From: a virus
Strand: one strand, 5' to 3'
Virus record (IMG/VR): IMGVR_UViG_3300009768_000008
Coordinates: 905 to 64,904 of that record
Length of the DNA: 64,000 nucleotides
Part shown: piece after piece, positions 1 through 64,000 of the stretch
Layout of the letters: each line of letters begins with the position of its first letter
How positions within the stretch are numbered: the first letter of the stretch is position 1
The notes under the pieces: model-generated
What the model was told of the DNA's origin: nothing
Database searches by the model: none
What the model saw: the letters and a program-made list of their open reading frames with translations, nothing else
Program-made: the position numbers and the translations under genes

Positions 1-1195
1 TTGTAGTACCATCCCAACGATATTTGATAGTACCATTTCCATCAGCTAGTACAATGTTGTTAGATACGTTTCCAATCACTACTTCCTGGCCGATGACAGT
101 GTTATAAGAACCTGTTGTGATTCCAGTTCCGAAATTACCACCACCAATAATCGTGTTGTTATTACCTTGAGTAATGCCAGCTCCAGCATTTTGACCGAAA
201 GCTGCATTCTTAGCTCCAGATGTAACATTAGGAAGAGTAGTATATCCAACAGCCGTATTCAGATCACCTGTTGTACGACTGGCTAATACTCCGTCTGCTC
301 CGATAGCTACTGAGTAGTAATCTTTACCATCAGAGATTTCCATACCCATACCAACCATGATCTTGGTATCAAACTGTATAGAAAACCCATCTTGAGTGAT
401 TGTTCTATTACCAGTTAATACACCATCTGCAGTATAAAAGTTTGGAACACTCCAGGATCTATCAGTAGAAAGATCATAAGCAGTACCGTTTATTGTAAGA
501 ATACGTGCATTTGTTACCGGGGTGTATGTGAGAGCGGTAGTTACATCAGAAGCCCCCAGAGTGATTGCTCCAGTTCTTGTATTGAAAGAACTCACACCTG
601 CTGCAATAGTCCATGAACGATCAGCAGAAAGGTCATATGTGGTACCATTGATCGTAAGTGTACGAGAAGTTGGTACCAGGTTCAGTTGAGCTTTGGTCAT
701 GTATTTGAGCTCATACTGTGAACCGTTTAGTTGAAAGACTGCAATCTTATCAGGATCTGTTACTGCGTTATTAATAACAGTTGCAAAAAGACCACCACCA
801 GCTACTATATTTCCAAACGTAGAGAGAACTCCTGAAGAGTTTAATGTCATCAGATCTCCGTTGGTTGTAGAAAGTCCATCCGTGTTTATTCCCCACTTTA
901 ACTGTCCTGTACTATGTACATATATTGAGTAGGTAGAATTAGTAAGATTGGTATCTGTAATCCACATGCCAGGAGAACCCGCACGCTTTAAAAGTACATA
1001 ACCGTTTTCTGCGATCACGTTACCTTTAAGTCGTGTGTTACCATTAACATCTAGTTTATACCCAGAGTCAATAAGTGTTCCTACCAATAGATGCCCACTA
1101 GAAGGAATAGAAAGACTAGCTGGTAGCGTTACATTACCAGCATCGTCATAACTAACGATGTTAATAAGATTGGATGTCTTTCTTTGGGGGTTCAT
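1..1195 (-). CDS. tail fibre / receptor-binding protein, N-terminal ~398 aa (gene continues beyond the window start)
   Basis: ATG at 1195-1193 on the minus strand with an open frame to the window edge. Gly/Thr/Ser/Asn-rich. Internal repeats TLTINGTTYDLSADRSWTI and ILTINGTAYDLSTDRSWSV are shared with the 1860-aa fibre. Confidence 0.55.
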   Translation of the reverse strand, partial: MNPQRKTSNLINIVSYDDAGNVTLPASLSIPSSGHLLVGTLIDSGYKLDVNGNTRLKGNVIAENGYVLLKRAGSPGMWITDTNLTNSTYSIYVHSTGQLKWGINTDGLSTTNGDLMTLNSSGVLSTFGNIVAGGGLFATVINNAVTDPDKIAVFQLNGSQYELKYMTKAQLNLVPTSRTLTINGTTYDLSADRSWTIAAGVSSFNTRTGAITLGASDVTTALTYTPVTNARILTINGTAYDLSTDRSWSVPNFYTADGVLTGNRTITQDGFSIQFDTKIMVGMGMEISDGKDYYSVAIGADGVLASRTTGDLNTAVGYTTLPNVTSGAKNAAFGQNAGAGITQGNNNTIIGGGNFGTGITTGSYNTVIGQEVVIGNVSNNIVLADGNGTIKYRWDGTT

Positions 1196-1212
1196 TACGG
1201 ATTACTTAAAGA

Positions 1213-1491
1213 TTAAACCAGGGGAAGCAGTGTGATATTCAGCTTGTCAGCTACATACTGATAGGCTGATTCATTACTGTTATCCCAGGCTACATAGTCA
1301 TTACCTTCCATCAGAACATTACCTTCTGCAATAGAGGTTTCAACAAAAGGTTCTGTAACTGCTACGTTATAGAGTTGGTAGTAAAACTTAGCATAACTTT
1401 TAAGATCGTCATACACACTTACTACACTGATCTTGCTGATGGTCATTAACCGACCATTGTACCATACATCAAAAGGTTGGATTGTTCTCAT
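1213..1491 (-). CDS. hypothetical protein (92 aa) between the two fibre genes; possible fibre assembly factor
   Basis: ORF track; compact spacing in the fibre operon. Confidence 0.4.
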   Translation of the reverse strand: MRTIQPFDVWYNGRLMTISKISVVSVYDDLKSYAKFYYQLYNVAVTEPFVETSIAEGNVLMEGNDYVAWDNSNESAYQYVADKLNITLLPLV

Positions 1492-1496
1492 AGTTG

Positions 1497-4400
1497 TTAA
1501 TATTCTGTTTCGATATAAATACGGTTAATACCAAGCTGGATCTGGGTAGCTACTGTTAAAGCAGCATTACTAGCCAGAACACCAGCTGTAAGTAAGGTTG
1601 TGTTTGTGGGAAGGTTGGTTGTAGCAGTACCAGAAGCCTCGGTACCAGTTGTGATATCCACAATTCTCCAAGTATATTGTGAACTGTTTGGAGCACAGTA
1701 GATAAATAGATCATATCCTTTTTTGGATGTGATTGTAAAGCCAGTTGAAGCTTTTGTAGCAGCTGTACCTCTTGTAAGGAACGAGATAGCTCCGTTATCA
1801 GCAGCATCCACACAGAATCCTACAGTATTGTTCAAAGCTGAAGGATCTGCAGATACTACAGTGGTAGCAGAGTGCATGCCAGCAAAGAAACGACCACCAT
1901 TTGTCCATACGTCAAAACCACAACGAGTATAGAAGAAGAAACCACCTTGACCAGCAGCACCACCCCTCATAAACATGGCATCAGTATTTCTTTGACCAAG
2001 TACCTGGTTCGTTGTAGTTACCACATTTGCGTACCTACTTCTCTTTGTGGCAGTATAAACGTTGGTAGTTGTAGGAAGGGCTGACGTAAATGTACCAGAA
2101 CCAGCACCAGCTGTACCAATCCACAAACCAGCTGTTGCACCAGTGGTTGTCCACAGTACAATGTTGTTCTGCCATAAAGCAGATTGTAGAGACATGGCCA
2201 GACCAGTATCCCCGAGGATTCTAGCTGTTGCTCTACCAGCAATATACTTAGAGTATTTTACTGTGTTACCAGATGCAGGAACAGAAGGTTCTGTACTCAG
2301 ACCTTTGATAAGCATCTGACTATTTGTAGCCAGTAATGATAAGATACCATTTGTGTCATCCCAGGTAAAGTTAGCAGATGCTCCCAGGGTACCGGCATTA
2401 TTATATTGGATCTGGGTATTTGAACCAGCCGGTGAAGCTGTTACAGTAGCCCAAGTATTATCTCCCCTCAGATATGTTGACGCTGAAGGGGTACCTGTAG
2501 CTGAAAGGTTTGAGATACCTACAATGGAGTTAGCCAGAGTTGTAGCAATAGCTGTTGTCCCAGATCCTGTTACAGCTCCGGATAATGTGATTGTTTGGTT
2601 ACCTGTGAGATAAGTGTTTGTATCCAGAGCGAACGTACCAGCAGATGTCATCTTCACAAAGGAAGTTGAGACAAAGGACAGACCTGCTAAAGAAGTCAGG
2701 TTTGTGGACAAAGGTTGAGCACCAATAGTGTTATAACTTACTGTAAGAGCACTAGCTCCATTGAAAGTACTACCAGAAGTTCCACCGGTACCACCATTGT
2801 TGAATGTAATAGCATTTGTTGTTGTACCACCACTACCAGATGGCGCGGCCCATGTTCCATCTGCACGAAGGAAGTTAGAAGTTCCTCCACCAGAAGCAGG
2901 AACCAGACCTTTCAGAGTACTTGTAAAGACATCCAGAAGTGTGGTAGCTTGTGTACCAGTCAATGTTTCCACGTTACCAGTTCCAGCTGTCACCCTACCA
3001 TGGAATGTACCAGTAGCTACCTGGGCCAACATGGCATTGGTTACCTTATTAGCACCAATGGTTGTTGTGATTGCTGTTGTACCAGTACCGGAAATATCTC
3101 CAGAGAGTGTGATAGATTGGTTGGCTGTCAGATAAGTAGAACTATCCAGGCTACCATCACCTTTTACAAACTGACCAGACGTACCAGAAATATAGCTTAT
3201 AACACCGGCTGTGGATTTTACAATACCAGTTCCTGACAAAGGAGCCTGATAGCTAAGAGCAGGAATATCAGTAGCAACCAGTAACCTAAATCCTGGAGTA
3301 CCTGCAGAACCATTAGGAGCCGCATATACAAAGTTTGCAGTTTGAGATCCAAATGTGTTGTTTAGATCTGTACCGGTAACAGCTGTGTTACCCGTTACGC
3401 GACCCTTTGTATCCAGGGTGATCTTTACAAAGTTGGCACCAGTAGATTGAACTACAGTAGCTAAGGTAGTTGTAATAGCGGTTGACCCTGTACCAGAAAC
3501 GTCACCAGAAAGAGTGATCGACTGGTTTGCAGTTAGATAGGTTGAGGTATCAAATACCCAGGTATTGGTACCTGTACCAGTGTACTTCAGTAAGCCAGCA
3601 CTGGCTCCGAGAGCCGGGAGAGCTACCCCTCTAAGACCTGTAACTGTTATTGCGGGTGTCAGAGATGTAGCACCAGATCCACCAGAAGAAGATACATCTC
3701 CTGTAGGACTGAATGAGATTGTCTGGTTAGCTGTAAGATAAGTACTCGTGTCTAGAGTCCAGGTATTCAGAGCTGTTTTCTTAGCAAAACCTGTAGTTCC
3801 AGCCAGTGCTGCTATGGCACTAAGATCACCATCAAGCGGTTGATATGTTGTGGCAGCAGTAGCTGAAGTCAGATAAGGACTCAAAGCTGAACTGGTAATA
3901 TATCCAGAGTCATTCGTAAATGAAGATACGTTTGTCGGGGCCCCTGTTAGCTTACTATAGGCCAGGGAAGTAATCCAGGTTGGATCAGCGTACGAACCAC
4001 TTGTCAGAACATCACCAACACTCCAGGAACGGTTGAGAGATAAATCCAGGGTAGTACCGTTAATAGTCAAAGTTCTGGTTGTCTGTACATATCCGGTAAG
4101 GGCTGATGAGGTTATATAACCAGCATCATTTGTAAAACTGGATACGTTTGTGGGTGCTCCAGTCAGTTTACCATAAGCTAATGAAGTGATCCATGCAGGG
4201 TTTGCATAAGATCCAGAAGTATAAACTCCATTTGTTACAGTTCCGGCATTTCCACTAATACTGATGCTCCAGGTACCAGAAGCACCTGTACCGGTCAGAG
4301 AAGGAATATCAGTACCAATAGCCAGACCAAGATTTGTTCTAGCTGCCAGAGCTGTACTTGCACCAGTACCACCATTTACAATACCAAGTTCTCCAGATAC

Positions 4401-7079
4401 AGCTGCTGACTGATTTAAAGCTACCGCATTCCATTCTACCTGTGTACCGGTAGCATTAACCAGAAGTGATTTATAAGCGGCACCAAGAGTAAGTTTACCC
4501 CAGGTATTTAAGGCAGAACCGTATAACAGATCTCCTACTGCTACGGTACTTAAACCAGTACCACCATGAGTAGGATCTACAATTCCAGATAAAGAAAACT
4601 CAGTTCCAATAAGTTGTAAAGGAGCCAATGCTGAGTAATCCGGAGATGCACTAAAGAGTGTAAAGTCAATATCACTAACACCAAAGATAATTGGTGTACT
4701 GATCGTCATTACATAAGACTCACCAGCACCAGGACTACCTTCTTTCAGATAGAAGTAGTCACCCTGGCCAAGTTTTGATGTACTATTTGGTCCGTATTTA
4801 TTAGTATCAGTAGAGCGGGTAAGCACCCAGTTAGTAGAACCAGATCCTACGTTTGTTACGGTATAAATACCGTTTTTGTACATAGCAACATCTTGATCAA
4901 GTAAAACTCGATCACCCACATTCATTGTAACACCATTGATGACAAGAGCTGCTTGTACACCAGCATTTGTAAGAGTGGCTCCAACACCGGTATTAGCTTT
5001 ACCACCTAGAGTATATCCAGATCCATTTGTAAGAGTTGTAATCTCAACACCACCATAAGTGGCAGATACTAGAAATGTATTCGGTGTAGGTACATCATGT
5101 ACAAAGTAGGCAACACCAGTTGTCAGACCATAAGCTGATGTATTGAATGTCACTACATCATCTACAGATAATCCATGGTTTACAGAAGTTGTCAGTGTTG
5201 TACCGCCTGAGATTGCAGTTACTGTAAACGTAGTTCCACCATCAGCATAGGTGGCGTTAACAGGACCATGAAGTTCTACACGAACTGCAGGATGAATATC
5301 AATACCAGTTGAGGTAGCATTATCTACATACTCTTTTGTAGTAAGTTGTGTAGCGTAAGTAACTGGGGCTGTAGCATACATAGCACCAGTAGATGATACG
5401 TTTCCAGTAATTCTGGCTGAACCAACAACCTGGAGTTTGTTTACCGTATCATCAGTAATAGTATTCAGAAGCAGGTTACCTGTTGCTGCTTTCAAGGTCA
5501 TTTTGATATCAGCAGAAGACAGACCACCTGCAAACAGCACAATATCACTACCAGGAGTACCAGTACCTAAGTAGAGCATAGAAGGCTGAGCTCCTGCCCC
5601 ACCTCCGGTAAACACATAACCAGAGTTAGCTGGAAAGATTGAATAGGTACTAGAGCTGTAGTTAGAGCTGTTGATACCCATATCAATGAAATAAGAATCT
5701 ACATCTGATGCATCATTATAAGCTACAAAGTCAGCTGAAGCATCTGAACCAGCATGTAGGTTTTGTACATATACCAACTGATAGTTGTTGGTATTTGATA
5801 CAAAACTAGCCATGGTATTGATGTACGGGGTATTACTTGTAACACCAGTACCATATACCTGTAGAGTCTTTGCTATGATGTCAGTAGCTGTAAGATCGTG
5901 TAAACCAAGATCCAGATCAGAAGTTGCCCCACTATAAGGAACGAATCCTGATACAGCAGCTACAGAAAGTGTAAAGTTTGGATAACTACCAGTGATTGTT
6001 ACTCCACCTCCATTTGTAAGTGTTACTACCTGATCAGGAGCAGAGTTAGTAATTACACCAGTAGTATTGTTATAGTTAATACCAGTACCAGAAGATAAAC
6101 CAGTACGAGCTATATAGTTGTTTGGATTACTTAAAGGATAGTAAGTGGCTGCTGCTGTTACAGAAGTCAGATAACTACCAAGAGCAGAAGGTATGACATA
6201 GTCTACCCCAGCTGTGGCGGCACTGATAGCAGTACCATTACCTTTCAGTAAGCCATTGATTGTAGTAGATAAAGTGATGGCTGGTGTAGTTGTAGCATTA
6301 GCTACAGTTCCTGCAAAACCGTTTGCTGAAACAATAGAAACAGTAGTTACTCCACCTGTAGATACTGATGCCCAGGAAAGAGAAGAGCCATCTGTTGTCA
6401 GGAATTTACCTCCATTACCAGTTTGATCAGGAAGAGTTACTTCCATCAGAAGATCTGAGTAGATTACAATATCTACCACATCACCACTATGAACTGGATC
6501 AACAAATGTGATACTGTGAGAAGTATTAGAGAACGAAGAGGTATTTATACGAACACCATTGATGAATACATCAAAGTATCCTACAACGAGCGTATGAGTA
6601 GTATTAAAAAGAGTCTGACCTTCAATACCACTGAAACTTTCTGTATAACGAGTAGTTGCGGTACCGGAAATAGCAGCTGTGGATATGTTGGAGATACGAC
6701 CATACTGGTCAACAGTAATAATAGGAACAGCGTTTGTTCCTCCGTAAGTATCTGCAGTTACCCCGGTAGTTGCCAGATCCAGAGTAACATCACCTGTTCC
6801 AGGATCAACGCCAGTACTTAAGATTGAAAGATTAGGTCCAACTGATATCTTACTTACATATGCTACGTCAATAGAAGATCCACTCCAACCAGTACCATTC
6901 CAGGTAAACAGGTTATTTAGAGTAATATCATAAACAATGAAACCCTTATCACTAAGACCAAGAGTTCCACCAAGAGTGGTTCTATCAGTAGTAGTTAAAG
7001 GGTGAACCCGGGCGTTTAACAGCTTGTTTTTGTCCAGGTCTATGTTGTGTAGATATCTTGTTGTATCTAAGGTAGACAT
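1497..7079 (-). CDS. giant tail fibre / receptor-binding protein (1860 aa), repeat-rich
   Basis: Uninterrupted 5.6-kb ORF. Low-complexity G/T/S/N/A composition. Four or more copies of the module TYLTANQSITLSGDVSGTGSTAITTT and a tandem duplication of SGSYA(N/D)P(A/T)WITSLAY(G/S)KLTGAPTNVSSFTND(A/S)GYITSSAL. A strand-switched antisense ORF inside it was rejected. Confidence 0.7.
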   Translation of the reverse strand: MSTLDTTRYLHNIDLDKNKLLNARVHPLTTTDRTTLGGTLGLSDKGFIVYDITLNNLFTWNGTGWSGSSIDVAYVSKISVGPNLSILSTGVDPGTGDVTLDLATTGVTADTYGGTNAVPIITVDQYGRISNISTAAISGTATTRYTESFSGIEGQTLFNTTHTLVVGYFDVFINGVRINTSSFSNTSHSITFVDPVHSGDVVDIVIYSDLLMEVTLPDQTGNGGKFLTTDGSSLSWASVSTGGVTTVSIVSANGFAGTVANATTTPAITLSTTINGLLKGNGTAISAATAGVDYVIPSALGSYLTSVTAAATYYPLSNPNNYIARTGLSSGTGINYNNTTGVITNSAPDQVVTLTNGGGVTITGSYPNFTLSVAAVSGFVPYSGATSDLDLGLHDLTATDIIAKTLQVYGTGVTSNTPYINTMASFVSNTNNYQLVYVQNLHAGSDASADFVAYNDASDVDSYFIDMGINSSNYSSSTYSIFPANSGYVFTGGGAGAQPSMLYLGTGTPGSDIVLFAGGLSSADIKMTLKAATGNLLLNTITDDTVNKLQVVGSARITGNVSSTGAMYATAPVTYATQLTTKEYVDNATSTGIDIHPAVRVELHGPVNATYADGGTTFTVTAISGGTTLTTSVNHGLSVDDVVTFNTSAYGLTTGVAYFVHDVPTPNTFLVSATYGGVEITTLTNGSGYTLGGKANTGVGATLTNAGVQAALVINGVTMNVGDRVLLDQDVAMYKNGIYTVTNVGSGSTNWVLTRSTDTNKYGPNSTSKLGQGDYFYLKEGSPGAGESYVMTISTPIIFGVSDIDFTLFSASPDYSALAPLQLIGTEFSLSGIVDPTHGGTGLSTVAVGDLLYGSALNTWGKLTLGAAYKSLLVNATGTQVEWNAVALNQSAAVSGELGIVNGGTGASTALAARTNLGLAIGTDIPSLTGTGASGTWSISISGNAGTVTNGVYTSGSYANPAWITSLAYGKLTGAPTNVSSFTNDAGYITSSALTGYVQTTRTLTINGTTLDLSLNRSWSVGDVLTSGSYADPTWITSLAYSKLTGAPTNVSSFTNDSGYITSSALSPYLTSATAATTYQPLDGDLSAIAALAGTTGFAKKTALNTWTLDTSTYLTANQTISFSPTGDVSSSGGSGATSLTPAITVTGLRGVALPALGASAGLLKYTGTGTNTWVFDTSTYLTANQSITLSGDVSGTGSTAITTTLATVVQSTGANFVKITLDTKGRVTGNTAVTGTDLNNTFGSQTANFVYAAPNGSAGTPGFRLLVATDIPALSYQAPLSGTGIVKSTAGVISYISGTSGQFVKGDGSLDSSTYLTANQSITLSGDISGTGTTAITTTIGANKVTNAMLAQVATGTFHGRVTAGTGNVETLTGTQATTLLDVFTSTLKGLVPASGGGTSNFLRADGTWAAPSGSGGTTTNAITFNNGGTGGTSGSTFNGASALTVSYNTIGAQPLSTNLTSLAGLSFVSTSFVKMTSAGTFALDTNTYLTGNQTITLSGAVTGSGTTAIATTLANSIVGISNLSATGTPSASTYLRGDNTWATVTASPAGSNTQIQYNNAGTLGASANFTWDDTNGILSLLATNSQMLIKGLSTEPSVPASGNTVKYSKYIAGRATARILGDTGLAMSLQSALWQNNIVLWTTTGATAGLWIGTAGAGSGTFTSALPTTTNVYTATKRSRYANVVTTTNQVLGQRNTDAMFMRGGAAGQGGFFFYTRCGFDVWTNGGRFFAGMHSATTVVSADPSALNNTVGFCVDAADNGAISFLTRGTAATKASTGFTITSKKGYDLFIYCAPNSSQYTWRIVDITTGTEASGTATTNLPTNTTLLTAGVLASNAALTVATQIQLGINRIYIETEY

Positions 7080-7699
7080 TAGGATAAGTATGCTTTACCG
7101 GCAACAGCCTGGTTAAAATAGATTTTTAGTGTGTTGTTATCAACCACTTCTATGGTACCTACTATATCGTTTCCATCCTGATCTTCTGTTCTGACGTTTG
7201 GCACCATATTCATACCGTGGGTAATCACCCAAACAGTAGCAGGTGTGCTCTGTGTAAATACATAAGAGCTGTTATGATTGATGGTAACAGCCGGGTTAAG
7301 ATTGATCCTTGTGATACAACCACCACTGTTTACCTCAATAATATTCTGATTACCGTTTCCATATGCAAAACCAACTCCCAAAGTTTGGGGACCTGTTGGT
7401 GAACCCGTTTTGTAATAGCCCGGGCCCCAGGCATCTTTTGTAGAATCATATTGTACAAGAGAGTCGTTCCTATAGTTAACTGGTAGGAACGTAGTATAGT
7501 TCATATTAGTCTGACACAGTGCATCCTCGTCTTCGTTACTCTGCCAGTCTACCAGCTCTTTTCTCATAGAGATCAGATCCGGATCAGCAAAAGATGTCGT
7601 ACAAGAACTGATACCATAACGCATCTGCCGAGCCAGTTTGAACACTGAGTCAGCATATTCCTTATAGTACTTATCTTTTTTAGCGAGGAGGGTTCTCAT
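7079..7699 (-). CDS. hypothetical structural protein (206 aa)
   Basis: ORF track; its stop overlaps the fibre start (shared base), giving a coupled operon. Confidence 0.45.
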   Translation of the reverse strand: MRTLLAKKDKYYKEYADSVFKLARQMRYGISSCTTSFADPDLISMRKELVDWQSNEDEDALCQTNMNYTTFLPVNYRNDSLVQYDSTKDAWGPGYYKTGSPTGPQTLGVGFAYGNGNQNIIEVNSGGCITRINLNPAVTINHNSSYVFTQSTPATVWVITHGMNMVPNVRTEDQDGNDIVGTIEVVDNNTLKIYFNQAVAGKAYLS

Positions 7700-7850
7700 T
7701 AGGAGTAGGATTGATTGTTGTGGATACCACTTTTACCAGGCTATTTTCGTATGGAACTATACAGTTACTGCATACTTGTTTTCCATTGGAAGCTGTTCTG
7801 ATCTGGCAGCCACAGGTGATCTGGGCACCACAGTTACTACATTTTTTCAT
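7680..7850 (-). CDS. small zinc-ribbon-like protein (CxxC x4), 56 aa from an internal Met
   Basis: ORF 7680..7982 trimmed to the Met at 7850 to avoid a 113-nt overlap with the upstream gene. Motif CSNCGAQITCGC...CSNC. Confidence 0.35.
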   Translation of the reverse strand: MKKCSNCGAQITCGCQIRTASNGKQVCSNCIVPYENSLVKVVSTTINPTPNENPPR

Positions 7851-7869
7851 TTGTTTGGTTTTTATTGGT

Positions 7870-8418
7870 TCAGCATGCACACTTAGCAGTGTACTTGTTA
7901 AGTCTCTTCTGAGCGTAAACAAGCAGCTCCATGCCCTGTTCCGGGTCGTGAGCGTATTCCACCTTGGCTTTAGCTGCATCAATGAAGCTCTTGATCAGTC
8001 GAAGCTCGTTGAGCTGTTCCTTTACGTCGGCATCCGGCTCGCATCCACTAAGTTCCAGCTGGGCAAGCAGGTTGTAGTACTTATTGAGAGTCTGTGTTAC
8101 GCGTAAGTAGTCATACTCTACGAACACATTTGAGTTGGGAGATACAGAGTAGTTGATCTTGTAGATACCATCCGGAATCACTTGAGAGTACTCTCCACAA
8201 CCGGTACTTTGAAGACCCAAAGCACAGGCATTGAGAACCAGGTTAAAGTGAGGTAAAACCTCTATAACTACAGGCATGTTGAAACCTGGGGAAGTGATCA
8301 GCAGTTTTCCGCAGTCCACAGTCAGGCCCTCAGCATAGTAGCTGGTATCAAAAAGGCGTAAAACCTTGATATTATTGGTATCTGGCAGCTCTAAACTTAG
8401 CTGATGTTTGCTTGCCAT
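7870..8418 (-). CDS. hypothetical protein (182 aa)
   Basis: ORF track. Confidence 0.45.
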   Translation of the reverse strand: MASKHQLSLELPDTNNIKVLRLFDTSYYAEGLTVDCGKLLITSPGFNMPVVIEVLPHFNLVLNACALGLQSTGCGEYSQVIPDGIYKINYSVSPNSNVFVEYDYLRVTQTLNKYYNLLAQLELSGCEPDADVKEQLNELRLIKSFIDAAKAKVEYAHDPEQGMELLVYAQKRLNKYTAKCAC

Positions 8419-8497
8419 AGGGTATAAACTTTAGAGAGTTATATGTATAATGTGTACAGGTTCTCAATAATAATATACAAAATCTTAAGGACCTATC

Positions 8498-8533
8498 CAA
8501 AAAGAAAAGGGGAAGGTATAGACCTCCCCCTTT
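8498..8533 (-). terminator. intrinsic terminator after the 453-aa structural gene
   Basis: minus strand reads AAGGGGGAGG-tctata-CCTTCCCCTT followed by TTCTTTTTGG. Confidence 0.6.
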
Positions 8534-8551
8534 ATAATGGATCGTGTAAGA

Positions 8552-9913
8552 TTACACAGTTTCCAGACTTACTGAGTTACCAGCAGCAGTGCAGGATGCA
8601 GTGATGAAGGTAGTCAGGTCTGTGGTTGTTGTTCCAGTCGGAACGTGTACAACCAGCAGGTACTGATCGTTGTCGAAGGTACCGGTCGGGTTGTTGAACC
8701 GAGGTACGTTGTGCAGGATCAGCACGCGGTCGTAGAGGGCACTACGTGTTACGGTAGCCAGAGCCGGATCGGCTTCGATCTCACGCATACGCAGGTGTTC
8801 TACGCGGCCGCTATCAGGATAAGCGTTCTGGAGATAACGACCATCCTGGATCAGTTCACGAAGAACTGTTTCGCCAACACCCTGAGCTTGAACAGGAGTC
8901 TGGATCTCGGAAACTGCAAAGCAGTTCACGTCACAAGGCTCACCGTTGTCCATGGTGAAGGAAGGATACAGGAACAGGGGCTCCAGGTCGTACTTATCAG
9001 TTACTGTAAAGGTACAGTTACCGAAAGTAGTGTCTACATAAGCCACTGTCAGGGCCAGGTGGCTTACAACGTCAGTCCAGTTAGAAGTAACCGGAGTGTA
9101 ACCTGCAGTTGTGATCGGAGCGAATACCTGAGCGTTTACATTTGTAGAGCTTGTAGCTTTTGCACTCAGAACGATGTTTGTGTTGCTACCACCGGCAGAA
9201 CCAGCAGCACCAACGCTTACAACAGTAGTGTTACCAGGAAGACCTGCCGCAACTACTTTGTAACCAGCAACGAACTTAGTACGATCAGCATCAGCTACAA
9301 CGATTGTAGCACTACCAGAAGTAGGATCAATTGCTACAGAAGCTTGAGTTTGGTTCCAAACTTTAGCTTGCACAAAGTCCTTCAGCAGCGGGTAGCTGTT
9401 GATCTGGTCTGCCCACTGAAGCAGCACAACGTTCTGATCTACAGGGTTTCCAGAAGCATCACAGCAACCTGTGAAGGCATCCAGAGTACGGTAGATATTG
9501 TGGCTCAGGAAACGCAGAGCAGGGGATCCTTTGATGTCCAGACGAAGACGGTAAGTCTTGTTACACTCGATAGTGCAGCTGGAAGGATCTACGGTAACGA
9601 TTTGGTTTACCGGGCTTTTAGCAGACACCTTGATAAGGCGGCTGATGTACTTGGGGTTGATTACTTTAGACTTTACAGACTCTTTGTAACCACCGTGAAC
9701 GGGGCCAATCTTGTCTGAAGTGAAGTAAGAACCCTGAGCCAGGATAAACGGGGTAGCTTGAGCTGTAGTACCCAGAGCTGCATAAGTCTTGGCATCGAAG
9801 AAACCAAGCTTACCTGCAGTCAGGTCAGCTGTAGTACCAGCATTTGCAAGAGCGATTGCGTTGGTCTCAGGGACCGGCAGGAAGCTCTTTCTAAAGGCAT
9901 GAGGGAAATACAT
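8552..9913 (-). CDS. abundant structural protein (453 aa); candidate tail tube/sheath, decoration or second capsid protein
   Basis: Long ORF followed by a strong terminator. Thr/Ser/Ala-rich beta-type composition. Position is distal to the capsid module. Confidence 0.5.
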   Translation of the reverse strand: MYFPHAFRKSFLPVPETNAIALANAGTTADLTAGKLGFFDAKTYAALGTTAQATPFILAQGSYFTSDKIGPVHGGYKESVKSKVINPKYISRLIKVSAKSPVNQIVTVDPSSCTIECNKTYRLRLDIKGSPALRFLSHNIYRTLDAFTGCCDASGNPVDQNVVLLQWADQINSYPLLKDFVQAKVWNQTQASVAIDPTSGSATIVVADADRTKFVAGYKVVAAGLPGNTTVVSVGAAGSAGGSNTNIVLSAKATSSTNVNAQVFAPITTAGYTPVTSNWTDVVSHLALTVAYVDTTFGNCTFTVTDKYDLEPLFLYPSFTMDNGEPCDVNCFAVSEIQTPVQAQGVGETVLRELIQDGRYLQNAYPDSGRVEHLRMREIEADPALATVTRSALYDRVLILHNVPRFNNPTGTFDNDQYLLVVHVPTGTTTTDLTTFITASCTAAGNSVSLETV

Positions 9914-9949
9914 AGGGCTTTAAAGATTAGGGGTTAATAAATAAAAAAG

Positions 9950-10357
9950 TTATTTTAAGAACAGCAGTTTATACTTGATGCTGTTTATGGTTGACTTTAC
10001 ATTGTCCAGTTCATTCACGATCTCACTATATGGCATCTGACTTTGAAGACTAGTGATCATCTCTTTGATCTCTCTGAGGTAAGCAACAGCTTCCTGCACT
10101 GAGTTCAGAGGTCTTGGAGCTGAATCTTGATAATCCAGAAGCTTCTCAGAAGCTCCTTGAAAACCTTCTGCCAGATCATCAGCATGACCCGGGAGAGCGT
10201 CGTACAGCTCGTTCAGAGCTTTGTGGCCGGCAAAGGATCCAACACCAGTTATCTTCAAGTGAAGCTTGTGAAAGCTGGTTCTCGCGTTCATAAGCTCAGT
10301 AACACAAGAGGCGGTCGTTGATTCCAGTGAAGAACCTGGTCTGGGTAATTTTGTCAT
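9950..10357 (-). CDS. hypothetical protein (135 aa)
   Basis: ORF track. Confidence 0.45.
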   Translation of the reverse strand: MTKLPRPGSSLESTTASCVTELMNARTSFHKLHLKITGVGSFAGHKALNELYDALPGHADDLAEGFQGASEKLLDYQDSAPRPLNSVQEAVAYLREIKEMITSLQSQMPYSEIVNELDNVKSTINSIKYKLLFLK

Positions 10358-10359
10358 GA

Positions 10360-11061
10360 TTAGCTATTTCTTTGTCCGTTTTGAGTTTCTCTCTGATACT
10401 GGTTCATGCTCTCTATGTCACCGGCAAGGATAGCAGCCGCTTCATCTATAAGGATCTCAGTCACGTCATCTTTAAACTCACAGGTCACATCTGTTTGAGA
10501 TACATTACCGGTTGCAGGATCTACACAGTTTCTGAACTGCACCACACGTGGTTTTCTGTAGTAAACCAGATCAACCTGGGTAACTGAAAACTTACCGTTT
10601 GTATATACTCTCACAGTGTTTCCAACAAGAGTGCTCAGTGTTTCGGCCCAGTCAAAACTGGGTGCCTTGGTTTCAGTTGTAAGCAGGATACCTATGTTGG
10701 CTTCCTCTGCTTCATAGACCGTCATCCGTCTTGCAGGACAACAGTCATTCTTGGCCATTGCGTCTACCCGTACATAGTACAGGTAGTTATCCGGTAAATC
10801 ACTTTCTACGTAGAGATCTTTATTTCTCACAGTCATCTTCTCAGCGGTCGTCATCAGAACTCTCAGATCATCTGTCAGACCGGTCGACTGTTCTGTACCC
10901 TCTCTACGAGTATTGAGACCGTAGATCTGTCTCCTAGTCCACTCAAGTTGGGCTTTGTTAAACGCCTCCTGAACCATCCAACATTCGATGTTATCATAGT
11001 CCATAGAAGCCAGCTTGTTAAGCCGCTGCTTGATCTTGATCTGTAAGAGAGCGTTTGTCAT
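10360..11061 (-). CDS. hypothetical structural protein (233 aa); possible head-tail adaptor
   Basis: ORF track; 2-nt spacing to neighbours. Confidence 0.45.
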   Translation of the reverse strand: MTNALLQIKIKQRLNKLASMDYDNIECWMVQEAFNKAQLEWTRRQIYGLNTRREGTEQSTGLTDDLRVLMTTAEKMTVRNKDLYVESDLPDNYLYYVRVDAMAKNDCCPARRMTVYEAEEANIGILLTTETKAPSFDWAETLSTLVGNTVRVYTNGKFSVTQVDLVYYRKPRVVQFRNCVDPATGNVSQTDVTCEFKDDVTEILIDEAAAILAGDIESMNQYQRETQNGQRNS

Positions 11062-11066
11062 AGTTT

Positions 11067-12080
11067 TTACTGGTTCCAGTATTTTTCGACCGCTTTAGTC
11101 AGATCAATCAGGATCTCTTCGTTCAGCGGGTTTCTTAAAAACTCAGCTACATCTGTAGGAGTTCTGCCCATCATGGTACCAGTTTTCATATGGTAGATGA
11201 AGCCATCTGCTTTGGGAGAGATGAACTTGAAGTAGCCGGCATCTTTTACGATAGCCCGGATCTTCAGGCTCTCCATATCCAGGTTAGCTGCATCCAGGAA
11301 ACGCTGGGCTGTCTTACGCTTATCTTTATCTACCAGATCACCGTTGATGAACTTATCCATGTTGTCATAGATAATATCGTTCGGTGTAGTCTTCTTATAC
11401 TGTGCACTGTTCGGGTCAAGAACTTTAGCTACATACATGAGCTTGTTCTGATTCTTGTCATAGAGCTTCTGCAGTTCGGCCAGGGCCTTGTTGCGGATCT
11501 TCTTAACTTCTGTCTTGATAGAAGCTGTTTCTTCCAGCTTATCCAGATAGAACTTAGGAGGTACCGGCATTCTGCGGGCTTCTTCCAGGCTACGAGCAAT
11601 GATTGAGAAACCACCTGCTTCGATAGCGTAGAGTCTGATCAGATCATAAGGATCTTTGTCAGGTTCCAGATAAACTGGTTCATTACCACAACGGATCTTG
11701 ATCTTATCCCAGAACTCGTCATTATTAGGCTTCAGCAGTTTTACTTTGTTCCAGAACTCGGGATCATCTGCAGAGACCACATTGGCTGCAAGACTCTTCT
11801 CCAGTTCTGCCACGATTGTCCGAATCTGTTTGATCTTTGCTTCCTGGTCTTCCGGAGAAAGACTCTTAACTTCCGGAGCAAATTCGTTAAGCCCTGTTAC
11901 GTATCTTTTAATACCGTTGATCTCCAGACAAGAGATCGGTTCTTCGTAAAAGGCCCCGTCAAAAAGACTCAGTCCGTATTTCTCAAGACCCATGTTGGAT
12001 ACCATGGGATCGAAGTAGGGACGGATAGCAATAGAGCTACGTTTGTTCTGCGGATAAGCCTCCACAATAGTTACGCTCAT
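11067..12080 (-). CDS. hypothetical structural protein (337 aa)
   Basis: ORF track. Confidence 0.45.
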   Translation of the reverse strand: MSVTIVEAYPQNKRSSIAIRPYFDPMVSNMGLEKYGLSLFDGAFYEEPISCLEINGIKRYVTGLNEFAPEVKSLSPEDQEAKIKQIRTIVAELEKSLAANVVSADDPEFWNKVKLLKPNNDEFWDKIKIRCGNEPVYLEPDKDPYDLIRLYAIEAGGFSIIARSLEEARRMPVPPKFYLDKLEETASIKTEVKKIRNKALAELQKLYDKNQNKLMYVAKVLDPNSAQYKKTTPNDIIYDNMDKFINGDLVDKDKRKTAQRFLDAANLDMESLKIRAIVKDAGYFKFISPKADGFIYHMKTGTMMGRTPTDVAEFLRNPLNEEILIDLTKAVEKYWNQ

Positions 12081-12427
12081 GATTTGGTTTTTTGGTTTTT
12101 ATAATAAGCAACCTGATATCAGGTATGTCTTAATCTTGGTACCTGGGAAGAGTTACGAGCTCTTCGTGGACGCATCCCCAGGCTACTAAACAGGTTTTCC
12201 TCCTGTAAACTCCTTTCACGATCATGACTTCGTTACTCATCCCGTCATTGAGGGACCGGTAAAAACCGGGAGGGGGTACTAAATGACTCAAAGTGGTGCG
12301 GGTGTTTTCCGGTAAACCGGTGGCCATTAATCCCGTTCTGAGTACTGTTCTTTTTTAACTTAGCAGCCTTTCTTGCCGCCTTTCTTACCGCCTTTACCTT
12401 TCATGGTGTTTGGTTTTGAGCTAACTA

Positions 12428-12452
12428 CCCGGGGAGATTGCTCCCCCCGGGG
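12428..12452. other. GC-rich hairpin cccGGGGAG-attg-CTCCCCccgggg downstream of the capsid gene
   Basis: 6-bp plus 3-bp stem read directly; no U tract. Confidence 0.5.
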
Positions 12453-12474
12453 ATAGCAGGTTTATAGGATTGGA

Positions 12475-14094
12475 TTAGAAAGAACCACCAGTGATCGGGT
12501 TCCTCATCACGATCTTCAGCACTTTTGTCGGGTCTTTTACCCAGATTGCCGGCATGGTCTGAGTCATGAACACGCGGTAACCGTTGAAGTTACCAGAGCT
12601 TTGGAAGCCTTGTGTACGACCCATGTAGTCCATAGTACCGTTCTGGTAGAACCACTTCAGTTGATTGTCCCAAGACAGCTTCAGAAGGAAGATGTTGTCG
12701 TTGGTGTTATCAGTGATGTCGAAGATGATGAAGTTGTAGCTAGACAGCGGGAAACCGTCGATGATCGGGTTCTCGATGTCATTTGTGTGTACGTTGTCGA
12801 ACGCAGGGTTCAGGACAAACTTCACGTTAGCTAAGAACGGAATAACGTACTGAGTGTAAGCGAAACCGAAGTTCAGGTCCATACCCTTACCAGTGATAGC
12901 TCCGATTTCAGAAGCGTTGATCACCAGACCAGAGTTGATAGCCTCACGTTTGATGGCTTCGTTTACCAGGCGCATACCACCCATACCGGTCTGAACGATA
13001 AGCTGACGCTTAGGATCCGGACCTTGGAACTCAACCTTACCGTTGAAGAAGTTGAAGATCTCACTCTTGAACAGATCCAGGTTGAAGGAACCTTTGTTGT
13101 AGATGCGTTTGAAGCTGTTATCCAGCTGTTTCCACAGACCCACAGAAAGGCGGATATCGTCCGGACCGTCTTGCTTAACCTTACCACCTTGACCCCACAT
13201 TAGGTAAGTCTCGATGTCGTTAGCAATCTTAGTCAGGTGAGCAGCTTCCAGGGTTGTAAGGAAGGAGCGAGACAGTTGACCAGATTGATAAGCTTTCTTC
13301 ACGTAGTCCTTACCCATCTTGGCAGCCATGTCTTCCAGGTTGGTAATAGAAGGATCTACAGTCTTATCGAAGTTTCTCCACAGCTCGATTACCGGTACAG
13401 TACCGTCGGCTTTCATACCACCTTTCAGCATCAGGTCAGCGCGACTGGAGATGCTGTAGTGTACGTGAGCTTCTGCACCACCAACGTAGTTGTAGAACTC
13501 ACGGAAACCTGCAGACACATTACCGATATCAGAGAAACGTTCACCGTACTCACCGCGGGCAGAACCCTTACGGAATACTTTGGTACCAACACGCAGGTAC
13601 TTGTTATCCAGGTACTTAGCGTTGTCGTTGTTTACCAGTTGCACAGTGTAGATGAAACCATCACCAGCAGGGATGATATCATCTTGAGTGATATACATCT
13701 CAACACCGTTGTACTTGTCGTAGGTGATGATATCACCATGACCAAAGGAACGTTTGTTGATCTTGATCTTGAAGGTCTGGCCGTCAACACCTTTTGTAGT
13801 GTTTGAAGACTCAATATCCTCCACGATGTAAGGAAGGTCCTGGGCTACAGGTACCTGCCACTTATACTCACCTCTGGAGTTATCTACAGAGATAACATTC
13901 TTACCACCGAAAGAGGACATCTGGTACAGAGGCATTTCTACCTTTTGTGCCATAGCCCACAGGTCAACAGGTCCGAGATCAGTCGGCTCTGCTGATTTCA
14001 GCAGGTTAGAGAGGTGGTATGAGTCTACGTGTGAGCTAGTTTGATAGCTGGTATCCCGTAGAAATATACCATTGTTTAAAACAGGGGTTGCCAT
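12475..14094 (-). CDS. putative major capsid protein (539 aa)
   Basis: Immediately downstream of an acidic scaffold-like gene, in the canonical order terminase, portal, scaffold, capsid. Followed by a GC hairpin. Confidence 0.5.
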   Translation of the reverse strand: MATPVLNNGIFLRDTSYQTSSHVDSYHLSNLLKSAEPTDLGPVDLWAMAQKVEMPLYQMSSFGGKNVISVDNSRGEYKWQVPVAQDLPYIVEDIESSNTTKGVDGQTFKIKINKRSFGHGDIITYDKYNGVEMYITQDDIIPAGDGFIYTVQLVNNDNAKYLDNKYLRVGTKVFRKGSARGEYGERFSDIGNVSAGFREFYNYVGGAEAHVHYSISSRADLMLKGGMKADGTVPVIELWRNFDKTVDPSITNLEDMAAKMGKDYVKKAYQSGQLSRSFLTTLEAAHLTKIANDIETYLMWGQGGKVKQDGPDDIRLSVGLWKQLDNSFKRIYNKGSFNLDLFKSEIFNFFNGKVEFQGPDPKRQLIVQTGMGGMRLVNEAIKREAINSGLVINASEIGAITGKGMDLNFGFAYTQYVIPFLANVKFVLNPAFDNVHTNDIENPIIDGFPLSSYNFIIFDITDNTNDNIFLLKLSWDNQLKWFYQNGTMDYMGRTQGFQSSGNFNGYRVFMTQTMPAIWVKDPTKVLKIVMRNPITGGSF

Positions 14095-14125
14095 AGGGCA
14101 TCGGATTTAAGGGTTATTGTAAAAG

Positions 14126-15394
14126 TTACCTTTTGAATATGTTAGTAGGTCTTGCGATCTTTCTTGAACTTGGTTCGTCATCATCCTGTTGAGAAGCAGC
14201 AGTCTTACGTGATTGTTCAGTTTTCAGAAGACGAACTGTTTGTTCTATTTTTTGGTTCCCGCCTTGTTTCTGAAGCTGACCACGGTATCCTTCAGGATCA
14301 CTCAGCAGCCACAGAGCTTCTGCGATAAGGCTGTAGTTGGGTTCTACGAACTGGTATTTCTCGAGCAGGTGACCCAGCAGGTTTGTCTGGCGTCCACTGA
14401 TAGAGGGGTAATTAGGCTGGGTTAAACCGGAGTATAGTTGAGCCTGGGTTTTCTTGTCCAGTTTCAGACCGTTGATCTCTGCCGGCCGAAGGGCTTCAAA
14501 CACGTTTTGTTGGTAAGCCTGAGCAGCCTGTTTCTGTTGTTCTTTCCGGGCCTCCTGTTCAGCAAGCTGATTCTGCACGATTTCTTCCTGCATCTGGTCA
14601 AGCTTCGGCTTGAACTGTTTGGCTTTCTTTTCCAGAACACCCAGATCTTTCCAGGTAGTAAGCTCTTCTTCAATCTCTTCTGCAGTACCAAACTTGGTAG
14701 CTTGCAGGTAGTTCCGGATGATCACCTCCTGGTCATTGTCTTTGGTAGGATCCAGTTCACGAACCTCTTCTACCTGAGCCAGGGCTTTGAACAGTCCTTT
14801 GATGTCTTGTCCACCATCTGCTACATACTTTGCAGCATACTGGAGTTCTTGAGGAAGGCTATCAAAAAACTCTTGAGGTGTTTTAGCAGCCACCTCCTGC
14901 TTCATATTGTCTACGTTAGCTTGCCACAGCTCATCAATATCTTTTTCAGAAAGAGAGCCCAGATATTCGTCCAGTGTTTGTTTTGATTCATCATAGTCAT
15001 CAAAGGCAAACATCTCTTTGGACTCAATCCTTTTCTTCAGGAATCCTACGAGTGCGTTCTTATCGGTCTTAGGACGACCACCTTTTTTCTGTTCACCTTC
15101 CTGGTTCTCGTCGATCTCGTCAAGAAATTCTGTAGACGTTTCACGGGAAACTGCACCTTTAGAAGTATCAGTTTTCTCCACTTTCTTTTCAGGATCGTCT
15201 TCAACCTCTTCTTCATCTTCTTTATCCAGAAAGCTCATGTCAGCTGTCTTGGTAGTAAAGATGCTCGGTTTAGCCTTGTTGGGGTCACCGGTTGGAGTAA
15301 TAATACTATCAGCTCCAGGGGCAGCTCCAAAGATCTCATTCAGATCGACGTCCACTTGTTGTACAGAAGTTTGTACAGCGGGTTGGTTTTCCAT
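14126..15394 (-). CDS. putative scaffolding protein (422 aa; E/K/D/Q-rich, predicted coiled coil)
   Basis: Highly charged, acidic composition; position between portal and capsid. Confidence 0.5.
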   Translation of the reverse strand: MENQPAVQTSVQQVDVDLNEIFGAAPGADSIITPTGDPNKAKPSIFTTKTADMSFLDKEDEEEVEDDPEKKVEKTDTSKGAVSRETSTEFLDEIDENQEGEQKKGGRPKTDKNALVGFLKKRIESKEMFAFDDYDESKQTLDEYLGSLSEKDIDELWQANVDNMKQEVAAKTPQEFFDSLPQELQYAAKYVADGGQDIKGLFKALAQVEEVRELDPTKDNDQEVIIRNYLQATKFGTAEEIEEELTTWKDLGVLEKKAKQFKPKLDQMQEEIVQNQLAEQEARKEQQKQAAQAYQQNVFEALRPAEINGLKLDKKTQAQLYSGLTQPNYPSISGRQTNLLGHLLEKYQFVEPNYSLIAEALWLLSDPEGYRGQLQKQGGNQKIEQTVRLLKTEQSRKTAASQQDDDEPSSRKIARPTNIFKR

Positions 15395-15512
15395 AACTTA
15401 ACTTGGTTTTTTGTTGTATTCTTCTACAATAAAAATATACAACTTTAAACCTTATCAAGTTACTTTTTGTAGAACTTAGGGGGCTGATGTCCGTATAATA
15501 GGGCTATAGTTC

Positions 15513-18266
15513 TTAACTCTTTTTGGATTTAGGCTTCTCTCCTACTACCGGATTCTGAAGTTTTGTCTTTTCTATCTGAAGTCTTTTATCAGCAATCTCT
15601 TTATTGGCTTGAATCTTCTCACGTTCCAGGTTCATCTTTTGCTGGTTACTCATGTTCTTGTTAACCTCCTGCTCACGCTTGAAGTTCATCTGCTCACGAT
15701 AGTTATCCTGCTCCTGGATCTTTTCCAGGGCATCCTGATAATCACTCTGAGCGTTCTGGTTAAGATCTACAGCAGCCCCGTAGCCGGCAGAACGGATCTC
15801 AGCTACAGTGATGTCCTTCTTGATCATCTTATCGTCACGATTAGCCATAAACTCGCGTTCTGCAGCCTTATCACGTTCCTGAGAAGCAATCAGTTGCTGC
15901 TGCAGTTCTTGTTGATGCTGCTGATCAGCCAGTCTGATGGCGTTAGTCTTCTCTTCAGAAGTCTTCAGGGCATGGTTGATCTCAGCCAGAGAGTCAGCCT
16001 TGATGATGTTACCCAGATCATAGATGGAAGCACCGGCTGTATTGTTGTTCAGAGCCAGCTGTTTAAGCTGCTCCATGATGTTCCGGGAGTTTACCCTGGT
16101 AGTACAGAAGATGTTCAGATCGCGTAAAAGAAGACTTGTACCATTAATCTGGAAGTTGACCTTCTCATCGGACTGAGTAATGTACTGAAGACGGATAGAG
16201 GGCTTCTTAGAATGGTAGTACTGGGCCAGGTCGGTCCTCATCTGGTGAACCCGCGGCATTAGGTAGTCAGAGTGCTGAGTAAACAGGTGTTCTGTCTGAG
16301 CATAGGAGGCTGATTGAGCCATCTCAAGACCTTTTGCAGAATCCTGTACTCCAAGCTGCTGACCCATCCGCTGGGGGTTCAGACCAATGACCTCAAAGGC
16401 CTGGTTCTTAAAGTAGGTAGCCAGGTTAATACGGGAAAGCAGACGGTTTGTCTGTTCCAGGTTTAGTACCTGGTAGTGTTGGAAGGAAAGGGCGTTCTCA
16501 GTGTTTGTAATCGTACTGTCCAGGGGCAGCATCTGGAAGTTCTTCATAGCCACATAGGCTTTGGCCAGATTATTTTTACCCCAGTCTTCTCCCATAGAGT
16601 GACGAGGTAAAGCGTTCTGGTCCAAAAGAATAACCGTACCAAGCTCATCTACAAGGATGTCAGCTATCTGGTTATTCACTATGTTGTAGCCTATCTGGTA
16701 TGGCTTCATCAGATCGACCAGTGAAATACTGCGGGTGTTACGATCACCGAATACAGCACCTTCCACTGGGAGTTTGCAGCCATAGAGAGTACTATCTCCT
16801 TTAAACTGGAAAGGAATAGGGCCCGGTTTACCACCGTTCAGTCCGAGATAGATCGGATTGATACCACCAGGGTTATTCATACCCCAGAAACTTGGCCTAT
16901 TAGGACCAATCTTGATACCACCATAGGTCTCGTTAATCCAGATCCAGTCAATATGTTCACCAAAGATCAGGTTGTCCTTACTCTTCTGTTTGTATAATGC
17001 AGTGTTATAGAGAGGTTTATCTGTAACTTTGTAGGTCTCATCTACAATATCCTGAATAAGTTCTCCTTCTTCAGTGATCTTGGTAAGGTGTCCTACCTTC
17101 CGCTGACTTTTCCAGTAAGCAGTGGTTACCCTTAAAAGGTGCTGCTTTCCGAAGTCCTGAGTATCTTCTGAGTCGGCCAGGATCCACTCTACAATGTCCC
17201 CGGTACCAAACTTAGTATCATAGAGACTCATGAACTGACGGTAAGCCAGGGAGGGCATCTGAGTATTCCACTCATGAGATCTTGTAGGATCATAGTAGGT
17301 ACCATCATTCTGATATCCTTGTACAGCATAGCCGGCAGATCTTACCGGATAGATAGTCTCGATGGCTTCCAGTTGCTCCTGGGTCATCATCCAGCCATAC
17401 TTGTCAATGATATCAGCAGCACTGGCCAGGTCAATCTTACCTACCCAGGAACCCTGGGAAATATACCTGGTATCCGGTGATTTATGGTAGAAAGTCAGTA
17501 GAGGATTCCATAACTCAATTTCATAGTCATCCTCCATCATCCGGAAGTGCCAGAACTCACGGTCGGTGATCAACATGTCACGGAAACCGCGTTCTTCCAG
17601 CTCATCCATACGGAAACGTTCCTCATCAACGCGTTTTTGGTGAGCAGCCCACTCTTCGATCATACTACGATAATCCTTCTTGAAAAAACCCTCAATCTCC
17701 GGGAGCTTCTTGAGGTTATCTGGTTGCATGGCGGTTTGAGCCTCCTCACTGTCCAGTTCAAGGCCTTGGGACATCATCTGAAGCGTCATCTTACGTTGAG
17801 CGTTTTGAAGTAAAACCTGCTCGATCTGAGCACGTTTCTCTTCAAGCATCTCGTTGTAAGATAGGTCATCTACCGCCCGGAACATGATCTTTGAGGTTCT
17901 CTGGGCAAACTCGTTACACAGAACGTTGATTACGTTCGGAATGATCGGATAAAACTTGAGCTCTAACGCTGATGAGTCCTCTTTGGTAAGAGTTTCGATT
18001 AGGTCAGCCATCTCGTTGTCTTCCTCAACTATGTAGTCAGATTTATCAATAATCCCTTTGGCCAGCTTGTAGTTCTTCATGAGTCTGCGAGCATTACGTC
18101 TCAGCATCTTCATACCCTGCCACTCGAGCCAGTCAAGGTTCCATGCACGCCACTCATCATCCTTTTCCTTTGCAGGAAGGAACTGGATAGGTTGGGTCAG
18201 AGTACCCATCTTGTTGTACTCAACCTTCTTTCCGGCTTTTAGGTCAAGGGCGTTATATATTTGCAT
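15513..18266 (-). CDS. putative portal protein (917 aa) with a charged C-terminal coiled-coil extension
   Basis: Large ORF adjacent to the terminase; C-terminal KEQE-rich tail. Confidence 0.5.
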   Translation of the reverse strand: MQIYNALDLKAGKKVEYNKMGTLTQPIQFLPAKEKDDEWRAWNLDWLEWQGMKMLRRNARRLMKNYKLAKGIIDKSDYIVEEDNEMADLIETLTKEDSSALELKFYPIIPNVINVLCNEFAQRTSKIMFRAVDDLSYNEMLEEKRAQIEQVLLQNAQRKMTLQMMSQGLELDSEEAQTAMQPDNLKKLPEIEGFFKKDYRSMIEEWAAHQKRVDEERFRMDELEERGFRDMLITDREFWHFRMMEDDYEIELWNPLLTFYHKSPDTRYISQGSWVGKIDLASAADIIDKYGWMMTQEQLEAIETIYPVRSAGYAVQGYQNDGTYYDPTRSHEWNTQMPSLAYRQFMSLYDTKFGTGDIVEWILADSEDTQDFGKQHLLRVTTAYWKSQRKVGHLTKITEEGELIQDIVDETYKVTDKPLYNTALYKQKSKDNLIFGEHIDWIWINETYGGIKIGPNRPSFWGMNNPGGINPIYLGLNGGKPGPIPFQFKGDSTLYGCKLPVEGAVFGDRNTRSISLVDLMKPYQIGYNIVNNQIADILVDELGTVILLDQNALPRHSMGEDWGKNNLAKAYVAMKNFQMLPLDSTITNTENALSFQHYQVLNLEQTNRLLSRINLATYFKNQAFEVIGLNPQRMGQQLGVQDSAKGLEMAQSASYAQTEHLFTQHSDYLMPRVHQMRTDLAQYYHSKKPSIRLQYITQSDEKVNFQINGTSLLLRDLNIFCTTRVNSRNIMEQLKQLALNNNTAGASIYDLGNIIKADSLAEINHALKTSEEKTNAIRLADQQHQQELQQQLIASQERDKAAEREFMANRDDKMIKKDITVAEIRSAGYGAAVDLNQNAQSDYQDALEKIQEQDNYREQMNFKREQEVNKNMSNQQKMNLEREKIQANKEIADKRLQIEKTKLQNPVVGEKPKSKKS

Positions 18267-18271
18267 GGTTC

Positions 18272-18577
18272 TTAGTTATTTGTATACAGAGAGGGTGTAG
18301 GATGATCAGACCCCTGAGCTGTTAGTGAGCTTAAAGCTTGAACATTGTTACTATACAGAATACCACTATCTCTGGGCTGCCAGGGAGCAGTTGTAGGAGT
18401 ATTCCACGGATGATTAGGAGCAGCCGTACCTGGTATATTGATCGGCAGAAGAGGTTTGATACCCAGTGATTCTTCTTCTTTTAACAGCAGAATAGCTTCT
18501 TCCAGAGTAAGGGAGCTTTCTTTGATCAAACGAGAAAGTATAGCTACTTTCTGGGAATGTAATGTACTGTTTTCCAT
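18272..18577 (-). CDS. hypothetical protein (101 aa)
   Basis: ORF track; stop overlaps the portal start region. Confidence 0.35.
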   Translation of the reverse strand: MENSTLHSQKVAILSRLIKESSLTLEEAILLLKEEESLGIKPLLPINIPGTAAPNHPWNTPTTAPWQPRDSGILYSNNVQALSSLTAQGSDHPTPSLYTNN

Positions 18578-20775
18578 TATCTTAGGTTTTTAAAGGGTGT
18601 TCTGGGTGGTGTCATACTTTTGGAACCCCCTTCTGATGACCCAATATGTCTAAAAGGTCTCCAATTTAATTTACTGATTTTTTGGGAGTTCTCCAACTTT
18701 TGTTCCACTCGTTCTACACGTTTGGTGTATCCACGGTTGGCTTGTTGAACCTTGGCAAAGGCTATGAGTGCACAGAAAGATACCAGACGGTCCACGTTGA
18801 GTCCATCATAGTAAGCTTTCATCTCTTTGAGCAGCATTGGATCCGGAATACGTTCCACGCCGTAGGTTGTCCTTACAATGGTCCCGTCTTCCTTTGTTTC
18901 GTGGTCCAGTTCTTCCTTGGTAAACTCGATACCGTAGCTTAGGATGTTACCCTTGAATAGGGTCCCTACGTTTTTCCAACCATATTCCTGGAAGACGTTT
19001 CGGTTGGCTCCCAGGTCCTTCAGAAACAGAATCATGTCTTTTGGCACCAGGTACCGCTGTTTCTTTTTAGAGATCATGTACTGGATAAATAAGGCCACGT
19101 TATTCTCCACAACTGTCCAAGCATTATACCACTCGATCATCAACTCTAGGCGTTCATGAGTTTTGTTGATGTCATCAAAACGTCCACACCAGCTAGCCAC
19201 GATCTTATCCCGCTCTATGGTGTTCTCTACTTTACCATCACCATAGTCCTTAATGACTTCAACCGGGTTTTTATAGATGTAGATCGAGCATAGGGAATCT
19301 GAGGTTGTAGTCTTACCTTCTCCTACCGGGTCGACAGACGCGTAGTACATTCCAAAAGGAGGGTCTTTAACCGGTCGTTCGTAGATACAGATGACCCCTT
19401 CTTTGTTTTCCATCTTCTTTGGTACAGGAAACTCCATGATCGGAGTCTTCCTGGAGGGAGAGTCAATGATCTTCCCTTCAGCATTTCTGGAGAGCTCTAG
19501 GTATTCAACAGGGTACTCTTTATCAGCGATCCGTCGTTCTTGTTGTGCAACTAGGTGTGCAGGGAATACGCTTACTTTACGCGTATCAAACGCTTCCTCG
19601 ATGTTTCTGGGGTGCTGAGAAAGCTCTAGCTGGTAAGCTTGAGGGGTAAGATCTCGTTTGGCCTTCTCAAAGTACTTATCCAGGGCCTCTAAGGCTTTTT
19701 CTACCAGAGAGTTTCCAAATTCATCCATGTATGGAGGCATGGACCACTGTTCTGGTATAAAGAGCCCGGTTACTCTGATTGTACCATTCTTGTCTACAAG
19801 ATTGGACTCTACACCATAGAACCCGTTTTCTTCCGGATGCATAATGTATTCTTTCATGGGTTCACACTGATCCAGGTCACCCACGGAACCAGCAGCTATG
19901 AACTGACCGGTAATGATATGACCAGACTTCAGGGCCGGCTTGATATAACCATAGGTCAGGTCCATCTTGGGTGCGATACCGCCCTCTTCATGGAAGAAAT
20001 AAGTTACCGGTCCACCAACGCCATTTGTAGGATCCTTTTCAAAAGAGTAACCAGCAATGGTACTCTTAAGACCCTTATAGGTATCACGGCCATTTATACG
20101 TACTTTGATCTGCTGGTTCCAGGCAAATACCTTATCAGGTTCGGCCGGTCGGTACCAGGCAGTATGCTCGTTCAAGAAGTTTTTGTATTCATCCAGGAAC
20201 TTCCAGGAGCCTTTCTCGTTTATATAGTCTTTCAGTGAGGCACCGATCTTACAGATACTACCGGATTCAAACCAGTAAGTATTGATCAGTTTTGCCATAT
20301 GAAAGTAAGAAGAAGCTATCTGACGCTTCTTTAGGATGATAGCATGTTTGTAGTTCAGCTCAGCCAGATGTTCATACAAGGCCATATGATACTGGGCATC
20401 ACGAACCTTGGCAAAGTCAAACTTCTTTTCTTCCTTGTCATAGATAGGAAGAAAGTTGAGCCACATGTAGTAGTCCCTGGTTATATACCAGGTCTTTGAC
20501 TTGTTCTTTACAATGATGCCGTTTCTGCACTTATTCTTCTGGTCATCCCAGTAGGTCATGAAGTCTTTGCTCTTCAGTGGAGCATTGCAGTAGTAACCCT
20601 GGGTCTGAAACTTACGAGCCTCAGCATTAAAGATCCTGGTTACTTCATCAAACTCATACTTGCCTGGTTCTTTGAATAGAAAGAACAAGAAATCCCGGAA
20701 CTCCTCCCGGGTATTAAAAGTGGTTACGAACCAGTTACCGTTTTCGTAGGTAGGGACTTGTTTAAAGGGGGTCAT
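18577..20775 (-). CDS. terL: putative terminase large subunit (732 aa)
   Basis: Motif GMYYASVDPVGEGKTTTSDSLCSIYIY resembles the first catalytic-Asp strand of the terminase RNase-H-like nuclease domain. Size and position upstream of the portal also fit. Confidence 0.55.
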   Translation of the reverse strand: MTPFKQVPTYENGNWFVTTFNTREEFRDFLFFLFKEPGKYEFDEVTRIFNAEARKFQTQGYYCNAPLKSKDFMTYWDDQKNKCRNGIIVKNKSKTWYITRDYYMWLNFLPIYDKEEKKFDFAKVRDAQYHMALYEHLAELNYKHAIILKKRQIASSYFHMAKLINTYWFESGSICKIGASLKDYINEKGSWKFLDEYKNFLNEHTAWYRPAEPDKVFAWNQQIKVRINGRDTYKGLKSTIAGYSFEKDPTNGVGGPVTYFFHEEGGIAPKMDLTYGYIKPALKSGHIITGQFIAAGSVGDLDQCEPMKEYIMHPEENGFYGVESNLVDKNGTIRVTGLFIPEQWSMPPYMDEFGNSLVEKALEALDKYFEKAKRDLTPQAYQLELSQHPRNIEEAFDTRKVSVFPAHLVAQQERRIADKEYPVEYLELSRNAEGKIIDSPSRKTPIMEFPVPKKMENKEGVICIYERPVKDPPFGMYYASVDPVGEGKTTTSDSLCSIYIYKNPVEVIKDYGDGKVENTIERDKIVASWCGRFDDINKTHERLELMIEWYNAWTVVENNVALFIQYMISKKKQRYLVPKDMILFLKDLGANRNVFQEYGWKNVGTLFKGNILSYGIEFTKEELDHETKEDGTIVRTTYGVERIPDPMLLKEMKAYYDGLNVDRLVSFCALIAFAKVQQANRGYTKRVERVEQKLENSQKISKLNWRPFRHIGSSEGGSKSMTPPRTPFKNLR

Positions 20776-20777
20776 CT

Positions 20778-20999
20778 TTACTTCAGTTTGCTCAGATAGT
20801 CAGGGTCTTTTTCAACCTTGGCTATAAGCGTCTGCAGTGTAGTGATGCTAGATGATCTAATCACGCGTGGGTGGTTAAAGTCACTCCAATACTCATTGTA
20901 ACAGTCCCTGGGAATAGCTGCCCAGCTACCGGTCAAGTAGTTAAAGTGAAATACCCAATCATACAGATGCTCGTTCTGAGTTGTGGTTTCTTTTGCCAT
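20778..20999 (-). CDS. small protein (73 aa); possible small terminase subunit
   Basis: position immediately upstream of terL only. Confidence 0.3.
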   Translation of the reverse strand: MAKETTTQNEHLYDWVFHFNYLTGSWAAIPRDCYNEYWSDFNHPRVIRSSSITTLQTLIAKVEKDPDYLSKLK

Positions 21000-21169
21000 A
21001 GTCTTAGGTTTTTAGCTGTAAGGGGACGGGTCGAACGTCCACGCAGAGATTCAGTATTGGAACGGCATATACGCTTGCAAGCATTAGTGGTCAACCCTTA
21101 CCGTATACCTATTTCTTTATCTGCACCCACGAGACGAGTGGGCGTGTCTGCCAGTTTCACCACCTTACA

Positions 21170-21682
21170 TTATTGATCGTACGCTAGGTTTTGTCCTCCG
21201 CGTACTGTGGAACTTTGTTCTTCTTTCAGATCTCGGTAAACTCCTTTGAAAGACTGACGTACCTGGTCAAATCGTTCAGCTATACGTAACAGAGCAGTAG
21301 CAGATCCATCACGGCCGGCAGTAGGTTTCTCGTTAGCCATGAAAGTGGCCATGTTATCAAGTGCTACCTTGATACCGTGATATGCCCTGTATGTAGGAGT
21401 TTCATAAAGCTTCCTGCATCTGAATAAACCTTCTTTGATAAGATCATCATCAGTAGAAAAGTCGGCATCAACCTCCTGTAAGATCATCTCTTCCTTATCT
21501 TGTTCGGGTACATCAAAGAAGGGATTAAGATCCGGGTTAGGACAGGTCATATAGAACAAGTACGCATAGATCTTTAAGTGATCATCCGGATACTTGTCCA
21601 TGATGTCTTTCAAAAACTTCAGTGTGTAACAGTGTTCGGTAGCTGTTACTTTTCCATTCTGTATATCAAATAGTCTTACCAT
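21170..21682 (-). CDS. hypothetical protein (170 aa)
   Basis: ORF track. Confidence 0.45.
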   Translation of the reverse strand: MVRLFDIQNGKVTATEHCYTLKFLKDIMDKYPDDHLKIYAYLFYMTCPNPDLNPFFDVPEQDKEEMILQEVDADFSTDDDLIKEGLFRCRKLYETPTYRAYHGIKVALDNMATFMANEKPTAGRDGSATALLRIAERFDQVRQSFKGVYRDLKEEQSSTVRGGQNLAYDQ

Positions 21683-21965
21683 GGGTGTTTTTACGCATCT
21701 TCCTGCGTGTGGGTTTATTGGATCTTACTTTTTCAAAATACTTTCCTATAGCATCTTTGAAGTCGTCTAGCTTAAATTGTTTGTTATACGCCTGCTTGTT
21801 TCCTTCTTTCAACTGTTCATACAAGCCTTTATACCGGTTATCCAGCTCCTTTGCAATCATCTTTAGTCCTGTTGGACCTGTCATGATGCGTATTTGTCTT
21901 TCCATGTTTTCTTCTTCTGTTTTTCTTCTTCCTGGGTTCCGTTGTGATTCCGTTACTGACATCAA
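21666..21965 (-). CDS. hypothetical basic protein (99 aa)
   Basis: ORF track. Confidence 0.4.
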   Translation of the reverse strand: MMSVTESQRNPGRRKTEEENMERQIRIMTGPTGLKMIAKELDNRYKGLYEQLKEGNKQAYNKQFKLDDFKDAIGKYFEKVRSNKPTRRKMRKNTHGKTI

Positions 21966-21998
21966 GAAGTATAAAACTGTAACTCTCTAAAGGATCTT

Positions 21999-22937
21999 TC
22001 ATGACTTAGGTTTGAGTTTATCTCTGTTATCTTCTAACCAGTGCATAAGAGAGATCACCTCTGCCTTAAGATAAGGAAGCTCATACTGGACAACATCTTT
22101 TACAATCGGATCTCCATTTGTATCCAGGGCAGTAATGGGGTTACCATACTTATCCTCTCCTACTGTATCAAAAAGTATATGGTGGATGATCAGCTTACCT
22201 GGCTTTAACCTGGGATTATGTTTCAGGATCATATACATGTACAGAGAGAGCTGTAGATTATAATGATTCAGATTACAGTCATCCAGATGTCCTACTGGTG
22301 TCTGCATCTTTTGAGTGATACCTTCCCAGTTAGTATAGCCTTCTGTCTTGATCTCCTTATTTGTTTTGTAGTCTGTGATATGCACGACACCATTTACCAC
22401 CTCGACCAGGTCAGACTGTCCACATAGACCGGCAGACTTCAGATAAACCAAGTGTTCAGGATACACACCATCCTTAAGTTTTTGTTCCGGGGAATATTTG
22501 ATACCCTCTATCTCCACTGGTTTTATGATAGGGACTGATACACCATGGCGTTCTATTGTTTCCAGTTCACAGAGATCTCGTTCACGACAGTTATGGTACC
22601 AGGTACCTAGTGTAGTAGCACGGTTGGCTTCAGATCTCCAGGCTTCTTTGATAGCCTCTGGAGTCATACCATACCATTTGCTTTTCTTGTTTTTGGAGCT
22701 TTTAAGAGCTATTGCATCAGCATCAAAGGGTTGTTTGAAGTTGGATATGAAACTGGTTACGGAAACCCAGTCCCGTTTATCTTCGTCCTTTATACTTGTG
22801 TACTTGTGATCTTGGGGTGTGAATCTTAGTATCATAGGTAAATCCGATTTGGTTTTTAACTGGTCGGCACTCAAGTACGTTGAGTATTTCATCGACCGAG
22901 TGGTAAGTAGCATAGAACTGGGCAGAGTATTTATCAA
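21999..22937 (-). CDS. PD-(D/E)xK family nuclease (RecB/Cas4-like fold), 312 aa
   Basis: Motifs GQSDLVEVV and VHITDYKT give the D...E/D-x-K arrangement. The N-terminus may start at an internal Met because of overlap with the next ORF. Confidence 0.5.
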   Translation of the reverse strand: MINTLPSSMLLTTRSMKYSTYLSADQLKTKSDLPMILRFTPQDHKYTSIKDEDKRDWVSVTSFISNFKQPFDADAIALKSSKNKKSKWYGMTPEAIKEAWRSEANRATTLGTWYHNCRERDLCELETIERHGVSVPIIKPVEIEGIKYSPEQKLKDGVYPEHLVYLKSAGLCGQSDLVEVVNGVVHITDYKTNKEIKTEGYTNWEGITQKMQTPVGHLDDCNLNHYNLQLSLYMYMILKHNPRLKPGKLIIHHILFDTVGEDKYGNPITALDTNGDPIVKDVVQYELPYLKAEVISLMHWLEDNRDKLKPKS

Positions 22938-23169
22938 ATACCACCGACCTGGTTTTTGCTATCTTATGTTTAGAAGTCACATACTCCTCAATACTCACGA
23001 TCCCCTCTTTTCTTACCCACTTCTTTACCCGTAGCTGTTTAACCAGCTTTTGTTTCTTCACTGGAAAAAGATCACCCTCAGGCATTTTTTCAAACTCGAT
23101 CTTTTCCTTGTAGACAGAGTGTATGACTTCTAGCTGTATGCTTTCGTTAGTGTGAACAACAGGCATCAA
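22777..23169 (-). CDS. hypothetical protein (130 aa)
   Basis: ORF track; overlaps the 5' end of the nuclease ORF. Confidence 0.3.
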   Translation of the reverse strand: MMPVVHTNESIQLEVIHSVYKEKIEFEKMPEGDLFPVKKQKLVKQLRVKKWVRKEGIVSIEEYVTSKHKIAKTRSVVFDKYSAQFYATYHSVDEILNVLECRPVKNQIGFTYDTKIHTPRSQVHKYKGRR

Positions 23170-23549
23170 TAGCCGATTTTTTCTTTGAGTTTATCTTCTT
23201 CCTCTTCTGTAAGTTCAGCCTCCCACTTTTTTAGCGGACATGCTGATGAAAGACTTCTGGTCTTGAAATCCAGGGAGCATCCACAGCCTCCTTTTGTTGA
23301 GTCACAACAGGGATAAGTTCCCGGTACAACACAACCTTCAGAGTTATAGGTAAGAAGCTCACACTGCCGGCAGATTTGCATGCGTTCGTGAGCTATGTGT
23401 TCGACGTCTTCACGCTTGAACACGCTGTTCATTACTCCCTCAAGTATCTGACCCTTGTTCTTCCAGATCCTGATCAGGCTCTCCTTTAGTAACATAACTG
23501 GTCTTTTTGTGTAGTTTAATAAACTCTGCTCGTTGGTTTTCTTCCTCAA
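23166..23549 (-). CDS. Cys-rich hypothetical protein (127 aa; start uncertain)
   Basis: CRQC...CC...CGC cluster; overlaps its upstream neighbour, so the true start is probably an internal Met. Confidence 0.35.
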   Translation of the reverse strand: MRKKTNEQSLLNYTKRPVMLLKESLIRIWKNKGQILEGVMNSVFKREDVEHIAHERMQICRQCELLTYNSEGCVVPGTYPCCDSTKGGCGCSLDFKTRSLSSACPLKKWEAELTEEEEDKLKEKIGY

Positions 23550-23859
23550 TGATCTTCTTAAGACTCTTCAGATCATAAAGTGTCTCTGCAGTTTTGAACC
23601 TAGCCGTTATCTGCTGCAGACCTTTTAGTCTATTGGACTCTTCAAACTGTTCAAGCCTCATTATTTTTTCATCCAGTTTCCAGTGCTTTACTACGAAGTC
23701 ACCGAGATTAGTGACATGTACGCGTGAGTGTTTCAAACCGGATAAAGCTTTCCGAACCTCCCTCCAGTAGTGATTGATGATGACCATTGCCACATCGGGT
23801 GAGATGTCTACTTCCGTAGCTACCTGGGGAACCAGGTCTTTAGCTTTGATTGGTCTCAA
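23440..23859 (-). CDS. hypothetical protein (139 aa)
   Basis: ORF track. Confidence 0.4.
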   Translation of the reverse strand: MRPIKAKDLVPQVATEVDISPDVAMVIINHYWREVRKALSGLKHSRVHVTNLGDFVVKHWKLDEKIMRLEQFEESNRLKGLQQITARFKTAETLYDLKSLKKIIEEENQRAEFIKLHKKTSYVTKGEPDQDLEEQGSDT

Positions 23860-24211
23860 CGCTTAGGAATTTATAGTCAAGCAGAATGTTACCTTTTGCA
23901 TGGATCTTCAGTTCAGGGTTCAGATAGATCTTCTTCTTATTCTTACCCTCTTTCTTGATAAGGTTTTTCTTTTCTGCCTTTGTTAAACAGTTACGTACAG
24001 ACTGAGTGGATGAAAAGATTGCACTCTTTGAAGCATTGTTACAAAACTGGGTAAGCTCTTGCTCCCCACTTATTGCAAGCATGGTAAGACAGTTCAGATC
24101 AGCCTCACTTACAGATATCTTGGTCAGGTAACAATGAGTCATCAGCTGGTACTTTACAATGTCCCAGAGATTCATTCTTACTCTTTTATCAACCTGGTTT
24201 ACTAGTGCCAT
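23840..24211 (-). CDS. hypothetical protein (123 aa)
   Basis: ORF track. Confidence 0.4.
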   Translation of the reverse strand: MALVNQVDKRVRMNLWDIVKYQLMTHCYLTKISVSEADLNCLTMLAISGEQELTQFCNNASKSAIFSSTQSVRNCLTKAEKKNLIKKEGKNKKKIYLNPELKIHAKGNILLDYKFLSVETNQS

Positions 24212-24212
24212 G

Positions 24213-24644
24213 TTACAAATCCATTTTAAAAAACATGTAGTCTTCTCCTGTACCTCCCCAGTTTACATGCAGAACTACTGGTGTAGCTCCAAGGTTCTCG
24301 AAGATGTGCCAGCTCTTTCCTTTCCTGGCCTCTCCAGTTACATGCTTAAACCCAAACTCTTTAGCCCATTCCAGACCGGCTCTGACTATTTTGTAACCAA
24401 GACCTTTTCCTTGAAAGGCCGGGAGTACAGTGAAACTGTCAATGTGAGCCACGTTATCACTCTCCCAGCTAAAAAGGATCTCAGCTACTATTTCAGATCG
24501 GTCAACAAGCCAGATACCCTGAAACTTGTCTTCCTGGGTAAGCATGTACAACTTGTACTTATCATCCCATCGAAGCTCTTTGGGATGCTCGCGTTCAAAC
24601 TTGAAAGTCTCTTTGTAGTCTTTGAGTTTGTACAGGATCTTCAT
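24213..24644 (-). CDS. GNAT-family N-acetyltransferase (143 aa)
   Basis: acetyl-CoA binding motif A, Q-x-x-G-x-G, present as FQGKGLGYKIV. Confidence 0.55.
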   Translation of the reverse strand: MKILYKLKDYKETFKFEREHPKELRWDDKYKLYMLTQEDKFQGIWLVDRSEIVAEILFSWESDNVAHIDSFTVLPAFQGKGLGYKIVRAGLEWAKEFGFKHVTGEARKGKSWHIFENLGATPVVLHVNWGGTGEDYMFFKMDL

Positions 24645-24645
24645 A

Positions 24646-25041
24646 TTACTTTTTCAGTGTTCGTTCTTTTTTCTGCTCCTGCTCATTAGGGATGATCACT
24701 TCCTCACCAACGGTTAATCCCATCTCAGCCAGTTCCGGATTGTTATCCAGATCTTCCTGGGTAATCTTATGAGGAGTTCCTCCCTGATAAGGATCCGGAT
24801 CTGGTTTAGGGTTCGTGATCTGGGCAATAAAAGTCAACGCTTTTAGCTCCTCGGCCCTGGACACAGCTAAACGTGTGTTCAGATCCTGGAGCTCAACCTG
24901 GACTTTTTTTACTTCGATCTGTTCTTGGAAAAACTTGAGGATTTCCTCCCTGGTAGGGGCAGTCTTTTCCTCGGTGGGAGTTACATTGTCCTTAGACATA
25001 GGGCGTGGGTTTTTTAGGTGTTTAGAAATTCGGGCTATCAT
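24646..25041 (-). CDS. hypothetical protein (131 aa)
   Basis: ORF track. Confidence 0.4.
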   Translation of the reverse strand: MIARISKHLKNPRPMSKDNVTPTEEKTAPTREEILKFFQEQIEVKKVQVELQDLNTRLAVSRAEELKALTFIAQITNPKPDPDPYQGGTPHKITQEDLDNNPELAEMGLTVGEEVIIPNEQEQKKERTLKK

Positions 25042-25315
25042 CTGACTCTACCCCATGGTAGGCCAGAAACTTATGTTCAAACTCTTCAAACGGAGTGTCA
25101 ATGATCAGATGGTCGTCGTTCTTCATGAACAATGTGGTACATCCGCATGTCATCTCACCCTCATCATCTGAGGTAAGCTTAATACTTCTTACATCTTCCA
25201 AGAGAAACACAAAGTCCAGCCATTTACCTTTGTCGGTAATGTTCATGTCCTCAGCTTCTTTTGGATCCATGGAGTAGCAATGAAGCCTACACTTATGAAG
25301 CTTTAGAGTTTTCAT
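25022..25315 (-). CDS. hypothetical protein (97 aa)
   Basis: ORF track. Confidence 0.4.
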   Translation of the reverse strand: MKTLKLHKCRLHCYSMDPKEAEDMNITDKGKWLDFVFLLEDVRSIKLTSDDEGEMTCGCTTLFMKNDDHLIIDTPFEEFEHKFLAYHGVESDDSPNF

Positions 25316-25530
25316 TAGAGTACGGATTTGTTTTTCTTAGAAACATGGTACTGGTTATACCGCATATACTTGCTCTGGTTGGAGGCCTTGAGGATCTGGG
25401 TTGCCAGGGCACGTTCGGCTTCACCATCCCGGACATCTACTACGGGAACGTAGATCTTCTGTCCGTACTTATTTACAGTCTCTCTGAAATAGGATAACTG
25501 GGTTTGATCGTCTAATGATTGGTTTTCCAT
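25315..25530 (-). CDS. hypothetical protein (71 aa)
   Basis: ORF track; promoter-like element upstream at 25575-25605. Confidence 0.4.
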   Translation of the reverse strand: MENQSLDDQTQLSYFRETVNKYGQKIYVPVVDVRDGEAERALATQILKASNQSKYMRYNQYHVSKKNKSVL

Positions 25531-25730
25531 AGTGTAATAAGTTAAGGTTACAGTATAATATACTTAATAAGTTTAAACTCTACAAATTTATCTTGTAGAA
25601 CTTATAAAAAGTACACAAACTTATACACTATGTGTGGATATGTAAGCGTTGAGGAAGTACAAAGAAAGCCGGTTACTTGGAGAGATGCAAGTACCCGGGC
25701 CCTAAATATCTTAGAGAGGTTAGGTGGTAA

Positions 25731-26117
25731 CTAGGCAGAAAGCTGTTCCTTTTCTAATAAGACAATGATGTCTTCTGGGAGATTGTGCTTCTTATGATGC
25801 TTGTAGAAATAGTTCACCAGGGCTTTGTGGTAGACCTCCTGGGCATGCGTGAGAGGTTTGGTATCCTCATGAAGTTCATAGGTAACTTTTACCGGTATGG
25901 TCTGGTACTGCTTTCGTACAACCAGCTCATATTCTTCCAGATCTTTTAAGGTCTCACTGAGGACTTTGACAGATATATCCGGGAGCTTGCGTTTGAGTTC
26001 AGAGAATCTCATGGGGCCCTGGCGTAGGTGCCAGATAACTACTGCTCTCCACTTTTTGCCCCACATCTCGGAGGCTAGGTTCATCAGGTAAGCTGCTAAC
26101 ATATGATTACAACACAA
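25731..26117 (-). CDS. HxlR-family winged-helix transcriptional regulator (128 aa)
   Basis: WRAVVIWHLRQGPMRFSELKRKLPDISVKVLSETLKDLEEYELVVRKQYQTIPVKVTYEL matches the HxlR signature (GP-RF-EL...IS-K-L...L..L...LV.R..Y...P..V.Y.L). Confidence 0.6.
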   Translation of the reverse strand: MCCNHMLAAYLMNLASEMWGKKWRAVVIWHLRQGPMRFSELKRKLPDISVKVLSETLKDLEEYELVVRKQYQTIPVKVTYELHEDTKPLTHAQEVYHKALVNYFYKHHKKHNLPEDIIVLLEKEQLSA

Positions 26118-26245
26118 TAAACAAAACTCAGCAGTAGTAGTTGTCTTTAGAGTGGACTATTTCTCACTGAGGTAAGTAGATTACTAAGGGGTAATACTTA
26201 GTAAAATTAATCAGTGTCAGCTTATATACAACTGATTCTTATCAG

Positions 26246-26317
26246 TTTCCTCCCCTGGGTACGATCCAGGAACTGCAGGGCCAAAACCTGCCGTGATACC
26301 AGTTTCACCAAAAGGAA
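26246..26317 (-). tRNA. tRNA-Gln (anticodon UUG)
   Basis: Hand-folded cloverleaf. Acceptor UUCCUUU/GGAGGAA; D GUGA-AACUGGUA-UCAC; anticodon stem GCAGG/CCUGC with loop UUUUGGC; T CCUGG-AUCGUAC-CCAGG. Confidence 0.6.
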
Positions 26318-26323
26318 ATAGTG

Positions 26324-26395
26324 GGTGTAAGGACGGTACCGACCCGTCTTCCCCAGGTCCACAACCTGGTGCATCACCTTAATGCTTCAAACACC
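26324..26395 (-). tRNA. tRNA-His (anticodon GUG) with G-1:C73
   Basis: D GCAU/AUGC; anticodon CCAGG-UUGUGGA-CCUGG; T GACGG-GUCGGUA-CCGUC; extra 5' G pairs with C73; the acceptor stem has two U.U mismatches. Confidence 0.5.
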
Positions 26396-26400
26396 ATAAG

Positions 26401-26472
26401 AGCCTTCTACCGGAACCGACCCGGTAAGTCCTGTTTACAAGACAGGCAGTTTTCCAGTTAGCTTAAGAAGGC
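26401..26472 (-). tRNA. tRNA-Thr (anticodon UGU)
   Basis: acceptor GCCUUCU/AGAAGGC perfect; anticodon CCUGU-CUUGUAA-ACAGG; T ACCGG-GUCGGUU-CCGGU. Confidence 0.55.
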
Positions 26473-26477
26473 CTGTG

Positions 26478-26550
26478 TGGTACAGAGTGGTTACGATCCA
26501 CTTCCCCCGGTTTTTCAGACCGGTGCTTCTACCAAGTTAGCTTCTGCACC
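26478..26550 (-). tRNA. tRNA-Phe (anticodon GAA)
   Basis: acceptor GGUGCAG/CUGUACC; anticodon CCGGU-CUGAAAA-ACCGG; T AGUGG-AUCGUAA-CCACU. Confidence 0.6.
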
Positions 26551-26625
26551 AAGTAGGACTTTGTCAAAGCCGGCCACTCCTGCACAAAGAGGAGACCAGC
26601 TTGATCAGGTGTCCTGAAACCTTTG

Positions 26626-26698
26626 AGGTGGGTGGGAAACTCGAAGCCCCGTATGACTGTTTTGCGGACAGTTGCCTTACCATCTTGGCGAACCCACC
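26626..26698 (-). tRNA. tRNA-Cys (anticodon GCA)
   Basis: acceptor GGUGGGU/ACCCACC perfect; anticodon ACUGU-CCGCAAA-ACAGU (C33 unusual); T-loop UUCGAGU. Confidence 0.5.
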
Positions 26699-26704
26699 AT
26701 GTTG

Positions 26705-26776
26705 TCTAGCTGATCTGGATCGAACAGACGTAATCTTGCTCCCAAAGCAAGTGCCTTACCGCTAGGCTACAGCTAG
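26705..26776 (-). tRNA. tRNA-Pro (anticodon UGG)
   Basis: acceptor CUAGCUG/CAGCUAG; D GCCU-AGCGGUA-AGGC; anticodon CUUGC-UUUGGGA-GCAAG; T GUCUG-UUCGAUC-CAGAU. Confidence 0.65.
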
Positions 26777-26830
26777 AAAAAGAAAACCCCCAAACCGTTT
26801 TACCAGTCTGGGGGTTAGTATTTTGATTTT
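26774..26830. terminator. bidirectional terminator-like hairpin AACCCCC-(17 nt)-GGGGGTT flanked by U tracts on both strands
   Basis: read directly; abuts the 5' end of tRNA-Pro. Confidence 0.5.
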
Positions 26831-26944
26831 GTACTTCTTAACTCGTTGCTATGATCACTGTACATACACCAACACAACTACCCCCGCAGACCGGACAAGG
26901 TTGCGTAAACTGGGTAAACTGTGTATGGGTAGTAATCTTCTTCA

Positions 26945-26986
26945 TCTACAATACAAAGATACTACTTTTTGTAGAACTACCAAAAT
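26945..26986 (-). promoter_or_regulatory. Bacteroidetes-type sigma-A promoter (minus strand): -33 TTTG at 26983-26986 and -7 TATCTTTG at 26952-26959, 19-nt spacer containing GTTCTAC
   Basis: matches the TTTG / TAnnTTTG consensus with canonical spacing; the same extended motif recurs at six or more sites. Confidence 0.5.
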
Positions 26987-26993
26987 CTTTTTG

Positions 26994-27066
26994 CACGGGC
27001 CCAGGGAAACGATCCCTGTCCATCCGAGGTTTTGGAGACCTGGTGCATACCATTATGCTGGCCCAT
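26994..27066 (-). tRNA. tRNA-Trp (anticodon CCA), reduced D-loop
   Basis: acceptor AUGGGCC/GGCCCGU; anticodon CAGGU-CUCCAAA-ACCUC (4 bp); T CAGGG-AUCGUUU-CCCUG; D-loop only 4 nt. Confidence 0.45.
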
Positions 27067-27071
27067 GTATG

Positions 27072-27155
27072 TGGGAAGTGAGTGAGTCGAACACCCCGAG
27101 TCCGTAGACAGCTGGTTTACAATCAGCCCCGCTACCACTTACGGTATAACTTCCC
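27072..27155 (-). tRNA. tRNA-Tyr (anticodon GUA), long variable arm
   Basis: acceptor GGGAAGU/ACUUCCC perfect; anticodon GCUGA-UUGUAAA-CCAGC; variable hairpin; T GGGUG-UUCGACU-CACUC. Confidence 0.55.
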
Positions 27156-27235
27156 CTATTTCGCATATCCAGTCAGTAGTCTTTCCGTCAAAAGCTATCA
27201 ACCAGAGTATGCCGTTCATATTAACGATGTACATG

Positions 27236-27321
27236 CAGAGAGCAGAGTAGTCGAAACCCACCCCGGTTAAGGAGCCCACTGTTTAGCAAACAGGTCTGAC
27301 CACCTAGTCAGTTTACTCTCT
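27236..27321 (-). tRNA. tRNA-Ser (anticodon GCU), long variable arm
   Basis: acceptor AGAGAGU/GCUCUCU; 3-bp D-stem; anticodon CCUGU-UUGCUAA-ACAGU; T-loop UUCGACU. Confidence 0.5.
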
Positions 27322-27326
27322 AGATG

Positions 27327-27418
27327 CGGAAGGCAGAGGAACCGACCCCCATGCCCGTGTAAGGGGCAGCCTAGTTTTCAAGACTAGTCGCCACTCCAAT
27401 GTAGCTGCATTACCTTCC
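27327..27418 (-). tRNA. tRNA-Ser (anticodon UGA), long variable arm
   Basis: acceptor GGAAGGU/GCCUUCC; anticodon CUAGU-CUUGAAA-ACUAG; variable hairpin UGCCC-CUUACAC-GGGCA; atypical T-arm. Confidence 0.5.
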
Positions 27419-27424
27419 ATGTAG

Positions 27425-27510
27425 TACCGGTGGAGGGGGATGATCCCACACGATCCTTTCGGATCACAAGATTTTAAGTCTTGCGTGTCTGCCTATTTCA
27501 CCACACCGGC
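27425..27510 (-). tRNA. tRNA-Leu (anticodon UAA), long variable arm
   Basis: acceptor GCCGGUG/CACCGGU; anticodon CAAGA-CUUAAAA-UCUUG; variable hairpin GAUCC-GAAA-GGAUC. Confidence 0.55.
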
Positions 27511-27591
27511 AGTTGTCTGGACTCTCACCATAGCAGTCAGGGATTTCAGGTCCCCAGGTGTGCATTCAATTCGTCCCACCTTCTGACATCG

Positions 27592-27674
27592 TACCTCTGA
27601 CAGGCCTCGAACCTGCACCCGTTTCCGGACTAGATCCTAAGTCTAGCGTGTCTCCCAAGTTTCACCACAGAGGT
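27592..27674 (-). tRNA. tRNA-Leu (anticodon UAG), long variable arm
   Basis: acceptor ACCUCUG/CAGAGGU; anticodon CUAGA-CUUAGGA-UCUAG; T GCAGG-UUCGAGG-CCUGU. Confidence 0.55.
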
Positions 27675-27685
27675 ATAAAAACCAA

Positions 27686-27715
27686 AATCCCGACCAGGAA
27701 AACCTAATCGGGATT
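27686..27715. terminator. hairpin AATCCCGA-(14 nt)-TCGGGATT followed by a U tract (plus strand); also U-flanked on the minus strand
   Basis: read directly. Confidence 0.4.
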
Positions 27716-27941
27716 GGAAACTTTTTCAGTAACTACATACCTCACCCGATTGGTTTATGCAACCAATACAGACTGAGTGAGGATAGAGTAAACTGCTTCA
27801 TAAAAATTTGGTGGATGGTCACCCCACTTGTTTTAATCTAAACAAGAAATCATCGGTCGGTTACGTTAACTTCTCAGCTTGAACGCCTGTCGTGTGACCT
27901 TTCAGCTTTCACGCCTGTTAAGAGGCTTTACCGACCATCAC

Positions 27942-27990
27942 AATACAAATATACAACTCTTTTGGAGTTCTACAAAATATTTTTGTGGAG
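27942..27990 (-). promoter_or_regulatory. Bacteroidetes-type promoter (minus): -33 TTTG inside ATTTTGTAGAAC, 19-nt spacer, -7 TATATTTG. Also a near-palindrome TCTACAAAAtatTTTTGTGGAG.
   Basis: read on the minus strand: ctccacaaaaatatTTTGtagaactccaaaagagttgTATATTTGtattg. Confidence 0.55.
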
Positions 27991-28061
27991 ACTCTGGAAC
28001 TTGAATCCAGCTGATATCCTGCTTGCAAGGCAGGTGTCCACTCCTGGCAGACCCAGTCCCC
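27986..28061 (-). tRNA. tRNA-Ala (anticodon UGC)
   Basis: acceptor GGGGACU/AGUCUCC (G.U); anticodon CCUGC-CUUGCAA-GCAGG; T CUGGA-UUCAAGU-UCCAG; 7-nt variable region is unusual. Confidence 0.45.
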
Positions 28062-28067
28062 ATGCTG

Positions 28068-28139
28068 TACTCTCGGGTGGTAACGATCCACCTACCTTCT
28101 CCGTATCAGGGAGCTACTCTACCATTGAGCTACGAGAGT
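28068..28139 (-). tRNA. tRNA-Ile (anticodon GAU)
   Basis: acceptor ACUCUCG/CGAGAGU perfect; D GCUC-AAUGGUA-GAGU; loop CUGAUAC; T GGUGG-AUCGUUA-CCACC. Confidence 0.6.
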
Positions 28140-28144
28140 ATAAG

Positions 28145-28217
28145 TTGATCCGGGTGGGTACGATCCACCGACCTTGACGTTATGAGCGTCCTGCTACTAC
28201 CACTGAGCTACGGATCA
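28145..28217 (-). tRNA. tRNA-Met (anticodon CAU), copy 1
   Basis: acceptor UGAUCCG/CGGAUCA; D-arm GUAGCUCAGUGGUAG; loop CUCAUAA; T GGUGG-AUCGUAC-CCACC. Confidence 0.55.
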
Positions 28218-28222
28218 GTATG

Positions 28223-28296
28223 CGGTCCGTACCGGGATCAAACCGGTCATCTCTGGCGTGACAAGCCAGCGTCTTCATCGTGCAGACCCACGGACC
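28223..28296 (-). tRNA. tRNA-Asp (anticodon GUC)
   Basis: acceptor GGUCCGU/ACGGACC perfect; anticodon CUGGC-UUGUCAC-GCCAG perfect; T ACCGG-UUUGAUC-CCGGU. Confidence 0.6.
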
Positions 28297-28302
28297 AAAT
28301 AG

Positions 28303-28376
28303 TACCCCCACCGGAGATCGAATCCGGTTCTTCACCGTGAAAGGGTGGCGTCCTGTACCTTCTAGACGATAGGGGC
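28303..28376 (-). tRNA. tRNA-Glu (anticodon UUC)
   Basis: acceptor GCCCCUA/UGGGGGU; D CGUC/GACG; loop CUUUCAC; T CCGGA-UUCGAUC-UCCGG (canonical). Confidence 0.55.
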
Positions 28377-28456
28377 AAATTGGAGGCTTAGGACTCCATC
28401 ATCCTCCTTGAGATCCCGGCGTCCTTCTACTTTTTATAGTACGGATCTCTTTTACG

Positions 28457-28528
28457 AGCAGCATCTCGGGGTCGATCCGAGTTCTCCGGTTTGGAAGACC
28501 GGCACATCAGCCCTAATGCTTATGCTGC
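28457..28528 (-). tRNA. tRNA-Gly (anticodon UCC)
   Basis: acceptor GCAGCAU/AUGCUGC perfect; anticodon CCGGU-CUUCCAA-ACCGG perfect; T CUCGG-AUCGACC-CCGAG. Confidence 0.6.
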
Positions 28529-28639
28529 ATGAAAGAACAGAGCTCCAGGGGAATCTCACCCGTCTGTCCGGAACAGACCTCACTGCCTTTTACTATGTAC
28601 GGTATTTACTCGTACACAACAGCTACCTGAAGATGATCT

Positions 28640-28710
28640 TGGTTGCGGGGCCGGGATTTGAACCCGGGAAACACGGCTTATGAGACCGGTCGGCCACCTG
28701 GCTCCCCACA
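28640..28710 (-). tRNA. tRNA-Met/Ile2 (anticodon CAU), copy 2, CCA encoded, reduced D-arm
   Basis: T CCGGG-UUCAAAU-CCCGG; acceptor UGUGGGG/CCCCGCA plus ACCA; loop CUCAUAA; the 8-48 region is about 6 nt short. Confidence 0.45.
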
Positions 28711-28719
28711 ATAAAACTG

Positions 28720-28793
28720 CGGACTCTCCGGGGAACGATCCTGGAACCTTCACCTTAACAGGGTGCCGCTCTACCAGTTGAGCTAAGAGTCCG
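28720..28793 (-). tRNA. tRNA-Asn (anticodon GUU)
   Basis: acceptor GGACUCU/AGAGUCC perfect; D GCUC-AACUGGUA-GAGC; loop CUGUUAA; T-loop AUCGUUC. Confidence 0.55.
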
Positions 28794-28865
28794 TATACTT
28801 AGAAGGATTCCAACCTTCACTTTCAGTTTAGAAGACTGACGTGCTAAGCATTACACCATAAGTAC
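28794..28865 (-). tRNA. tRNA-Arg (anticodon UCU)
   Basis: acceptor GUACUUA/UAAGUAU; anticodon UCAGU-CUUCUAA-ACUGA perfect; T GAAGG-UUGGAAU-CCUUC. Confidence 0.55.
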
Positions 28866-28870
28866 ATATC

Positions 28871-28944
28871 TGGAAGACCCGGAGGTAGTCGAAACCCCAT
28901 CATCACGTTCGTAGCGTGATATCCTTCCATTGAACGACGGGTCC
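28871..28944 (-). tRNA. tRNA-Arg (anticodon ACG), CCA encoded
   Basis: acceptor GGACCCG/CGGGUCU; D GUUC-AAUGGAA-GGAU; anticodon UCACG-CUACGAA-CGUGA; T GGGGU-UUCGACU-ACCUC; 3' UCCA. Confidence 0.55.
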
Positions 28945-28996
28945 TTGTTAAGACCGTCTTCGGTAATATGTACTGTAGTGTGTCATGTCTTCTGTC

Positions 28997-29073
28997 TGGT
29001 AGCTCCTATCCGGGTCGAACGGATGCATTCTCGGTATGTAACACCGAAGCTCTACCACCTGAGCTAAGGAGCT
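28997..29073 (-). tRNA. tRNA-Val (anticodon UAC), CCA encoded
   Basis: acceptor AGCUCCU/AGGAGCU perfect; D GCUC-AGGUGGUA-GAGC; anticodon UCGGU-GUUACAU-ACCGA; T AUCCG-UUCGACC-CGGAU; 3' ACCA. Confidence 0.6.
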
Positions 29074-29136
29074 ATTTGAAGCTCATTATTGAGCTTGAAT
29101 GAGCTGAATATTGAGCTTAATCGGCTCATATATCTT

Positions 29137-29208
29137 GTTCCCCCGTCCGGTAACGATCCGGACCCCACGGATTAAAAGTCCGTTGCCTACACCTGTTTGC
29201 TACGAGGG
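29137..29208 (-). tRNA. tRNA-Lys (anticodon UUU)
   Basis: acceptor UCCCUCG/CGGGGGA (G.U); anticodon ACGGA-CUUUUAA-UCCGU perfect; T UCCGG-AUCGUUA-CCGGA; weak D-stem. Confidence 0.5.
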
Positions 29209-29244
29209 AAAATAAAAAACCCCGGTAGCTGGTGCTCCGGGGTT
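29208..29244 (-). terminator. intrinsic terminator (minus): AACCCCGG-(11 nt)-CCGGGGTT plus TTTTTTATTTT, abutting the 5' end of the tRNA array
   Basis: read directly. Confidence 0.6.
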
Positions 29245-29396
29245 CTTGTTATCTTAAACTTACTTCTAGTTATCCTAGATCAGTACAGACAAATGAACCC
29301 ACGGAGCGTACCTTCTCATCCGCTCTGCGTTCCATAATGCCTATATTGACTGTAAGTAACATTTGCTGTGTAATAGTTTTATGTAGATCTCTGACC

Positions 29397-29440
29397 TACA
29401 ATACAAATATACGTTAGTTCTACAACATGACCAAATTTAT
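29397..29440 (-). promoter_or_regulatory. Bacteroidetes-type promoter (minus): -33 TTTG, a 20-nt spacer containing GTAGAAC, -7 TATATTTG
   Basis: minus strand reads aaTTTGgtcatgttgtagaactaacgTATATTTGtattg. Confidence 0.5.
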
Positions 29441-29760
29441 TTCATCGTTTTTCCTGAGAAAAGTTTGTCGAGTTCTCGTACAGCAATGTTGTACGCTATC
29501 TGTTGAGCTTTCATTTGATCTGTCATTGAGTTATCCAGATCTGGTTTCAGTTCCTCTTCGTTTATAGGATCTATACCTACAATATAAGGTGGAGCTTCAG
29601 ACTTATTCCGGATAGTCTTCTTTACCTGCTTACGACGGTTATAGTGTTTCCGAGGAAGTGGAATCTTCCAACTCCACTCATCTTGTAACCCGATCACTAT
29701 GCTCTTCTTACCTTTCCCAGGTCCGTCAAACGCCGGGTTGTGTTCTACTTCTATCTTCAT
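29437..29760 (-). CDS. hypothetical protein (107 aa)
   Basis: ORF track. Confidence 0.4.
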   Translation of the reverse strand: MKIEVEHNPAFDGPGKGKKSIVIGLQDEWSWKIPLPRKHYNRRKQVKKTIRNKSEAPPYIVGIDPINEEELKPDLDNSMTDQMKAQQIAYNIAVRELDKLFSGKTMK

Positions 29761-29935
29761 GCTTCCTCATTTTTCTGCGGGTACGTTTTTTATCTTTGAT
29801 TATAGTCTTTGCCGGGCCCCACATCAGATAGGTTTCAACTGCTCTTTTCCATGCTTGTTCTCTTTCCTGTTCTTCCTCAGTCATCAAGCGTATAGCACCG
29901 GATCTGTCTTTAAGCATGAGTACCTTGTTACTCAT
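29726..29935 (-). CDS. hypothetical basic protein (69 aa)
   Basis: ORF track. Confidence 0.3.
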   Translation of the reverse strand: MSNKVLMLKDRSGAIRLMTEEEQEREQAWKRAVETYLMWGPAKTIIKDKKRTRRKMRKHEDRSRTQPGV

Positions 29936-30129
29936 TTCTGACCCTTTTTGGTATTGGAGCCCGGGTAAGCCTCGTTGAGTACTATCATCTTCTTAAGCTC
30001 ATCTCTGTGTACCCACTGTACCTTACCCACCGCGGCATAGTACTTCCAGGCCATCTCATCCTGGGGGAGATCACCATTCTTATACAGCTCGACCACACAA
30101 GCCAGGTCTGTATAGACTACTTCACTCAT
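29932..30129 (-). CDS. hypothetical protein (65 aa)
   Basis: ORF track; ATGA-type overlaps. Confidence 0.4.
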   Translation of the reverse strand: MSEVVYTDLACVVELYKNGDLPQDEMAWKYYAAVGKVQWVHRDELKKMIVLNEAYPGSNTKKGQK

Positions 30130-30523
30130 TGGGATTAAGTTTTAAAAGTCGATCCGGATCAAATCCCCTGGTGGCAAATGCCTTGAACGTCTCAGCGTAC
30201 TTGGGGGTCTCAGTTCTCTGAGGCATACCGTAGGTCTCCCCAGCCTGTACACAGAGAGCTGCTATCTTTCGTAGAAACTCCATGGTATACTGGTGTGGTA
30301 CCGATCCCTTATACCATGCCTCTAATGCTTTGTTCAGGTTATACTGAATTGCAGTGATGGTATCTCCAACATGCAGGTCCTGGATCATATCCGGCCTGGT
30401 CGGGTCAGCTATCATCTTTTCCTGGAAGTCACGCTCGGTGTCAATCACCTTATAGACTTCTTCTCTGGTCATAACGGTCGGTTTTTGGTAGACCGGTTCA
30501 AGATCCTGATAGGTTGTATTCAT
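30122..30523 (-). CDS. hypothetical protein (133 aa); first gene of the leftward operon at the divergent control region
   Basis: ORF track. Confidence 0.45.
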   Translation of the reverse strand: MNTTYQDLEPVYQKPTVMTREEVYKVIDTERDFQEKMIADPTRPDMIQDLHVGDTITAIQYNLNKALEAWYKGSVPHQYTMEFLRKIAALCVQAGETYGMPQRTETPKYAETFKAFATRGFDPDRLLKLNPNE

Positions 30524-30759
30524 AACTAAGCTGTTTTAAAAGTGAGGGGGCTTTTACACCCCCTTGGGCTAAGGCAGGTCTGTCAAGTTTCATGAGTTCT
30601 CTACAAATATAAGAAACCAGACTCCAGTTCTCCAAATATTTCTACAAGTTTCCTTGAGCTCATTTTTGAGCCCTAGAACATAGTAATAAGGAATACATGG
30701 TATGTTATAGAGCTCAGATTTGAGCTCAAGGAAAGTTGGACCCAGTTCTCCAAGATACC

Positions 30760-30900
30760 CCCCGGTACTATCGTAGTTTTACGATACCCCCCCGGGTAGT
30801 TTTACTAACCTCGGGTACCGGTATGGTTTGTAGGAGAGGATGGGGGTACCTCTCCCTGATCAACCCCCGCCACCCTCCAAAGAACTCCGTACCCCCCTCA
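30760..30900. repeat. C-rich direct repeats GATACCCCCCGGTAC / GATACCCCCCCGGGTAG / GGGGGTACC / CGTACCCCCCTC in the divergent control region
   Basis: read directly; three to four copies of a TACCCCCC core with GGTACC palindromes. Confidence 0.55.
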
Positions 30901-30931
30901 AATCCAGTGTTAACTTTTAAAAAAACTCTAT

Positions 30932-31168
30932 ATGGAGAAGAATCAAACACCGCTGAACAGCATCGCGCTGACTACCTTCAAACAACTGAACGGTATTGAC
31001 AAGATTTCCGTAAACAAGGGTGACGGACGCATGTTTGCGGACACCGTTGCGGGACGCCTCTACTTCGCGGAGAAGGTGGACCTGAATAAACCCCTGTTCG
31101 TGGCCAAGGGTCAGTACGACAGTTACTGGGTATTCAACCAGAACGTGAAACAGGTGGCAGAGCTTTAA
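30932..31168 (+). CDS. hypothetical protein (78 aa); first gene of the rightward arm
   Basis: ORF track. Confidence 0.4.
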   Translation: MEKNQTPLNSIALTTFKQLNGIDKISVNKGDGRMFADTVAGRLYFAEKVDLNKPLFVAKGQYDSYWVFNQNVKQVAEL

Positions 31169-31458
31169 GCTCTCCCTGTTCACGCAGTACAAAGAGAGCC
31201 GTGGCTTTACGTTACGGTTCTCTTCTACATCTCAAGTCCACCATTCTTTTCACCATTTAACGTTACTGTTCTATGAAACACGTACGAACACTCCGCTTTC
31301 AGTGTTACCAGCTCTTTGTATCCTGGTACACTAAGATCAGCCAAAGGTTTCACGACCTCAGACTCTGCAACATCAAGACACGTTGGCAGGACCATTGTGT
31401 TGTTGTAGTGGTAACTTACTGAGTTTTCCTCTGTAAGATGCTGATTACGAACTGATTG

Positions 31459-31492
31459 TGGGTGTATGACTGAGTGATAGTTATACACCCAC
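31459..31492. other. perfect 10-bp hairpin GTGGGTGTAT-(14 nt)-ATACACCCAC in an ORF-poor tract
   Basis: read directly. Confidence 0.5.
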
Positions 31493-32185
31493 TTCTTTCC
31501 TCATACTCTTCATCCACAGTCAACCTGAATACGGTCGGGCGTGGATCAAATAGCTATAGGCACGGGTGTTCCCTGCCGTATGCAAAACACAACAAACCCA
31601 AGTGGCACAGGGGGTAACTCTCTGCAGGGAGATATAGTAGATGTCTGTAACAAGCTCTATGGTCACACTAGGCATATTGGTAATTATTCTTGGTAAGCCG
31701 GTATATGCCACCGGCTCCAAAAAAACGCTAGAGACCAACGCCGGCACAGTGGACTGGACTACTGGAGGGGATGTGAAGAACCAGATATTAGCTGACTCCC
31801 TGACGTGCTGGTGTTGTTATCTCTACTACACAACTACTGTCTCTTATGTATCAATGCGTCACAACCTGGTTCCCAAGGCTAGGCAGTTGTAATAGGCTCA
31901 AGACTTTTAAGTCTGTAAGTAGTGGAAACAGTTAGGTTCAAATCCTACATATTACAACTGAACGCAGAGGGATATGATACCTGATTTCTCCACCGTTCTA
32001 AAACCTACGCTATATGCCACAGGATCCTTCATTACCGTTTACTATCATTTCAATGTATCCGTCTGTTGAACACCCTGGTAAGGTGGCTGTCCTTGTACAG
32101 TACAAAGATGGTATACAGAAAGTCTTATACCTGACCGACAAGCCTGTCTATGGTATTCAGGTAGAACAATAAAACCGACCCGGAT

Positions 32186-32458
32186 ATGAAACTTGAGACA
32201 AAGAGAAAGCTGTTATTCAGGCTCACTGAAGCCTGGCAGCAGTCCTTCCCGGGACAGTATGGTTACTTCCGGGTGTTTACGCGTCCACCGATTAGGTATT
32301 CTCCACGATACAGGGGAGTAAGGGACACTAAACGCAGAGTTACCGTACAGATCGTACACAGGATGGACACAACAGATAATGCTGTGTACCAGAGCCTGAA
32401 ACAATTCACCAAACCTTTTAATCAGGACTTCCCACACCTGCACTGGCAGTGGTGGTAG
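32186..32458 (+). CDS. hypothetical protein (90 aa)
   Basis: ORF track. Confidence 0.35.
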   Translation: MKLETKRKLLFRLTEAWQQSFPGQYGYFRVFTRPPIRYSPRYRGVRDTKRRVTVQIVHRMDTTDNAVYQSLKQFTKPFNQDFPHLHWQWW

Positions 32459-32476
32459 TCTGCAAATCAACCCGTT

Positions 32477-32698
32477 ATGAAATACTTCACTCTCATCTAC
32501 GGTATTGTGGTATTCCTTCTGGCCACTGTTCTTCTGATCATGGTACCTCAGCGTGTACCTCATATGAACGCAGGTCAGTGGACCATGCTTCTTATGATCT
32601 GTATACTGGGATACTTCTCAGCCGGCCTGTGTTTCTGGGTGTATACCCAGACCAGGAAAGATCCGGTCATGGAAGACTATGCCAGACTGGGTCATTGA
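32477..32698 (+). CDS. small membrane protein (73 aa, 2 predicted TM helices)
   Basis: hydrophobic segments. Confidence 0.4.
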   Translation: MKYFTLIYGIVVFLLATVLLIMVPQRVPHMNAGQWTMLLMICILGYFSAGLCFWVYTQTRKDPVMEDYARLGH

Positions 32699-32992
32699 TC
32701 GTCTTTCCCAATGCACATATTCTCATGTGGTAACATGTCGTACGGCAACGACTATAACAAGTAATAAGGAGTAAGTCACCTCAGATAACATCTCCTACGA
32801 CGTGAAGCCACACTGATTAACCTGTTATAGAAACAGGCTACTGTATATGTAATGCAGTGAAATAAAGTAATCAGTCTCTTCAAGAGATGAGAAAACAGTT
32901 GTAATAAGCTAATACAGGCTGAATAGAGTAAACGTGAAACCTTACGTTACAACTGTTTGTGCAAAGGGATCTCGGCAAGGTGGTGTTAAGCC

Positions 32993-33214
32993 TTGTGCGT
33001 TCAGTGTGGTATATCCATACTGAGGTCACCAGATCTTATTGTTATGTGGGTATTTAACCTTAAGAAATACCAGTTTGACCATATCGCATCTACCATGAGA
33101 AAACATGGTCGTGGTTATGAATGGCATACTGGTGATTACACTGCTATCAAGCTTAAGATAGAAGATTGGAAAGAGTTCTTTCCACACTATCTCAACTCCT
33201 CTGTGGGAGTATAA
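32993..33214 (+). CDS. hypothetical protein (73 aa)
   Basis: ORF track. Confidence 0.3.
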   Translation: MCVQCGISILRSPDLIVMWVFNLKKYQFDHIASTMRKHGRGYEWHTGDYTAIKLKIEDWKEFFPHYLNSSVGV

Positions 33215-33273
33215 ACCGTGTTAAGCACAGAGCGTTCACATAGTTAAAGTATACACTTTAAGGCTAAGCTGTA

Positions 33274-33519
33274 TTGTTTAAACCAGCCCAACTATGTGGG
33301 ATCACCAAATCTTTTTTTATGTATAAGCTCCTTCAATATCACATGATACCCAATCCTGAGTATCTGTTCGGACACGCAGAAATAGCTGGTATGCTGGCCA
33401 ACAACGATGAAAAGGTAAACACCTGGACTAAATATGTTCTGGAGTGTCAGCGTAGGGGTATTATATACTACAGTGAGGAATGTTACAACCAGTTTATGAT
33501 CGACTGTAACCGTCTTTAA
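33274..33519 (+). CDS. hypothetical protein (81 aa)
   Basis: ORF track. Confidence 0.35.
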   Translation: MFKPAQLCGITKSFFMYKLLQYHMIPNPEYLFGHAEIAGMLANNDEKVNTWTKYVLECQRRGIIYYSEECYNQFMIDCNRL

Positions 33520-33726
33520 GATATCCTTCTCTTTAGTGGTACGAGAGAGGTGCTGGGAACAGCCTTAGGTATCGTATATAAATACGCGGACCGGTTTGAC
33601 TGGTCTGAATAATCGTATATGGTATGGCCACACCAATGTCGGTTGGTAAATCTATATTAGGAAAACATGGGAGACTTGGTTCGACGGCTGGGTCTCCCTA
33701 CTTTTTAACTCACCCAAACTCACTAT

Positions 33727-33960
33727 ATGAAAGTCTTCATCATCTTTCTTTTGTCTTGTATGCTCTTGGCATGCAAGGAACATAGTAAACGTCAAGTACT
33801 GTTTCGTGCCAAACAAGTCTGGTCAGATCACATGGGTACAAAAAGAGTGTCTCAGGATGTTTATATCGTGTGGTTTGACAGTGCATACCATGTAGGAGAT
33901 ACTGTGGATGCTGGTCCATGGAATACTTTCAGTTACATACTCTTGGAACGCGTCCGATAA
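33727..33960 (+). CDS. putative lipoprotein (77 aa; lipobox LLAC)
   Basis: MKVFIIFLLSCMLLAC signal plus Cys. Confidence 0.35.
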   Translation: MKVFIIFLLSCMLLACKEHSKRQVLFRAKQVWSDHMGTKRVSQDVYIVWFDSAYHVGDTVDAGPWNTFSYILLERVR

Positions 33961-34026
33961 CCACGCTCCTTCTTTTTTTTCTTTTTTCCCACGTCCTAAA
34001 CCTGATAACTCACCTAAAACAAGTTT

Positions 34027-34287
34027 ATGATCGACTTCCAAATCCCGGATCTTACACTGGATATGTGTAAGGCCGGCCGTGTTTCCGAACACCAGTACTA
34101 TCCCAGACATGTCATCGAACTCCTGGTTGACCAGGAAGGCTACAAACACTGTGGCTGGCTTAATGATGGAATTTTTCCTCCGGCTCTTGATGACTGGATG
34201 GAGGTATACCGTAACTACACCGGCTCCTATACGATCATGGTATCCCATGGTTCTAAGATGCTCTACTGCGTAGACATGGGAGACTAA
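34027..34287 (+). CDS. hypothetical protein (86 aa)
   Basis: ORF track. Confidence 0.35.
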   Translation: MIDFQIPDLTLDMCKAGRVSEHQYYPRHVIELLVDQEGYKHCGWLNDGIFPPALDDWMEVYRNYTGSYTIMVSHGSKMLYCVDMGD

Positions 34288-34367
34288 AATAAATGGTGAG
34301 CTGGGGTCCGCGAGGGCTCTGGCTCACTTAACTTTTTTGTTCACACCCTAAACCAAATAACACCAGA

Positions 34368-34802
34368 ATGAAAAAGCTTTTGCTTATGGTGTCTATACTG
34401 TCATGTCTGGCGGTATCAGCCCAAACCACTTTAACAGTGGAGAGTTACAGGAACCTCTACTCTGTCTTTAATGAAGACGATAAAACCTGGTACAATGTGG
34501 AAGACAACTCGGACAATATCGAGATTGTATTATCCAGTGTTACAAACACACTTGCTGTACATGCAAAGAAAGAACTTCTCTTTCATTACTACGGTGAGTC
34601 CAAAAAGATCTCCAGTCCACTGGATGATGATGCCGGCTATGACGGCATAGAACGTGGCGTATACTGGTATGCAAACGGATACAAGTTCACCGGTGATCTT
34701 CGGGTCATTACGTACAGAAAAGACAAGGCCCACCGGATAGATATATTCTTCCGAAATGCCGCAGATATATACTCTGTATACAGTTACTGGTTCCGAATGT
34801 AA
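34368..34802 (+). CDS. secreted protein with signal peptide (144 aa)
   Basis: MKKLLLMVSILSCLAVSAQT. Confidence 0.45.
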   Translation: MKKLLLMVSILSCLAVSAQTTLTVESYRNLYSVFNEDDKTWYNVEDNSDNIEIVLSSVTNTLAVHAKKELLFHYYGESKKISSPLDDDAGYDGIERGVYWYANGYKFTGDLRVITYRKDKAHRIDIFFRNAADIYSVYSYWFRM

Positions 34803-34856
34803 CCTCAACTCTTTCAAACACAAGTAAATCACCTCAACCTTAAAAACGTAAACAAA

Positions 34857-35441
34857 ATGCGTAAACTTTCATTGTTCTTTGTACTGATTACAGTTACACT
34901 GACATCGTTCTCACAGAACGTCGCCTTCAACCCTTTCTATTCTTCTCAGAAATCCAACATGCTTGGAGCTGATGTATACAATGCATCCAACTCTGGTCTG
35001 ATCCTGGGAGCTGGTTTCTCTTTTGCCCTGCGTACCTATAACGGTACCAGTAAGATCTATGAAGAGAATATCCACATCCTGCAGGATTATCCCATGAGCA
35101 GCAAAGATGTGATCTCTGAGTTCTCTTACTACACCAAACAGGTACACGGTATCGTGGGTTACCAGTTCGGTACTGTATCCGTGGCTACTGAATGGGGTAT
35201 TGCCTGGAGACTGAAATACTGGGCATGTAACAGTCATCTGTCCGGTAATACAGTCATGCTCCCCAACTCCAATCCTTCGGGTGCATACTTCACCTATACC
35301 AAGCTTCCTGAAAAGTTCCTGATGGGTGCAACCGTGGCTATTCCTGTAGTTGGAACAACCAGAGTGTACCTGGGATACAATAACGTGGAACAGTTCAAAT
35401 TCGGAGTATCTCTGCCGATCACACCGATCTTCAGAATGTAA
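34857..35441 (+). CDS. secreted protein with signal peptide; possible outer-membrane beta-barrel (194 aa)
   Basis: MRKLSLFFVLITVTLTSFSQN signal; alternating amphipathic strands; C-terminal aromatic residue. Confidence 0.4.
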   Translation: MRKLSLFFVLITVTLTSFSQNVAFNPFYSSQKSNMLGADVYNASNSGLILGAGFSFALRTYNGTSKIYEENIHILQDYPMSSKDVISEFSYYTKQVHGIVGYQFGTVSVATEWGIAWRLKYWACNSHLSGNTVMLPNSNPSGAYFTYTKLPEKFLMGATVAIPVVGTTRVYLGYNNVEQFKFGVSLPITPIFRM

Positions 35442-35467
35442 TTATCTGATTTCAAATCACCATCTGT

Positions 35468-35728
35468 ATGAGAGTCTTTAAATCTATACCGTTTTGGTCC
35501 TGGGTAAGCTTTTGCTTATGCATAAGTACATTCTGGACCTGGGTGTTCTACCGTCTGCACCCTGCATTATGGGTGCCTACAGTTATTTCTTTACTTATGA
35601 CGCTGATACTTTTCAGAAAAGACAGTCTGGAAAACCAGCGTATTGATAAGAAGTATACTGATCCACCCAGAAAATGTGGACTCATCAAGGACAAAGACGA
35701 TGGGATCTACTGGGACTACAAGAACTGA
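35468..35728 (+). CDS. membrane protein (86 aa)
   Basis: two hydrophobic helices. Confidence 0.35.
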   Translation: MRVFKSIPFWSWVSFCLCISTFWTWVFYRLHPALWVPTVISLLMTLILFRKDSLENQRIDKKYTDPPRKCGLIKDKDDGIYWDYKN

Positions 35729-35911
35729 CACGTTAGGTACCATGGTACTTAGTACGGTCGAATGACATATCTACAACAGGCAGCCGCATCTCCGCCTCTG
35801 GGCCGTGTACGGCTGTTTTCTATCTTCTTTTTCTGGTGAACCTGGTCTCGAAAGGGGCTGGGTTCACCTTGTTATCACTGTAAGAATCAGTGACAAAGAG
35901 GATAATATAGT

Positions 35912-36115
35912 ATGGCAGCTAAAAAAGCTCAACTCATCATCGTTGGGATGTTGAAGCCACTGGGTAACTTAAGTAACTCCTGGGTACGGTGTACATACTG
36001 GTCAACAACTATATTTATTTTCTTGGGGCTTATATCCTTGATTATCCTTGTCTGGACAGTAAAGGCAGGTGTGTACTACTTAAAGAGATTGGTAATCAAG
36101 GTAATTAGTGCGTAA
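35912..36115 (+). CDS. small membrane protein (67 aa)
   Basis: hydrophobic. Confidence 0.3.
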   Translation: MAAKKAQLIIVGMLKPLGNLSNSWVRCTYWSTTIFIFLGLISLIILVWTVKAGVYYLKRLVIKVISA

Positions 36116-36133
36116 CATTAAAAACACTACACC

Positions 36134-36457
36134 ATGAAAGGACTAACAAAAAGAGTACGCCATGTACACTATAAAAGAATGTTGGAGTACTTTGAGAAAC
36201 ACATTGAACAAAAAAAGAAGTCTGTGTTTGGTATCCACTGTATGGGTCTTTGCAGGCTTGTATACCTTTCACTACGTCCTCTGTACAAGTGGGAGTCGGA
36301 CGTTCCTTTTCTGGAGCACTATCCAGAACTTATGGCAAAAAGACCAAAAAGGTATTATGGACCTTTTTGGTGGGATACCAGGATCAAAGATGGAGGACAT
36401 CTCAAACGTATTCGTGCACTTAAAAAGTGCATAGAGGAAACCAAACGAACCTCATAA
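36134..36457 (+). CDS. hypothetical protein (107 aa)
   Basis: ORF track. Confidence 0.35.
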   Translation: MKGLTKRVRHVHYKRMLEYFEKHIEQKKKSVFGIHCMGLCRLVYLSLRPLYKWESDVPFLEHYPELMAKRPKRYYGPFWWDTRIKDGGHLKRIRALKKCIEETKRTS

Positions 36458-36519
36458 CTCACAGCTAACTGACCAGGATATCTTCCTGGTTTTTTAATAC
36501 ACCCACAAACCATCCAAAA

Positions 36520-36894
36520 ATGGAAAAACTTTTTATCGACCTTAACGAAGGTTACATTCATCTTACACTCGGTATCTCTGAAGAACGTGCCCGTGAGCTT
36601 GGAAAAGCTGTGGCAGAAACAGTTAAAAATGCTCGTCAAAACGGCATCATCACAGATGTTGAGAAAGACGGTCAAAAAGGCGTTAAGATCAGCGGTCCGC
36701 GTCTGTTGGAAATCCTGCTGAATGATGTGGCTCAAACTGAACCGGAACGGATCATGTTGATGTCCAAGTTTGAAAGTATGATAAAAGATCTCAGATCTAG
36801 CATGGATGATACTTTTGAACAGCTTAAAGATCTGCTGAAACAGATGAAAGAAGCTCAATCTGCTGGTTCGGATGAGTCTACTACTCAGCTGTAA
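36520..36894 (+). CDS. hypothetical protein, paralog A of a tandem pair (124 aa)
   Basis: clear paralogy with 36978..37310 (MEKLFIDLNEGYIHLTLGISEERARELGK... versus MEKINIVHGPDYLHLNFGITDERAEKLGK...); conserved upstream ACCATCCAA. Confidence 0.5.
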   Translation: MEKLFIDLNEGYIHLTLGISEERARELGKAVAETVKNARQNGIITDVEKDGQKGVKISGPRLLEILLNDVAQTEPERIMLMSKFESMIKDLRSSMDDTFEQLKDLLKQMKEAQSAGSDESTTQL

Positions 36895-36977
36895 AAACAC
36901 TCACACCCTGTTACTCATGTGACAGGGTGTTTCTTAAGTACACAACTATTCCTCATACACCCTAAAACCATCCAAGT

Positions 36978-37310
36978 ATGGAAAAGATTAACATCGTCCA
37001 CGGACCTGACTATCTGCATCTGAACTTCGGTATCACCGACGAACGTGCTGAAAAACTGGGCAAGATCGTCTTTGACGAGATCATAGCCAAAGCTGTCGAG
37101 AGAGGCATCATTGCCACCTACAAAGACGAGAACACAGGAGACGAAGGTCTTACTGTTATTGGTAGCAAACTGGCTGAAGCTCTGCTCAATGAGGTTGCTC
37201 AGACAACTGCTGAACAGATCTTTCTGTTCGTAAGGTTCGATGACCTCCTGAACAACCTGGGCGCGAAGATCATGGTCATGCAGCAAGAAGCTGATGAACA
37301 GGTCGAGTAA
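36978..37310 (+). CDS. hypothetical protein, paralog B of a tandem pair (110 aa)
   Basis: see paralog A. Confidence 0.5.
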   Translation: MEKINIVHGPDYLHLNFGITDERAEKLGKIVFDEIIAKAVERGIIATYKDENTGDEGLTVIGSKLAEALLNEVAQTTAEQIFLFVRFDDLLNNLGAKIMVMQQEADEQVE

Positions 37311-37339
37311 CTCAAATCATCCTGTTACATACCTCTAAA

Positions 37340-37645
37340 GTGTGTAACAGGATCTTTAACTCACCAAAAAACATTGTTATGAACGCTAAACATCTGCAAG
37401 GTTTGCTGGTTCTGGTAGCATCAGCTACACCCAGAGAAAAACTTCTGGAAGATCTGGAAGAAGCCTGCAAAGAGGCGCGACTGCGGCCTGATAACAAAGA
37501 AGCCCAGGCTCTTGTTGCTTTTCATGCTCAACTCATTCTGATCAACATCGGTACGGACGGTAAGTTTGAGAAAGCAGCACAAATGCTGGAACGCATGGAT
37601 CATATCGACAAGATGAGTGAACTGGTCAAACCTGCTGACAACTAA
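37340..37645 (+). CDS. hypothetical protein (101 aa)
   Basis: ORF track. Confidence 0.4.
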   Translation: MCNRIFNSPKNIVMNAKHLQGLLVLVASATPREKLLEDLEEACKEARLRPDNKEAQALVAFHAQLILINIGTDGKFEKAAQMLERMDHIDKMSELVKPADN

Positions 37646-37820
37646 GACATTTCTTATATGGATGGTTGCCCTGGAGACAATGTTCAAAGGGGCAGCCATT
37701 CTTTCTTTACTGAACAACTAAGTTGTATGCCGTAAAGCATGCAGACCCTGAGCAGTAGTATAAACGGCCCTGATACCTGGTACTGGGGCCACTTTTTTAT
37801 AGTGTAAAATCGTCCTCAAC

Positions 37821-38045
37821 ATGAAAAAACTTCTTTTACTACTTGGTTTCCATAGTACTAATGAAGTAGAGGCCCCTACTCCTCGTTCTGAAGTTGTTGA
37901 ACGCCCCTTTGATGCAAAAGACTATGCATTGTGGTGTAAGCAGTTTAACGTATCCAGGATGAGTAACCGTAACGGTCAGTTCACTGTTCGGATTGGAGAA
38001 ACTGAAAAGGTTGTAGAACTTGACAGCAACCTCAACATTTCTTAA
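37821..38045 (+). CDS. hypothetical protein (74 aa)
   Basis: ORF track. Confidence 0.35.
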   Translation: MKKLLLLLGFHSTNEVEAPTPRSEVVERPFDAKDYALWCKQFNVSRMSNRNGQFTVRIGETEKVVELDSNLNIS

Positions 38046-38065
38046 CTTTACTTTTTTGTAGAACT

Positions 38066-38629
38066 ATGGTATTCCAAAACATCAAGCTTAACCATGAAGT
38101 AGATGACTTCAAGGAAGCACTCGGCCTTACAAAAAGTCTGATGAATGTCTGCAGGGAAAGGATCTTCTTCTCCCACTTTGCCAACAACTTGATGGCCATT
38201 GAGTTATATGACTCAAAGGATGCAGCACCTAATGACCTGACCACCATATCTGGTGACCTTCAGCGTTGTCTGAAGATGATAACAGATCCTCTGGAGTATG
38301 AAGCTACACTTCTGTTCTTTTCACACTACCACGAGATAGCAATCCATGCTTTCAAGTATTGGAAGCTTGAGCATGCAAAAGATTTGACTGTAGAACAGAA
38401 ACTCAAACTCTCCATTCTGAAGCTGACTTTAGAAGCAGCCAAGAAGAAGGTAGAGCGTGAGAACAAAGAAAACGTCCTTTTACTCAGCGACCTGGTACAA
38501 CGCATAGATGTAGTAGTTAAATCTAACTATAACTTCAGTAAGTACATGAAAATCATAGGCATTCCCTATGACGATGGTACTTCCCAGGTGGACGACATGC
38601 TGAAAGACCTCTTTAAAGATGGTGACTAA
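38066..38629 (+). CDS. hypothetical protein (187 aa); ATG 3 nt after a TTTGTAGAAC motif
   Basis: ORF track. Confidence 0.45.
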   Translation: MVFQNIKLNHEVDDFKEALGLTKSLMNVCRERIFFSHFANNLMAIELYDSKDAAPNDLTTISGDLQRCLKMITDPLEYEATLLFFSHYHEIAIHAFKYWKLEHAKDLTVEQKLKLSILKLTLEAAKKKVERENKENVLLLSDLVQRIDVVVKSNYNFSKYMKIIGIPYDDGTSQVDDMLKDLFKDGD

Positions 38630-38718
38630 GTTACCAGTCCAAACTTTTTTTGTTTACACTTTGTAGAACTAAGAAAAACGTCTACATTTGTTCTACATCT
38701 TTAAAGTTTACATGTTAC

Positions 38719-39003
38719 ATGAAAAAGAATCCCCGGTTGTCCGGTGGGTTTGGAATGGTATCCAAGACAGTAATGTCAGATCCAGAACTCTCCATGAGAG
38801 AGAAGGGTCTGTATGCTTACCTGGCTACATATGCTGATAGTGTAACAAACGAGCTGACAGTAAGTGTAAACAGGATGTGTGCTGAGCTTGGTATTACCCA
38901 GGCCACCGTTAAAAGATCTTTGAGTTTACTTGAGAAGAAAGGTATCATAACCAGAGTTGACAAACGTGCATGCACTGTAAGAACTACAGTGCTTTTAAAA
39001 TAA
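38719..39003 (+). CDS. winged-helix DNA-binding protein (HTH_36 / replication-initiator-like), 94 aa from the Met at 38719
   Basis: LYAYLATYAD...LTVSVNRMCAELGITQATVKRSLSLLEKKGII; preceded by operator-like TTGTAGAAC...GTTCTACAT. Confidence 0.45.
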   Translation: MKKNPRLSGGFGMVSKTVMSDPELSMREKGLYAYLATYADSVTNELTVSVNRMCAELGITQATVKRSLSLLEKKGIITRVDKRACTVRTTVLLK

Positions 39004-39230
39004 CTAGGTACCAGGTCGAGGGAATGTTTGCTCACGTAATGGGTAAATCCTTCTATGCATAGGTTTATGCTGTTATTGGAACAGATACCCCTCGATCCTA
39101 GTACCAAACTTTTTGTTGACTGATCACTAGAGCCATACAAACTCTGTAGAGGGCAGATCGAGCTGGTTCATGTAAAGAAGATGCTAACCTTACACTGGCT
39201 GTAAGAAGATGCAGATTTCTTGCAGGTAGG

Positions 39231-39437
39231 TTGAAACACTTGCCACATGTTCAAGTGCTCTCTGTTTGCAGCAGAAGCGGTCTCCTCATAAGAGACTTAT
39301 GTCCTGGAGATAGCCCCAACAAAGCCAAGTCTGATCCTGGTGGGTGTTGCTTTGAAACATGCTCCAAGGGTACGCCGTGCTACAGAGAATGCGTAGACAA
39401 CACCACCCAGGATAGACTTAAAAACAGTACAGTATGA
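39231..39437 (+). CDS. Cys-rich small protein (68 aa)
   Basis: ORF track. Confidence 0.3.
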   Translation: MKHLPHVQVLSVCSRSGLLIRDLCPGDSPNKAKSDPGGCCFETCSKGTPCYRECVDNTTQDRLKNSTV

Positions 39438-40165
39438 AACATTCTAAAGTCGTAGGCCAGATCTACGAAACAACCAATTATGAAATGTTCAAAAAACGCA
39501 GTGACAACCGTCAGCTGAAAGAACACATCGTAAAAGAAAGAATGGAAAGCATCAAGCAGATTGGCCAACAAGATGCTATCAAGGTTTCTAAAGACTTTAT
39601 GGTAGACGACGGCCAACATCGGTTGGAAGCTTGCAGAAGGCTTCAAAAACCGGTAAAATATACTTTCCAGGAAGAGCCGCTCAGTACTCACGAGCTGGCC
39701 ACCTTGCAGACACAATCTTCCCGGTGGAAGGTTGAAGACCACGCTCAATCTTTCCTGTCAAAAGGAATTGAAGACTACAGACTTTATAACCTGTTTGTAA
39801 AACTCTATCCTGAGTTCAACCACAGTGTTGCGTTAGTTCTTCTGACCAATACGATCAGCAGAAACCGTCACACTGAAGAACAATTCAAGATCGGAACATT
39901 CAAAGTGAAAAGCTATACGAAAGCCGTTAAGCTGGCAGATCAGCTTAGAAAAATAGGTGAGTACTATGAAGGCTATGTTCGTAATGGATTTATCCAGGCA
40001 TTTCTGACTTTGGCTGAACATCCGGACTTTGAGTTCAACCGGTTACTCCGGAAGATTCCTAAGCGTAGGAAAGAACTGATGGACTTCTCTAAAGCAGAGG
40101 ATTACATCCAAACACTGGAACATATGTACAACTGGAAAGAAACCAAGAAAGTACAGTTTACATAA
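39434..40165 (+). CDS. ParB-like nuclease-domain protein (243 aa)
   Basis: VDDGQHRLEACRRL matches the ParB/Srx DGxHR motif. Confidence 0.5.
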   Translation: MKHSKVVGQIYETTNYEMFKKRSDNRQLKEHIVKERMESIKQIGQQDAIKVSKDFMVDDGQHRLEACRRLQKPVKYTFQEEPLSTHELATLQTQSSRWKVEDHAQSFLSKGIEDYRLYNLFVKLYPEFNHSVALVLLTNTISRNRHTEEQFKIGTFKVKSYTKAVKLADQLRKIGEYYEGYVRNGFIQAFLTLAEHPDFEFNRLLRKIPKRRKELMDFSKAEDYIQTLEHMYNWKETKKVQFT

Positions 40166-40200
40166 TCCAGCTTCAACAACTTTTAAAACCTCAATCGTCT

Positions 40201-40422
40201 ATGCGTAAACTAATCTTAGAGATCCTGGTAGCACTGGTAACACTTTGTGTGACTGTTAATGCGGTGTACTACCTGGGAGATATCCTCTCCGGAAAAATCA
40301 ACTTCCTCATCATGTTTGTGGTACTGTTTGCTCTCGGAGTTTGTGTCATAGCATCAGTTTACGTTCTGATGAGAGTGGTTAAAACCTATTCTCAAACTGT
40401 AAAAAAACAAAGTAAGTCATGA
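40201..40422 (+). CDS. small membrane protein (73 aa) coupled to an SPFH gene; NfeD-like partner?
   Basis: two TM helices; 4-nt overlap with the downstream gene. Confidence 0.35.
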   Translation: MRKLILEILVALVTLCVTVNAVYYLGDILSGKINFLIMFVVLFALGVCVIASVYVLMRVVKTYSQTVKKQSKS

Positions 40423-41405
40423 TTTTCCTCATCACCCTCATCTTGTCACTCGGCCTTTTAGGTCTGATGTTCGGGATCTTCAATTTCAACAACTACGTTA
40501 AAGTAGTCAAAAAAGAAGTAAACTACGGTAGCAGAACCCAAACTATTGAAGAAGAACAAGTCAACGTTGCTCAGATCATTAAGACAGCAGCCGTTGTTCT
40601 CTTCTGTATCATCGCATCTGCTGTAAATCCTCTTTCCCTGCAGCGTATTGACGCCGGTAATGTGGGTCTTAAGATCGACAAAGTCGGTAACATGAAAGGT
40701 ATCCCTACCGCTATCCCGGTAAAGGGTTGGGTATTCTATAATGACTGGACTACAGACATCGTAGAGTATTCTATCCGCCAGGGTCACGTACAGTATGAAG
40801 CATTCGATGTAACTACCAAAGGTGGTTTCAACATCAAGGTAAACCCGAGCTTCAACTTTGCCCTGAAACCTGAGAAAGCCGCGGACGTCTATATCAACCT
40901 GCTGAAAGGTGGAAGCTTCTCCAGTCTTACTGATAACTGGATCAAGACAGCTACCAACATCGCCATGAATAATGCTACGAATAAGTATACCATTGACAGC
41001 ATCTTCAACAACCGGGAACACTATCAACAGGATATCATCAAAGAGCTCAACAAAGAAATGAGTGCTTACTTTACTGTGTCCCAGATCAATCCTGGTGTTG
41101 TCCCGCCTCCGGAACTGGCTAACGTAATCAAGCAGAAAACTGAAACTATTCAGAAAGCACAACAGGCTGAGCTTGACCGTATTACAGCTGAGAACGAAGC
41201 TCTTACAAAGATCGCTACGGCTCGTGGTGACTCAGCTCAGGCTGTGATCCAGGCTGCAGGTAGGGCCGAAGCTATCAAGCGTGAACAACAGACTCTTACA
41301 CCCTTATACATCGAGTATATCAAAACTCAGAAGTGGAACGGTGATGTACCCAGTACTGTGTTAGGTAACTCCAACGGGTTCATGATCAACCTCAATAACA
41401 AGTAA
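40419..41405 (+). CDS. SPFH/band-7 (stomatin/HflK-like) domain protein (328 aa)
   Basis: N-terminal TM, central alpha/beta region, C-terminal Ala/Glu-rich coiled coil (AQQAELDRITAENEA...AAGRAEAIKREQ). Confidence 0.45.
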   Translation: MIFLITLILSLGLLGLMFGIFNFNNYVKVVKKEVNYGSRTQTIEEEQVNVAQIIKTAAVVLFCIIASAVNPLSLQRIDAGNVGLKIDKVGNMKGIPTAIPVKGWVFYNDWTTDIVEYSIRQGHVQYEAFDVTTKGGFNIKVNPSFNFALKPEKAADVYINLLKGGSFSSLTDNWIKTATNIAMNNATNKYTIDSIFNNREHYQQDIIKELNKEMSAYFTVSQINPGVVPPPELANVIKQKTETIQKAQQAELDRITAENEALTKIATARGDSAQAVIQAAGRAEAIKREQQTLTPLYIEYIKTQKWNGDVPSTVLGNSNGFMINLNNK

Positions 41406-41460
41406 CAAAGAGCCGGGTAAAACCGGCTCCCTTCATATCACCCTAAAAAATACTACTGCT

Positions 41461-41700
41461 ATGTGGTTTAACAGCAAGCCCCAAGACAGTGTCCTGGAAC
41501 TCCAGGATCGTTCTAAAAACGTGGTGGACGTGTTTACAAGAACCGTTGAAGATCTGAAACAGATTAACCACGATATCCAGAATCTTTCTGAGAAGAAAGA
41601 ACAAGAAAAAGCCAAGTTGGAAGGTGAACTGGCTACCCTGGATGGCCAGAAGGTTTCCAACAACAAAGTCATCGAGAAGATCAACAAGATCTTTGAGTAA
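41461..41700 (+). CDS. coiled-coil protein (79 aa)
   Basis: ORF track. Confidence 0.4.
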   Translation: MWFNSKPQDSVLELQDRSKNVVDVFTRTVEDLKQINHDIQNLSEKKEQEKAKLEGELATLDGQKVSNNKVIEKINKIFE

Positions 41701-41714
41701 CCCAAACTAAAAGC

Positions 41715-42020
41715 ATGGAAAAAAGACGTGTAGGAGCAATCCTCTCCTCTTCAGAAAACGAAGTTCGGTTTCTGGGATATGGATGGTACGTCGGTGATCA
41801 CGTACCTGAATACAAAGAAGGTGCAGGTATGAGAAACTTGATGAGTAAGATGGATATGACCAACCCCAAAATCGAATTGGACAACGGTACCGTTGTATAC
41901 GGCTGTGAATGCTGGTGGGGTCCGGAAGAAAAGATCAAAGAGCATATGGAAGGTCGTAATGTAGTTGAAGTAAGCATCGAAGAACTCTTCGGTCCTGAAC
42001 CTGCAGCACAACCTGAATGA
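41715..42020 (+). CDS. hypothetical protein (101 aa)
   Basis: ORF track. Confidence 0.4.
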   Translation: MEKRRVGAILSSSENEVRFLGYGWYVGDHVPEYKEGAGMRNLMSKMDMTNPKIELDNGTVVYGCECWWGPEEKIKEHMEGRNVVEVSIEELFGPEPAAQPE

Positions 42021-42221
42021 TCTGATACTGAGAGCTAGTAAGTAATCTATGGGGAAGTCCGTCGAACAGTTTTTCACTTAGTACCGTCCCCGTGTGATAA
42101 TAGGCGTAGCCGGTCTGGGAACCGTGCATAAACCCAGTAGATCCACTCGAAGTAGTGTGAAAGCTATCCTCAGTATAGACCTTGGCTTGGAACACTTGTG
42201 CCAGTAAACAGGTGTACTCAG

Positions 42222-42294
42222 GGAGTAGCTCAGATAGGAGAGCATCCGGGCGACCCCCGGAAGGTCGGTGGTGCAAGTCCACCCTTCCTAACTA
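42222..42294 (+). tRNA. tRNA-like gene with non-canonical anticodon loop GCGACCC (no U33); acceptor stem has 6 of 7 pairs
   Basis: D GCUC-AGAUAGGA-GAGC; anticodon stem UCCGG/CCGGA; T GGUGG-UGCAAGU-CCACC; acceptor CAGGGAG/CUUCCUA. Confidence 0.4.
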
Positions 42295-42308
42295 AACCAA
42301 AGAAACCT

Positions 42309-43109
42309 ATGAGTTACGCCATTAAACTTTTATTCTTTTTAGGTAGTTGTATTCTTGCATTTGTAGCCGGTAGGCTTACAAGCAGTCTGTCTTACCACTG
42401 GAGTCAAGTGGATGGGCCGAATCAGGCCGTTATAGTTTCACCCAATGACAGTACCACACAAGTCAACGGTTTGGTACAGGGTGTCTATCATTTTGAGTTA
42501 GCAGTTACCGACCCTCAAGGAGCTACAGGACGGGATACCATGATGGTTACCGTACTTCCTGGAGTTCTTCCTATCAAACTGGTTTACTTCAAAGCGTACC
42601 CGCTGGCTGATGTAAACATGATCAAGTGGAAAACATCTGAAGAGATAAACATAAAAGAGTTTATCCTGGAATCCTCTACAGACGGTGTTCATTTTTACGG
42701 TCTCTATCATACGTTTGCTATCGGAGCTACACCAACCTCTCCTTCTGAGTATGACTATGAACATAAGTTCCCAGGAAGAGAGCAGTATTACAGACTTAAG
42801 TCTATTGAGACATCTGGTACTTATACATACAGTGATGTTGTAAAAGTAACCAGATCTATTTCGACATCTATTTGGTCAAACAACCCTGTTACATCGACTC
42901 TTAATGTTACCATAAACGTAGATAATGCTACTACAGCTAACTTCTACATTTATGATGCTACCGGAAGAAGAATGGCATTCTATACGTACAATCTAAGTCC
43001 TGGTAAGAACAGTTTCAGTTATCATACTGGTCAGTATGCTTCTGGTCTGTATATCATTAAAGTTGACGTAGGAGGTATTATCTCAACCAAAAAATTCGTC
43101 AAACAATGA
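42309..43109 (+). CDS. secreted protein with a T9SS (Por) C-terminal sorting domain (267 aa from the Met at 42309)
   Basis: N-terminal signal/TM (MSYAIKLLFFLGSCILAFVAG). C-terminus FYIYDATGRRMAFYTYNLSPGKNSFSYHTGQYASGLYIIKVDVGGIISTKKFVKQ matches the type-A CTD consensus. The ORF-track start at 42198 was rejected as an N-terminal extension. Confidence 0.55.
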   Translation: MSYAIKLLFFLGSCILAFVAGRLTSSLSYHWSQVDGPNQAVIVSPNDSTTQVNGLVQGVYHFELAVTDPQGATGRDTMMVTVLPGVLPIKLVYFKAYPLADVNMIKWKTSEEINIKEFILESSTDGVHFYGLYHTFAIGATPTSPSEYDYEHKFPGREQYYRLKSIETSGTYTYSDVVKVTRSISTSIWSNNPVTSTLNVTINVDNATTANFYIYDATGRRMAFYTYNLSPGKNSFSYHTGQYASGLYIIKVDVGGIISTKKFVKQ

Positions 43110-43369
43110 ACCCTCATGCTTTAATAACCTTTATCGTTTGTATAGGAGGTTTTCTTTGGCTTGTTACATCCAGTACTATCGTTGTTCTATGCAAGCCACA
43201 GCTTCCCAAGCTTTGGTGGTATAAAAACTGGTTACTTATTGTACAGGTACTCTGTGCTTTTATACTACTTCTGATGGGACTTCAGAAAGCTTCTCAAGAT
43301 GTTGGATTCAAAGAAGACAAACCTCAATACGAACAAATCAATGAACCTTTATACAGATTAAAACAGTAA
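43106..43369 (+). CDS. membrane protein (87 aa)
   Basis: two TM helices. Confidence 0.4.
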   Translation: MNPHALITFIVCIGGFLWLVTSSTIVVLCKPQLPKLWWYKNWLLIVQVLCAFILLLMGLQKASQDVGFKEDKPQYEQINEPLYRLKQ

Positions 43370-43381
43370 AACGAAACACAC

Positions 43382-43780
43382 ATGAAAAAGCTCTTCTTTA
43401 TCCTTTGTCTGACAGTAGGATCTCTTATGGCAAACGCCCAACACGTTACTGTTGAACCCCACGTTGTAGTGGAACCGCATGTAACCCCTGTTGAACACGT
43501 TACTCCGGTCACAGAACATGCTGTACCGGTAGAACATTTCACGCCCAGTCATCCATATTCAGCATCCGAAGAATACCACCCGGTATATAATGGTGGTGTC
43601 TGGTTTGCCCTGATCCATAACCACCAGACCGGTAATACCGATACTGTAAAGGCATCCTCTAAGAATGAACTGGATAAGATGATCCAGGATAAAACGGTAG
43701 ATGAAGATGAAGGACGTACCGGAGCAATGCTCTTGGTACTGGTTATTCTTTTATTTGTTCTTGGTCTGTTCTTTTTATAA
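43382..43780 (+). CDS. secreted, membrane-anchored repeat protein (132 aa)
   Basis: signal peptide; VEPHV/VEHVTP repeats; C-terminal TM. Confidence 0.45.
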   Translation: MKKLFFILCLTVGSLMANAQHVTVEPHVVVEPHVTPVEHVTPVTEHAVPVEHFTPSHPYSASEEYHPVYNGGVWFALIHNHQTGNTDTVKASSKNELDKMIQDKTVDEDEGRTGAMLLVLVILLFVLGLFFL

Positions 43781-43787
43781 CCACCAT

Positions 43788-44096
43788 ATGAAAAAACAAA
43801 TCATTGTTACGATCCCGGATAATCCGGATTATAGAGTTGTAGCCGACTTTGGTACTTTCAACAATGTGATTGAAGACGTCTGGTTCTTTGTACTTCAAAA
43901 ACGAGAGTATCGGAAAAAGTGGGGGTTCTTTGGTAAACCTCAACCACGATGGATCGAAGTAGATTCCAGATGGACGTCTGACGATTTTACAACGTCTTCA
44001 AAAGTATACAAATATGCTTTTGAACTCTATGATTTACTCGTAGGGAAACGTCTCAACAGAGCCCGTAACGCACAGGAGATAGAACGTTCACTATAA
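43788..44096 (+). CDS. hypothetical protein (102 aa from an internal Met)
   Basis: ORF 43701..44096 trimmed to avoid overlap. Confidence 0.35.
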   Translation: MKKQIIVTIPDNPDYRVVADFGTFNNVIEDVWFFVLQKREYRKKWGFFGKPQPRWIEVDSRWTSDDFTTSSKVYKYAFELYDLLVGKRLNRARNAQEIERSL

Positions 44097-44335
44097 ACTT
44101 CTTAATACCTGCTGAAAGCAAAACAACTGAAACCAAGTATCCGCCGGTAGTAGCGGTTTAAACAGTGAGTACACTTACCTTGGTTAATTCAGAACCCCTA
44201 CCAAGAGGGAGTTGTTTGTGGACAGATACTCTGATAAGTAAAGCCTCTTGGACTCAAACTCCAACGTAACGTAAGGATAAAGTATTCACACACTTGGAGT
44301 GACAGGTATTAACTTCTAAAACCCTTAACAAGCAT

Positions 44336-44791
44336 ATGGCTACTAAAAAGAAAGCTGCTAAAAAGAAAGCAGCGTACAAACCACTGAACCCTACGTTCTT
44401 TAAACAGGTTACAGTATCGGAGCTTGACTGGTCAAAAGTTCCTGTTGGTACAAAAGTGACAGCAAAAGTAGACCGAACAATCATTACTGGAAGGATCTAC
44501 AAAGAAGATAAAGAGATTTTGATCTGTCACAATAACAGAAACAAAGACTGCTATACAGAAGGTTTATTAGGATATAAATACTCTGTTAACATTGGAACCG
44601 GTTCTCCTGTTGATCTTAAACACAACGAAGTTCAGATCCTGGAACTTGAACGTGATCCTAACTGGGTAGCACCAGTTCAGATCTTTATTGACGGGGATGC
44701 TATCATCTTCGGAAAAGGTAAGATCAGAGTGGGATGTACCACCGTTAAAAACGAAGTTGTCAGAGAGATAGCAAAGAATCTCGTTGACTAA
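44336..44791 (+). CDS. hypothetical protein with a Lys/Ala-rich N-terminus (151 aa)
   Basis: ORF track. Confidence 0.45.
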   Translation: MATKKKAAKKKAAYKPLNPTFFKQVTVSELDWSKVPVGTKVTAKVDRTIITGRIYKEDKEILICHNNRNKDCYTEGLLGYKYSVNIGTGSPVDLKHNEVQILELERDPNWVAPVQIFIDGDAIIFGKGKIRVGCTTVKNEVVREIAKNLVD

Positions 44792-45485
44792 TAAGCTTGT
44801 AAAGTATGTAGTCTTCCAGTGACATGAGGACGGTAAGATGTATCGGTTAATAACCAGAGTCTTACGAGTAAGTCACCTTTACATGATCAGGCTAAACATT
44901 GAAGCCTTTGTACGCTGCTCGACGACATTTGTAACGTGAGTCAGACTGCATAAAGATAACAACCCTGAATGAACAGGGTGTAGATAACCTTAAAGCAATA
45001 AGAGGTGAGAAAAGTACCTTGAGGGTCTAAGAACGATGGACACTTTTATAGTGCACCAGTTTCCCGCCAGAGTAAGGACGGAGGGACTAAGACTATATCT
45101 TTCAAAATCTATGGAGTAATCCTGTACGTGTTGTTCCCTTGAGAAAGGAAGGGTTACGTGGATGAGCGTGGTTAAGAGCCTACCCCCAACAACACGAATG
45201 AGTTTTCAGCAAGTAGTTATGAGGAGGAGATTAAGATTCTCTATCAGGTACAGAAGCCAAAGCGGAGTGCTCTGTTAGGTAAATGGGATGCTTGAGTAAG
45301 CCGTTATATTAAAGCATCGGTAATAACTACACGACCCTACTCTTATAGAAGACTGAGGCTTGATAAGAGCCCATCCTCACTGAAATATGACCAGACCTCT
45401 TTTACATGACCAAGTTTGTAGAAGAAGGGTACTGTAAGGAGTCATTACTATAAGACAAGAGGGTGCTAGTGATTTACAAGGAACA

Positions 45486-46151
45486 ATGACGCATTACGGC
45501 CTGGGTCTTTACCCGGGCCTCTTTTTCTTAATCCAAAAAACCAGAAACATGAGTCAAAAGGAAGACTTGAGTATAGCCGGATCAGGTAGTCCAATCTCAC
45601 TTAAAAAGTTCTTACTAAAACATCCTGATGCCAAACCTCTGACTGTCTTGGTTGACGGTACAGGGTTAGGTATAGCTAAGGATGATTCAGGTACAATATA
45701 CATCACTCGTGAAGATTGTGCCCAACAAGCCCTGTACTACTGTAAAGAAGTATTTGATGGAGTAAGAGTTCCTGCTTACCTATTCAGGTACCTGAACTAC
45801 ATGATGTTTGATGACGAGCGTTGGAATGACGATAAACAAGTAGCCCAGGCTTTCATTGACGGTACAGTAAACGATCAGTCAGAAGAGTACCTCCGGGTCA
45901 AAAACTTCTTGACCTATGCAGAACACAATCCAGAAGGATTACAGGTCATAGGTCTTATTCAGCTTATTGGAGGTAGTCTGAACATGGCTCGTAAACGTAA
46001 CTCAGGTATCCGGATCTATCTTGAACACCCTGAGACAGCCTTGCATCCAAAAAGACAATCACGTTTTATAAGCTTGTTTTACAAGCTTCAAAAAGATTAT
46101 GGTTATGAGGAGGTTCAACCAGCGCATGACGTGGATGGTGACCAAGACTAG
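45486..46151 (+). CDS. hypothetical protein (221 aa)
   Basis: ORF track. Confidence 0.4.
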   Translation: MTHYGLGLYPGLFFLIQKTRNMSQKEDLSIAGSGSPISLKKFLLKHPDAKPLTVLVDGTGLGIAKDDSGTIYITREDCAQQALYYCKEVFDGVRVPAYLFRYLNYMMFDDERWNDDKQVAQAFIDGTVNDQSEEYLRVKNFLTYAEHNPEGLQVIGLIQLIGGSLNMARKRNSGIRIYLEHPETALHPKRQSRFISLFYKLQKDYGYEEVQPAHDVDGDQD

Positions 46152-46195
46152 TAACCATAGTCTTTTTTAACAAATCTAAAACCCCTTTACATACA

Positions 46196-46531
46196 ATGAA
46201 AAAGATCATCTTTTCAATCTTAACAGCAGTAGTACTGCTGAGTGCATGTGAAACATCTGAAGGTATCAAAGCTGGTACCTTACAGAAAGTAAGTCATAAG
46301 ACCTTCCCCTGCTCCTACTATGTAGCGGAGTTTGCATTTGAAGGTGGCCGGGCATCTGGTTCTAACGACTCAAAAGCTTACGCGAACACCCAGGAAGTGG
46401 AAATCACTAAAGAAGCTTTTGACAGCCTCCAGAACCTGGTAGGAAGCCGTGTACGGTTCTCCTACAAAGACGAAGGTTTCAAGGCGTGTGCTCCGAATAA
46501 AAAACTGGAGACACTGGCTGTCATTAAATGA
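46196..46531 (+). CDS. lipoprotein (111 aa; lipobox LLSAC)
   Basis: MKKIIFSILTAVVLLSAC. Confidence 0.45.
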   Translation: MKKIIFSILTAVVLLSACETSEGIKAGTLQKVSHKTFPCSYYVAEFAFEGGRASGSNDSKAYANTQEVEITKEAFDSLQNLVGSRVRFSYKDEGFKACAPNKKLETLAVIK

Positions 46532-46884
46532 TCAAACCGGTTGGGTAGCACAAACACAGAAACTGTCCAAATGTTGTACAACTCTGTATGAACATCTGAG
46601 CCAAGTAGTGCGTCGGTGTCCAAAGCCGAAGATGATGGGGTAGGTCCATCCCTGGCCACACGTTCCGAAACATGACAACGGATAGTACCATCCTGTATGA
46701 TGAGAAGCAGAGTGATGTCTGTATGGATAAGTGACAACTTCTTTGAAAGTTGTGGGCCGACAGCCTGAGATCTGTGATCTTAAAAGTCTAGTCCTAACTC
46801 ACCTAGAAAAAACAGCAGGGAGGGGATAACCCTCTGTGAGGACAGCCACGGTACTTGCAAGCTGGATAAATTAGAGTACCACAC

Positions 46885-47005
46885 GGGCTTATTAGTTCAG
46901 TGGCAGAACACCGGGTCCGATGAGGCGGCTTTTATTAAGGTTATTGCAACCCCAAAAGAAAACCGAAACCCCGGGAGGTCACCAGTTCAAATCTGGTATA
47001 AGCCC
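46885..47005 (+). tRNA. tRNA-like gene with a roughly 50-nt insertion in the anticodon loop. Acceptor and D arm (GGGCUUAU-UA-GUUC..GAAC) and T arm plus acceptor (ACCAG-UUCAAAU-CUGGU-AUAAGCC-C) are intact.
   Basis: acceptor 7/7 pairs plus G-1:C73; anticodon-stem halves CCGGG ... CCCGG separated by 53 nt. Confidence 0.4.
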
Positions 47006-47039
47006 CTATAAACAAACACTTTAAATTAGTCTAAAGCTT

Positions 47040-47279
47040 ATGAAAGTCTTATTCGGAAAGATGCCCAGTAAGTTGATCGTACGTTTGAAGATAGCACTGG
47101 GTATCTTTACTATCTGTACGATCTTTGGGATTATAGGGTACTTTGTACCTTCTTCAAAGCCTCCCTTACTTAGAACATTTGCTGCGTTCATCCTACCACT
47201 TGCTTGTCTAACAGCAGTTCTGATCTTGTTTAAGATCATGGAATTTATCCTGTGGTGTTTTGATTGTAAGCCCAGGTAA
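47040..47279 (+). CDS. small membrane protein (79 aa)
   Basis: hydrophobic. Confidence 0.3.
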   Translation: MKVLFGKMPSKLIVRLKIALGIFTICTIFGIIGYFVPSSKPPLLRTFAAFILPLACLTAVLILFKIMEFILWCFDCKPR

Positions 47280-48363
47280 AAATATAGTACAGAGGAGGTA
47301 GGCTTGGAAGTAGCCATAAGGTAGAACCTTACTCTTGGGTTGAGGCTGGCTGAGATCAGATATACATCTAAGAGTCCTTTAAAGAGTTGCAAGTAGGACC
47401 CGTAACTGATTATGTGACGACTAAAAGTGGTAAAACTACAGGAGATATAGTCCTGATGAAAAGAAGTAAGCGTCAATAGGACTGAGTAGCTGGATTATTA
47501 TACACTCCTTAGAGCATTTGGTGTAACAACACACTCTGTACTTTTTTCTTAGCTCCGGGGATCACACCATCCGTCAATCTGGTTGTGTTATGTTTAAGCA
47601 AGCTTAAAAGAGCAGCTCCATTGGTCTGTTTACTGTCTGGTGAGCTCAGACTTTAAAAAGTAGAATGGGTCAACTGGAAAAGCTGCAGAAATATTTGTAG
47701 AACTCCTAAAAAAGTTCTATATTTGTTCTACACTGGGCCCGTCTGGTTTAGACAGCAGAGTGAGTGGTAACTACACATGTGGACAAAGTAAGAACGTCCT
47801 AAAATACTTACAAAACAATAAACGCTATGACTAAGTCTGAGCGTGTAGCAGAAGGTGAAGCTATCCTGGCTTCTATCTTCGTTGATGAGGCTGTAGCAGC
47901 CTGATCCTACGGGGGATCTATCCCTGGCAACAGAAAATAGAACTGAAGTCTTATATGAGCATACAGAACTAAACGGGACATATGCCGTAAAGTAATCCGT
48001 GTATAAGACGTAGAGTGGCTCCCTTAATAGTCTAGGCTGACCTAGAGCATTCTAACTGAAGCATGGTATACAGGGGGTGAAGCCGTGCAACCCAGCTATG
48101 GGTTACCAGAATGATACAGTTACAGATGAGCGTAGTATGTGAAAACATTCAAATAAGTATCTGTTATAAAAAGTATAGTGACTGAATGTTTGGTAGTAAT
48201 AGCATGTTTTCCTGGTTATGTCAAAACTAGGTGGTGGAGTAGGCGGTCTTGATTGGACGCCCCCAAACTACGGTGCAGATGAAGTGACGCAGTCTTTTAG
48301 ACTTGATCCAAAGTAATCAGTACTAAACATGTAATACGTTGTAGTTATTGACTTCTTTGTTGG

Positions 48364-48392
48364 ACACGAGTTCGATTCTCGTCGGGTCCACT
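48364..48392 (+). other. tRNA 3'-half-like element: T arm ACGAG-UUCGAUU-CUCGU plus acceptor CGGGUCC-A, with no 5' half
   Basis: read directly; canonical T-loop. Confidence 0.4.
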
Positions 48393-48785
48393 CTCTCAAA
48401 GCTAAGCAATCGTTAGACCCCCGGTGGTTTCTACTACTGGGGTTTTCTTTTTAAACAAGTTACTCAACATATTTTCTTAGAGATGTTCTCTTTGAAAATC
48501 TGGATACGTCTTTATCCAAGTCCCGTGGGGAAGGTCATTGAGACCATAGACTGTCACAAGAGGAAAAAACTGGAAGATTCTTACGGCAGTTAAGATATCC
48601 TGACTTCAATGTCGAAGTAACACTTGTCGTAGACGGGTTTAAAAAAGAGTAGTACAATTCTAGATATGTACGTTGATCCTGAGTATTTATACAATATACC
48701 CGCTGATACAGAAGTATCAGAGACGTAAACTCCTGTCTGACGACCAGTACGTTAAACTGGTCTTTTTACATCCTTAACCAAGCAT

Positions 48786-49094
48786 ATGGAAGAATACCTG
48801 ATTATCAACAAGAAGAATGATGAAATAGAGTACATCATCTCTGTGATTACAGACAGTATCGGAACCAGTTACATGATGCGTAGGTCTAAAGCTAGTTCCT
48901 GGTCAGAAGACGTACGTGATAAACGTGTTCTGACAATTACAGACACCGGTGACAACATGATCGTAGATCCTAAGCTCGGTAAGAAGCTTGAGTACGACGT
49001 ATATGCAGAACTTTTAATCCTAATGAACTTCATCAAGAGTAAAGACAAAAACCTCACTGAAGAATACATGGTTGCAAACTATTCAAAGCCATAA
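48786..49094 (+). CDS. hypothetical protein (102 aa)
   Basis: ORF track. Confidence 0.4.
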   Translation: MEEYLIINKKNDEIEYIISVITDSIGTSYMMRRSKASSWSEDVRDKRVLTITDTGDNMIVDPKLGKKLEYDVYAELLILMNFIKSKDKNLTEEYMVANYSKP

Positions 49095-49353
49095 TATGAG
49101 CAGAATCACTCGTCGTAACTGGACCGAAGATAAATTCGGCATAGTATCAAAAGGTAGCCTACCAGATCTTTTTGACAACACTGTTAAAAGTGTTTACAGA
49201 ATCACAGATCAGGAGTATGATCTGTTGGCAGAGAAAATGACAGAGACAGAGATGAACTTGTTTATTACGGAAAATCCAACGTATGCTGAAAAGCGTGTTA
49301 TGATTCAACTGTTGAACAAGTACATCGACTACTCAGTATTGCAAGATCAGTAA
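49072..49353 (+). CDS. hypothetical protein (93 aa)
   Basis: ORF track. Confidence 0.4.
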   Translation: MQTIQSHNMSRITRRNWTEDKFGIVSKGSLPDLFDNTVKSVYRITDQEYDLLAEKMTETEMNLFITENPTYAEKRVMIQLLNKYIDYSVLQDQ

Positions 49354-49395
49354 CCTGTATTCACAGGCATTTTAAACAAGACAAAAACATACAGC

Positions 49396-50436
49396 ATGAA
49401 CAATGTATGGTCACAACGTGGGAGCAGTTTTATCCCCGAAGAAATCACCCACCAGGTACAGAAGTTACCGGTTGGGATTTATAAAGTTCAAGAGCATCCG
49501 GCTCTGAAGTTCCTGTACTTGGATCGTGTTCAGGACAGTTTCCCTTTCCCGTATAAAGTATACGGTATTGAAAGGCCGTTCATCGACCGCGTGAAAAAGT
49601 CTTATGAAAACACCACAGGAAACTTTGGTGTACTGCTTAACGGTATGAAAGGTACCGGTAAGACTGTCACAGCTGAAATCATCTGTAACGAGATGAACCT
49701 ACCGGTTATCATCATCCCCAGGCACTATGACAGTATAGTGTCCTTCTTAAATAACATACAGCAGGATGTTATTGTTTTTATCGACGAGTTTGAGAAAATC
49801 TATGATCGGTACCAGAACAGTCTTCTGACGATCATGGATGGAGCCATGAAGACCAAACACCGTATTTTCTTCCTGCTGACTACCAATGAAACCAGGATTG
49901 ATTCAAACTTGTTACAACGTCCGAGCCGTATCCGGTACGTAAAAATGTTCAGTGACATGAAACTGGAAGTCATCATGGAAGTAGTAGATGATCTCTTAAA
50001 GCACAAACACCACAGAGAGTCTGCTATCAAGATGATCTCCGAGATGCCGATCATCACCATGGACCTGGTAAAAGCTGTGATCAACGAGATCAACATCCAC
50101 GATGAAGATCCTTACGAGTTCCGTGAGATCTTCAACGTACACGCAGATCGTTCTGAACTGTACAACATTTTTGAGATCAAAGATGGAGAACGTCTGGAGA
50201 TCAAAACGTTTGCTACGATCAGTCCAAGCTGGCTCAGTGAGTACAGTGTAGGTGAAGACTTCGAGATCAATGGAAGACCCATTGGTTACATCAAATCCGT
50301 TCTGTCTAGCCGCCAGCTCCTGGTTGCTGAAAGAGAGGACGAAGATGATGCATCCACAGAAGTAGCCCGTCTGATCCTGCTGGAACCGGCTGTAAAAACA
50401 CATAAAGCTTTTGCCGGAAGCTCTCTGGCATTTTAA
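49396..50436 (+). CDS. AAA+ ATPase (346 aa)
   Basis: Walker A GMKGTGKT; Walker B VIVFIDEFEK; sensor-1 LLTTNE; Arg-finger-like RPSRIR. Confidence 0.6.
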   Translation: MNNVWSQRGSSFIPEEITHQVQKLPVGIYKVQEHPALKFLYLDRVQDSFPFPYKVYGIERPFIDRVKKSYENTTGNFGVLLNGMKGTGKTVTAEIICNEMNLPVIIIPRHYDSIVSFLNNIQQDVIVFIDEFEKIYDRYQNSLLTIMDGAMKTKHRIFFLLTTNETRIDSNLLQRPSRIRYVKMFSDMKLEVIMEVVDDLLKHKHHRESAIKMISEMPIITMDLVKAVINEINIHDEDPYEFREIFNVHADRSELYNIFEIKDGERLEIKTFATISPSWLSEYSVGEDFEINGRPIGYIKSVLSSRQLLVAEREDEDDASTEVARLILLEPAVKTHKAFAGSSLAF

Positions 50437-50439
50437 GCC

Positions 50440-51006
50440 ATGTTGACAAAAGAAGAATATAAAGAACTTAAAGATTCCTTCTTCAACTTTATGAAGAAGC
50501 TTCTGGTCGAACAAGGTGACCTGAATCCCTGTATTGTACTAATGGGAAAGAAGCTTGCTAATGCCTTGGGAGAAGAAGAAGAATCAAACGCAGTAGTTTA
50601 CGTTCCCATTCCTGGTAAGTACATGAAGACAGAGAAGACCAAGGAAGAATTTGTAACAGAAGTAATACCAAAAATGGGAACAGAAATACGTCAATACTTT
50701 TCTATCTACGCAGTAGCATGGGTAGCAGAAGCCTGGGTACGTGAAGTTCATCAAGGTGAAGTTCCTGTTAACTGGAAAGATCTTCCTATTCAAAAAGAAG
50801 TTTTGATCATTACGATTGAAACCAAGGATGCCACAGAAGGTATTACATTTGAGATCAAACGAAACGGGAAAGAAGTAAACGCAGAAGGTGAGCTGATTGA
50901 CCACATCGAACTGATCGAAGATATACGAGCCAATGGGTTTATTCCTTCAGGAGGACGTTTCAGTGGTTTGTACAAACAATTCACAGAATCTGGGACAAGC
51001 TCTTAA
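50440..51006 (+). CDS. hypothetical protein (188 aa)
   Basis: ORF track. Confidence 0.45.
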   Translation: MLTKEEYKELKDSFFNFMKKLLVEQGDLNPCIVLMGKKLANALGEEEESNAVVYVPIPGKYMKTEKTKEEFVTEVIPKMGTEIRQYFSIYAVAWVAEAWVREVHQGEVPVNWKDLPIQKEVLIITIETKDATEGITFEIKRNGKEVNAEGELIDHIELIEDIRANGFIPSGGRFSGLYKQFTESGTSS

Positions 51007-51325
51007 ACTTGTTCCAGATTTTTATATAGTACCCCCTTTTTTTCATTAATACAAAGCTTATGAATTGGTTAAAAAAACTATTCACTAAAGATGATTGTGA
51101 ACAAGCTAAAAAAGAGCTGGAGCAAAAAGTCGTCATCTTAGAGGCTGAACTGGAGAAAAGGCAGGAAGCCATTAACCGGACCAATGCCTACTGGAAAAAA
51201 CGCTTCTACAACAGACGAAGAAATCCTTCCAGTTCCTGATTATAGCTCTATTATCCACACTTCCAAACTCCGGATTTTGTATAACTAGTTGTAGACCTTA
51301 TCTTTATAAGATAAGTAAACACCCT

Positions 51326-51586
51326 ATGTTGTACCAACTGCCAAACGGTAAGGTCATTGAGATCTCCACTGAGCAGTATCTGGAACTATCTGATGAAGAA
51401 CTGGAATACCTCGTTGCTTACAATTACGGAGAAACCGTGGAAAACCCATGGTTTGGATCCGTTTTAAGCAGACGTGAATCAGCTTCCATCACTGAAGATC
51501 CAGAAACAGCTGAAGATCTGACTGAGATTCCGGAAGAAGATAAGCTATCTGCACTTGATATGGACTTTGAGCCTGAGGAAGAATAA
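51326..51586 (+). CDS. acidic hypothetical protein (86 aa)
   Basis: ORF track. Confidence 0.35.
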   Translation: MLYQLPNGKVIEISTEQYLELSDEELEYLVAYNYGETVENPWFGSVLSRRESASITEDPETAEDLTEIPEEDKLSALDMDFEPEEE

Positions 51587-51673
51587 TCCCCAAGCCTGAG
51601 TTTCTCAATAACGTAATAACCCTGGTTACCTGAGGTAGCTGGGGTTTTTTATTCATTCCCTAAACAGTTCGTT

Positions 51674-52147
51674 ATGTACGGAAAAGTAAAGGTGACTGCT
51701 GATGAAAACGGAAACATCATCGGTCGGTCCCAAAACAACCCCGAGTTCGGCTATATCCGTGTAGAACAACAGGTTACGCAAATCAACCAGGAAGGTTGGC
51801 TCAGGCGTGCCACTCGTTCTGCTCTGATCAAAGGCCGTGTAGATGATTTGGTAGCAGCGTCGTTCACTGCTGGCCAGGAACTCCCCGGAAAGATCGTAGT
51901 ACGGGAGTCTTTTGAACCCTTCAATCCGCAGAATCCGGATCGTGATCTGAAAATGGCGGGAACCACCGGCGTTATCTGCCGCGTAGGTGATCAGCCGATC
52001 TATCGTCAAAGCTTCTATGTCACTGATGATACAGCTTCTGATGAGCTGATCATGCACGACAACAGAGAAGAGATCCGCCAGGTCCAAGCTGTCTTACGTC
52101 TGACAGAAAAGGACACCTTTAAAGAAACACCTGTAGCTACTCTCTAA
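51674..52147 (+). CDS. hypothetical protein (157 aa)
   Basis: ORF track. Confidence 0.45.
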   Translation: MYGKVKVTADENGNIIGRSQNNPEFGYIRVEQQVTQINQEGWLRRATRSALIKGRVDDLVAASFTAGQELPGKIVVRESFEPFNPQNPDRDLKMAGTTGVICRVGDQPIYRQSFYVTDDTASDELIMHDNREEIRQVQAVLRLTEKDTFKETPVATL

Positions 52148-52266
52148 GTAGCTCTATAAGAGTAGGAGTGCCTGGTAACCTAGTTACTGGGCACTCTTTT
52201 TATATGTAGACTATTCTTTGGAGAACTGTCACAAGTTCTCTAACTTCACCATTTAAACTGTAGATC

Positions 52267-52788
52267 ATGCGTTACAATCCTCACAAGACCGTATCCGCTA
52301 ACTCTAAAGGCATCATTATCTCCTTCAGAGATGTAAACAAACATAAGTTTCAACCTTATGAAGCTCTTCACATAGAAGAAATTCAGACCAAGGGCCGGAA
52401 ACGGTACCAGGAACTGGAAAAGCCGGCTTTCAACAAAGTTCAGCAACAGCTCTATGCCGAAGCTGTCTATGGTTTAAGCCATTACTCTGAGGATGATGTC
52501 AACAAGATGTCCAAGTCTAAGAAATTACGCGTACTTGCTAAGTACGCAAAAGCCCAACGGATCCTTAACCGGTGGAAACAAGAGATTATAAACGAGAGGG
52601 TGGATAGCTTTCTTATGGCTTTCTTCCCTAACTCACCGATCACTAAAGCCCTGGTTGAGACCAAAGGTCATGACCGATCCATCCATGAAAGTCATTCTTT
52701 CAAAGAACTGGGACTCTCCCAACAAGACGTAGCCTCTAAACTCATGGAGGTCAACATTTTACCCAAAAACTTTTATCAACTAGTATGA
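52267..52788 (+). CDS. hypothetical protein (173 aa); preceded by the palindrome GAGAAC-tgtcacaa-GTTCTC
   Basis: ORF track. Confidence 0.45.
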   Translation: MRYNPHKTVSANSKGIIISFRDVNKHKFQPYEALHIEEIQTKGRKRYQELEKPAFNKVQQQLYAEAVYGLSHYSEDDVNKMSKSKKLRVLAKYAKAQRILNRWKQEIINERVDSFLMAFFPNSPITKALVETKGHDRSIHESHSFKELGLSQQDVASKLMEVNILPKNFYQLV

Positions 52789-53069
52789 AAAAGATCTATA
52801 AGTATCCAATCAATCCTGGGTTCAACGGAGTTTGGATAGTAGACATCCCCCAAGAAGCAACCTTTTTATATGCAGGACTGGACCCTACTGGTCAACTCTG
52901 TATGTGGTGGGAGATAGACCCTGATGAAGAAGCCACACCCTGTACATTCTGTATTGTAGGTACAGGGCAAGAGTATGATCCAAACGAGTGGGTATACCTG
53001 CAAACAGTTCAAGATGGCCGCTTCATGTGGCATCTTTTTTCATCGAGCAAAGACATCAAAGAAGTATGA
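52785..53069 (+). CDS. hypothetical protein (94 aa)
   Basis: ORF track. Confidence 0.4.
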   Translation: MKKIYKYPINPGFNGVWIVDIPQEATFLYAGLDPTGQLCMWWEIDPDEEATPCTFCIVGTGQEYDPNEWVYLQTVQDGRFMWHLFSSSKDIKEV

Positions 53070-53470
53070 TCCAAACCAAGTTAAAACCGTGTGCCGGCTG
53101 TAAACAGCTGAAGCATATATGGAAGTCCCATGGAAAGGAAAAGTACTGTAAAGAGTGCTGGTACTCTATGGAAAAACCCAAACCCATCCCGCCTATCTCT
53201 AAGAAAAGGAAGACGGAGATGTCCGAGTATGATAAACGCAGAAGTCTGTTCTTGATAGCGAATCCTAAGTGTCAGGCCAATCTCGTGGGGTGTACGTTGG
53301 TAGCAACCGATGTACACCACACGGAGGGCCGTATAGGAGAGAACTATCTGAACATGTCTAAGTGGAAAGCTCTCTGCAGAAACTGTCATACCTGGATAGA
53401 AACACATCCCGAAGAGGCTAAAGAGCTTGGCCTTTCTTCATCACGTTTAAACGAACCTAAAAATGAATAA
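53066..53470 (+). CDS. HNH endonuclease (134 aa from the Met at 53066)
   Basis: Cys pairs CAGC/CKEC; DVHHTEGR...N...CRNCH matches the HNH motif; ATGA start/stop overlap. Confidence 0.55.
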   Translation: MIQTKLKPCAGCKQLKHIWKSHGKEKYCKECWYSMEKPKPIPPISKKRKTEMSEYDKRRSLFLIANPKCQANLVGCTLVATDVHHTEGRIGENYLNMSKWKALCRNCHTWIETHPEEAKELGLSSSRLNEPKNE

Positions 53471-53741
53471 GTATTCCCTGTTACTGAACATCGGTATCAT
53501 AGTTATCTGTGCGTTGTTCTTGGCTCAGATCTCTATCCAGTTCAAACCGTTCAAAATCGAACTGAAGAACTGGTTACAAGCCGTGGGATACCTGGTACTG
53601 TTTGCCGGTATCGGTATTCTGATCGTAGACACACACTCAAAAGCTTATGCAAAGGGTGTTCATGATGGTGGTGAGGTCTATGAGAAAGCCTTGATAGAAA
53701 AAATCAATGAGTTCAAGATGAACCACCCGACCAAAGAATAA
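53463..53741 (+). CDS. membrane protein (92 aa)
   Basis: two TM helices. Confidence 0.4.
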   Translation: MNKYSLLLNIGIIVICALFLAQISIQFKPFKIELKNWLQAVGYLVLFAGIGILIVDTHSKAYAKGVHDGGEVYEKALIEKINEFKMNHPTKE

Positions 53742-53763
53742 TTCTAACACCAAAAACATAGTT

Positions 53764-54498
53764 ATGCATCTCTATAGTAAGTATGCATCAGAAGCTGCTG
53801 CGTATTGCAGACAAAAAATCAAAGAGTTCAAAGAGGATCAGGACCGTGATCCTAACAAAGTATTCAGTGTCCACTATAACGCAAGACATCGGGATCAGGT
53901 GTGGATACCATGGGTATATTGGAAATGGAGGAGTACAGATATGGAACCTGGTTGTCACATACTCAAAGGCTTTGTGGCCAACACTCTTGAACAAGTAGAC
54001 CTGGGGGACAACAGAAGGGTCACCAGTGGATCTTTCAAGTATAATCGTACTAAGAATGCCCTGGTAGGTACTATTAACACAAGTAAACACTACGAGTCTC
54101 TCTTAAAGCATTCAATCCGGTTCAAAGAAGAGATCAACGCTGATAAAGCTACTTTGTTTATACAGATCCATGGCAGAACAAAAGTGTATGTAACACTCTC
54201 TATTGAACTGAAGAACGGGTTTGTTGATAATACACTTGTAGCTCAAGTAGAAAAAAGGATCGAAAACGGGATCAAAGTCTCACTTGAAAAAGCTCTGAAA
54301 AACTGCAAAGGAAAACTGAGCAGAATTGATGAACGGATAGCATTGAATAACGGGTTAGCTAAGACAAAAGTAGATATTGAGCTTAGTCTGAATACATATG
54401 AGTCTATCCCGAACATTCCCTACACCATTTCTTTCAAAAAATCTGTAAACCATGATGAAGCTAAAAATAGACACGAGCAAGCTAACCTCGACGCATAG
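53764..54498 (+). CDS. hypothetical protein (244 aa)
   Basis: ORF track. Confidence 0.45.
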   Translation: MHLYSKYASEAAAYCRQKIKEFKEDQDRDPNKVFSVHYNARHRDQVWIPWVYWKWRSTDMEPGCHILKGFVANTLEQVDLGDNRRVTSGSFKYNRTKNALVGTINTSKHYESLLKHSIRFKEEINADKATLFIQIHGRTKVYVTLSIELKNGFVDNTLVAQVEKRIENGIKVSLEKALKNCKGKLSRIDERIALNNGLAKTKVDIELSLNTYESIPNIPYTISFKKSVNHDEAKNRHEQANLDA

Positions 54499-55231
54499 AT
54501 ATGAGATGTTCGAGTATGTAGTATGTGGGCTACCTCAACTTGGTCTGACAGAGGCCCTGCGTCTTTGGAGAACAAAGTATGATGACTTCAAAGACTTCAA
54601 CAAAGAAGTTATTGAAGGAAAACCAGGCATGAAAGACTTCGGTGAGTTCGTATACGAGATGTGGGACAAAATCCAAAAAGTAACCGTCACAGAAGCCCTG
54701 GCTTTGGAGAATGCGGAAAAACGCAGAGTATACTTTGACTGCATTGGTGTTGAGACCATCTTTAAACAGATGGAACCAACCCTCAGAGATCGTCAGGTCA
54801 TCAAGAAAAAACGCATGCGTTGGGACACTAACAATGACCCGTACGATTACGAGTTTGAGGATGTCTACGAACTCTATGAGATCGAAGGAGAAAAACTCTT
54901 TGGTAAAGACAGATGGAACCGGATGTTAAACCCGGTTTACGCAGTAAGATGCTGGTGTACTACCACAAACCGTGAGTACTGGCTCTATGTATCACCAGAA
55001 GCTGTAGAAGAAGGTCCGGTTGCAAGATGGGGCAGAAGACAACAAGAAGAGATAAAGTATGATGCTATCAGTGCCATAGCATGGACTATCAGGATAGACA
55101 TCAGTCATCCTGAACGTATCTACCGGCAAGGAGATATCATCGTAGCCAAAATGAGTGATCAAAGTGAGACTGTAAGCCGTTACCATCTTACCAAAGAAAA
55201 CTATCTCGAGCTGATGTATTCTGAAACCTGA
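54452..55231 (+). CDS. hypothetical protein (259 aa)
   Basis: ORF track. Confidence 0.45.
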   Translation: MMKLKIDTSKLTSTHRYEMFEYVVCGLPQLGLTEALRLWRTKYDDFKDFNKEVIEGKPGMKDFGEFVYEMWDKIQKVTVTEALALENAEKRRVYFDCIGVETIFKQMEPTLRDRQVIKKKRMRWDTNNDPYDYEFEDVYELYEIEGEKLFGKDRWNRMLNPVYAVRCWCTTTNREYWLYVSPEAVEEGPVARWGRRQQEEIKYDAISAIAWTIRIDISHPERIYRQGDIIVAKMSDQSETVSRYHLTKENYLELMYSET

Positions 55232-55270
55232 TACCAGGTTTCCTTTTATAACCGTTTTAAAAACAGAACC

Positions 55271-55522
55271 ATGGCAGTAAAGAAAGCTAAGCGGATCGTG
55301 CTTGGAGAAGGAGAGATCTTCGGACACAAGCATATCCTGGAATGCAACAAAGACATGAGTGTTGAAGAGACAAATAACTCTATCACATTCATGCTGCACG
55401 AAATGGGTATCCTTACTCATGACGAGCATGATCGTATGGTGTTTGAGCCCGGTAAATACCGATCTTATAACCAGGTCGAGTACAATCCATTCGACGGATC
55501 TGTATCTCGTGTATATGACTAA
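55271..55522 (+). CDS. hypothetical protein (83 aa)
   Basis: ORF track. Confidence 0.4.
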   Translation: MAVKKAKRIVLGEGEIFGHKHILECNKDMSVEETNNSITFMLHEMGILTHDEHDRMVFEPGKYRSYNQVEYNPFDGSVSRVYD

Positions 55523-55533
55523 ACCCGTAACAC

Positions 55534-55821
55534 ATGAATCAGGACAACTATAAAAAGCCCGCATACCCGGAACCAACTAGTGAAGACGGTTGGCCAACCA
55601 CAACTAATACGGGCTTTACAAAGCTTGAAGCTGCAAGCATACAGATAGCTACTGGTCTATTAAATCTAGATCCTAGTTGGGAAACAATGTTTTCTACGCC
55701 TTTGGATGAGCCAAAAAAAGGAAGCAAGTTCTCACAAGCTAAACTAGCTCGTAATGCTGTAGCCATAGCTAAGGCTGTTCTTGATGAGTGTGCAAAAGAA
55801 CAACAAGATGAGCAAACGTAA
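55534..55821 (+). CDS. hypothetical protein (95 aa)
   Basis: ORF track. Confidence 0.4.
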   Translation: MNQDNYKKPAYPEPTSEDGWPTTTNTGFTKLEAASIQIATGLLNLDPSWETMFSTPLDEPKKGSKFSQAKLARNAVAIAKAVLDECAKEQQDEQT

Positions 55822-56905
55822 CGAAGTCCAGAAAGAAGCTCTCGAAATGGCTGTAAAACATAAACACTGTGGACTGGGCATTAGTATGGGCGTCGGTAAA
55901 ACTCTCATCGGTTTACGGTATGTAGATCATTTCCAGAAGGAAAAAGATGGGAATCTTAAAGTGCTGGTAGCAGCACCTAAGGTTTCCATCTTTGAAACCT
56001 GGAAAGCTGAAGGAAAGAAGCATGGTATATCAACTGACAACATAGAGTTTACAACCTATTTGTCACTGAACAAGCTTACTCCTTCTCACTATGATATCGT
56101 AATCTTAGATGAGTGTCACAGTTTACTCTACAGTCATGAGATCTTTCTTTCTCAGTTCACAGGGCGTATACTTGGCTTGAGCGGAACTCCGCCCAGGTAC
56201 CATAAGTCCGAAAAAGGACAAATGGTATTCAAGTACTGCCCTATTATGTACACGTACATCACGGATGATGCTGTGGACGATAATATTCTTAACGACTACA
56301 GAATCATAGTACACCGTCTGAGCTTAGATGAGAGGCTAATCATGCCGGTAAAAACAAAGAACAACACCACCTTCTATACGTCCGAGAAGAAGACCTACGA
56401 CTACTGGACAAAACGTTTTATGACTGCTGGCTCAAAGAAAGAAGAGCAGATAACAGCTGTCATGAGGATGAAGTCTATGATAGATTTCCGTAGTAAGGAG
56501 GTCTATACAAAAACTCTTCTAGACGAGATAGAAGACAAGTGTCTTGCTTTTTGTAATACTCAGGCCCAGGCTGACAGGATCTGTGAACACTCTATACATT
56601 CTGAAAACCCGAAGGCAGATGAAAATCTGGTAAAGTTTAAGAATGATGAAATCACAAAAGCTTCTTGTGTTCTTCAACTCAATGAGGGTGTCAATATACC
56701 GAATCTAAGAGCAGCTGTTATCATGCACGCCTACGGTAATGAACGTAAAAGCAATCAACGTATAGGTAGATTACTCAGGTTGAACCCAGACGATACCGCG
56801 GTTATTCATGTACTGTGTTATAAGGATACCGTTGATGAACGCTGGGTAGCTGAAGCCCTGAAAGACCTCGACCCTAAAAAGATCAAGTACCATGATGTTA
56901 CGTAA
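55781..56905 (+). CDS. superfamily-2 DNA/RNA helicase (DExH-type), 374 aa
   Basis: motif I GISMGVGKT, II ILDECHSL, III LSGTP, VI QRIGRLLR. Confidence 0.6.
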   Translation: MMSVQKNNKMSKRNEVQKEALEMAVKHKHCGLGISMGVGKTLIGLRYVDHFQKEKDGNLKVLVAAPKVSIFETWKAEGKKHGISTDNIEFTTYLSLNKLTPSHYDIVILDECHSLLYSHEIFLSQFTGRILGLSGTPPRYHKSEKGQMVFKYCPIMYTYITDDAVDDNILNDYRIIVHRLSLDERLIMPVKTKNNTTFYTSEKKTYDYWTKRFMTAGSKKEEQITAVMRMKSMIDFRSKEVYTKTLLDEIEDKCLAFCNTQAQADRICEHSIHSENPKADENLVKFKNDEITKASCVLQLNEGVNIPNLRAAVIMHAYGNERKSNQRIGRLLRLNPDDTAVIHVLCYKDTVDERWVAEALKDLDPKKIKYHDVT

Positions 56906-57161
56906 ATCAGATATTCTTCTTAAGATAGAAGAACCTCCTGTAGATTCATTCTTTTCACCAGGTGTCACAGTTGTCACCGGGTGGTACAAAGACAATAGTG
57001 CTATGGTTGATGACCACCTCTGTATAAAATTCCCCGAGCTTGAGAACATAGAAGAACTCTATGATCTTCAGGAAGGAGCACTTGAATACTCAGGGCGTCT
57101 TACCAAAGATGAACTGAAAGATGAACTTGAAAGTCTTGGATTCCAAACTGTAATTGTATGA
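56892..57161 (+). CDS. hypothetical protein (89 aa)
   Basis: ORF track. Confidence 0.35.
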   Translation: MMLRKSDILLKIEEPPVDSFFSPGVTVVTGWYKDNSAMVDDHLCIKFPELENIEELYDLQEGALEYSGRLTKDELKDELESLGFQTVIV

Positions 57162-57553
57162 GCCAGCACTTTACAGGAAAGTATATAAAAAAGCATGGCT
57201 TACTGCAGCCTTTCTCGTCTGCTCTTTCTAAGCAGATGGAGCTGTTTGTAAGCCATGTTCCCGAAGGAAGTATCGTAGAATGCTTCTATGAAGTACAGCA
57301 TGATGATGGCACGTTACCTCAACTGGCCAAGCTTCATGTCATGATCAAACAACTCTCTACTCACGTTGGTGAGACAGTAGAGAACATGAAGCTTCTCGTT
57401 AAAGATCGTGCCGGCCTCTGTATAGCAAGAGAGGTAGCAGGCAAAGAGTATTTCCTTGCTAAAAGTTTCGGAGAGTGTTCCAAAGAGGAACTGTCTCTGG
57501 CTATCCAGGCAGCCATTGAGATCGGTAACGATGTCAATTGTCTTCTGTACTAG
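57158..57553 (+). CDS. hypothetical protein (131 aa)
   Basis: ORF track. Confidence 0.4.
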   Translation: MSQHFTGKYIKKHGLLQPFSSALSKQMELFVSHVPEGSIVECFYEVQHDDGTLPQLAKLHVMIKQLSTHVGETVENMKLLVKDRAGLCIAREVAGKEYFLAKSFGECSKEELSLAIQAAIEIGNDVNCLLY

Positions 57554-57824
57554 AAGCAATGTCTTGCTGAACAGTCTGACCTTGCTTTACAGCTTCTGCT
57601 TCAATAGCTCCAATAAACTGAGTCAAAAAGAAAACCTGGTCCATCCATTCCTCAGGAAAATCTGTGTTCTTTTCAGTGATCAACTGATTGAGCAGGGCTA
57701 ACTCCTCAGTAGAATGTTCTGCAACCATTGATGTTAAGATCTGCTGAAACTTCTGGATAATACCAGCTCCAAGCTGGACACTGATAACAGCATCTTTTTT
57801 AACTATAGTAACTGTTGTAGACAT
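57534..57824 (-). CDS. hypothetical protein (96 aa), the only antisense gene inside the rightward arm
   Basis: ORF track; convergent with 57158..57553. Confidence 0.35.
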   Translation of the reverse strand: MSTTVTIVKKDAVISVQLGAGIIQKFQQILTSMVAEHSTEELALLNQLITEKNTDFPEEWMDQVFFLTQFIGAIEAEAVKQGQTVQQDIASSTEDN

Positions 57825-57855
57825 ATGGTAGTGTTTTCACAAAAGTAGAGAACTT

Positions 57856-58575
57856 ATGACAAAATCTGTAGATCTTGAAGAAATAAAACTCAAGCTTATA
57901 GAAAAACTGAGACCCTCCGGCTGGTCTACAAAGCTCAAAGGGTTTATCCAGAGCTCCGACTTTGACAAGATCCTGGAGGTCTTGTACAAGGAACGAGAAG
58001 CCGGTAATCGGTTTACCCCTCCTCTGAAACTGGTCTTTAAGGCTTTTGAAGAGTGTCCGCTGGATAAGCTTAAGGTGGTTATTATTGGACAGGATCCCTA
58101 TCCTCATCTTGGGGTAGCTGATGGCATAGCCTTCAGCTGTGGGATCACAAAGAAACCTCAACCAAGCCTTCAGCAGTTATTCCGGGCCATAGAAACCACG
58201 GTTTACTCCGGAGAACACCGGGAACTAATGGATCCGGATCTGACTCGATGGTCCAATCAGGGAGTTCTTCTCCTTAACCGGGCCCTGACCTGCCAGGTAG
58301 ATAAAGTAGGCTCCCACTATGCTATCTGGCAAGACTTCATCATGTATGTAATTGACATGTTGAGTCTTACAAACTCAGGTCTGATATTCGTCTTACTGGG
58401 AGCCAAGGCTCAAGAGCTGGAGAGCAGCATCTCTGAGAATCACTATGTTCTGAAGGCGTCCCATCCTGCATCAGCTTCATACAGTAAGACACAGTGGGAC
58501 TGCAATAACCTGTTCAACGAGGCCAACAGGATCATTACAGCTAACAACGGCCCCGATTACGTAATCAAGTGGTAA
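57856..58575 (+). CDS. ung: uracil-DNA glycosylase, family 1 (239 aa)
   Basis: water-activating loop VVIIGQDPYPH and C-terminal His motif KASHPASAS (compare HPSPLS). Confidence 0.65.
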   Translation: MTKSVDLEEIKLKLIEKLRPSGWSTKLKGFIQSSDFDKILEVLYKEREAGNRFTPPLKLVFKAFEECPLDKLKVVIIGQDPYPHLGVADGIAFSCGITKKPQPSLQQLFRAIETTVYSGEHRELMDPDLTRWSNQGVLLLNRALTCQVDKVGSHYAIWQDFIMYVIDMLSLTNSGLIFVLLGAKAQELESSISENHYVLKASHPASASYSKTQWDCNNLFNEANRIITANNGPDYVIKW

Positions 58576-58579
58576 CACT

Positions 58580-58882
58580 ATGGAAGACGAAAAGAAAAGC
58601 TTTACCGTAGACGAGTTCTACGAGTATATCACAAAATTCATGACCCCGGAGCAAGCCCTTAAAAAGCTTTTACAGGGTAGTGTTATGAAGTATCACTATC
58701 TCAAGTTCAAAGAAGGTGAAGAGCTCCACCCTCTGATGGTAATGACTTTCGCAGCCATGGATATGGGCTGGGCCATCATGGTTAAAGAAACTCAGGACCC
58801 CAACGAGGAAGTAAAAGGTTTGGTCCTTGGTACCAGAGAGTACATGGACCAGATCACATTTAAAAAACAAGATAACTCTTAA
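58580..58882 (+). CDS. hypothetical protein (100 aa)
   Basis: ORF track. Confidence 0.4.
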   Translation: MEDEKKSFTVDEFYEYITKFMTPEQALKKLLQGSVMKYHYLKFKEGEELHPLMVMTFAAMDMGWAIMVKETQDPNEEVKGLVLGTREYMDQITFKKQDNS

Positions 58883-58893
58883 AACAACAACTC

Positions 58894-59265
58894 ATGGTAG
58901 AAAGAGTACAACTTGGCGTAACTGCCATCAAGACCCTACTGGAAAACGGGTATACCTGGCTTAAACAGGATGATCTGGGCTTTGGCTCCATCCAGGAAAA
59001 GTACCAGGCAACCGACGTACAGATAGCAACCATCCGTAAGCACCCCTTACTGAAGGACCTGGACACTGTAGCCAGAATCTTTGTGATCGTTGACGATACA
59101 AAAGAAACCACTGAACCGGCAAAAAGTAGCCAACCTGTAGAACAACTGCCTGTTACTGAAAAGCATGCTCCGGTCGTTACTGATTTCCCCGTAGAGGAGG
59201 CTCACTCAACGGCACCGGTAACAACTACAGAAGTAGCCGGCTTTGAAGCTTTCGAGCAACTCTAA
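58894..59265 (+). CDS. hypothetical protein (123 aa)
   Basis: ORF track. Confidence 0.4.
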   Translation: MVERVQLGVTAIKTLLENGYTWLKQDDLGFGSIQEKYQATDVQIATIRKHPLLKDLDTVARIFVIVDDTKETTEPAKSSQPVEQLPVTEKHAPVVTDFPVEEAHSTAPVTTTEVAGFEAFEQL

Positions 59266-60904
59266 TACACAATTCTCTATGACAAAAGTAAGACCAAGTC
59301 CGACCGATAGTGCTACCATCTATGCACCTGGTACCGTAAAACGGGGTAACGATGGTGACGATTGGGAGGTTAGAGTAAACAGTGCTGGTGTGCAACGTTG
59401 GGTAAAAATAACAAGCATCCAACCTCCGGCTCCACAACCAGTTGTAGCAAAAGCTATAGCAAGACCTCATGTATTGATCAAACCAACAGCAATACCCCAA
59501 GTAGTAACTCCACATAAATTCAAAGTAGGAGACCGTGTTAAGATTGTCAGTTGGGGTGCAGGTTGCAACGATGCTACAATAGGTGAAGTTGTAACTATCA
59601 CTGAACTAGGATACTATAATGGAACTCCTGGTTATAAGATCGACAATCTTACTATCAAGACCAACACAAAAAGTGGTTTCTATGATGGTTTTATCGGAGA
59701 AGCCTCCTTTGAACTTGTAAAAAGTGCTCCACAACAAACGTTAACAACAAACCCAAGAATAATGTCTACACAGACTAAACGCCCCACCGTAGCTCCTCGT
59801 AAAAAAGCAGCAGAAACCCGCAACATTGAAACTTCCCTGATCAACAAGGAAGAAGTCTTCAAGATGCTGGCCCTTGCAGAATCTACCGGTTTACCCCTGC
59901 TCTTAGTAGGACAGCCTGGTGTAGCCAAAACCAAGACTGTGATCGAGTATGCAAAAGCCTGGCTGAACCGTGACGGTCAGATGTCTCCGGCTGACTTTGC
60001 CAACAAGATCTACATCCTGGAAACTGATGAAGGTACCAAAGCATCAGAAATCAAGGGTATGCCTGACCTGGGCAAACTCTTTACAGAAAACAAGTATGAG
60101 CTGGCAGCTCCCATTGCAGAAGCCGAGATCGTAGTGATCAACGAGGTGGATAAAGCATCCTCCGCCATCCGTAACGCCATGTTGGGTGTTATGAACGAAC
60201 GTTTCCTGTTCAACGGTAAACACAAGATTCCCTGTAAGTGGAAGCTCTTCGTGGCTACCTGTAACGAGATCCCCAAGGAAGAGGCTAACTCTCCTTTCTG
60301 GGACCGTTTCATGCTGAAACACACAGTAAACCGTGTATCTGCTGGTGAGATGGTGAAGTACTACAAGAAAGGTGCCCGTAACTACCGGGAAAAGTTCGCC
60401 ATCGGCATCCCCAGCAAGACTGAGATCGAAGCAGTGGATGTACCGCATAACAAACTGGAAAAGTACCTGGAAGTAGGTTATACATCCAGCTCTGACCGTA
60501 CGCTGACCTTCGTGCCCAGCCTGACCAAGGCCGTAAGCTATATCTGGGATATCTCCATGGATAAAGCCCTGGTGAAAACTGCCCAGATCATGATCAGCCA
60601 AACTGCCGGCTCAGAACTGCAAAATAAGCTGATGAGCCCTGAAGTGAAAGCTGTTATGTCCAAAGTAGAGATGCTGCACAGCTATACTACTTCTGAACAG
60701 CTGGAACTGGCCGTGGCCGAGATCGAGTCTCTGATCAACACATATGCCACTCGTGGTGTAATGGATGAAGGCCAGGTACTGGAGATCGAAACCTCCATGC
60801 AGTATATCCTGAACGAACATCCTGCCCGTGCTGAGTATAAGTCAGCAGAGGAGTTCGACGAGATGCTGGACGAAGTAGACACAAAGGAAAGTCCGGGTTT
60901 TTAA
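59243..60904 (+). CDS. MoxR-like AAA+ ATPase with an N-terminal extension (553 aa)
   Basis: Walker A LLLVGQPGVAKTKT; Walker B VVINEVD; next to a vWA protein. Confidence 0.5.
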   Translation: MKLSSNSNTQFSMTKVRPSPTDSATIYAPGTVKRGNDGDDWEVRVNSAGVQRWVKITSIQPPAPQPVVAKAIARPHVLIKPTAIPQVVTPHKFKVGDRVKIVSWGAGCNDATIGEVVTITELGYYNGTPGYKIDNLTIKTNTKSGFYDGFIGEASFELVKSAPQQTLTTNPRIMSTQTKRPTVAPRKKAAETRNIETSLINKEEVFKMLALAESTGLPLLLVGQPGVAKTKTVIEYAKAWLNRDGQMSPADFANKIYILETDEGTKASEIKGMPDLGKLFTENKYELAAPIAEAEIVVINEVDKASSAIRNAMLGVMNERFLFNGKHKIPCKWKLFVATCNEIPKEEANSPFWDRFMLKHTVNRVSAGEMVKYYKKGARNYREKFAIGIPSKTEIEAVDVPHNKLEKYLEVGYTSSSDRTLTFVPSLTKAVSYIWDISMDKALVKTAQIMISQTAGSELQNKLMSPEVKAVMSKVEMLHSYTTSEQLELAVAEIESLINTYATRGVMDEGQVLEIETSMQYILNEHPARAEYKSAEEFDEMLDEVDTKESPGF

Positions 60905-60989
60905 AACCAGATCATTATAGCCCACAAGGTGTACCGGTTTACATACCGGTCACCTTTCAGGCTTTAAGTGATCTGTTAAAAAGCTACTG

Positions 60990-62489
60990 ATGAGTAAAAA
61001 ACAATACAAGAACGTATATACGATTCTTGAAAAAGTAAAGAAAGGTGAGATCAAAACTCACTATAACGAAAAGCAAGGTGGTCTCTTTGGTAAGCTGAAC
61101 TTTTATAAGAAAACCGATCTTGTCAAACCCTATGTACACTACATAGACGAAGACAGACTTGATAGTATTGTAGGGTCAGAAGTAAAGAGAGTTGAAGCTA
61201 TCAAAGAAATGTGGGATCGGTTTACAAAAAGCCGGAGTTATGATACTCTTGCCCAGGATAAGAAACCGGATCTTGATAAGTTCCACAAAAAGCTTCAACA
61301 AAACTACGAGAAGATCCCTCGTTCTATGAAGTATGACATCCACAAGATGTACTACCATAAGATCGAGAAACTGGAGTTTGAAGAGCGGACCGACAAAAAC
61401 CACGGTCGATATAAGTTCCTGGAACGTGCCAACAACCCGGTGGGTAAGATTATGTCTGAAGGTTCCAACCTAAAGTCAGCCATCTTCACAAAGAACATGA
61501 TGCTGTATTATCTGATGCAGCTCACTATGATGGAGTATACCGATCCGGAGGCTCACAAGCAGATGATGCAAAGTCTGGGAGGCAACGGTAATCCTGATCA
61601 AAACGACGACTTTGATGACTCCATGAACAAGATGATGGATAACCAGTTGAGTAAGAACATGCTGGATAAGATGATGAAAGACGCTCAGGATACCTGTAAG
61701 ATGATGGACCAAAACATCGACAAAGAGATCCAGGAGAAAATGTTTGAAGATTCTGACAAATCTGGTGGTAATCAGGCCGGTAAACTGTCACCTGACTATA
61801 TGCGTCAGATCACAGCTCAGCTTCAAAACATGAGGATCAATACCACCTCTCTAAAAGATCAGATCAAACATCTGCTCGACCGGAGTACCAGCTTCTTCTC
61901 TGCCCGTAAAGAAGTCATCTATGACGACCTTCTGAACACTCAGGATGTCAGTGCCCTGGATGACTTTGAACTGTTACATCCCAAGCTTCGGAAACTCTTC
62001 ATCGAAGATATCCAGGTAAAAGATGTAAAGTATCTGGGTAAGATCGACGTCTATGTGGATATTTCAGGTTCTATGAGCAGCAACTGTGGAGCTAAAAACT
62101 CTGAAGGAAAGAACGTCTCTAAGATCGACTTTGCTAAGAGTATCATAGCTAAGCTGAAAGAGATGGATATGCTGAATGACGTATACTTATTTGACACCCG
62201 TGTTAAGAAGTATCGTAATGATCTGATTTCCATCTCAACTATCGGCTGTGGTGGTGGTACAACCATCAATGAGGCTGTACGTTCCATTATCCGCAACGAT
62301 CTGAACTCCCTGGTAATCACTGATGCTGAAGATCACTGCGATGTTTACTCTAATAAAGCTTTCTTTATTGGTGTAGAAGGAGCACGTTTTACCAGCTTTA
62401 CAAGTGAGTACATGCAAGCCAAACAGTGTGTTGTCTTTGATGGTAAACGAATCTTCAAAGTCGACAGCCATGGACATACGATCCACTAA
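60990..62489 (+). CDS. von Willebrand factor A (vWA) domain protein with a MIDAS motif (499 aa)
   Basis: VYVDISGSMSS (DxSxS), a downstream T and a D in vWA-like spacing. Confidence 0.5.
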   Translation: MSKKQYKNVYTILEKVKKGEIKTHYNEKQGGLFGKLNFYKKTDLVKPYVHYIDEDRLDSIVGSEVKRVEAIKEMWDRFTKSRSYDTLAQDKKPDLDKFHKKLQQNYEKIPRSMKYDIHKMYYHKIEKLEFEERTDKNHGRYKFLERANNPVGKIMSEGSNLKSAIFTKNMMLYYLMQLTMMEYTDPEAHKQMMQSLGGNGNPDQNDDFDDSMNKMMDNQLSKNMLDKMMKDAQDTCKMMDQNIDKEIQEKMFEDSDKSGGNQAGKLSPDYMRQITAQLQNMRINTTSLKDQIKHLLDRSTSFFSARKEVIYDDLLNTQDVSALDDFELLHPKLRKLFIEDIQVKDVKYLGKIDVYVDISGSMSSNCGAKNSEGKNVSKIDFAKSIIAKLKEMDMLNDVYLFDTRVKKYRNDLISISTIGCGGGTTINEAVRSIIRNDLNSLVITDAEDHCDVYSNKAFFIGVEGARFTSFTSEYMQAKQCVVFDGKRIFKVDSHGHTIH

Positions 62490-62562
62490 CTAGAAAAAGA
62501 AACATAAGTCTAAGGCATGTCCTTAGGCTTATGTTTTTTTCATCAAATCTAATCATGCAATC

Positions 62563-62844
62563 ATGAAAGTATATGCAATCAGACACCGGATTACTGGTAA
62601 GTTTTCCAAAGGTGGGTCATCTGTTGATGAACATGGTACTGGATATCATTGGGGTAAACGTGGTAAAATATGGACTGATATTGGTCCTCTTAAACTGCAT
62701 TTACGTCAATACATAGAAGATTCTGGATATAGAAAGCATTATAAAAACAACATCCCTCAAGACTGGATTGTAGTAGAAAACTTTAATGGTGACTGGAAAG
62801 AAGTACAGACTGCCCGGTCATACTATCCTGAAACCAAATACTAA
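62563..62844 (+). CDS. hypothetical protein (93 aa)
   Basis: ORF track. Confidence 0.4.
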   Translation: MKVYAIRHRITGKFSKGGSSVDEHGTGYHWGKRGKIWTDIGPLKLHLRQYIEDSGYRKHYKNNIPQDWIVVENFNGDWKEVQTARSYYPETKY

Positions 62845-62849
62845 ACATC

Positions 62850-63065
62850 ATGGACACCCCTATACCAAAAGCAACCGATATAGCCCTGGGAGATCTGGAA
62901 GCTAAAAGAATGATCGAGTTTGCCAAGGCTCACGTAAAAAACGCTCTACGGATTGTAGCTAAACAGCAGGTTCCTCCTGAGTACTATGGTCAGGAACCTC
63001 GGTTCAGAACATCTGTAGATAAAGAAACCATCTTAAACGCTTACCCTGAAACCTGGATACAATGA
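62850..63065 (+). CDS. small protein, paralog 1 of a tandem triplet (71 aa)
   Basis: shares the FAKAHVKNAL...ILNAYPETWIQ architecture with the next two genes; ATGA junction. Confidence 0.45.
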   Translation: MDTPIPKATDIALGDLEAKRMIEFAKAHVKNALRIVAKQQVPPEYYGQEPRFRTSVDKETILNAYPETWIQ

Positions 63066-63313
63066 GTAGTAAAGTACCAACAGCTCAAGAAGTATTAAAT
63101 AGTACTCTTGAGCATTCAGAACACGGCTGGCCTATATGGACAATGGAAGACGCTTTAAAAGCCATGAAAAAGTATGCCCAACTTCACGTAAAAGCTGCTT
63201 TAGAAGCTGCTTACAACAACGCCCAGGTTGCAGAAGAACTGGGAGACAACTCTGACGAGTGGATCGTCAAAGACTCTATCATCAATGCTTACCCCGAAAA
63301 ACTGTTACAATGA
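63062..63313 (+). CDS. small protein, paralog 2 (83 aa)
   Basis: YAQLHVKAAL...IINAYPEKLLQ; ATGA junction. Confidence 0.45.
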   Translation: MSSKVPTAQEVLNSTLEHSEHGWPIWTMEDALKAMKKYAQLHVKAALEAAYNNAQVAEELGDNSDEWIVKDSIINAYPEKLLQ

Positions 63314-63543
63314 ATACTAAAATACCTACAGCAGAAGAAATGGAAATGTCTGATAAGTATGATAGCTATCAGGCTATGATGATAGACTTTGCCCGGATGC
63401 ACGTAGAAGCTGCTCTTAAAGCTGCTAGTGAACAAGCAAGAGCTTATGTAGATGGTAATGGAGAATGGATGCCTGTACAATCAAGTGCATCCATTAACAA
63501 GCAGTCTATCCTTAACGCTTACCCTAAAGAGTTAATACAATGA
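63310..63543 (+). CDS. small protein, paralog 3 (77 aa from the Met at 63310)
   Basis: FARMHVEAAL...ILNAYPKELIQ; ATGA junction. Confidence 0.45.
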   Translation: MNTKIPTAEEMEMSDKYDSYQAMMIDFARMHVEAALKAASEQARAYVDGNGEWMPVQSSASINKQSILNAYPKELIQ

Positions 63544-63821
63544 ATACAAAAGCTATTTTAGAAGTAATTGGTTTATTCTTAGTTCTTATTGGAGGGATGA
63601 CTTGGGCCGGGTTATCAATGGCAAAACAATCTAGAAAGGATTGGGAAACATTAAGAGAACTTGAACAGAAAGCCGATAATGTTAAAACAAAAGAAGAAGT
63701 TGAATTATTGCATAGAGAGTTTGTTGAAAAAGCAAATAAAATTTACAACCAATATATTCGAGTAAGACTATCAAGACTTGATGGATATTTAAGAGGCTTA
63801 TATAAAAGTTTAAATAGTTAA
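63540..63821 (+). CDS. membrane protein (93 aa)
   Basis: N-terminal TM; ATGA junction. Confidence 0.4.
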   Translation: MNTKAILEVIGLFLVLIGGMTWAGLSMAKQSRKDWETLRELEQKADNVKTKEEVELLHREFVEKANKIYNQYIRVRLSRLDGYLRGLYKSLNS

Positions 63822-63836
63822 TACAATGAAACCATA

Positions 63837-64000
63837 CTTTGCTAAATACCTCCCCGTACCTGGAGAGATAAAAGAAGGGGACCTAATGTTCATGATAGGA
63901 AGTCCTACACTTCTTAGAGCGGGAGGTGACAATTTTAACAACAGTGCTTATACAAAAGTCAAACTCCTCCTTTGCTCAAGAGATATACAGGTGGGTGATA
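63837..64000 (+). CDS. hypothetical protein, partial (runs off the window end)
   Basis: ATG at 63837 with an open frame to the edge. Confidence 0.3.

Follow-up and report, generated by a model that had tools for sequence, protein, structure and literature searches.

A recurrent, possibly operator-like box on host-type promoters of a distant crAss-like phage, with a winged-helix protein as its tentative candidate reader

This distant crAss-like phage very probably carries a small family of strong promoters of the type used by the Bacteroidota host RNA polymerase. The short box that recurs in this family may be a passive part of the promoter or a site read by a regulator. We explored a stretch of 64,000 nucleotides (the window), where motif statistics, positions and conservation in related phages are the direct evidence; that the sites act as promoters, that a protein binds the box and which protein this would be are inferred from it.

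Exact matches to TTGTAGAAC and its complement numbered ten in the window against 1.00 expected, a count of at least ten being reached in 0 of 100 shuffles. Consistently with the initial annotation, which had expected the motif not to be equally frequent within genes, eight of the ten copies lie in the non-coding DNA that makes up ~21% of the window (binomial p = 1.1e-4); the copy at 13490 lies within the capsid gene, where it is kept as codons in relatives. The 10-mer is identical in all ten copies, the -7 boxes differ between sites, and T stands directly 3' of every copy; the full box (given here as 10-11 bp) is the 11-mer TTTGTAGAACT, with TTTGGAGAACT as a variant. Eight of the nine sites listed initially were exact, while the ninth, at 30597, reads GTTCTCTACAA, the complement of the TTGTAGAGAAC that comes after a -7 box, and the exact copies at 13490 and 38011 had been overlooked. 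The partner sequence CAATACAAATATAC had five matches in the window against 0.58 expected, and its proposed pairing with the motif at four sites was confirmed, exactly at 27941 and 29399 and with one mismatch each at 15427 and 26949.

The strict core pattern TTTG-N19-21-TAnnTTTG was found six times against ~0.9 expected, always intergenic and on the sense strand (6/6), and a profile built from these six recovered them alone at E < 1e-5. In one of them (P8) the -7 box ends with a G that stands 10 nt upstream of the tmRNA 5' end, three lie within the tRNA array and one adjoins a leaderless small ORF. P8 is predicted to drive the tmRNA gene, which would anchor the predicted transcription start. 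The excess of strict matches, the tmRNA placement and the phi14:2-like layout uphold the Bacteroidota-type -33/-7 promoters proposed initially, and the sites are very probably promoters of the host primary sigma factor. The promoter part of the reading is thus well supported, and because the layout matches the mapped host RNA polymerase promoters of Cellulophaga phage phi14:2, it can be regarded as of a known kind. Such a promoter would comprise an A/T-rich tract, the -33 TTTG, a spacer of 19-21 bp and the -7 TAnnTTTG, with a start ~5-9 nt downstream; the family would be the counterpart of the promoters that are known as middle/late in crAss-like phages. It would serve the tRNA array and the tmRNA, small ORFs or RNAs of the leaderless kind, and two operons, the first leftward one and one with a regulator. 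As to the host phylum, Shine-Dalgarno-like words stand upstream of 3 of 57 genes (10% background), with A-rich sequence at -14 to -11, and ~31 of 51 matches to the composite pattern in genomes belong to Bacteroidota; PMC6847099 describes Bacteroidota genes without Shine-Dalgarno sequences, as here.

Table 1. Box copies, predicted promoters and associated genes in the window
Feature	Position	Strand	Elements	Context
Exact copies of TTGTAGAAC	13490, 15467, 25593, 26969, 27967, 29417, 38011, 38056, 38661, 47695	- (27967, 29417)		
P12	8459..8501	-	weaker promoter; TTTGGATAGG..N..TATATTAT-TATTGAGAACC	precedes structural gene 7870-8418(-)
P1	15421..15475	-	late-type	between portal gene and gp92-like gene
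P2	25553..25601	-	late-type; GTTCTACAA-ga-TAAATTTGTAGAGTTTAAAC..AAG-TATATTAT	heads operon starting 25530(-)
P3	26943..26984	-	strict; TTTG-N19-TATCTTTG; inverted box GTTCTACAA in spacer	
P4	27939..27976	-	strict; TTTGTAGAACT-N12-TATATTTG-TATTGTG	within tRNA array
P5	29396..29435	-	strict; TTTG-N20-TATATTTG	head of tRNA array
P6	30595..30647	-	strict; TTGTAGAAA-ta-TTTGGAGAACT-N14-TATATTTG-TAGAGAACT	first leftward operon
Box pair	38011..38068	+	two direct copies	upstream of gene 38066-38629
P7	38660..38697	+	strict; TTTGTAGAACT-N8-GTC-TACATTTG-TTCTACA	upstream of winged-helix gene
Winged-helix DNA-binding protein, 94 aa	38719..39003	+	Pfam HTH_36	candidate box reader
P8	47694..47732	+	strict; TTTGTAGAACT-N9-GTTC-TATATTTG-TTCTACA	upstream of tmRNA gene
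Phage tmRNA gene	47735..48393	+	Rfam RF00023, 60.7 bits (gathering score 47), full model matched	
P10	51276..51306	+	TTTG-N19-TATCTTTA; TTGTAGACC immediately 5' of -7 box	
P11	52205..52269	+	TTTGGAGAACT-N7-GTTCTC-TAACTTCA (weak -7), then TGTAGATC-ATG	

The minus-strand reading first given to the four paired sites, a -33 TTTG, 19-20 nt and a -7 box, held at three of them: TAGAAC is directly 3' of TTTG at 27976-27946, the box is situated deeper within the spacer at 29435-29404 (P5; TTGTAGAACT, 5 nt upstream of the -7 box), and the reverse complement GTTCTA lies in the spacer at 26984-26954. It failed at 15440, where the -7 box is TATATTTT and no TTTG was found 19-21 nt upstream. This site (15424-42) belongs to a separate, activator-looking type that has no -33 TTTG, P1 being laid out as an inverted box GTTCTACAA, 37 nt and then TTG-TATATTTT-TAT-TGTAGAAG; its position is that of the phi14:2 g092 promoter, and TAAATTTTTAnGGTTTAAAGTTGTATATT-N5-TGTAGA(G/A) is kept at this locus in ~50 related contigs.

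The extra conserved element proposed for the spacer is present, with AGAAC or GTTCT in the spacer of all six strict promoters, but it is not a fixed spacer feature. Approximately 60% of the box copies adjoin or overlap the -33 TTTG; the others are inverted or are found 7-12 nt 5' of the -7 box, ~36 nt upstream, at +1 or against an ATG. Exact copies out of register or orientation occur at P3, P5 and P10, upstream of P1 and P2 and against an ATG, and none of the out-of-register or inverted ones creates a promoter on the opposite strand. In most cases the box is accompanied by GTTCTA(C), which lies where the spacer meets the -7 box, at +1 or immediately 5' of the start codon. At the box pair, gTTGTAGAACT-N14-AACATTTC (a weak -7) is followed by TTTTTTGTAGAACT-ATG, and the same box-ATG junction (TTGTAGAACTATG) precedes a different gene in the relative L112. 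P6 carries three box-like copies, and P10, which stands 20 nt 3' of a family-conserved 17-mer at 51240-51256, is matched by a P10-like composite, cggatTTTGTATAACnnnTTGTAGAAC, in the closest relative.

Among orthologous promoters of related phages, the box is more conserved than the -7 box. Across the nine orthologues of P7, TTTGTAGAACT hardly changes, while both the -7 box (TACATTTG, TACTTTTG, TAACTTCG or TAATATTG) and the spacer length vary, the alignment keeping TTTGTAGAACT, AAGTTCT, TAcnTTTG and TTCTACAC; in the five-genome alignment of P11 both box copies are invariant and the -7 box is without TTTG in 5/5. The P2 core TAAATTTGT..GTTTAAACTT..AGTATATTA is kept in L110, L112, L149 and L163, the closest relative has TTTTTTGGAGAACT-N13-TATATTATTATTGAGAACC at P12, and the L292 orthologue of P4, a promoter predicted to drive a ~260-nt structured RNA with a terminator at its end, retains TTTGTAGAACT..GTTCTATATTTG.

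The fullest box set is that of P7, upstream of the conserved winged-helix gene, which stands immediately 3' of P7 in every relative examined. In the AlphaFold model of its product (pLDDT 85), the nearest folds to this predicted structure are the CodY C-terminal, MarR and ArsR winged-helix regulators. The box looks more like a regulator docking site than a passive spacer, and we put at roughly 0.4 the probability that a sequence-specific DNA-binding regulator uses it as an operator-like site on host-type promoters, with the 94-aa protein as candidate reader; that this very protein (38719-39003) reads it is rather unlikely. Its recognition helix is nearly the same in relatives with TAGAAC at -33 and in those without (the L083-L087 clade), and since it barely varies between box classes, no box-helix co-variation is demonstrated. 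A regulator at a box next to -33 would aid or time the use of RNA polymerase, notably at promoters with a poor -7 such as P11, and one at a box within the spacer or downstream would dampen transcription. Promoters that are otherwise alike differ in the distance between the inverted arms AGAAC and GTTCT (7 to 10 bp), which a rigidly bound dimer would not tolerate, and elsewhere the boxes of a promoter follow no regular centre-to-centre distance (22, 24, 30, 31 and 46 bp). Because GTT(G/C)TA immediately 5' of the -7 box is common also without any box, the second arm may simply be an extended -7 element.

The main alternative, which we place on the unlikely side, is that the box is an extended polymerase contact, in which TTTG-TAGAAC is a longer -33 and GTT(C/G)-TAnnTTTG-T(A/T) a longer -7/start region, read by the host holoenzyme or a phage-modified form, with strong phage promoters converging on these sequences. 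The copies that adjoin -33 do so in the same register, many promoters of the family have GTT(G/C)TA directly ahead of the -7 box, and the -33 to -7 distance is constant (19-21 bp) while the arm-to-arm distance is not. Moreover, and putting in doubt the initial description of the element as phage-specific, a viral contig of 58 kb that is unrelated (no homologue was detected in the 16 kb compared) repeats this two-box layout in at least 12 promoters, its cassette carrying TTG(T/C)AGAACC at -33 and TATCTTTGTAGAGAAC at -7/+1; a preference of the polymerase or the host would explain this more readily than a factor private to the phage. Polymerase contact is, however, not expected at the ~40% of exact copies that lie in another register or orientation or by start codons; the L083-L087 clade and phi14:2 have a -33 TTTG or TTG without TAGAAC, a box that outconserves the -7 core would be unusual for a sigma contact, and the host DNA sampled, with n = 7 promoters, is too small to show a general preference.

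It is improbable that the box is itself functionless and hitchhikes, as in the mobile cassettes of T4-type phages, on promoter cassettes duplicated and moved within the genome, its repeats reflecting common descent and perhaps recombination homology. P8 is a paralogous duplicate of the P7 cassette that stands ahead of the tmRNA gene (90% over 41 nt compared with P7 of L291, where the tmRNA upstream region is different), GTATATTTGTATTGTAG is common to P3, P4 and P5, and both P3 and P4 are retained in L292 with other downstream cargo, the P3 block being near-identical and the sequence 3' of it different; here P3 is followed by TATTGTAG-ATG, opening a 36-aa leaderless ORF. Against hitchhiking, the box is kept at orthologous promoters despite proteins that are 50-79% identical and neighbouring spacer bases that have diverged, and exact copies occur in isolation away from cassettes (38011, 38056, 15467, 25593). 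Very improbable is a box that serves as the operator of a host BlaI/CopY or PadR winged-helix repressor, or as an origin iteron for an HTH_36 replication initiator. Flavobacteriaceae BlaI-family genes do carry TCTACA-TT-TGTAGAAC..TTCTACATTTGTAGAG over -33 and -7, but the operator of the BlaI-type family is TACANNTGTA (PMC7253601), a palindrome that the phage boxes do not form and that occurs three times in the window, always in coding DNA, as by chance. HTH_36 proteins also match PHROG replication-initiator families (the RepL matches are weak) and four box copies cluster at 38011-38698, but the copies are scattered along 40 kb, at promoters whose genes are unrelated, and not in an origin-like cluster. 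LexA was excluded as a reader, the Bacteroidetes SOS boxes being GGA-N5-TCC and CTAA-N5-TTAG.

The preferred reading, a regulator's docking site on host-type promoters, can be set beside several known systems. To our knowledge, the general Bacteroidota consensus has no conserved sequence between -33 and -7, whereas here seven more bases are fixed after TTTG. In its core elements and in its 19-21 bp spacing the family agrees with Bacteroidota primary-sigma promoters, -33 TTTG and -7 TAnnTTTG (Bayley et al. 2000 and subsequent studies). The middle promoters of phi14:2 have been mapped and are used by the host RNA polymerase (Drobysheva et al., bioRxiv 10.1101/2020.03.07.982082), while those of the present phage are predicted from sequence. 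Both phages share the tripartite A-rich tract, -33 TTG or TTTG and -7 TAnnTTTG(TA), promoters ahead of the gp92-like gene, the portal region and the tRNA genes, and often leaderless starts, P3 adjoining its leaderless ORF much as in the phi14:2 junctions (TATCTTTGTAGTATG and similar); unlike here, the phi14:2 -33 is TTGAC, TTGCA or TTTGGA, without TAGAAC box, GTTCTA partner or box copies elsewhere. A small winged-helix gene behind a promoter with TGTAGA and TCTACA repeats at -33 and -7/+1 recalls the autoregulated BlaI/MecI/CopY repressors, and Bacteroidota host genes have this same layout, but the phage protein is HTH_36 and not Penicillinase_R, and its sites lack the BlaI-type palindrome. 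PeSLs, reportedly described by Arbiol et al. in 2010, are said to be mobile promoter cassettes of T4-type phages in which a stem-loop is joined to an early promoter; near-identical promoter blocks before unrelated cargo, differing between close relatives, are seen here too, but with only a weak AT-rich inverted repeat, within the promoter. In T4 middle promoters, which depend on sigma appropriation, the MotA box takes the place of -35. The present box resembles it as a phage box of ~9-10 bp near -30 that goes together with a normal core element downstream, and differs from it in that the -33 TTTG forms part of the box and many boxes are out of register. A MotA-like scheme would account for the conserved boxes at weak-core promoters such as P11.

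Six matches to TTTG-N19-21-TAnnTTTG were found in the window (predicted promoter sites P3 to P8), against 0.92 ± 1.05 in 60 first-order Markov simulations; each of the six is on the sense strand and outside coding sequence. A coding flag at 38660 was an artefact of an over-extended TTG ORF, the true gene start being 38719. The exact -7 element TAnnTTTG was present at six sites, as TATATTTG (four times), TACATTTG and TATCTTTG, and P1, P2 and P10-P12 carried only TAnnTT.. variants. Alignment of the six seeds gave AAAtATTTG, a spacer and TAtATTTGT, corresponding to A-rich, -35-like and -10-like blocks, and a profile built from them reached E < 1e-5 only for the same six promoters, so the tight family in the window has six members. 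A sigma-70 consensus scan of 25000-40000 returned 18 promoter-like sites vs 23 expected in shuffles, which sets these promoters apart from the E. coli type. The 5' end of the phage tmRNA lies 10 nt past the -7 G of P8, a distance to be expected of a primary start whose transcript is then trimmed at its 5' end, and P3 runs directly into the ATG of a 36-aa ORF, 9 nt past its -7 box. Judged from sequence, the strict sites are very probably (about 0.85) Bacteroidota primary-sigma-type promoters, a known kind of element; the promoter interpretation of the initial annotation was right in kind, and such promoters had already been described for crAss-like phages.

Predicted promoters, RNA genes and candidate regulator gene, in window coordinates
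Feature	Position	Strand	Remarks
P1	15421-15475	-	ahead of structural operon
P2	25553-25601	-	ahead of structural operon
P3	26984-26954	-	strict match
P4	27976-27946	-	strict match
P5	29435-29404	-	strict match
P6	30636-30604	-	strict match
P7	38660-38690	+	strict match
P8	47694-47725	+	strict match
P12	8459-8501	-	ahead of structural operon
tRNA array	26245-29209	-	17 genes by ARAGORN and 3 more Rfam tRNA matches (17-20 genes)
Winged-helix protein, 94 aa	38719-39003	+	Pfam HTH_36; gene behind P7
Phage tmRNA	47735-48393	+	659 nt; Rfam RF00023, 60.7 bits, full model

The phage itself is, by its head genes, a distant crAss-like phage, with a left arm (1-30523) that is transcribed leftward and carries the portal, large terminase and capsid genes, and a right arm (from ~30700) that is transcribed rightward. 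Among isolated phages the capsid was best matched, at 29% identity, by that of a phage of a cyanobacterium, and a near-identity search with 15 kb of the window against isolated phages gave no match; related contigs of 100-131 kb number in the hundreds in IMG/VR. Through an identical protein the window could be assigned to a contig of 135.6 kb. Shine-Dalgarno-like words precede 3/57 genes (background 10%) and the leaders of the 57 genes examined are A-rich at -14 to -11; as read from these leaders, the genes are without Shine-Dalgarno sequences, a known habit of Bacteroidota as noted in PMC6847099. Among genomes, the composite promoter pattern was matched mostly in Bacteroidota. These leaders, the head genes and the pattern matches speak for a Bacteroidota host, and the capsid match to the phage of a cyanobacterium speaks against one. 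No DFDxD virion RNA polymerase gene was found within the window; an ORF of 1860 aa (1497-7079, -), with neither a PHROG match nor a DFDxD polymerase motif, is probably a repetitive tail fibre, to which the repeated 9-mers ATCCGGATC (10 copies) and ACCAGTACC (9 copies) might belong.

The spacers of the strict promoters share a further element. (T/G)AGAAC or GTTCTA was present in the spacer of 6/6 (chance ~1% per promoter), and TTGTAGAAC with its complement occurred 10 times in the window vs 1.0 expected, followed directly by T in every copy; 8/10 copies lie in non-coding DNA, which makes up ~21% of the window (p = 1.1e-4), confirming the intergenic placement that had been claimed. The initial annotation was largely right in its observation: eight of its nine sites were exact, 30597 reading GTTCTCTACAA, and its partner 14-mer was recovered at all four places named, with 0-1 mismatch; its list had overlooked exact copies at 38011 and at 13490, the latter inside the capsid gene and kept as codons in relatives. 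Its TAGAAC spacer element is real, though a box of 11 bp, mobile in register and with inverted partners, describes it better. Comparing the k-mers of intergenic and coding DNA did not bring out the motif by itself, the enrichment being too weak, and a literature search with the motif strings matched only primers.

The box unit is the 11-mer TTTGTAGAACT, with the variant TTTGGAGAACT. It adjoins the -33 element in P4, P6, P7, P8, P11 and at 38011, as well as in the relatives' orthologues of P4, P7, P11 and P12, and every in-register copy keeps the -33 TTTG or TTG as its first bases. Other placements are an exact box 5 nt (P5) or 1 nt (P10, TTGTAGACC) ahead of -7, an inverted box within the spacer (P3, and likewise in the related contig L292), an inverted box upstream by 11 nt (P2) or 36 nt (P1), a copy overlapping +1 (P1 and orthologues), and a box set against the start codon at 38056 (TTGTAGAACT-ATG) and 52259 (TGTAGATC-ATG), with the same junctions in other genomes. 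The usual partner, GTTCTA(C), stands at the spacer's -7 edge and again past the -7 box; the layout of P8 is TGTAGAAC-N10-GTTCTA-TATTT-GTTCTAC. Overlapping opposite-strand promoters were rejected as the cause of the out-of-register copies, none of which creates one, and so were the SOS box and the BlaI/CopY operator. A terminator made of the TAGAAC..GTTCTA repeat and a T-rich tail was set aside, its stem having only 6-7 AT-rich pairs and being missing in P3 and P5.

We compared these promoters among relatives. Across nine genomes, the promoter of the winged-helix gene kept TTTGTAGAACT nearly unchanged, while its -7 varied (TACATTTG, TACTTTTG, TAACTTCG, TAATATTG), as did the sequence and length of the A-rich mid-spacer; in five genomes both box copies of P11 were invariant, and its -7 never had TTTG. 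L292 retains P3 and P4 and has other sequence behind them. P8 duplicates the P7 cassette, and in the related contig L291 the region ahead of the tmRNA is a different one. On these comparative grounds the box is selected in its own right, and entire promoter cassettes have moved as well; that it is a hitch-hiker in duplicated cassettes is improbable. Pooled strict promoters numbered 42 in 2.5 Mb of family loci and 7 in host loci, too few true ones to judge a general TAGAAC preference.

The promoters P3-P5 and P8 stand ahead of RNA genes or small units. The tRNA array is interrupted by three promoter-to-terminator mini-units (27686-27946, 29245-29404 and 26785-26954, all -). The unit behind P4 would give an RNA of ~260 nt, whose folding is much stronger than that of shuffled sequence (z = -3.7) and which had no match in Rfam, and that behind P3 has a leaderless ORF (26838-26945, -) for a cysteine-rich peptide of 36 aa; the mini-unit cargo is not the same in L292. 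The phage tmRNA, without a call by ARAGORN, is much longer than the 374-position model and probably carries insertions. L291 has a homologue. In seven other relatives the corresponding position has no tmRNA, and the tmRNA anchor therefore does not carry over to relatives in general. Three weak tRNA-like matches with a long arm lie at 27074-27418, and a 120-nt tRNA match at 46886-47005 (+) may contain an intron.

A weaker subclass is formed by P1, P2 and P12, which have no -33 TTTG in the proper place (for P1, at 15440, none lies 19-21 bp upstream of -7) and show a -7 of the form TATATT(T/A)(T/A), then TATTG(T/A)AGAA. The -33/-7 reading given to 15424-42 does not fit, this site being P1 and belonging here. 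The P1 pattern, TAAATTTTTAnGGTTTAAAGTTGTATATT-N5-TGTAGA(G/A), is kept in ~50 related contigs and the P2 core in four relatives; from their make-up, these sites look like activator-dependent late promoters. Separately, the 17-mer TTATAGCTCTATTATCC, at 51240-51256 (+) and 15493-15509 (-), has not a single change in 68/186 related loci; it occupies two orthologous positions in non-coding DNA, one just past the portal gene and the other in the replication module, with flanking proteins 55-75% identical and a TTGTAGAAC-type box 10-35 nt past it.

Other signals were seen along the right arm and its border. The region 33500-41460 (+) is early-looking, with many small ORFs and strong terminator hairpins between them (25-40 kb: 30 terminator-like sites vs 11 expected). 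In a few leaders (34344, 36958, 41439), CACCCTAAA(A/C)C stands 10-25 nt ahead of ATG, a motif without enrichment once mismatches were allowed. GAGCTCA palindromes (TTGAGCTCAAatcTGAGCTC, CTCAAAAATGAGCTCAAGG) cluster at 30650-30730, in the control region from which the two arms diverge, and may be the operator of another regulator; words of the same kind are also found between two tRNA genes (29074-29136), and TGAGCTCAA with <=1 mismatch had 35 matches vs 18.8 expected.

What reads the box? That it is a regulator's site is a tentative proposal that we hold at somewhat less than even chances, and that the phage winged-helix protein is its specific reader is more doubtful still. In a scan of ~28 of ~100 ORFs this protein alone stood out; its confident model (pLDDT 85) is closest to the CodY C-terminal, MarR and ArsR winged-helix regulators, and gene and promoter are conserved as a pair in each relative examined. 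A small DNA-binding gene behind the fullest box set has the classic autoregulated look, and the same layout is found ahead of Bacteroidota host BlaI-family and PadR genes. However, the arm-to-arm distance (between AGAAC and GTTCT copies) floats over 7-10 bp, a comparison of recognition helix and box, in itself uninformative, could show no co-variation, and an unrelated 58-kb contig repeats similar boxes with no homologue detected in the part examined. All three would suit the main rival, namely that the polymerase itself makes an extended contact, which we consider possible and a little less probable than a regulator site. The neighbours of the winged-helix gene encode a conserved 187-aa protein, a ParB-like protein and an SPFH/Band-7 protein (38066-38629, 39434-40165 and 40419-41405, +); a search with the ParB-like protein found no relatives, and the gene past the winged-helix gene varies in relatives (an AAA ATPase in L358).

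A host BlaI-/PadR-type operator, or origin iterons, would be a very improbable identity for the box. Four copies lie beside the HTH_36 gene (38011-38698), but with irregular spacing and mixed orientation, and the other six are dispersed at promoters. The BlaI/CopY-family operator TACANNTGTA (PMC7253601) had 3 matches in the window vs 1.57 expected, all coding, as by chance, and the Bacteroidetes SOS boxes given in PMC8565304, GGA-N5-TCC or CTAA-N5-TTAG, do not resemble the phage box, which excludes LexA. In the host loci compared (L337, L341, L342, L346 and L333, Flavobacteriaceae; L311 and L338, Bacteroidales; L344), BlaI/CopY-family repressor genes (~121 aa, MQLSKSEE..) and a PadR gene each have two TCTACA-TT-TGTAGA palindromes, which coincide exactly with the -33 and -7 elements of the gene's own promoter. 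The full regulatory proposal, in which TTTGTAGAACT would be the box of a phage winged-helix factor re-programming the host primary-sigma RNA polymerase as a MotA-like temporal switch, activating beside the -33, repressing from within the spacer or from +1 and controlling its own gene, in an abundant environmental crAss-like lineage, is unlikely as a whole. The conserved box and the conserved small DNA-binding gene behind its best example are a concrete candidate for middle or late timing control on host RNA polymerase, and compact strong promoters of this kind could serve Bacteroidota genetics; if the box is a polymerase contact instead, the promoter grammar known for Bacteroidota would be extended.

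Viral contigs scanned with TTTGTAGAACN{13,15}TANNTTTG gave mostly single chance matches, L291, L292 and L199/L208 being informative. The last, an unrelated viral contig (IMGVR_UViG_3300027833_000059, 58 kb, 28% GC), has >=12 copies of a ~60-nt promoter cassette, each ahead of a small ORF, of the form ..TTG(T/C)AGAACC or hairpin..-GTATCTTTGTAGAGAACAATAACTAAAACC..ATG, with at least a dozen repeats of TTG(T/C)AGAACC..TATCTTTGTAGAGAAC. What the window shows is a variant, specific to its lineage, of a promoter class already known. In the Cellulophaga crAss-like phage phi14:2, middle/late promoters transcribed by the rifampicin-sensitive host RNA polymerase have been mapped, as reported in bioRxiv 10.1101/2020.03.07.982082; read from its genome, they have, like those of the window, an A-tract, then TTG, a gap of 19-20 nt and TAnnTTTGTA, frequently right against ATG. 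The same report places promoters of this type before the gp92, portal, IHF and RNAP homologues and the tRNA genes, and placement in the window agrees, P1 lying between the portal and a gp92-like gene and P3-P5 in the tRNA array. In promoters of the MotA-box type, by contrast, the box replaces the upstream core element, whereas the window's boxes do not and the -33 is kept.

Follow-up and report, generated by a model that had tools for sequence, protein, structure and literature searches.

A block of 24 tRNA genes, all on the minus strand, is located at 26245-29209 of the analysed window, a 64-kb (64,000 nt) stretch of IMG/VR record IMGVR_UViG_3300009768_000008 (positions 905 to 64,904). The block belongs to a crAss-like phage, as genes for TerL, portal and a Crass_capsid major capsid protein are present on the 133 kb contig. 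The tRNAs carry 23 different anticodons and cover all 20 amino acids, with CCA being encoded in three of them. The genes are arranged in three units of 12, 6 and 6 tRNAs, each of which is headed by a Bacteroidota-type promoter, a short leader ORF and a terminator hairpin (Table 1).

tRNA gene content

Seventeen tRNA genes were detected with ARAGORN at default settings and 19 with the Rfam tRNA model at or above its gathering score, 15 of which were found by both programs. Trp and Ala were found by ARAGORN only, while Glu, Cys, His and the second CAU tRNA were added by Rfam. The three remaining tRNAs (two Ser, Tyr), all of which possess a long variable arm, appeared only at relaxed thresholds and matched only the related tRNA-Sec model, below its threshold. 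ARAGORN at 90 % threshold recovered 23 of 24, whereas tRNA-Ser (UGA) rests on the Rfam match and a fold by hand and represents the weakest call. The only other tRNA-model match in the window is one odd tRNA-like gene at 46886-47005, so the cluster is far beyond chance. Spacers of 0-8 nt separate 14 neighbouring pairs, seven pairs have spacers of 52-111 nt, and two gaps of 216 and 310 nt hold leaders. The observation of the first-pass annotation, a minus-strand block of 24 tRNA genes decoding all 20 amino acids, is thus confirmed: all 24 listed cloverleafs were recovered within 1 nt of its limits, with matching anticodon assignments and the same three CCA-encoding genes.

Identity elements read from the sequences fit real, chargeable tRNAs: G-1/C73 in His, G3-U70 in Ala, C1-G72/A73 in Pro, U73 in Cys and Gly, G73 plus a long arm in both Ser, and A73 plus a long arm in Leu and Tyr. 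It could alternatively be considered that many of the 24 are not working tRNAs but decoys or decaying copies, e.g., baits for host tRNA-cutting defence enzymes, in which case the set would not really decode all 20 amino acids. In line with this, 13 of 24 lack the near-universal T54/A58 pair, individual tRNAs deviate in the anticodon loop (Cys), acceptor stem (His) or D arm (second CAU tRNA), and seven fall below the default score of ARAGORN. However, synthetase identity elements are intact throughout, and positions 54 and 58 change together (T-A, A-T, G-G, A-A only), while T55, C56 and purine 57 are kept (tRNA-Arg (UCU) was read with G56), indicating selection for a folded T-loop. Moreover, exactly one gene per codon box without duplicates is not what decay would give, and this possibility is regarded as very unlikely.

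The set is non-redundant: seven four-codon boxes are served by U34 tRNAs and Arg CGN by ACG, while the two-codon boxes are served by G34 or U34 tRNAs. The interpretation in the first-pass annotation, i.e., a near-autonomous decoding set unusual for a phage of this apparent size and suggestive of strong codon-usage mismatch with the host or takeover of translation, is only partly supported. Assignment to a phage and coverage of all 20 amino acids hold, but an unusual set for the genome size is not supported, since phage T5 (121.75 kb) has about 24-25 tRNAs for all 20 amino acids on one strand, crAss001 (102.7 kb) has a 23-tRNA block in the same place upstream of TerL, and Cellulophaga phage phi38:1 (72.5 kb) has 22 or more. 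Codon mismatch is, judged from phage codon use alone, not favoured: the phage prefers GCT, GGT, TCT, CCT and CGT, while the tRNAs supplied in four-codon boxes are U34 types. The repertoire therefore looks built for completeness rather than tuned to the preferred codons. The promoter, leader and terminator modules dividing the block had been missed in the first-pass annotation.

Table 1 Features of the tRNA block (all on the minus strand; window coordinates)
Coordinates	Feature	Detection and scores	Remarks
29404..29435	Promoter of unit 1	Pattern search	TTTG-N20-TATATTTG, Bacteroidota sigma-A type
29270..29362	Leader ORF 1, MLLTVNIGIMERRADEKVRSVGSFVCTDLG	P(run)=1.9e-3; only run in the six-frame translation of the window containing all 10 amino acids	Run VNIGIMERRADEKVR (29350-29306) uses only, and all of, the 10 amino acids of the 12 tRNAs that follow; both Arg boxes (CGC, AGA), ATT, ATA and ATG present
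29295..29308	Antiterminator segment of unit 1 (CGCTCCGTGGGTTC)	-18.6 kcal/mol; 0 of 500 shuffles as strong	Codons 19-23, right after the run; pairs with the 5' arm of the terminator and alternatively with 29333-29320 inside the run (1:2 pairing, -14.0 kcal/mol)
29210..29244	Terminator hairpin of unit 1 plus U tract	-18.2 kcal/mol	Hairpin 29244-29218; ends directly before tRNA-Lys
29137..29209	tRNA-Lys (UUU)	ARAGORN default; Rfam 38 bits	T-loop ATCGTTA
28997..29073	tRNA-Val (UAC)	ARAGORN default; Rfam 48.8 bits	CCA encoded
28871..28944	tRNA-Arg (ACG)	ARAGORN default; Rfam 49.5 bits	CCA encoded
28793..28865	tRNA-Arg (UCU)	ARAGORN default; Rfam 65.1 bits	T-loop TTGGAAT (G56)
28719..28792	tRNA-Asn (GUU)	ARAGORN default; Rfam 53.9 bits	
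28640..28710	Second CAU tRNA	Rfam 30.2 bits; ARAGORN only at 90 % threshold	Initiator-derived; shortened D arm; CCA encoded; 3' half nearly identical to E. coli metZ tRNA-fMet; full-length version with the same TGTGGGG/CCCCGCA acceptor in relatives L001 and L007
28456..28528	tRNA-Gly (UCC)	ARAGORN default; Rfam 44.8 bits	
28302..28376	tRNA-Glu (UUC)	Rfam 48.6 bits; ARAGORN at 90 % threshold	
28222..28296	tRNA-Asp (GUC)	ARAGORN default; Rfam 43.6 bits	
28144..28217	First CAU tRNA	ARAGORN default; Rfam 49.3 bits	Not initiator-like; either elongator Met or Ile (AUA) after lysidine modification
28067..28139	tRNA-Ile (GAU)	ARAGORN default; Rfam 54.5 bits	
27985..28061	tRNA-Ala (UGC)	ARAGORN default only; no Rfam match even at E<=10	G3-U70
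27946..27976	Promoter of unit 2	Pattern search	TTTG-N19-TATATTTG
27742..27801	Leader ORF 2, MKQFTLSSLSLYWLHKPIG	P(run)=6e-6; joint longest in the window and the only one of the three longest containing all 4 amino acids	Run LSSLSLYWL (27786-27760), codons CTA TCC TCA CTC AGT CTG TAT TGG TTG; at least one codon for each of the six tRNAs that follow (6 of 6 addressed)
27744..27754	Antiterminator segment of unit 2 (ACCAATCGGGT)	-12.1 kcal/mol; 32 of 500 shuffles (6 %) as strong	Overlaps the end of the leader ORF; pairs alternatively with 27773-27761 in the run
27677..27715	Terminator hairpin of unit 2 plus U tract	-19.6 kcal/mol	Hairpin 27715-27686, 13 pairs
27591..27674	tRNA-Leu (UAG)	ARAGORN default; Rfam 46.8 bits	
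27424..27510	tRNA-Leu (UAA)	ARAGORN default; Rfam 44.5 bits	T-loop ATCATCC
27328..27418	tRNA-Ser (UGA)	Rfam tRNA-Sec model only (32 bits, E=0.0012); fold by hand	Long variable arm, G73; ortholog at the same place in relatives L160 and L053
27235..27321	tRNA-Ser (GCU)	ARAGORN at 90 % threshold; Rfam tRNA-Sec model 31.8 bits	Long variable arm, G73
27072..27155	tRNA-Tyr (GUA)	ARAGORN at 90 % threshold; Rfam tRNA-Sec model 21.3 bits	Long variable arm, A73; perfect 7-bp acceptor stem (GGGAAGT/ACTTCCC, 27155-27072) after alignment by hand
26993..27066	tRNA-Trp (CCA)	ARAGORN default only; no Rfam match	G73
26954..26984	Promoter of unit 3	Pattern search	TTTG-N19-TATCTTTG; leader ATG 8 nt after it, so the mRNA is probably leaderless
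26838..26945	Leader ORF 3, MKKITTHTQFTQFTQPCPVCGGSCVGVCTVIIATS	P(run)=9e-9; longest such run in the window, 14 against 9 for the next	Run TTHTQFTQFTQPCP (26933-26892) uses only, and all of, Thr, His, Gln, Phe, Pro and Cys
26881..26894	Antiterminator segment of unit 3 (CCGGTCTGCGGGGG)	-19.5 kcal/mol; 0 of 500 shuffles as strong	Codons 18-22, right after the run
26777..26816	Terminator hairpin of unit 3 plus U tract	-22.6 kcal/mol	Hairpin 26816-26785, 13 pairs
26704..26776	tRNA-Pro (UGG)	ARAGORN default; Rfam 61.9 bits	C1-G72 and A73
26625..26698	tRNA-Cys (GCA)	Rfam 45.2 bits; ARAGORN at 90 % threshold	U73; C33 in place of U33
26477..26550	tRNA-Phe (GAA)	ARAGORN default; Rfam 49.9 bits	
26400..26472	tRNA-Thr (UGU)	ARAGORN default; Rfam 44.2 bits	T-loop GTCGGTT
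26323..26395	tRNA-His (GUG)	Rfam 33 bits; ARAGORN at 90 % threshold	Encoded G-1 and C73; two U-U mismatches in the acceptor stem
26245..26317	tRNA-Gln (UUG)	ARAGORN default; Rfam 43.2 bits	

Leader ORFs, terminators and alternative pairings

The promoter pattern matches six times in the window against 0.87 expected, with three of the six matches heading the tRNA units. Each leader ORF holds an uninterrupted run of codons for exactly the amino acids of the tRNAs that follow, whereby split boxes are addressed separately (CGC and AGA; CTN and TTG; TCN and AGT). For each of the three amino-acid sets, no run in the six-frame translation of the window is longer than that in the leader preceding the matching tRNAs. 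Overall enrichment in leader 1 is modest (21 of 30 residues, P=0.12), its signal residing in the uninterrupted run that covers the whole set.

In every unit, the best upstream partner of the terminator 5' arm lies in the leader ORF directly after the run, as in trp-type attenuators, and these pairings appear in the best fold once the 3' arm is left out. Pairing is weak, however, in unit 2 and in relative L160 (12 % of shuffles as strong).

The leader ORFs might instead represent independent small genes, either for micropeptides or small RNAs, each with its own promoter and terminator, such that the tRNAs would be made only by leaky read-through or from unrecognised promoters and the composition match would reflect some other link, e.g., peptides acting on the translation apparatus. 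This would agree with the complete promoter-ORF-terminator layout of each leader, with the Cys-rich hydrophobic C-terminal half of leader 3, which could have a function of its own, and with an extra structured 5' element in unit 2. However, no promoter fits in the 2-5 nt between each terminator and the first tRNA, so tRNA expression must pass through the terminator, and the alternative pairing placed right after each run in 8 of 8 units (those of other phages, described below, included) would not be explained by it. This alternative is, therefore, considered unlikely.

Occurrence in other phages

Since the idea of leader-tRNA matching was formed on the leaders of the window itself, only other phages count as independent tests. 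Two environmental relatives show the same design: relative L160/L053 has the leader ...YYLSLSWLSL... before the same six tRNAs, and relative L035 has ...C..CFWQQ... before Trp-Cys-Gln. The cultured, unrelated Cellulophaga phage phi38:1 possesses three units that divide the 20 amino acids differently, and its leaders follow that division, with the runs IATDIRTKGVK, YNNFSWYSNCSFSSYN (P=3.6e-10) and LLHQEPLEQLRLP (P=1.3e-6), each followed by an antiterminator segment and a terminator. Leader B of phi38:1 contains Trp, Cys and Tyr, and leader A contains Ala, from which the presence of the respective tRNAs, none of which is annotated in the GenBank record, was predicted; all four were found when looked for. 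Calle_1 keeps the runs of phi38:1 while the flanking residues vary, which likewise speaks against independent small genes.

An ordinary, constitutively expressed tRNA cluster matching phage codon use to a host with different usage, with incidental small ORFs and hairpins, would be in accord with the fact that large tRNA clusters with interspersed small ORFs, promoters and terminators are common in phages, e.g., T5 and crAss001. Neither of these two shows clear matching leaders, and the design was also absent from several other tRNA arrays, so it is not general. Nevertheless, the position of the runs, which are the window-wide maxima for their amino-acid sets, exactly in front of the matching tRNAs, the recurrence in phi38:1 with a different division of amino acids, and the disagreement between supplied anticodons and preferred T-ending codons render this reading unlikely as well.

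Proposed attenuation of the tRNA operons

The 24 tRNA genes are best explained as a complete, non-redundant decoding set of a crAss-like phage infecting a Bacteroidota host, arranged as three operons that appear to be controlled by trp-type, ribosome-mediated attenuators (probability approximately 0.75). tRNA sets of comparable size are already known from other phages, whereas no published description was found of demand-driven, leader-peptide attenuation of phage tRNA operons. The genes, promoters, ORFs and hairpins, the alternative pairings, the match between leaders and tRNAs and its recurrence in other phages are evident from the sequences; translation of the leaders, termination at the hairpins and the direction of the response are inferred from these.

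In this view, each operon would be transcribed by the host RNA polymerase from a strong consensus promoter, starting with the leader ORF. If the charged tRNAs addressed by the run are plentiful, the ribosome would pass through the run and over the next segment, allowing the terminator hairpin to form and transcription to stop a few bases before the first tRNA. If any of those tRNAs is scarce, the ribosome would stall in the run, leaving the segment just after it free to pair with the 5' arm of the terminator, and the polymerase would read on into the tRNA genes. Stalls at the last codons of a run would cover part of the antiterminator segment, so not every codon may be sensed equally, and coupling of transcription and translation has, to our knowledge, not been established for Bacteroidota. 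Scarcity of tRNAs could arise from heavy phage demand, host shut-off or a host tRNA-cutting defence, and the newly made tRNAs would relieve the stall, closing a feedback loop. The modules thus point to supply on demand rather than constitutive takeover of translation, which would mean that the phage makes its own tRNAs only when they run short.

The tRNA genes and their repertoire

At default settings, ARAGORN detected 17 tRNA genes in the block, all of which locate on the minus strand, while the Rfam tRNA model (RF00005) identified 19 in the same stretch at or above its gathering score of 29 bits. Fifteen genes were found by both programs, those for tRNATrp and tRNAAla by ARAGORN only, and those for tRNAGlu, tRNACys, tRNAHis (33 bits) and a second CAU tRNA (30.2 bits) by Rfam only. 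The three remaining candidates possess long variable arms and matched only the clan relative tRNA-Sec, below its threshold (Ser-UGA, 32 bits; Ser-GCU, 31.8 bits; Tyr, 21.3 bits). Lowering the ARAGORN threshold to 90 % recovered 23 of the 24 genes; Ser-UGA rests on the Rfam match and a fold made by hand, and has an ortholog at the same position in the array of a relative. The 24 genes and their anticodons reported by the first-pass annotation are thereby confirmed. CCA is encoded in Arg-ACG, Val and the second CAU tRNA.

The genes fit the cloverleaf with a 7-nt anticodon loop, U33 and a purine at position 37 expected of tRNAs: all 23 tRNAs called by ARAGORN have 7-nt anticodon loops, and U33 is present in all except tRNACys, the anticodon loop of which reads CCGCAAA with C33 instead of the near-universal U33. 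Identity elements read from the sequences fit chargeable bacterial-type tRNAs: G-1/C73 in His, G3-U70 in Ala, C1-G72/A73 in Pro, U73 in Cys and Gly, G73 in Ser (with a long arm), Asp, Asn and Trp, and A73 plus a long arm in Leu and Tyr; charging as such is inferred. In the T-loops, T55 and a purine at position 57 are present in all 24 tRNAs, and C56 is kept except in Asp (T) and Arg-UCU (G). The near-universal T54/A58 pair, however, occurs in only 11 tRNAs, the other 13 having A/T in 9 (Gln, Phe, Trp, Leu-UAA, Ile, first CAU, Asn, Lys and one more by our count), G/G in 3 (His, Thr, Ser-UGA) and A/A in Gly, the Ser-UGA entry deriving from the hand fold. Orthologs in the relative L160 are canonical, as are all 23 tRNAs detected by ARAGORN in the tRNA region of coliphage T5, whereas an unrelated 215-kb phage contig (L157) has A54/U58 in 3 of 7 tRNAs, and tRNATrp of the relative L035 also has A/T.

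The block belongs to a phage genome and not to host DNA, since genes for TerL, portal and major capsid protein lie 5–13 kb away on the same strand, and the same sequence occurs in two independent assemblies, a 133,468-bp ENA contig and an 85-kb JGI contig, with 100 % identity over the tRNA block. TerL is about 25 % identical to that of crAss-like phages in the phage collection, and the capsid protein carries the Crass_capsid domain. A Bacteroidota host is indicated by a protein with a type-9-secretion sorting domain and by promoters of the TTTG-N19-21-TAnnTTTG type. No tRNA-processing, CCA-adding, synthetase or tRNA-repair domains were found among 78 proteins of the window.

The 24 genes carry 23 different anticodons without redundancy and cover all 20 amino acids: one U34 tRNA for each of seven four-codon boxes, ACG for Arg CGN, G34 or U34 tRNAs for the two-codon boxes, CCA for Trp, and two CAU tRNAs. 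With only two CAU tRNAs, one of three functions (initiator, elongator Met or Ile-AUA) is not covered at the codon level. The second CAU tRNA is initiator-derived, its 3' half being almost identical to E. coli metZ, and relatives carry a full-length version with the same acceptor stem; for the first CAU tRNA, alignment did not discriminate between Met and Ile2. The phage itself prefers GCT, GGT, TCT, CCT and CGT, and the set therefore looks designed to read everything, not to boost the favoured codons. The interpretation offered by the first-pass annotation, which regarded the set as unusual for the apparent phage size and as suggestive of a codon-usage mismatch with the host or of a takeover of translation, is only partly supported. 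The set is not unusual for a phage of this size: T5 (121.75 kb) has an equivalent single-strand set, Bacteroides phage crAss001 (102.7 kb) a block of 23 tRNAs, zeta crAss-like phages have up to 26 tRNAs (PMC12386605), and Cellulophaga phage phi38:1 (72.5 kb) has at least 22.

Within its own family, however, the block is exceptional. Searches with TerL, portal and flanking proteins in IMG/VR and metagenomes yielded about 240 related loci, most of which carry 0–1 tRNA near TerL. Two relatives (L053/L161 and L160) carry only the middle six-gene module, in the same order, and no diverged copy of units 1 and 3 was found. At the DNA level, a search for close matches to the block among 50,697 phage records returned nothing, and a search for distant ones only generic tRNA-level similarity. 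Many family members harbour just upstream of TerL a long tRNA-like gene called Asp(GTC) by ARAGORN, with a Leu-like D arm, the anticodon loop TTGTCTC and a 20–70-nt insertion in the variable region, often followed by a single Cys, Met or Leu tRNA. Elsewhere in the window, a tRNA-like gene (Rfam tRNA, 46.2 bits) has normal acceptor, D and T arms, but about 47 extra nt in the anticodon arm and no clear anticodon; it may have a G-1/C73 arrangement, and a similar 115-nt element (42.9 bits) occurs in a relative (L156).

Layout of the block and composition of the leaders

The promoter pattern TTTG-N19-21-TAnnTTTG matches six times in the window against 0.87 expected. Three of these matches lie in the block and divide it into units of 12, 6 and 6 tRNAs. 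Each promoter is followed by a short ORF and then by a GC-rich hairpin with a U tract, a predicted intrinsic terminator ending 2–5 nt before the first tRNA. No promoter fits in that gap, so tRNA transcription must pass through the hairpin. The same consensus promoter heads a tmRNA-like gene, which matches Rfam RF00023 at 60.7 bits (gathering score 47), but spans 659 nt against a 374-position model and hence holds large insertions; ARAGORN detects it only at a relaxed threshold, with an unusually long tag, AMTKSERVAEGEAILASIFVDEAVAA, closed by a stop. The other two exact matches each precede an ORF, and the one on the plus strand shares the extended TTTGTAGAACT motif with the promoters of unit 2 and of the tmRNA-like gene, while the unit 1 promoter has only TGTAGAACT and the unit 3 promoter lacks it.

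The leader of unit 1, MLLTVNIGIMERRADEKVRSVGSFVCTDLG, precedes Lys, Val, Arg-ACG, Arg-UCU, Asn, CAU, Gly, Glu, Asp, CAU, Ile and Ala, and its 15-residue run contains all ten of those amino acids and nothing else, including both CGC and AGA as well as ATT, ATA and ATG. Because ATA, ATT and ATG stand in front of one GAU and two CAU tRNAs, one CAU tRNA may read AUA, in which case the set would read all 61 sense codons. The leader of unit 2, MKQFTLSSLSLYWLHKPIG, precedes Leu-UAG, Leu-UAA, Ser-UGA, Ser-GCU, Tyr and Trp; its run uses CTA, CTC, CTG, TTG, TCC, TCA, AGT, TAT and TGG, so each of the six tRNAs is addressed. The leader of unit 3, MKKITTHTQFTQFTQPCPVCGG..., precedes Pro, Cys, Phe, Thr, His and Gln. 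The run probabilities are 1.9e-3, 6e-6 and 9e-9, respectively. As a control, all six reading frames of the whole window were searched for runs drawn from each of the three amino-acid sets, and in no case was a run longer than that of the leader in front of the matching tRNAs. For set 1, two other runs tie at 15 residues, but the leader run is the only one to contain all ten amino acids; for set 2, two other runs tie at 9 residues, but only the leader run contains all four amino acids; for set 3, the leader run has 14 residues against 9 for the next longest.

In each unit, the best predicted upstream partner of the 5' arm of the terminator lies inside the leader ORF, in the few codons directly after the run (see table), although the pairing in unit 2 is only marginally better than shuffles. 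The same segment can also pair back into the run (-14.0, -8.8 and -11.6 kcal/mol for units 1 to 3). When the 3' arm was left out and the early part of the run masked, the antiterminator appeared in the minimum-energy fold of all three units, which corresponds to the four-segment logic of trp-type attenuators.

The 5' part of the unit 2 leader, upstream of the leader ORF, folds into a long closed stem (UGGUCGGU...ACCGACCG) containing an imperfect direct repeat, ACAGGCGTnnAAGCTGA, and a 6-codon mini-ORF (MVGKAS) starts at the predicted transcription start. Three of the seven 52–111-nt spacers inside the units fold better than shuffles, and the Lys-Val spacer carries repeated AGCTCA motifs; crAss001 also has several 70–80-nt spacers between its tRNAs.

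Coordinates of features in the window and in compared phage loci (handles beginning with L denote loci extracted for comparison)
Record	Position	Strand	Feature	Values
Window	18577-20775	same strand as portal and major capsid protein	TerL
Window	26245-29209	-	Block of 24 tRNA genes
Window	26625-26698	-	tRNACys with C33
Window	29308-29295		Unit 1 antiterminator segment	duplex -18.6 kcal/mol; 0 of 500 shuffles as strong; terminator hairpin -18.2 kcal/mol
Window	27754-27744		Unit 2 antiterminator segment	duplex -12.1 kcal/mol; 6 % of shuffles as strong; terminator hairpin -19.6 kcal/mol
Window	26894-26881		Unit 3 antiterminator segment	duplex -19.5 kcal/mol; 0 of 500 shuffles as strong; terminator hairpin -22.6 kcal/mol
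Window	27854-27937	-	Stem in 5' part of unit 2 leader
Window	29074-29136	-	Spacer Lys-Val	z = -3.1
Window	27155-27234	-	Spacer	z = -3.5
Window	26551-26624	-	Spacer	z = -2.0
Window	30604-30636	-	Consensus promoter, preceding ORF 30122-30523
Window	38660-38690	+	Consensus promoter, preceding ORF 38719-39003
Window	46886-47005	+	tRNA-like gene	46.2 bits
Window	47694-47725		Promoter of tmRNA-like gene
Window	47735-48393	+	tmRNA-like gene	60.7 bits
Window	about 48415-48450		Terminator of tmRNA-like gene
L156 (relative)	443-557	-	tRNA-like element	42.9 bits
L017 (relative)	7305-7395		Asp(GTC) tRNA-like gene
L026 (relative)	2189-2284		Asp(GTC) tRNA-like gene
L091 (relative)	about 6180-6400		Asp(GTC) tRNA-like gene
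L160 (relative)	6234-6329		Asp(GTC) tRNA-like gene
T5 (NC_005859)	28-41 kb		tRNA gene region
L158 (T5)	15618-15893	-	ORF T5.072
crAss001 (MH675552)	1683-5807		Block of 23 tRNAs
L262 (crAss001)	about 1640-1680		4-codon ORF
L260 (phi38:1, NC_021796)	about 2893-2970		tRNAAla
L260 (phi38:1, NC_021796)	4412-4494		tRNATyr
L260 (phi38:1, NC_021796)	4769-4841		tRNATrp
L260 (phi38:1, NC_021796)	4999-5071		tRNACys
L173 (IMGVR_UViG_3300028888_000066)	about 8480-8530	reverse	15-codon ORF overlapping tRNALys

Occurrence of the design in other phages

Independent support comes from two relatives and from an unrelated cultured phage. The relative L160/L053 has the same promoter-leader-terminator layout before the same six tRNAs as in unit 2; its leader, MKNNNTYYLSLSWLSLVDDRG, has diverged in sequence, but composition and six-tRNA coverage are kept. 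The relative L035 has MKVMISICNVFCFWQQSVSREYYV plus a terminator before Trp-Cys-Gln. The third case is the cultured Cellulophaga phage phi38:1, a member of an unrelated phage family (Pervagoviridae) with a marine flavobacterial host. It possesses three units, each with a repeated strong Bacteroidota-type promoter, a leader ORF starting MK or MN, a run listing the amino acids of the downstream tRNAs, an antiterminator segment and a terminator ahead of the tRNAs. Together these units cover 20 amino acids, but divide them differently, and the leaders share no sequence with those of the window: ...IATDIRTKGVK... precedes Ala, Lys, Ile, Gly, Met, Asp, Thr, Val, Arg-UCU and Ile-UAU; ...YNNFSWYSNCSFSSYN... 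precedes Tyr, Ser, Ser, Asn, Trp, Phe and Cys (16 of 16 residues in set, P=3.6e-10); and ...LLHQEPLEQLRLP... precedes Pro, Glu, Gln, His, Leu and Arg-ACG (13 of 13, P=1.3e-6). The three terminators of phi38:1 lie near 2940-2965, 4375-4405 and 5585-5620 of locus L260, record positions being locus positions + 32519. Phage Calle_1, likewise of the Pervagoviridae, keeps the runs while the flanking residues vary. Leader composition thus follows tRNA content across phages.

Trp and Cys in the second leader of phi38:1 initially appeared to be exceptions, since the GenBank record annotates no such tRNAs; a relaxed search then found tRNATyr, tRNATrp and tRNACys in that unit, and a tRNAAla was found by hand behind the first leader. 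In all, the record lacks tRNAs for Ala, Tyr, Trp, Cys, Pro, Glu, Met and Ile-UAU, and three of its annotated CDSs overlap tRNA genes, namely gp071 (over Pro and Glu), gp068 (over Trp) and gp069 (start overlaps Cys). The leaders are not annotated as such, but gp070 overlaps a leader ORF, which lies inside it.

A further candidate with a different layout occurs in contig L173, in which a 15-codon ORF, MKRKHRRFKHYILRV, with a Shine-Dalgarno-like AGGAAG overlaps the 5' end of tRNALys and precedes Lys, Arg, His and Phe tRNAs without a terminator; it could be a different implementation of the same idea. Pattern scans for the odd T-arms and for family tRNAs gave a few additional arrays, of which L164, L177, L178 and L039/L163 show no leaders of this kind.

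The T5 region resembles the present block in phage size and in having about 24–25 tRNAs on one strand for all 20 amino acids, mostly U34 in four-codon boxes and including an initiator and a CAU Ile tRNA, interspersed with promoters, terminators and small ORFs. It is, however, spread over 13 kb with homing endonucleases and stable RNAs, and its small ORFs show no clear matching runs followed by a terminator. One exception may be T5.072, a 91-aa ORF upstream of the Tyr-Glu-Trp-Phe tRNA group which contains WEGWEGEIEWLYFY, rich in exactly those four amino acids; as an annotated promoter lies between it and the tRNAs, this may be a coincidence. Phage crAss001 belongs to the same broad phage group, and its single-strand block likewise lies a few kb upstream of TerL on the strand of the structural genes, but it contains duplicates (two Lys, two Gly, two Ile), and no leader ORF with a matching run and no terminator stands in front of the tRNAs. 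Between a consensus-like promoter and its first tRNAs (Gln, Arg-UCU) lies a 4-codon ORF (ATG ATT AGA AGA TAA) with two AGA codons and no terminator.

Proposed leader-peptide attenuation of the tRNA units

From these data it is concluded that the block is a complete tRNA set, probably under leader-peptide attenuation. A ribosome stalling at any codon of the run, for want of the matching charged tRNA, would keep the terminator from forming and let the tRNA genes be transcribed, and the new tRNAs would then shut the system off. While the genes, motifs, pairings and statistics were established by the sequence analysis, translation of the leaders, termination at the hairpins and the direction of the response, with a read-through that rises when the sensed tRNA is scarce and depends on leader translation, are inferences.

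Leader-peptide attenuators of bacterial amino-acid operons and pheST (trp, his, leu, thr, ilv, pheA) share the short promoter-proximal ORF with a run of regulatory codons, the intrinsic terminator and the mutually exclusive 1:2, 2:3 and 3:4 pairings, a ribosome stalled at hungry codons favouring the antiterminator. Those attenuators, however, control biosynthetic or synthetase genes and sense one amino acid, or up to three in ilv and thr. Here, the regulated genes would be the tRNAs themselves, with one leader sampling 4 to 10 amino acids (6 to 12 tRNA species) at once by one or a few codons each, and the product would feed back directly on the sensor. T-box riboswitches follow the same logic of a leader sensing tRNA status and switching a terminator or antiterminator, but bind uncharged tRNA directly without translation, sense one tRNA and occur mainly in Firmicutes; no T-box match was found in 25800-29700, even at E<=10. 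No description of leader-peptide control of tRNA genes in phages or bacteria was found in the literature, older subscription papers not being covered. An attenuator before the E. coli tRNAPhe genes was considered as a precedent, but was discarded on the basis of pheV alone, which in K-12 has its promoter directly in front of the tRNA and no leader.

A more far-reaching reading, considered slightly more likely than not, is that the three leaders are multi-input sensors of tRNA shortage, which would make the block an inducible back-up translation kit, silent while host tRNAs suffice and switched on when any of the sampled tRNAs is depleted, for instance by a host anticodon nuclease or by host shut-off. 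This "census leader" design would represent an unrecognised class of regulator shared by unrelated phages of Bacteroidota, with contig L173 as a possible variant. The leader peptide would then also serve as a readable table of contents for the operon, which could be used to find unannotated tRNAs, as with the four revealed in phi38:1, and to assign ambiguous ones, such as the CAU tRNA that may read AUA as Ile. Such leaders could also serve as compact sensors of tRNA availability.

Classical attenuation would thereby be extended to genes for the tRNAs themselves and to the sensing of up to 12 tRNA species with one leader. Why phages carry tRNAs is debated, the proposals being codon matching, replacement of tRNAs lost during host shut-off, and escape from tRNA-cutting defences. 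A regulator turning phage tRNA genes on specifically when the corresponding tRNAs are scarce would be built-in evidence for the supply-on-shortage view and would render it directly testable, including in the cultured system of phi38:1 on Cellulophaga, for which infection RNA-seq already exists (PMC5335546).

Follow-up and report, generated by a model that had tools for sequence, protein, structure and literature searches.

A tRNA-shaped gene with an aberrant anticodon loop inside a phage operon, possibly a former tRNA retained as a processing element

Among the protein genes of a large phage lies a 73-nt gene with the full fold of a tRNA and a scrambled anticodon loop. We read this element as a former tRNA of the Met, Ile, or Val type that has lost decoding and kept its L-shaped body as a site for cutting by RNase P and RNase Z, and we put the probability of this reading a little short of even, at about 0.48. 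The fold, deviations, operon context, and positional ortholog are observed, whereas transcription, cleavage, and any benefit to the phage are inferred. The sequence analyzed, called the window throughout, is a stretch of 64,000 nucleotides (positions 905 to 64,904 of IMG/VR record IMGVR_UViG_3300009768_000008).

Results

The element has a complete tRNA fold

The first-pass annotation of this DNA had placed a tRNA-like gene at 42222..42294. The gene is real, and its best fit is 3 nt further upstream (Table 1), where it reads CAGGGAG UA GCUC AGAUAGGA GAGC A UCCGG GCGACCC CCGGA AGGUC GGUGG UGCAAGU CCACC CUUCCUA A. The D stem, anticodon stem, T arm, and six of seven acceptor pairs named there are borne out by both the sequence and the cloverleaf fold; the gap to the ATG at 42309, given as 15 nt, is 17 nt in the sequence. 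Standard pairs are present at 20 of the 21 helix positions (helices of 7, 4, 5, and 5 pairs), the exception being C1·A72, and the tertiary nucleotides U8, A14, G15-C48, G18, G19-C56, G53-C61, and U54-A58 are all kept. Energy minimization also yields the cloverleaf, in which G32 pairs with C38 and so lengthens the anticodon stem to 6 bp and shortens its loop to 5 nt (CGACC).

An Infernal search against the Rfam tRNA and tmRNA models, which the annotation had proposed, was run locally. It gave a tRNA match (RF00005) of 42.8 bits (E = 1e-7, model positions 1-71) against a gathering threshold of 29 bits, and no tmRNA match (RF00023) at the locus even at E = 10. The tRNA score lies within the 30-65 bits of the phage's accepted tRNAs in Rfam, and the match is far beyond chance. 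With default settings ARAGORN left the element uncalled; at 90% thresholds (-ps90) it reported a tRNA-Val(gac) at 42219..42292. Rfam cmscan of the whole 64-kb window, in gathering and E-value modes, left the element unreported and a 700-nt search reported it, the whole-window miss being due to loss in the speed filters and not to a low score. Noncanonical tRNAs that score above threshold can drop out of filtered scans. Our own covariance model, run with filters off, found no further strong tRNA-like element in the window.

Table 1. Coordinates of the element, its parts, and the features discussed with it (window positions unless a relative is named)
Feature	Position	Strand	Remarks
tRNA-shaped gene (the element)	42219..42291	+	73 nt, full cloverleaf
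Acceptor stem	42219-25 / 42284-90	+	C1·A72 mismatch, one G·U
D arm	42228-43	+	D stem GCUC/GAGC
Anticodon arm	42245-61	+	Stem UCCGG/CCGGA
Anticodon loop GCGACCC	42250..42256	+	G32 C33 G34 A35 C36 C37 C38
Variable loop	42262-66	+	AGGUC
T arm	42267-83	+	GGUGG-UGCAAGU-CCACC
T loop UGCAAGU	42272..42278	+	U54, C56, A58 kept; G55 replaces U
Discriminator A73	42291	+	Read from the sequence
5' leader hairpin	42192..42215	+	Stem ACACUUGU / ACAGGUGU, 8-nt loop
A-rich 17-nt trailer CUAAACCAAAGAAACCU	42292..42308	+	From discriminator to ATG; no encoded CCA
Noncoding spacer	42021..42191	+	Between the 101-aa gene and the leader hairpin
79-aa gene	41461..41700	+	Upstream of the element; homolog in L237
101-aa gene	41715..42020	+	Unannotated family, invariant G-x-E-C-W-W-G motif
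Downstream gene	42309..43109	+	266-aa secreted protein, PKD domain and T9SS C-terminal sorting domain
TTTGTAGAACT sites	15466, 26968, 27966(-), 38055, 38660, 47694, others		TAnnTTTG about 14 nt on at the RNA genes and at 38660
tRNA array	26245..29209	-	23 tRNAs, all 20 amino acids
Second aberrant tRNA-like gene	46886..47005	+	53-nt segment replaces the anticodon loop; 46.2 bits
Phage tmRNA	47735..48393	+	659 nt; promoter 47694..47726, terminator 48419..48442
L237 tRNA-Ile(AAU)	L237 11794..11868		ARAGORN default call; 65 bits with our own covariance model R1

The anticodon loop and T loop depart from those of decoding tRNAs

A loop lacking U33 and a purine at position 37 had been described earlier, and C33 and C37 of GCGACCC agree with that description. 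Two more departures had gone unmentioned: position 55 of the T loop is G, and the D loop has one base after GG. The deviations now listed for the element are C1·A72, G32, C33, C37, G55, and the single D-loop base after GG. As a comparison set we took the 23 array tRNAs of this phage, in which position 37 is a purine in 23/23, position 33 is U in 22/23, and position 32 is a pyrimidine in 22/23. The array tRNA-Val(UAC) has G32 like the element, and the array tRNA-Cys has C33; therefore, only C37 and G55 are unprecedented within the genome.

To our knowledge, a pyrimidine at position 37 is essentially unheard of in decoding tRNAs. A C1·A72 mismatch is the signature of bacterial initiator tRNAs and disfavors binding to EF-Tu. 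The element thus carries several independent translation defects: C37, C33, closure of the loop by G32-C38, G55, and C1·A72. The features of a decoding tRNA that it fails are U33, purine 37, the U54-U55(Psi)-C56 run, and a call by a default tRNA finder. Judging from these bases, the anticodon loop is most likely unable to decode.

The body of the element resembles the array tRNA-Met and tRNA-Ile and the tRNA-Met of other phages, and its best DNA match is a tRNA-Met of Streptomyces phages (78% over 58 nt). We considered an initiator tRNA, with which C1·A72 and A73 would agree, and rejected it for want of A11:U24, the G29-31 run, and the CAU anticodon. An initiator-like tRNA is already present in the array (28640..28710). 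A search for GCGACCC in a tRNA context found none in IMG/VR, in 185,579 genomes, or in the JGI metagenomes, a collection that seems to lack the phage's own contigs, which were not among the matches. The matches to the loop pattern (75 in IMG/VR, 17 in the JGI metagenomes, and 37 in the genomes) are chance hits in GC-rich coding DNA. A pattern confined to the anticodon stem matched 14 ordinary viral tRNAs with seven different specificities, so the scaffold is generic.

The element appears to lie in the middle of an operon

The neighboring genes encode a ParB-like protein, a Band_7 protein, two small unknown proteins, and the PKD and Por_Secre_tail protein; no integrase or recombinase family was matched among them. 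The operon genes are tightly packed except for a 288-nt gap, which holds the element. A promoter-like motif, TTTGTAGAACT, occurs 17 times in the window against 2.4 expected. The full promoter, TTTG-N17-23-TAnnTTTG (of the Bacteroidota -33/-7 type), precedes the tRNA array (four minus-strand sites) and the tmRNA (47694), and on the plus strand it is found only at 38660 and 47694. There is no plus-strand promoter motif from 39794 to 47694 and no plus-strand terminator from 41.4 to 43.2 kb, and the first strong plus-strand terminator after 38660 is at 45498..45519. At the level of these promoter and terminator patterns, the element appears to sit within an operon running from the 38660 promoter to the 45498..45519 terminator and to have no promoter of its own.

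The operon closes with 44792..45497 (plus strand), about 700 nt with no ORF or Rfam family, followed by that strong terminator. Positions 45113..45150 match L231, a relative described below, at 89% (12123..12159), and both copies contain ATAAGACAAGAGGGTGCTA. The stretch is possibly a long noncoding RNA. Since the ATG at 45486 falls within the region of the terminator, 45549 is the probable start of the next gene.

Genes for the major head protein, the portal, and the terminase also lie in the window, and public contigs of the phage reach a length of 135.6 kb. The T9SS cargo gene and the Bacteroidota-type promoters together indicate a Bacteroidota host. Contigs with the same genes occur in several metagenomes and are about 100% identical to the window, so they offer no population variation to use. 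A blastn search with 40000..45000 against 50,697 phage records found nothing, nor did an exact 32-mer search of IMG/VR for the region, and single-protein scans of IMG/VR with two flanking genes turned up no close relatives. The best cultured match to the Band_7 protein is that of Flavobacterium phage FL-1 (37%).

The flanks of the element hold a hairpin and two unusual genes

The leader hairpin, with a predicted energy of -10.1 kcal/mol, ends 3 nt upstream of the 5' end of the element. The remainder of the sequence upstream has little to offer: the spacer (198 nt up to the element) contains no credible ORF and no Rfam family, its folding is no better than that of shuffled sequences (z = -0.35), and no homology to noncoding regions of the relatives L231 and L232 was found. 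The pattern of the leader hairpin had zero matches in IMG/VR.

Downstream, the product of 42309..43109 matches Pfam PF22352 and PF18962 (Por_Secre_tail), and its signal-peptide-like N terminus begins at the ATG at 42309. A search for homologs of this T9SS protein found none besides itself. An ORF that begins at GTG 42198 traverses the tRNA-like gene, and one public gene call of the contig starts there. The 101-aa gene on the upstream side has about 80 homologs (at most 62% identity), which lie in contigs of large and jumbo phages, the longest of 498 kb. Synteny around these homologs is not kept; a tRNA-like gene stands 3' of the gene only in the contigs L010, where a tmRNA follows directly, and L060, where there are two tRNA-Met genes.

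A positional ortholog shares the fold and leader but not the loop

Three relatives, L231, L232, and L237, were reached through the Band_7 gene, whose products are 75%, 77%, and 66% identical, respectively, to the window protein. We analyzed L237 over 21 kb of its 42-kb contig. It is syntenic with the window, with homologs of five window genes and an orthologous tmRNA tag (..GEAILASIF..AVAA), and between the homolog of the 79-aa gene and the tmRNA, in the same place as the window element, it has a tRNA-Ile(AAU) followed by a 13-nt trailer and an ORF at 11882. The two copies have in common C1·A72, A73, the D stem, TAGCTCAG, and the leader hairpin. The hairpin lies 3-4 nt upstream of the tRNA in both, and its core, CACTTGT-N7/8-ACAGGTG with flanking TTTGG, is kept at L237 11765..11785. 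On the strength of shared position and sequence features, we take the two to be positional orthologs.

Across the 21 pairs of the two copies, 10 are identical, 1 differs by a one-side change, 9 differ by both-side changes, none is newly broken, and the C·A is retained; the pair count on a model-fitted alignment that includes 46886..47005 agrees. Such counts prove the tRNA shape and not later selection, because any two tRNAs show compensated differences, and the comparison is one with a single ortholog. The leader stem is identical in both copies and therefore shows no covariation. Identity between the copies is 8/8 in the D stem, 4/5 in the variable loop, 5/7 in the T loop, and 2/7 in the anticodon loop, which makes the last the least conserved region. 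Normally, the anticodon loop is the most conserved part of orthologous decoding tRNAs. The L237 loop CUAAUAC is canonical in shape and is accompanied by the T loop UUCAAAU, in contrast to GCGACCC and UGCAAGU in the window copy. The conservation among related phages that the first-pass annotation had suggested looking for thus holds for locus, fold, and leader, all kept in L237, but not for the loop, which occurs nowhere else.

The L237 gene is itself unusual in combining the anticodon AAU with C1·A72 and the initiator-like T loop UUCAAAU, and its decoding status is uncertain. Few tRNAs of the bacterial type have A34.

No sequence homolog of the element was found in L231 and L232, which are closer relatives, and it is therefore not universally kept. 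This absence would be expected of a plain pseudogene, a tRNA made redundant by the 23-tRNA array, knocked out, and left to drift, any cutting of which by RNase P and RNase Z would be incidental. With all 20 amino acids served by the array, the gene is dispensable; its changes fall at several function-critical positions, its loop sequence is unique, and the near-identical contig copies give no population signal of constraint. Neutral decay, however, should have broken several helix pairs, whereas all 42 helix bases are paired except at the C1·A72 shared with L237. In the loop, by comparison, 4-5/7 positions differ from the plausible ancestors CUGAUAC or CUAAUAC. The conserved leader hairpin in L237 also speaks against drift. 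Alternatively, one recent event may have changed the loop, and the helices would then be intact because too little time has passed for decay. We consider a plain pseudogene rather unlikely, and it is the rival that survives best.

The phage and its relatives carry other unusual tRNA-like genes

The first-pass annotation had called the element a lone gene far from the tRNA array and on the opposite strand. The array is indeed on the minus strand, but a second tRNA-like gene (46886..47005) and the tmRNA lie on the same strand as the element within 5.5 kb.

In 9-10/23 array tRNAs, the T loop begins AUCGU.. and not UUCGA.., with A54/U58 in place of the usual U54-A58; these are the tRNAs for Gln, Phe, Trp, Ile, Met, Asn, and Lys and in part those for Gly and Leu. 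The tag of the window tmRNA is AMTKSERVAEGEAILASIFVDEAVAA, and the gene was missed by ARAGORN. Its 659 nt greatly exceed the 350-400 nt usual for a tmRNA; the L237 ortholog (12625..13020) has 396 nt and the tag DNNNVSHEAKGEAILASIFGEVAVAA.

In both L231 and L232, other plus-strand tRNA-likes stand shortly before ORFs, and their anticodon regions are aberrant. Insert-bearing tRNA-likes were seen at 46886..47005 in the window, L231 12319..12425, L232 3576..3663, and L238 18858..18979, the first three scoring 46.2, 39.5, and 36.5 bits, respectively, with the Rfam tRNA model. Their acceptor stems, D arms, and T arms are normal, with an insert of 20-53 nt in the anticodon/variable region, and each occupies a long noncoding gap 5' of an ORF. 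The copies in L231, L232, and L238 share the acceptor GUC(A/G)GG and the T arm ACAGG-UUCGAAU-CCUGU. The inserts cannot be aligned with one another and are too short for group I introns. A hammerhead-like CGAUGAG...GAAAC in the insert of 46886..47005 was rejected as a ribozyme; by eye it has no stem I, and it matched no Rfam ribozyme. Odd tRNA-likes directly 3' of the Band_7 gene were seen at L231 11213..11311 and L239 7297..7381; they have a normal acceptor stem and T arm and an unrecognizable middle of 46-66 nt. The trailer of the former, ATAACTAAAC, resembles that of the window element, TAACTAAAC.

Decoding, decoy, and attachment-site readings fit less well

If the element were still a working tRNA, it would be a tRNA-Val(GAC) whose odd loop resists host anticodon nucleases. 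A35, C36, and A73 are the main identity elements for ValRS, and the element has all three; GUU and GUC make up about 40% of the Val codons in the window genes, and the array provides the precedents for G32 (in a tRNA-Val) and C33 noted above. Phage tRNAs have been proposed to carry anticodon-loop mutations that evade anticodon nucleases (PMC10264068), a published hypothesis into which such a loop would fit. Against this, a pyrimidine at position 37 is found in 0/23 array tRNAs, G32-C38 closes the loop, C1·A72 disfavors EF-Tu binding, and G55 is a further defect. Moreover, the element has no promoter, unlike the array, and the anticodon of its L237 ortholog is different (AAU). A working tRNA-Val is, in our judgment, improbable.

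About equally improbable is an L-shaped decoy or ligand for a defense nuclease, a modification enzyme, or a phage protein, or a tRNA charged for nontranslational use. The body is intact and the loop non-decoding, the phage invests heavily in tRNAs (23 tRNAs, a tmRNA, and other tRNA-likes), and nontranslational pseudo-tRNAs are known (PMC3399842). Yet no partner gene was identified nearby, and a bait for anticodon nucleases would be expected to mimic a real loop, which GCGACCC does not, and to be produced at a high level, for which a dedicated promoter is missing. The decoy that the first-pass annotation had proposed thus keeps a small share of the probability, with nothing specific in its favor.

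An attachment-site relic of a former integration into a host tRNA gene, also proposed there, is scarcely credible: tRNA genes are common integration targets (PMC3399842), and the downstream gene is an orphan of accessory type that looks acquired, but the cloverleaf is whole and not a 3' fragment, no integrase is found among the neighbors, the phage is large and virulent-looking with its own tRNA set and an ortholog in the same phage context in L237, and the 3' half (CCGGAAGGTCGGTGG-N7-CCACCCTTCC, with the T loop free) had 0 matches among 185,579 species at one genome per species.

Discussion

How a former tRNA could act as a processing element

The first-pass annotation had named a regulatory or processing element as one option, and we favor it: the gene stands in an operon with no dedicated promoter, it retains the elbow nucleotides, and its leader and position, but not its loop, are conserved in L237. 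Other plus-strand tRNA-likes with damaged anticodon regions also closely precede ORFs in this phage and its relatives. The cleavage itself is predicted from sequence. In the reading we prefer, a tRNA of the Met/Ile type would have stood at the locus ancestrally, and the window lineage would have lost the constraint on the loop while the helices stayed intact. The operon transcript would carry the element, and host RNase P would recognize its elbow and acceptor stem and cut at 42218/42219. The upstream mRNA would then have the conserved leader hairpin at its 3' end, where it would act as protection. A second cut, made after A42291 by RNase Z or a comparable 3' activity, would release the mRNA for the secreted protein with a short, A-rich, unstructured 17-nt leader, and the small RNA set free would be non-decoding.

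Substrate choice by RNase P and RNase Z depends on the acceptor/T arm and the G19-C56 elbow and not on the anticodon. The element has these elbow and acceptor features and would be part of an operon transcript, and cleavage is therefore expected at both places. G19 and C56 are present alongside a compact anticodon arm, which is the mascRNA-type arrangement. Recognition by RNase P might suffer from G55 and the shortened D loop, both of which could weaken the elbow.

If the processing reading is correct, a phage tRNA gene has been reused after its decoding ended, with the fold serving as a cutting signal inside an operon, and the element determines where the upstream message ends and where the mRNA for the secreted protein begins. 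Should the gene be nothing more than a pseudogene in decay, it would be a commonplace outcome of the turnover of tRNAs in phages rich in them. Because such elements escape standard tRNA finders and filtered Rfam scans, their number in phage annotations is probably too low, and gene callers can extend an ORF across them, as in the public call that starts at 42198.

A wider version of the processing reading can be framed, in which this phage group uses ex-tRNAs as punctuation that sets the ends of mRNAs and long noncoding RNAs in early operons, a counterpart of MALAT1-mascRNA. The punctuation set would then comprise the element and the insert-bearing tRNA-likes of the window, L231, L232, and L238. 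We regard both this general use and this membership as unlikely. The broader pattern, with disabled or expanded-anticodon tRNA-likes and array tRNAs with swapped T-loop bases, could matter more than the single element.

Comparison with known systems

The L237 tRNA-Ile(AAU) matches the element in cloverleaf, position, C1·A72, A73, D stem, leader hairpin, and adjoining ORF. The window copy differs in having the loop GCGACCC and not Y-U-NNN-R-N, in G55, in its short D loop, and in receiving no default ARAGORN call.

Transcripts that join tRNAs to mRNAs are familiar from the E. coli thrU-tyrU-glyT-thrT-tufB operon and from mitochondrial tRNA punctuation. As in those cases, the element is a tRNA directly 5' of a coding gene in one unit, with separation by RNase P and RNase Z, which is predicted for the element. 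The tRNAs in the known cotranscripts are functional decoders, whereas the element lacks decoding features.

In mascRNA the elbow is intact and a longer anticodon stem carries a compact loop; RNase P and RNase Z cut this RNA by reading the G19-C56 elbow (PMC11693755). The element shares with mascRNA and menRNA, which lie at the 3' ends of MALAT1 and MEN-beta, the embedding in a longer transcript (predicted for the element) and the intact G19-C56 elbow and acceptor/T arm. It also shares a stabilizing structure just 5' of the RNase P site (PMC11693755; PMC8457004). In contrast, mascRNA and menRNA are eukaryotic, with a reduced D arm and no linker residues, whereas the element is a full 73-nt cloverleaf, tRNA derived, with an mRNA downstream and with cleavage predicted.

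Among pseudo-tRNAs, tRNA-Other of Bacillus cereus is likewise tRNA derived, lacks conserved features, and is not expected to act in translation (PMC3399842). It has a recognizable Trp anticodon and flanks a chromosomal genomic island, whereas the element has a scrambled loop and lies in a phage operon. Together with cell-wall tRNAs, the Bacillus pseudo-tRNAs are the models for charging outside translation, one form that the decoy or ligand reading could take. The proposed nuclease-evading phage tRNAs (PMC10264068) are, like the element, phage encoded with an abnormal anticodon loop; their loops remain decodable, with single substitutions close to where the nucleases cut, whereas in the element U33 and purine 37 are changed and a 5-nt loop is possible. 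Set among these systems, the element is a variant of a phage tRNA gene, a pseudo-tRNA, and a tRNA-mRNA cotranscript rather than a new kind of system.
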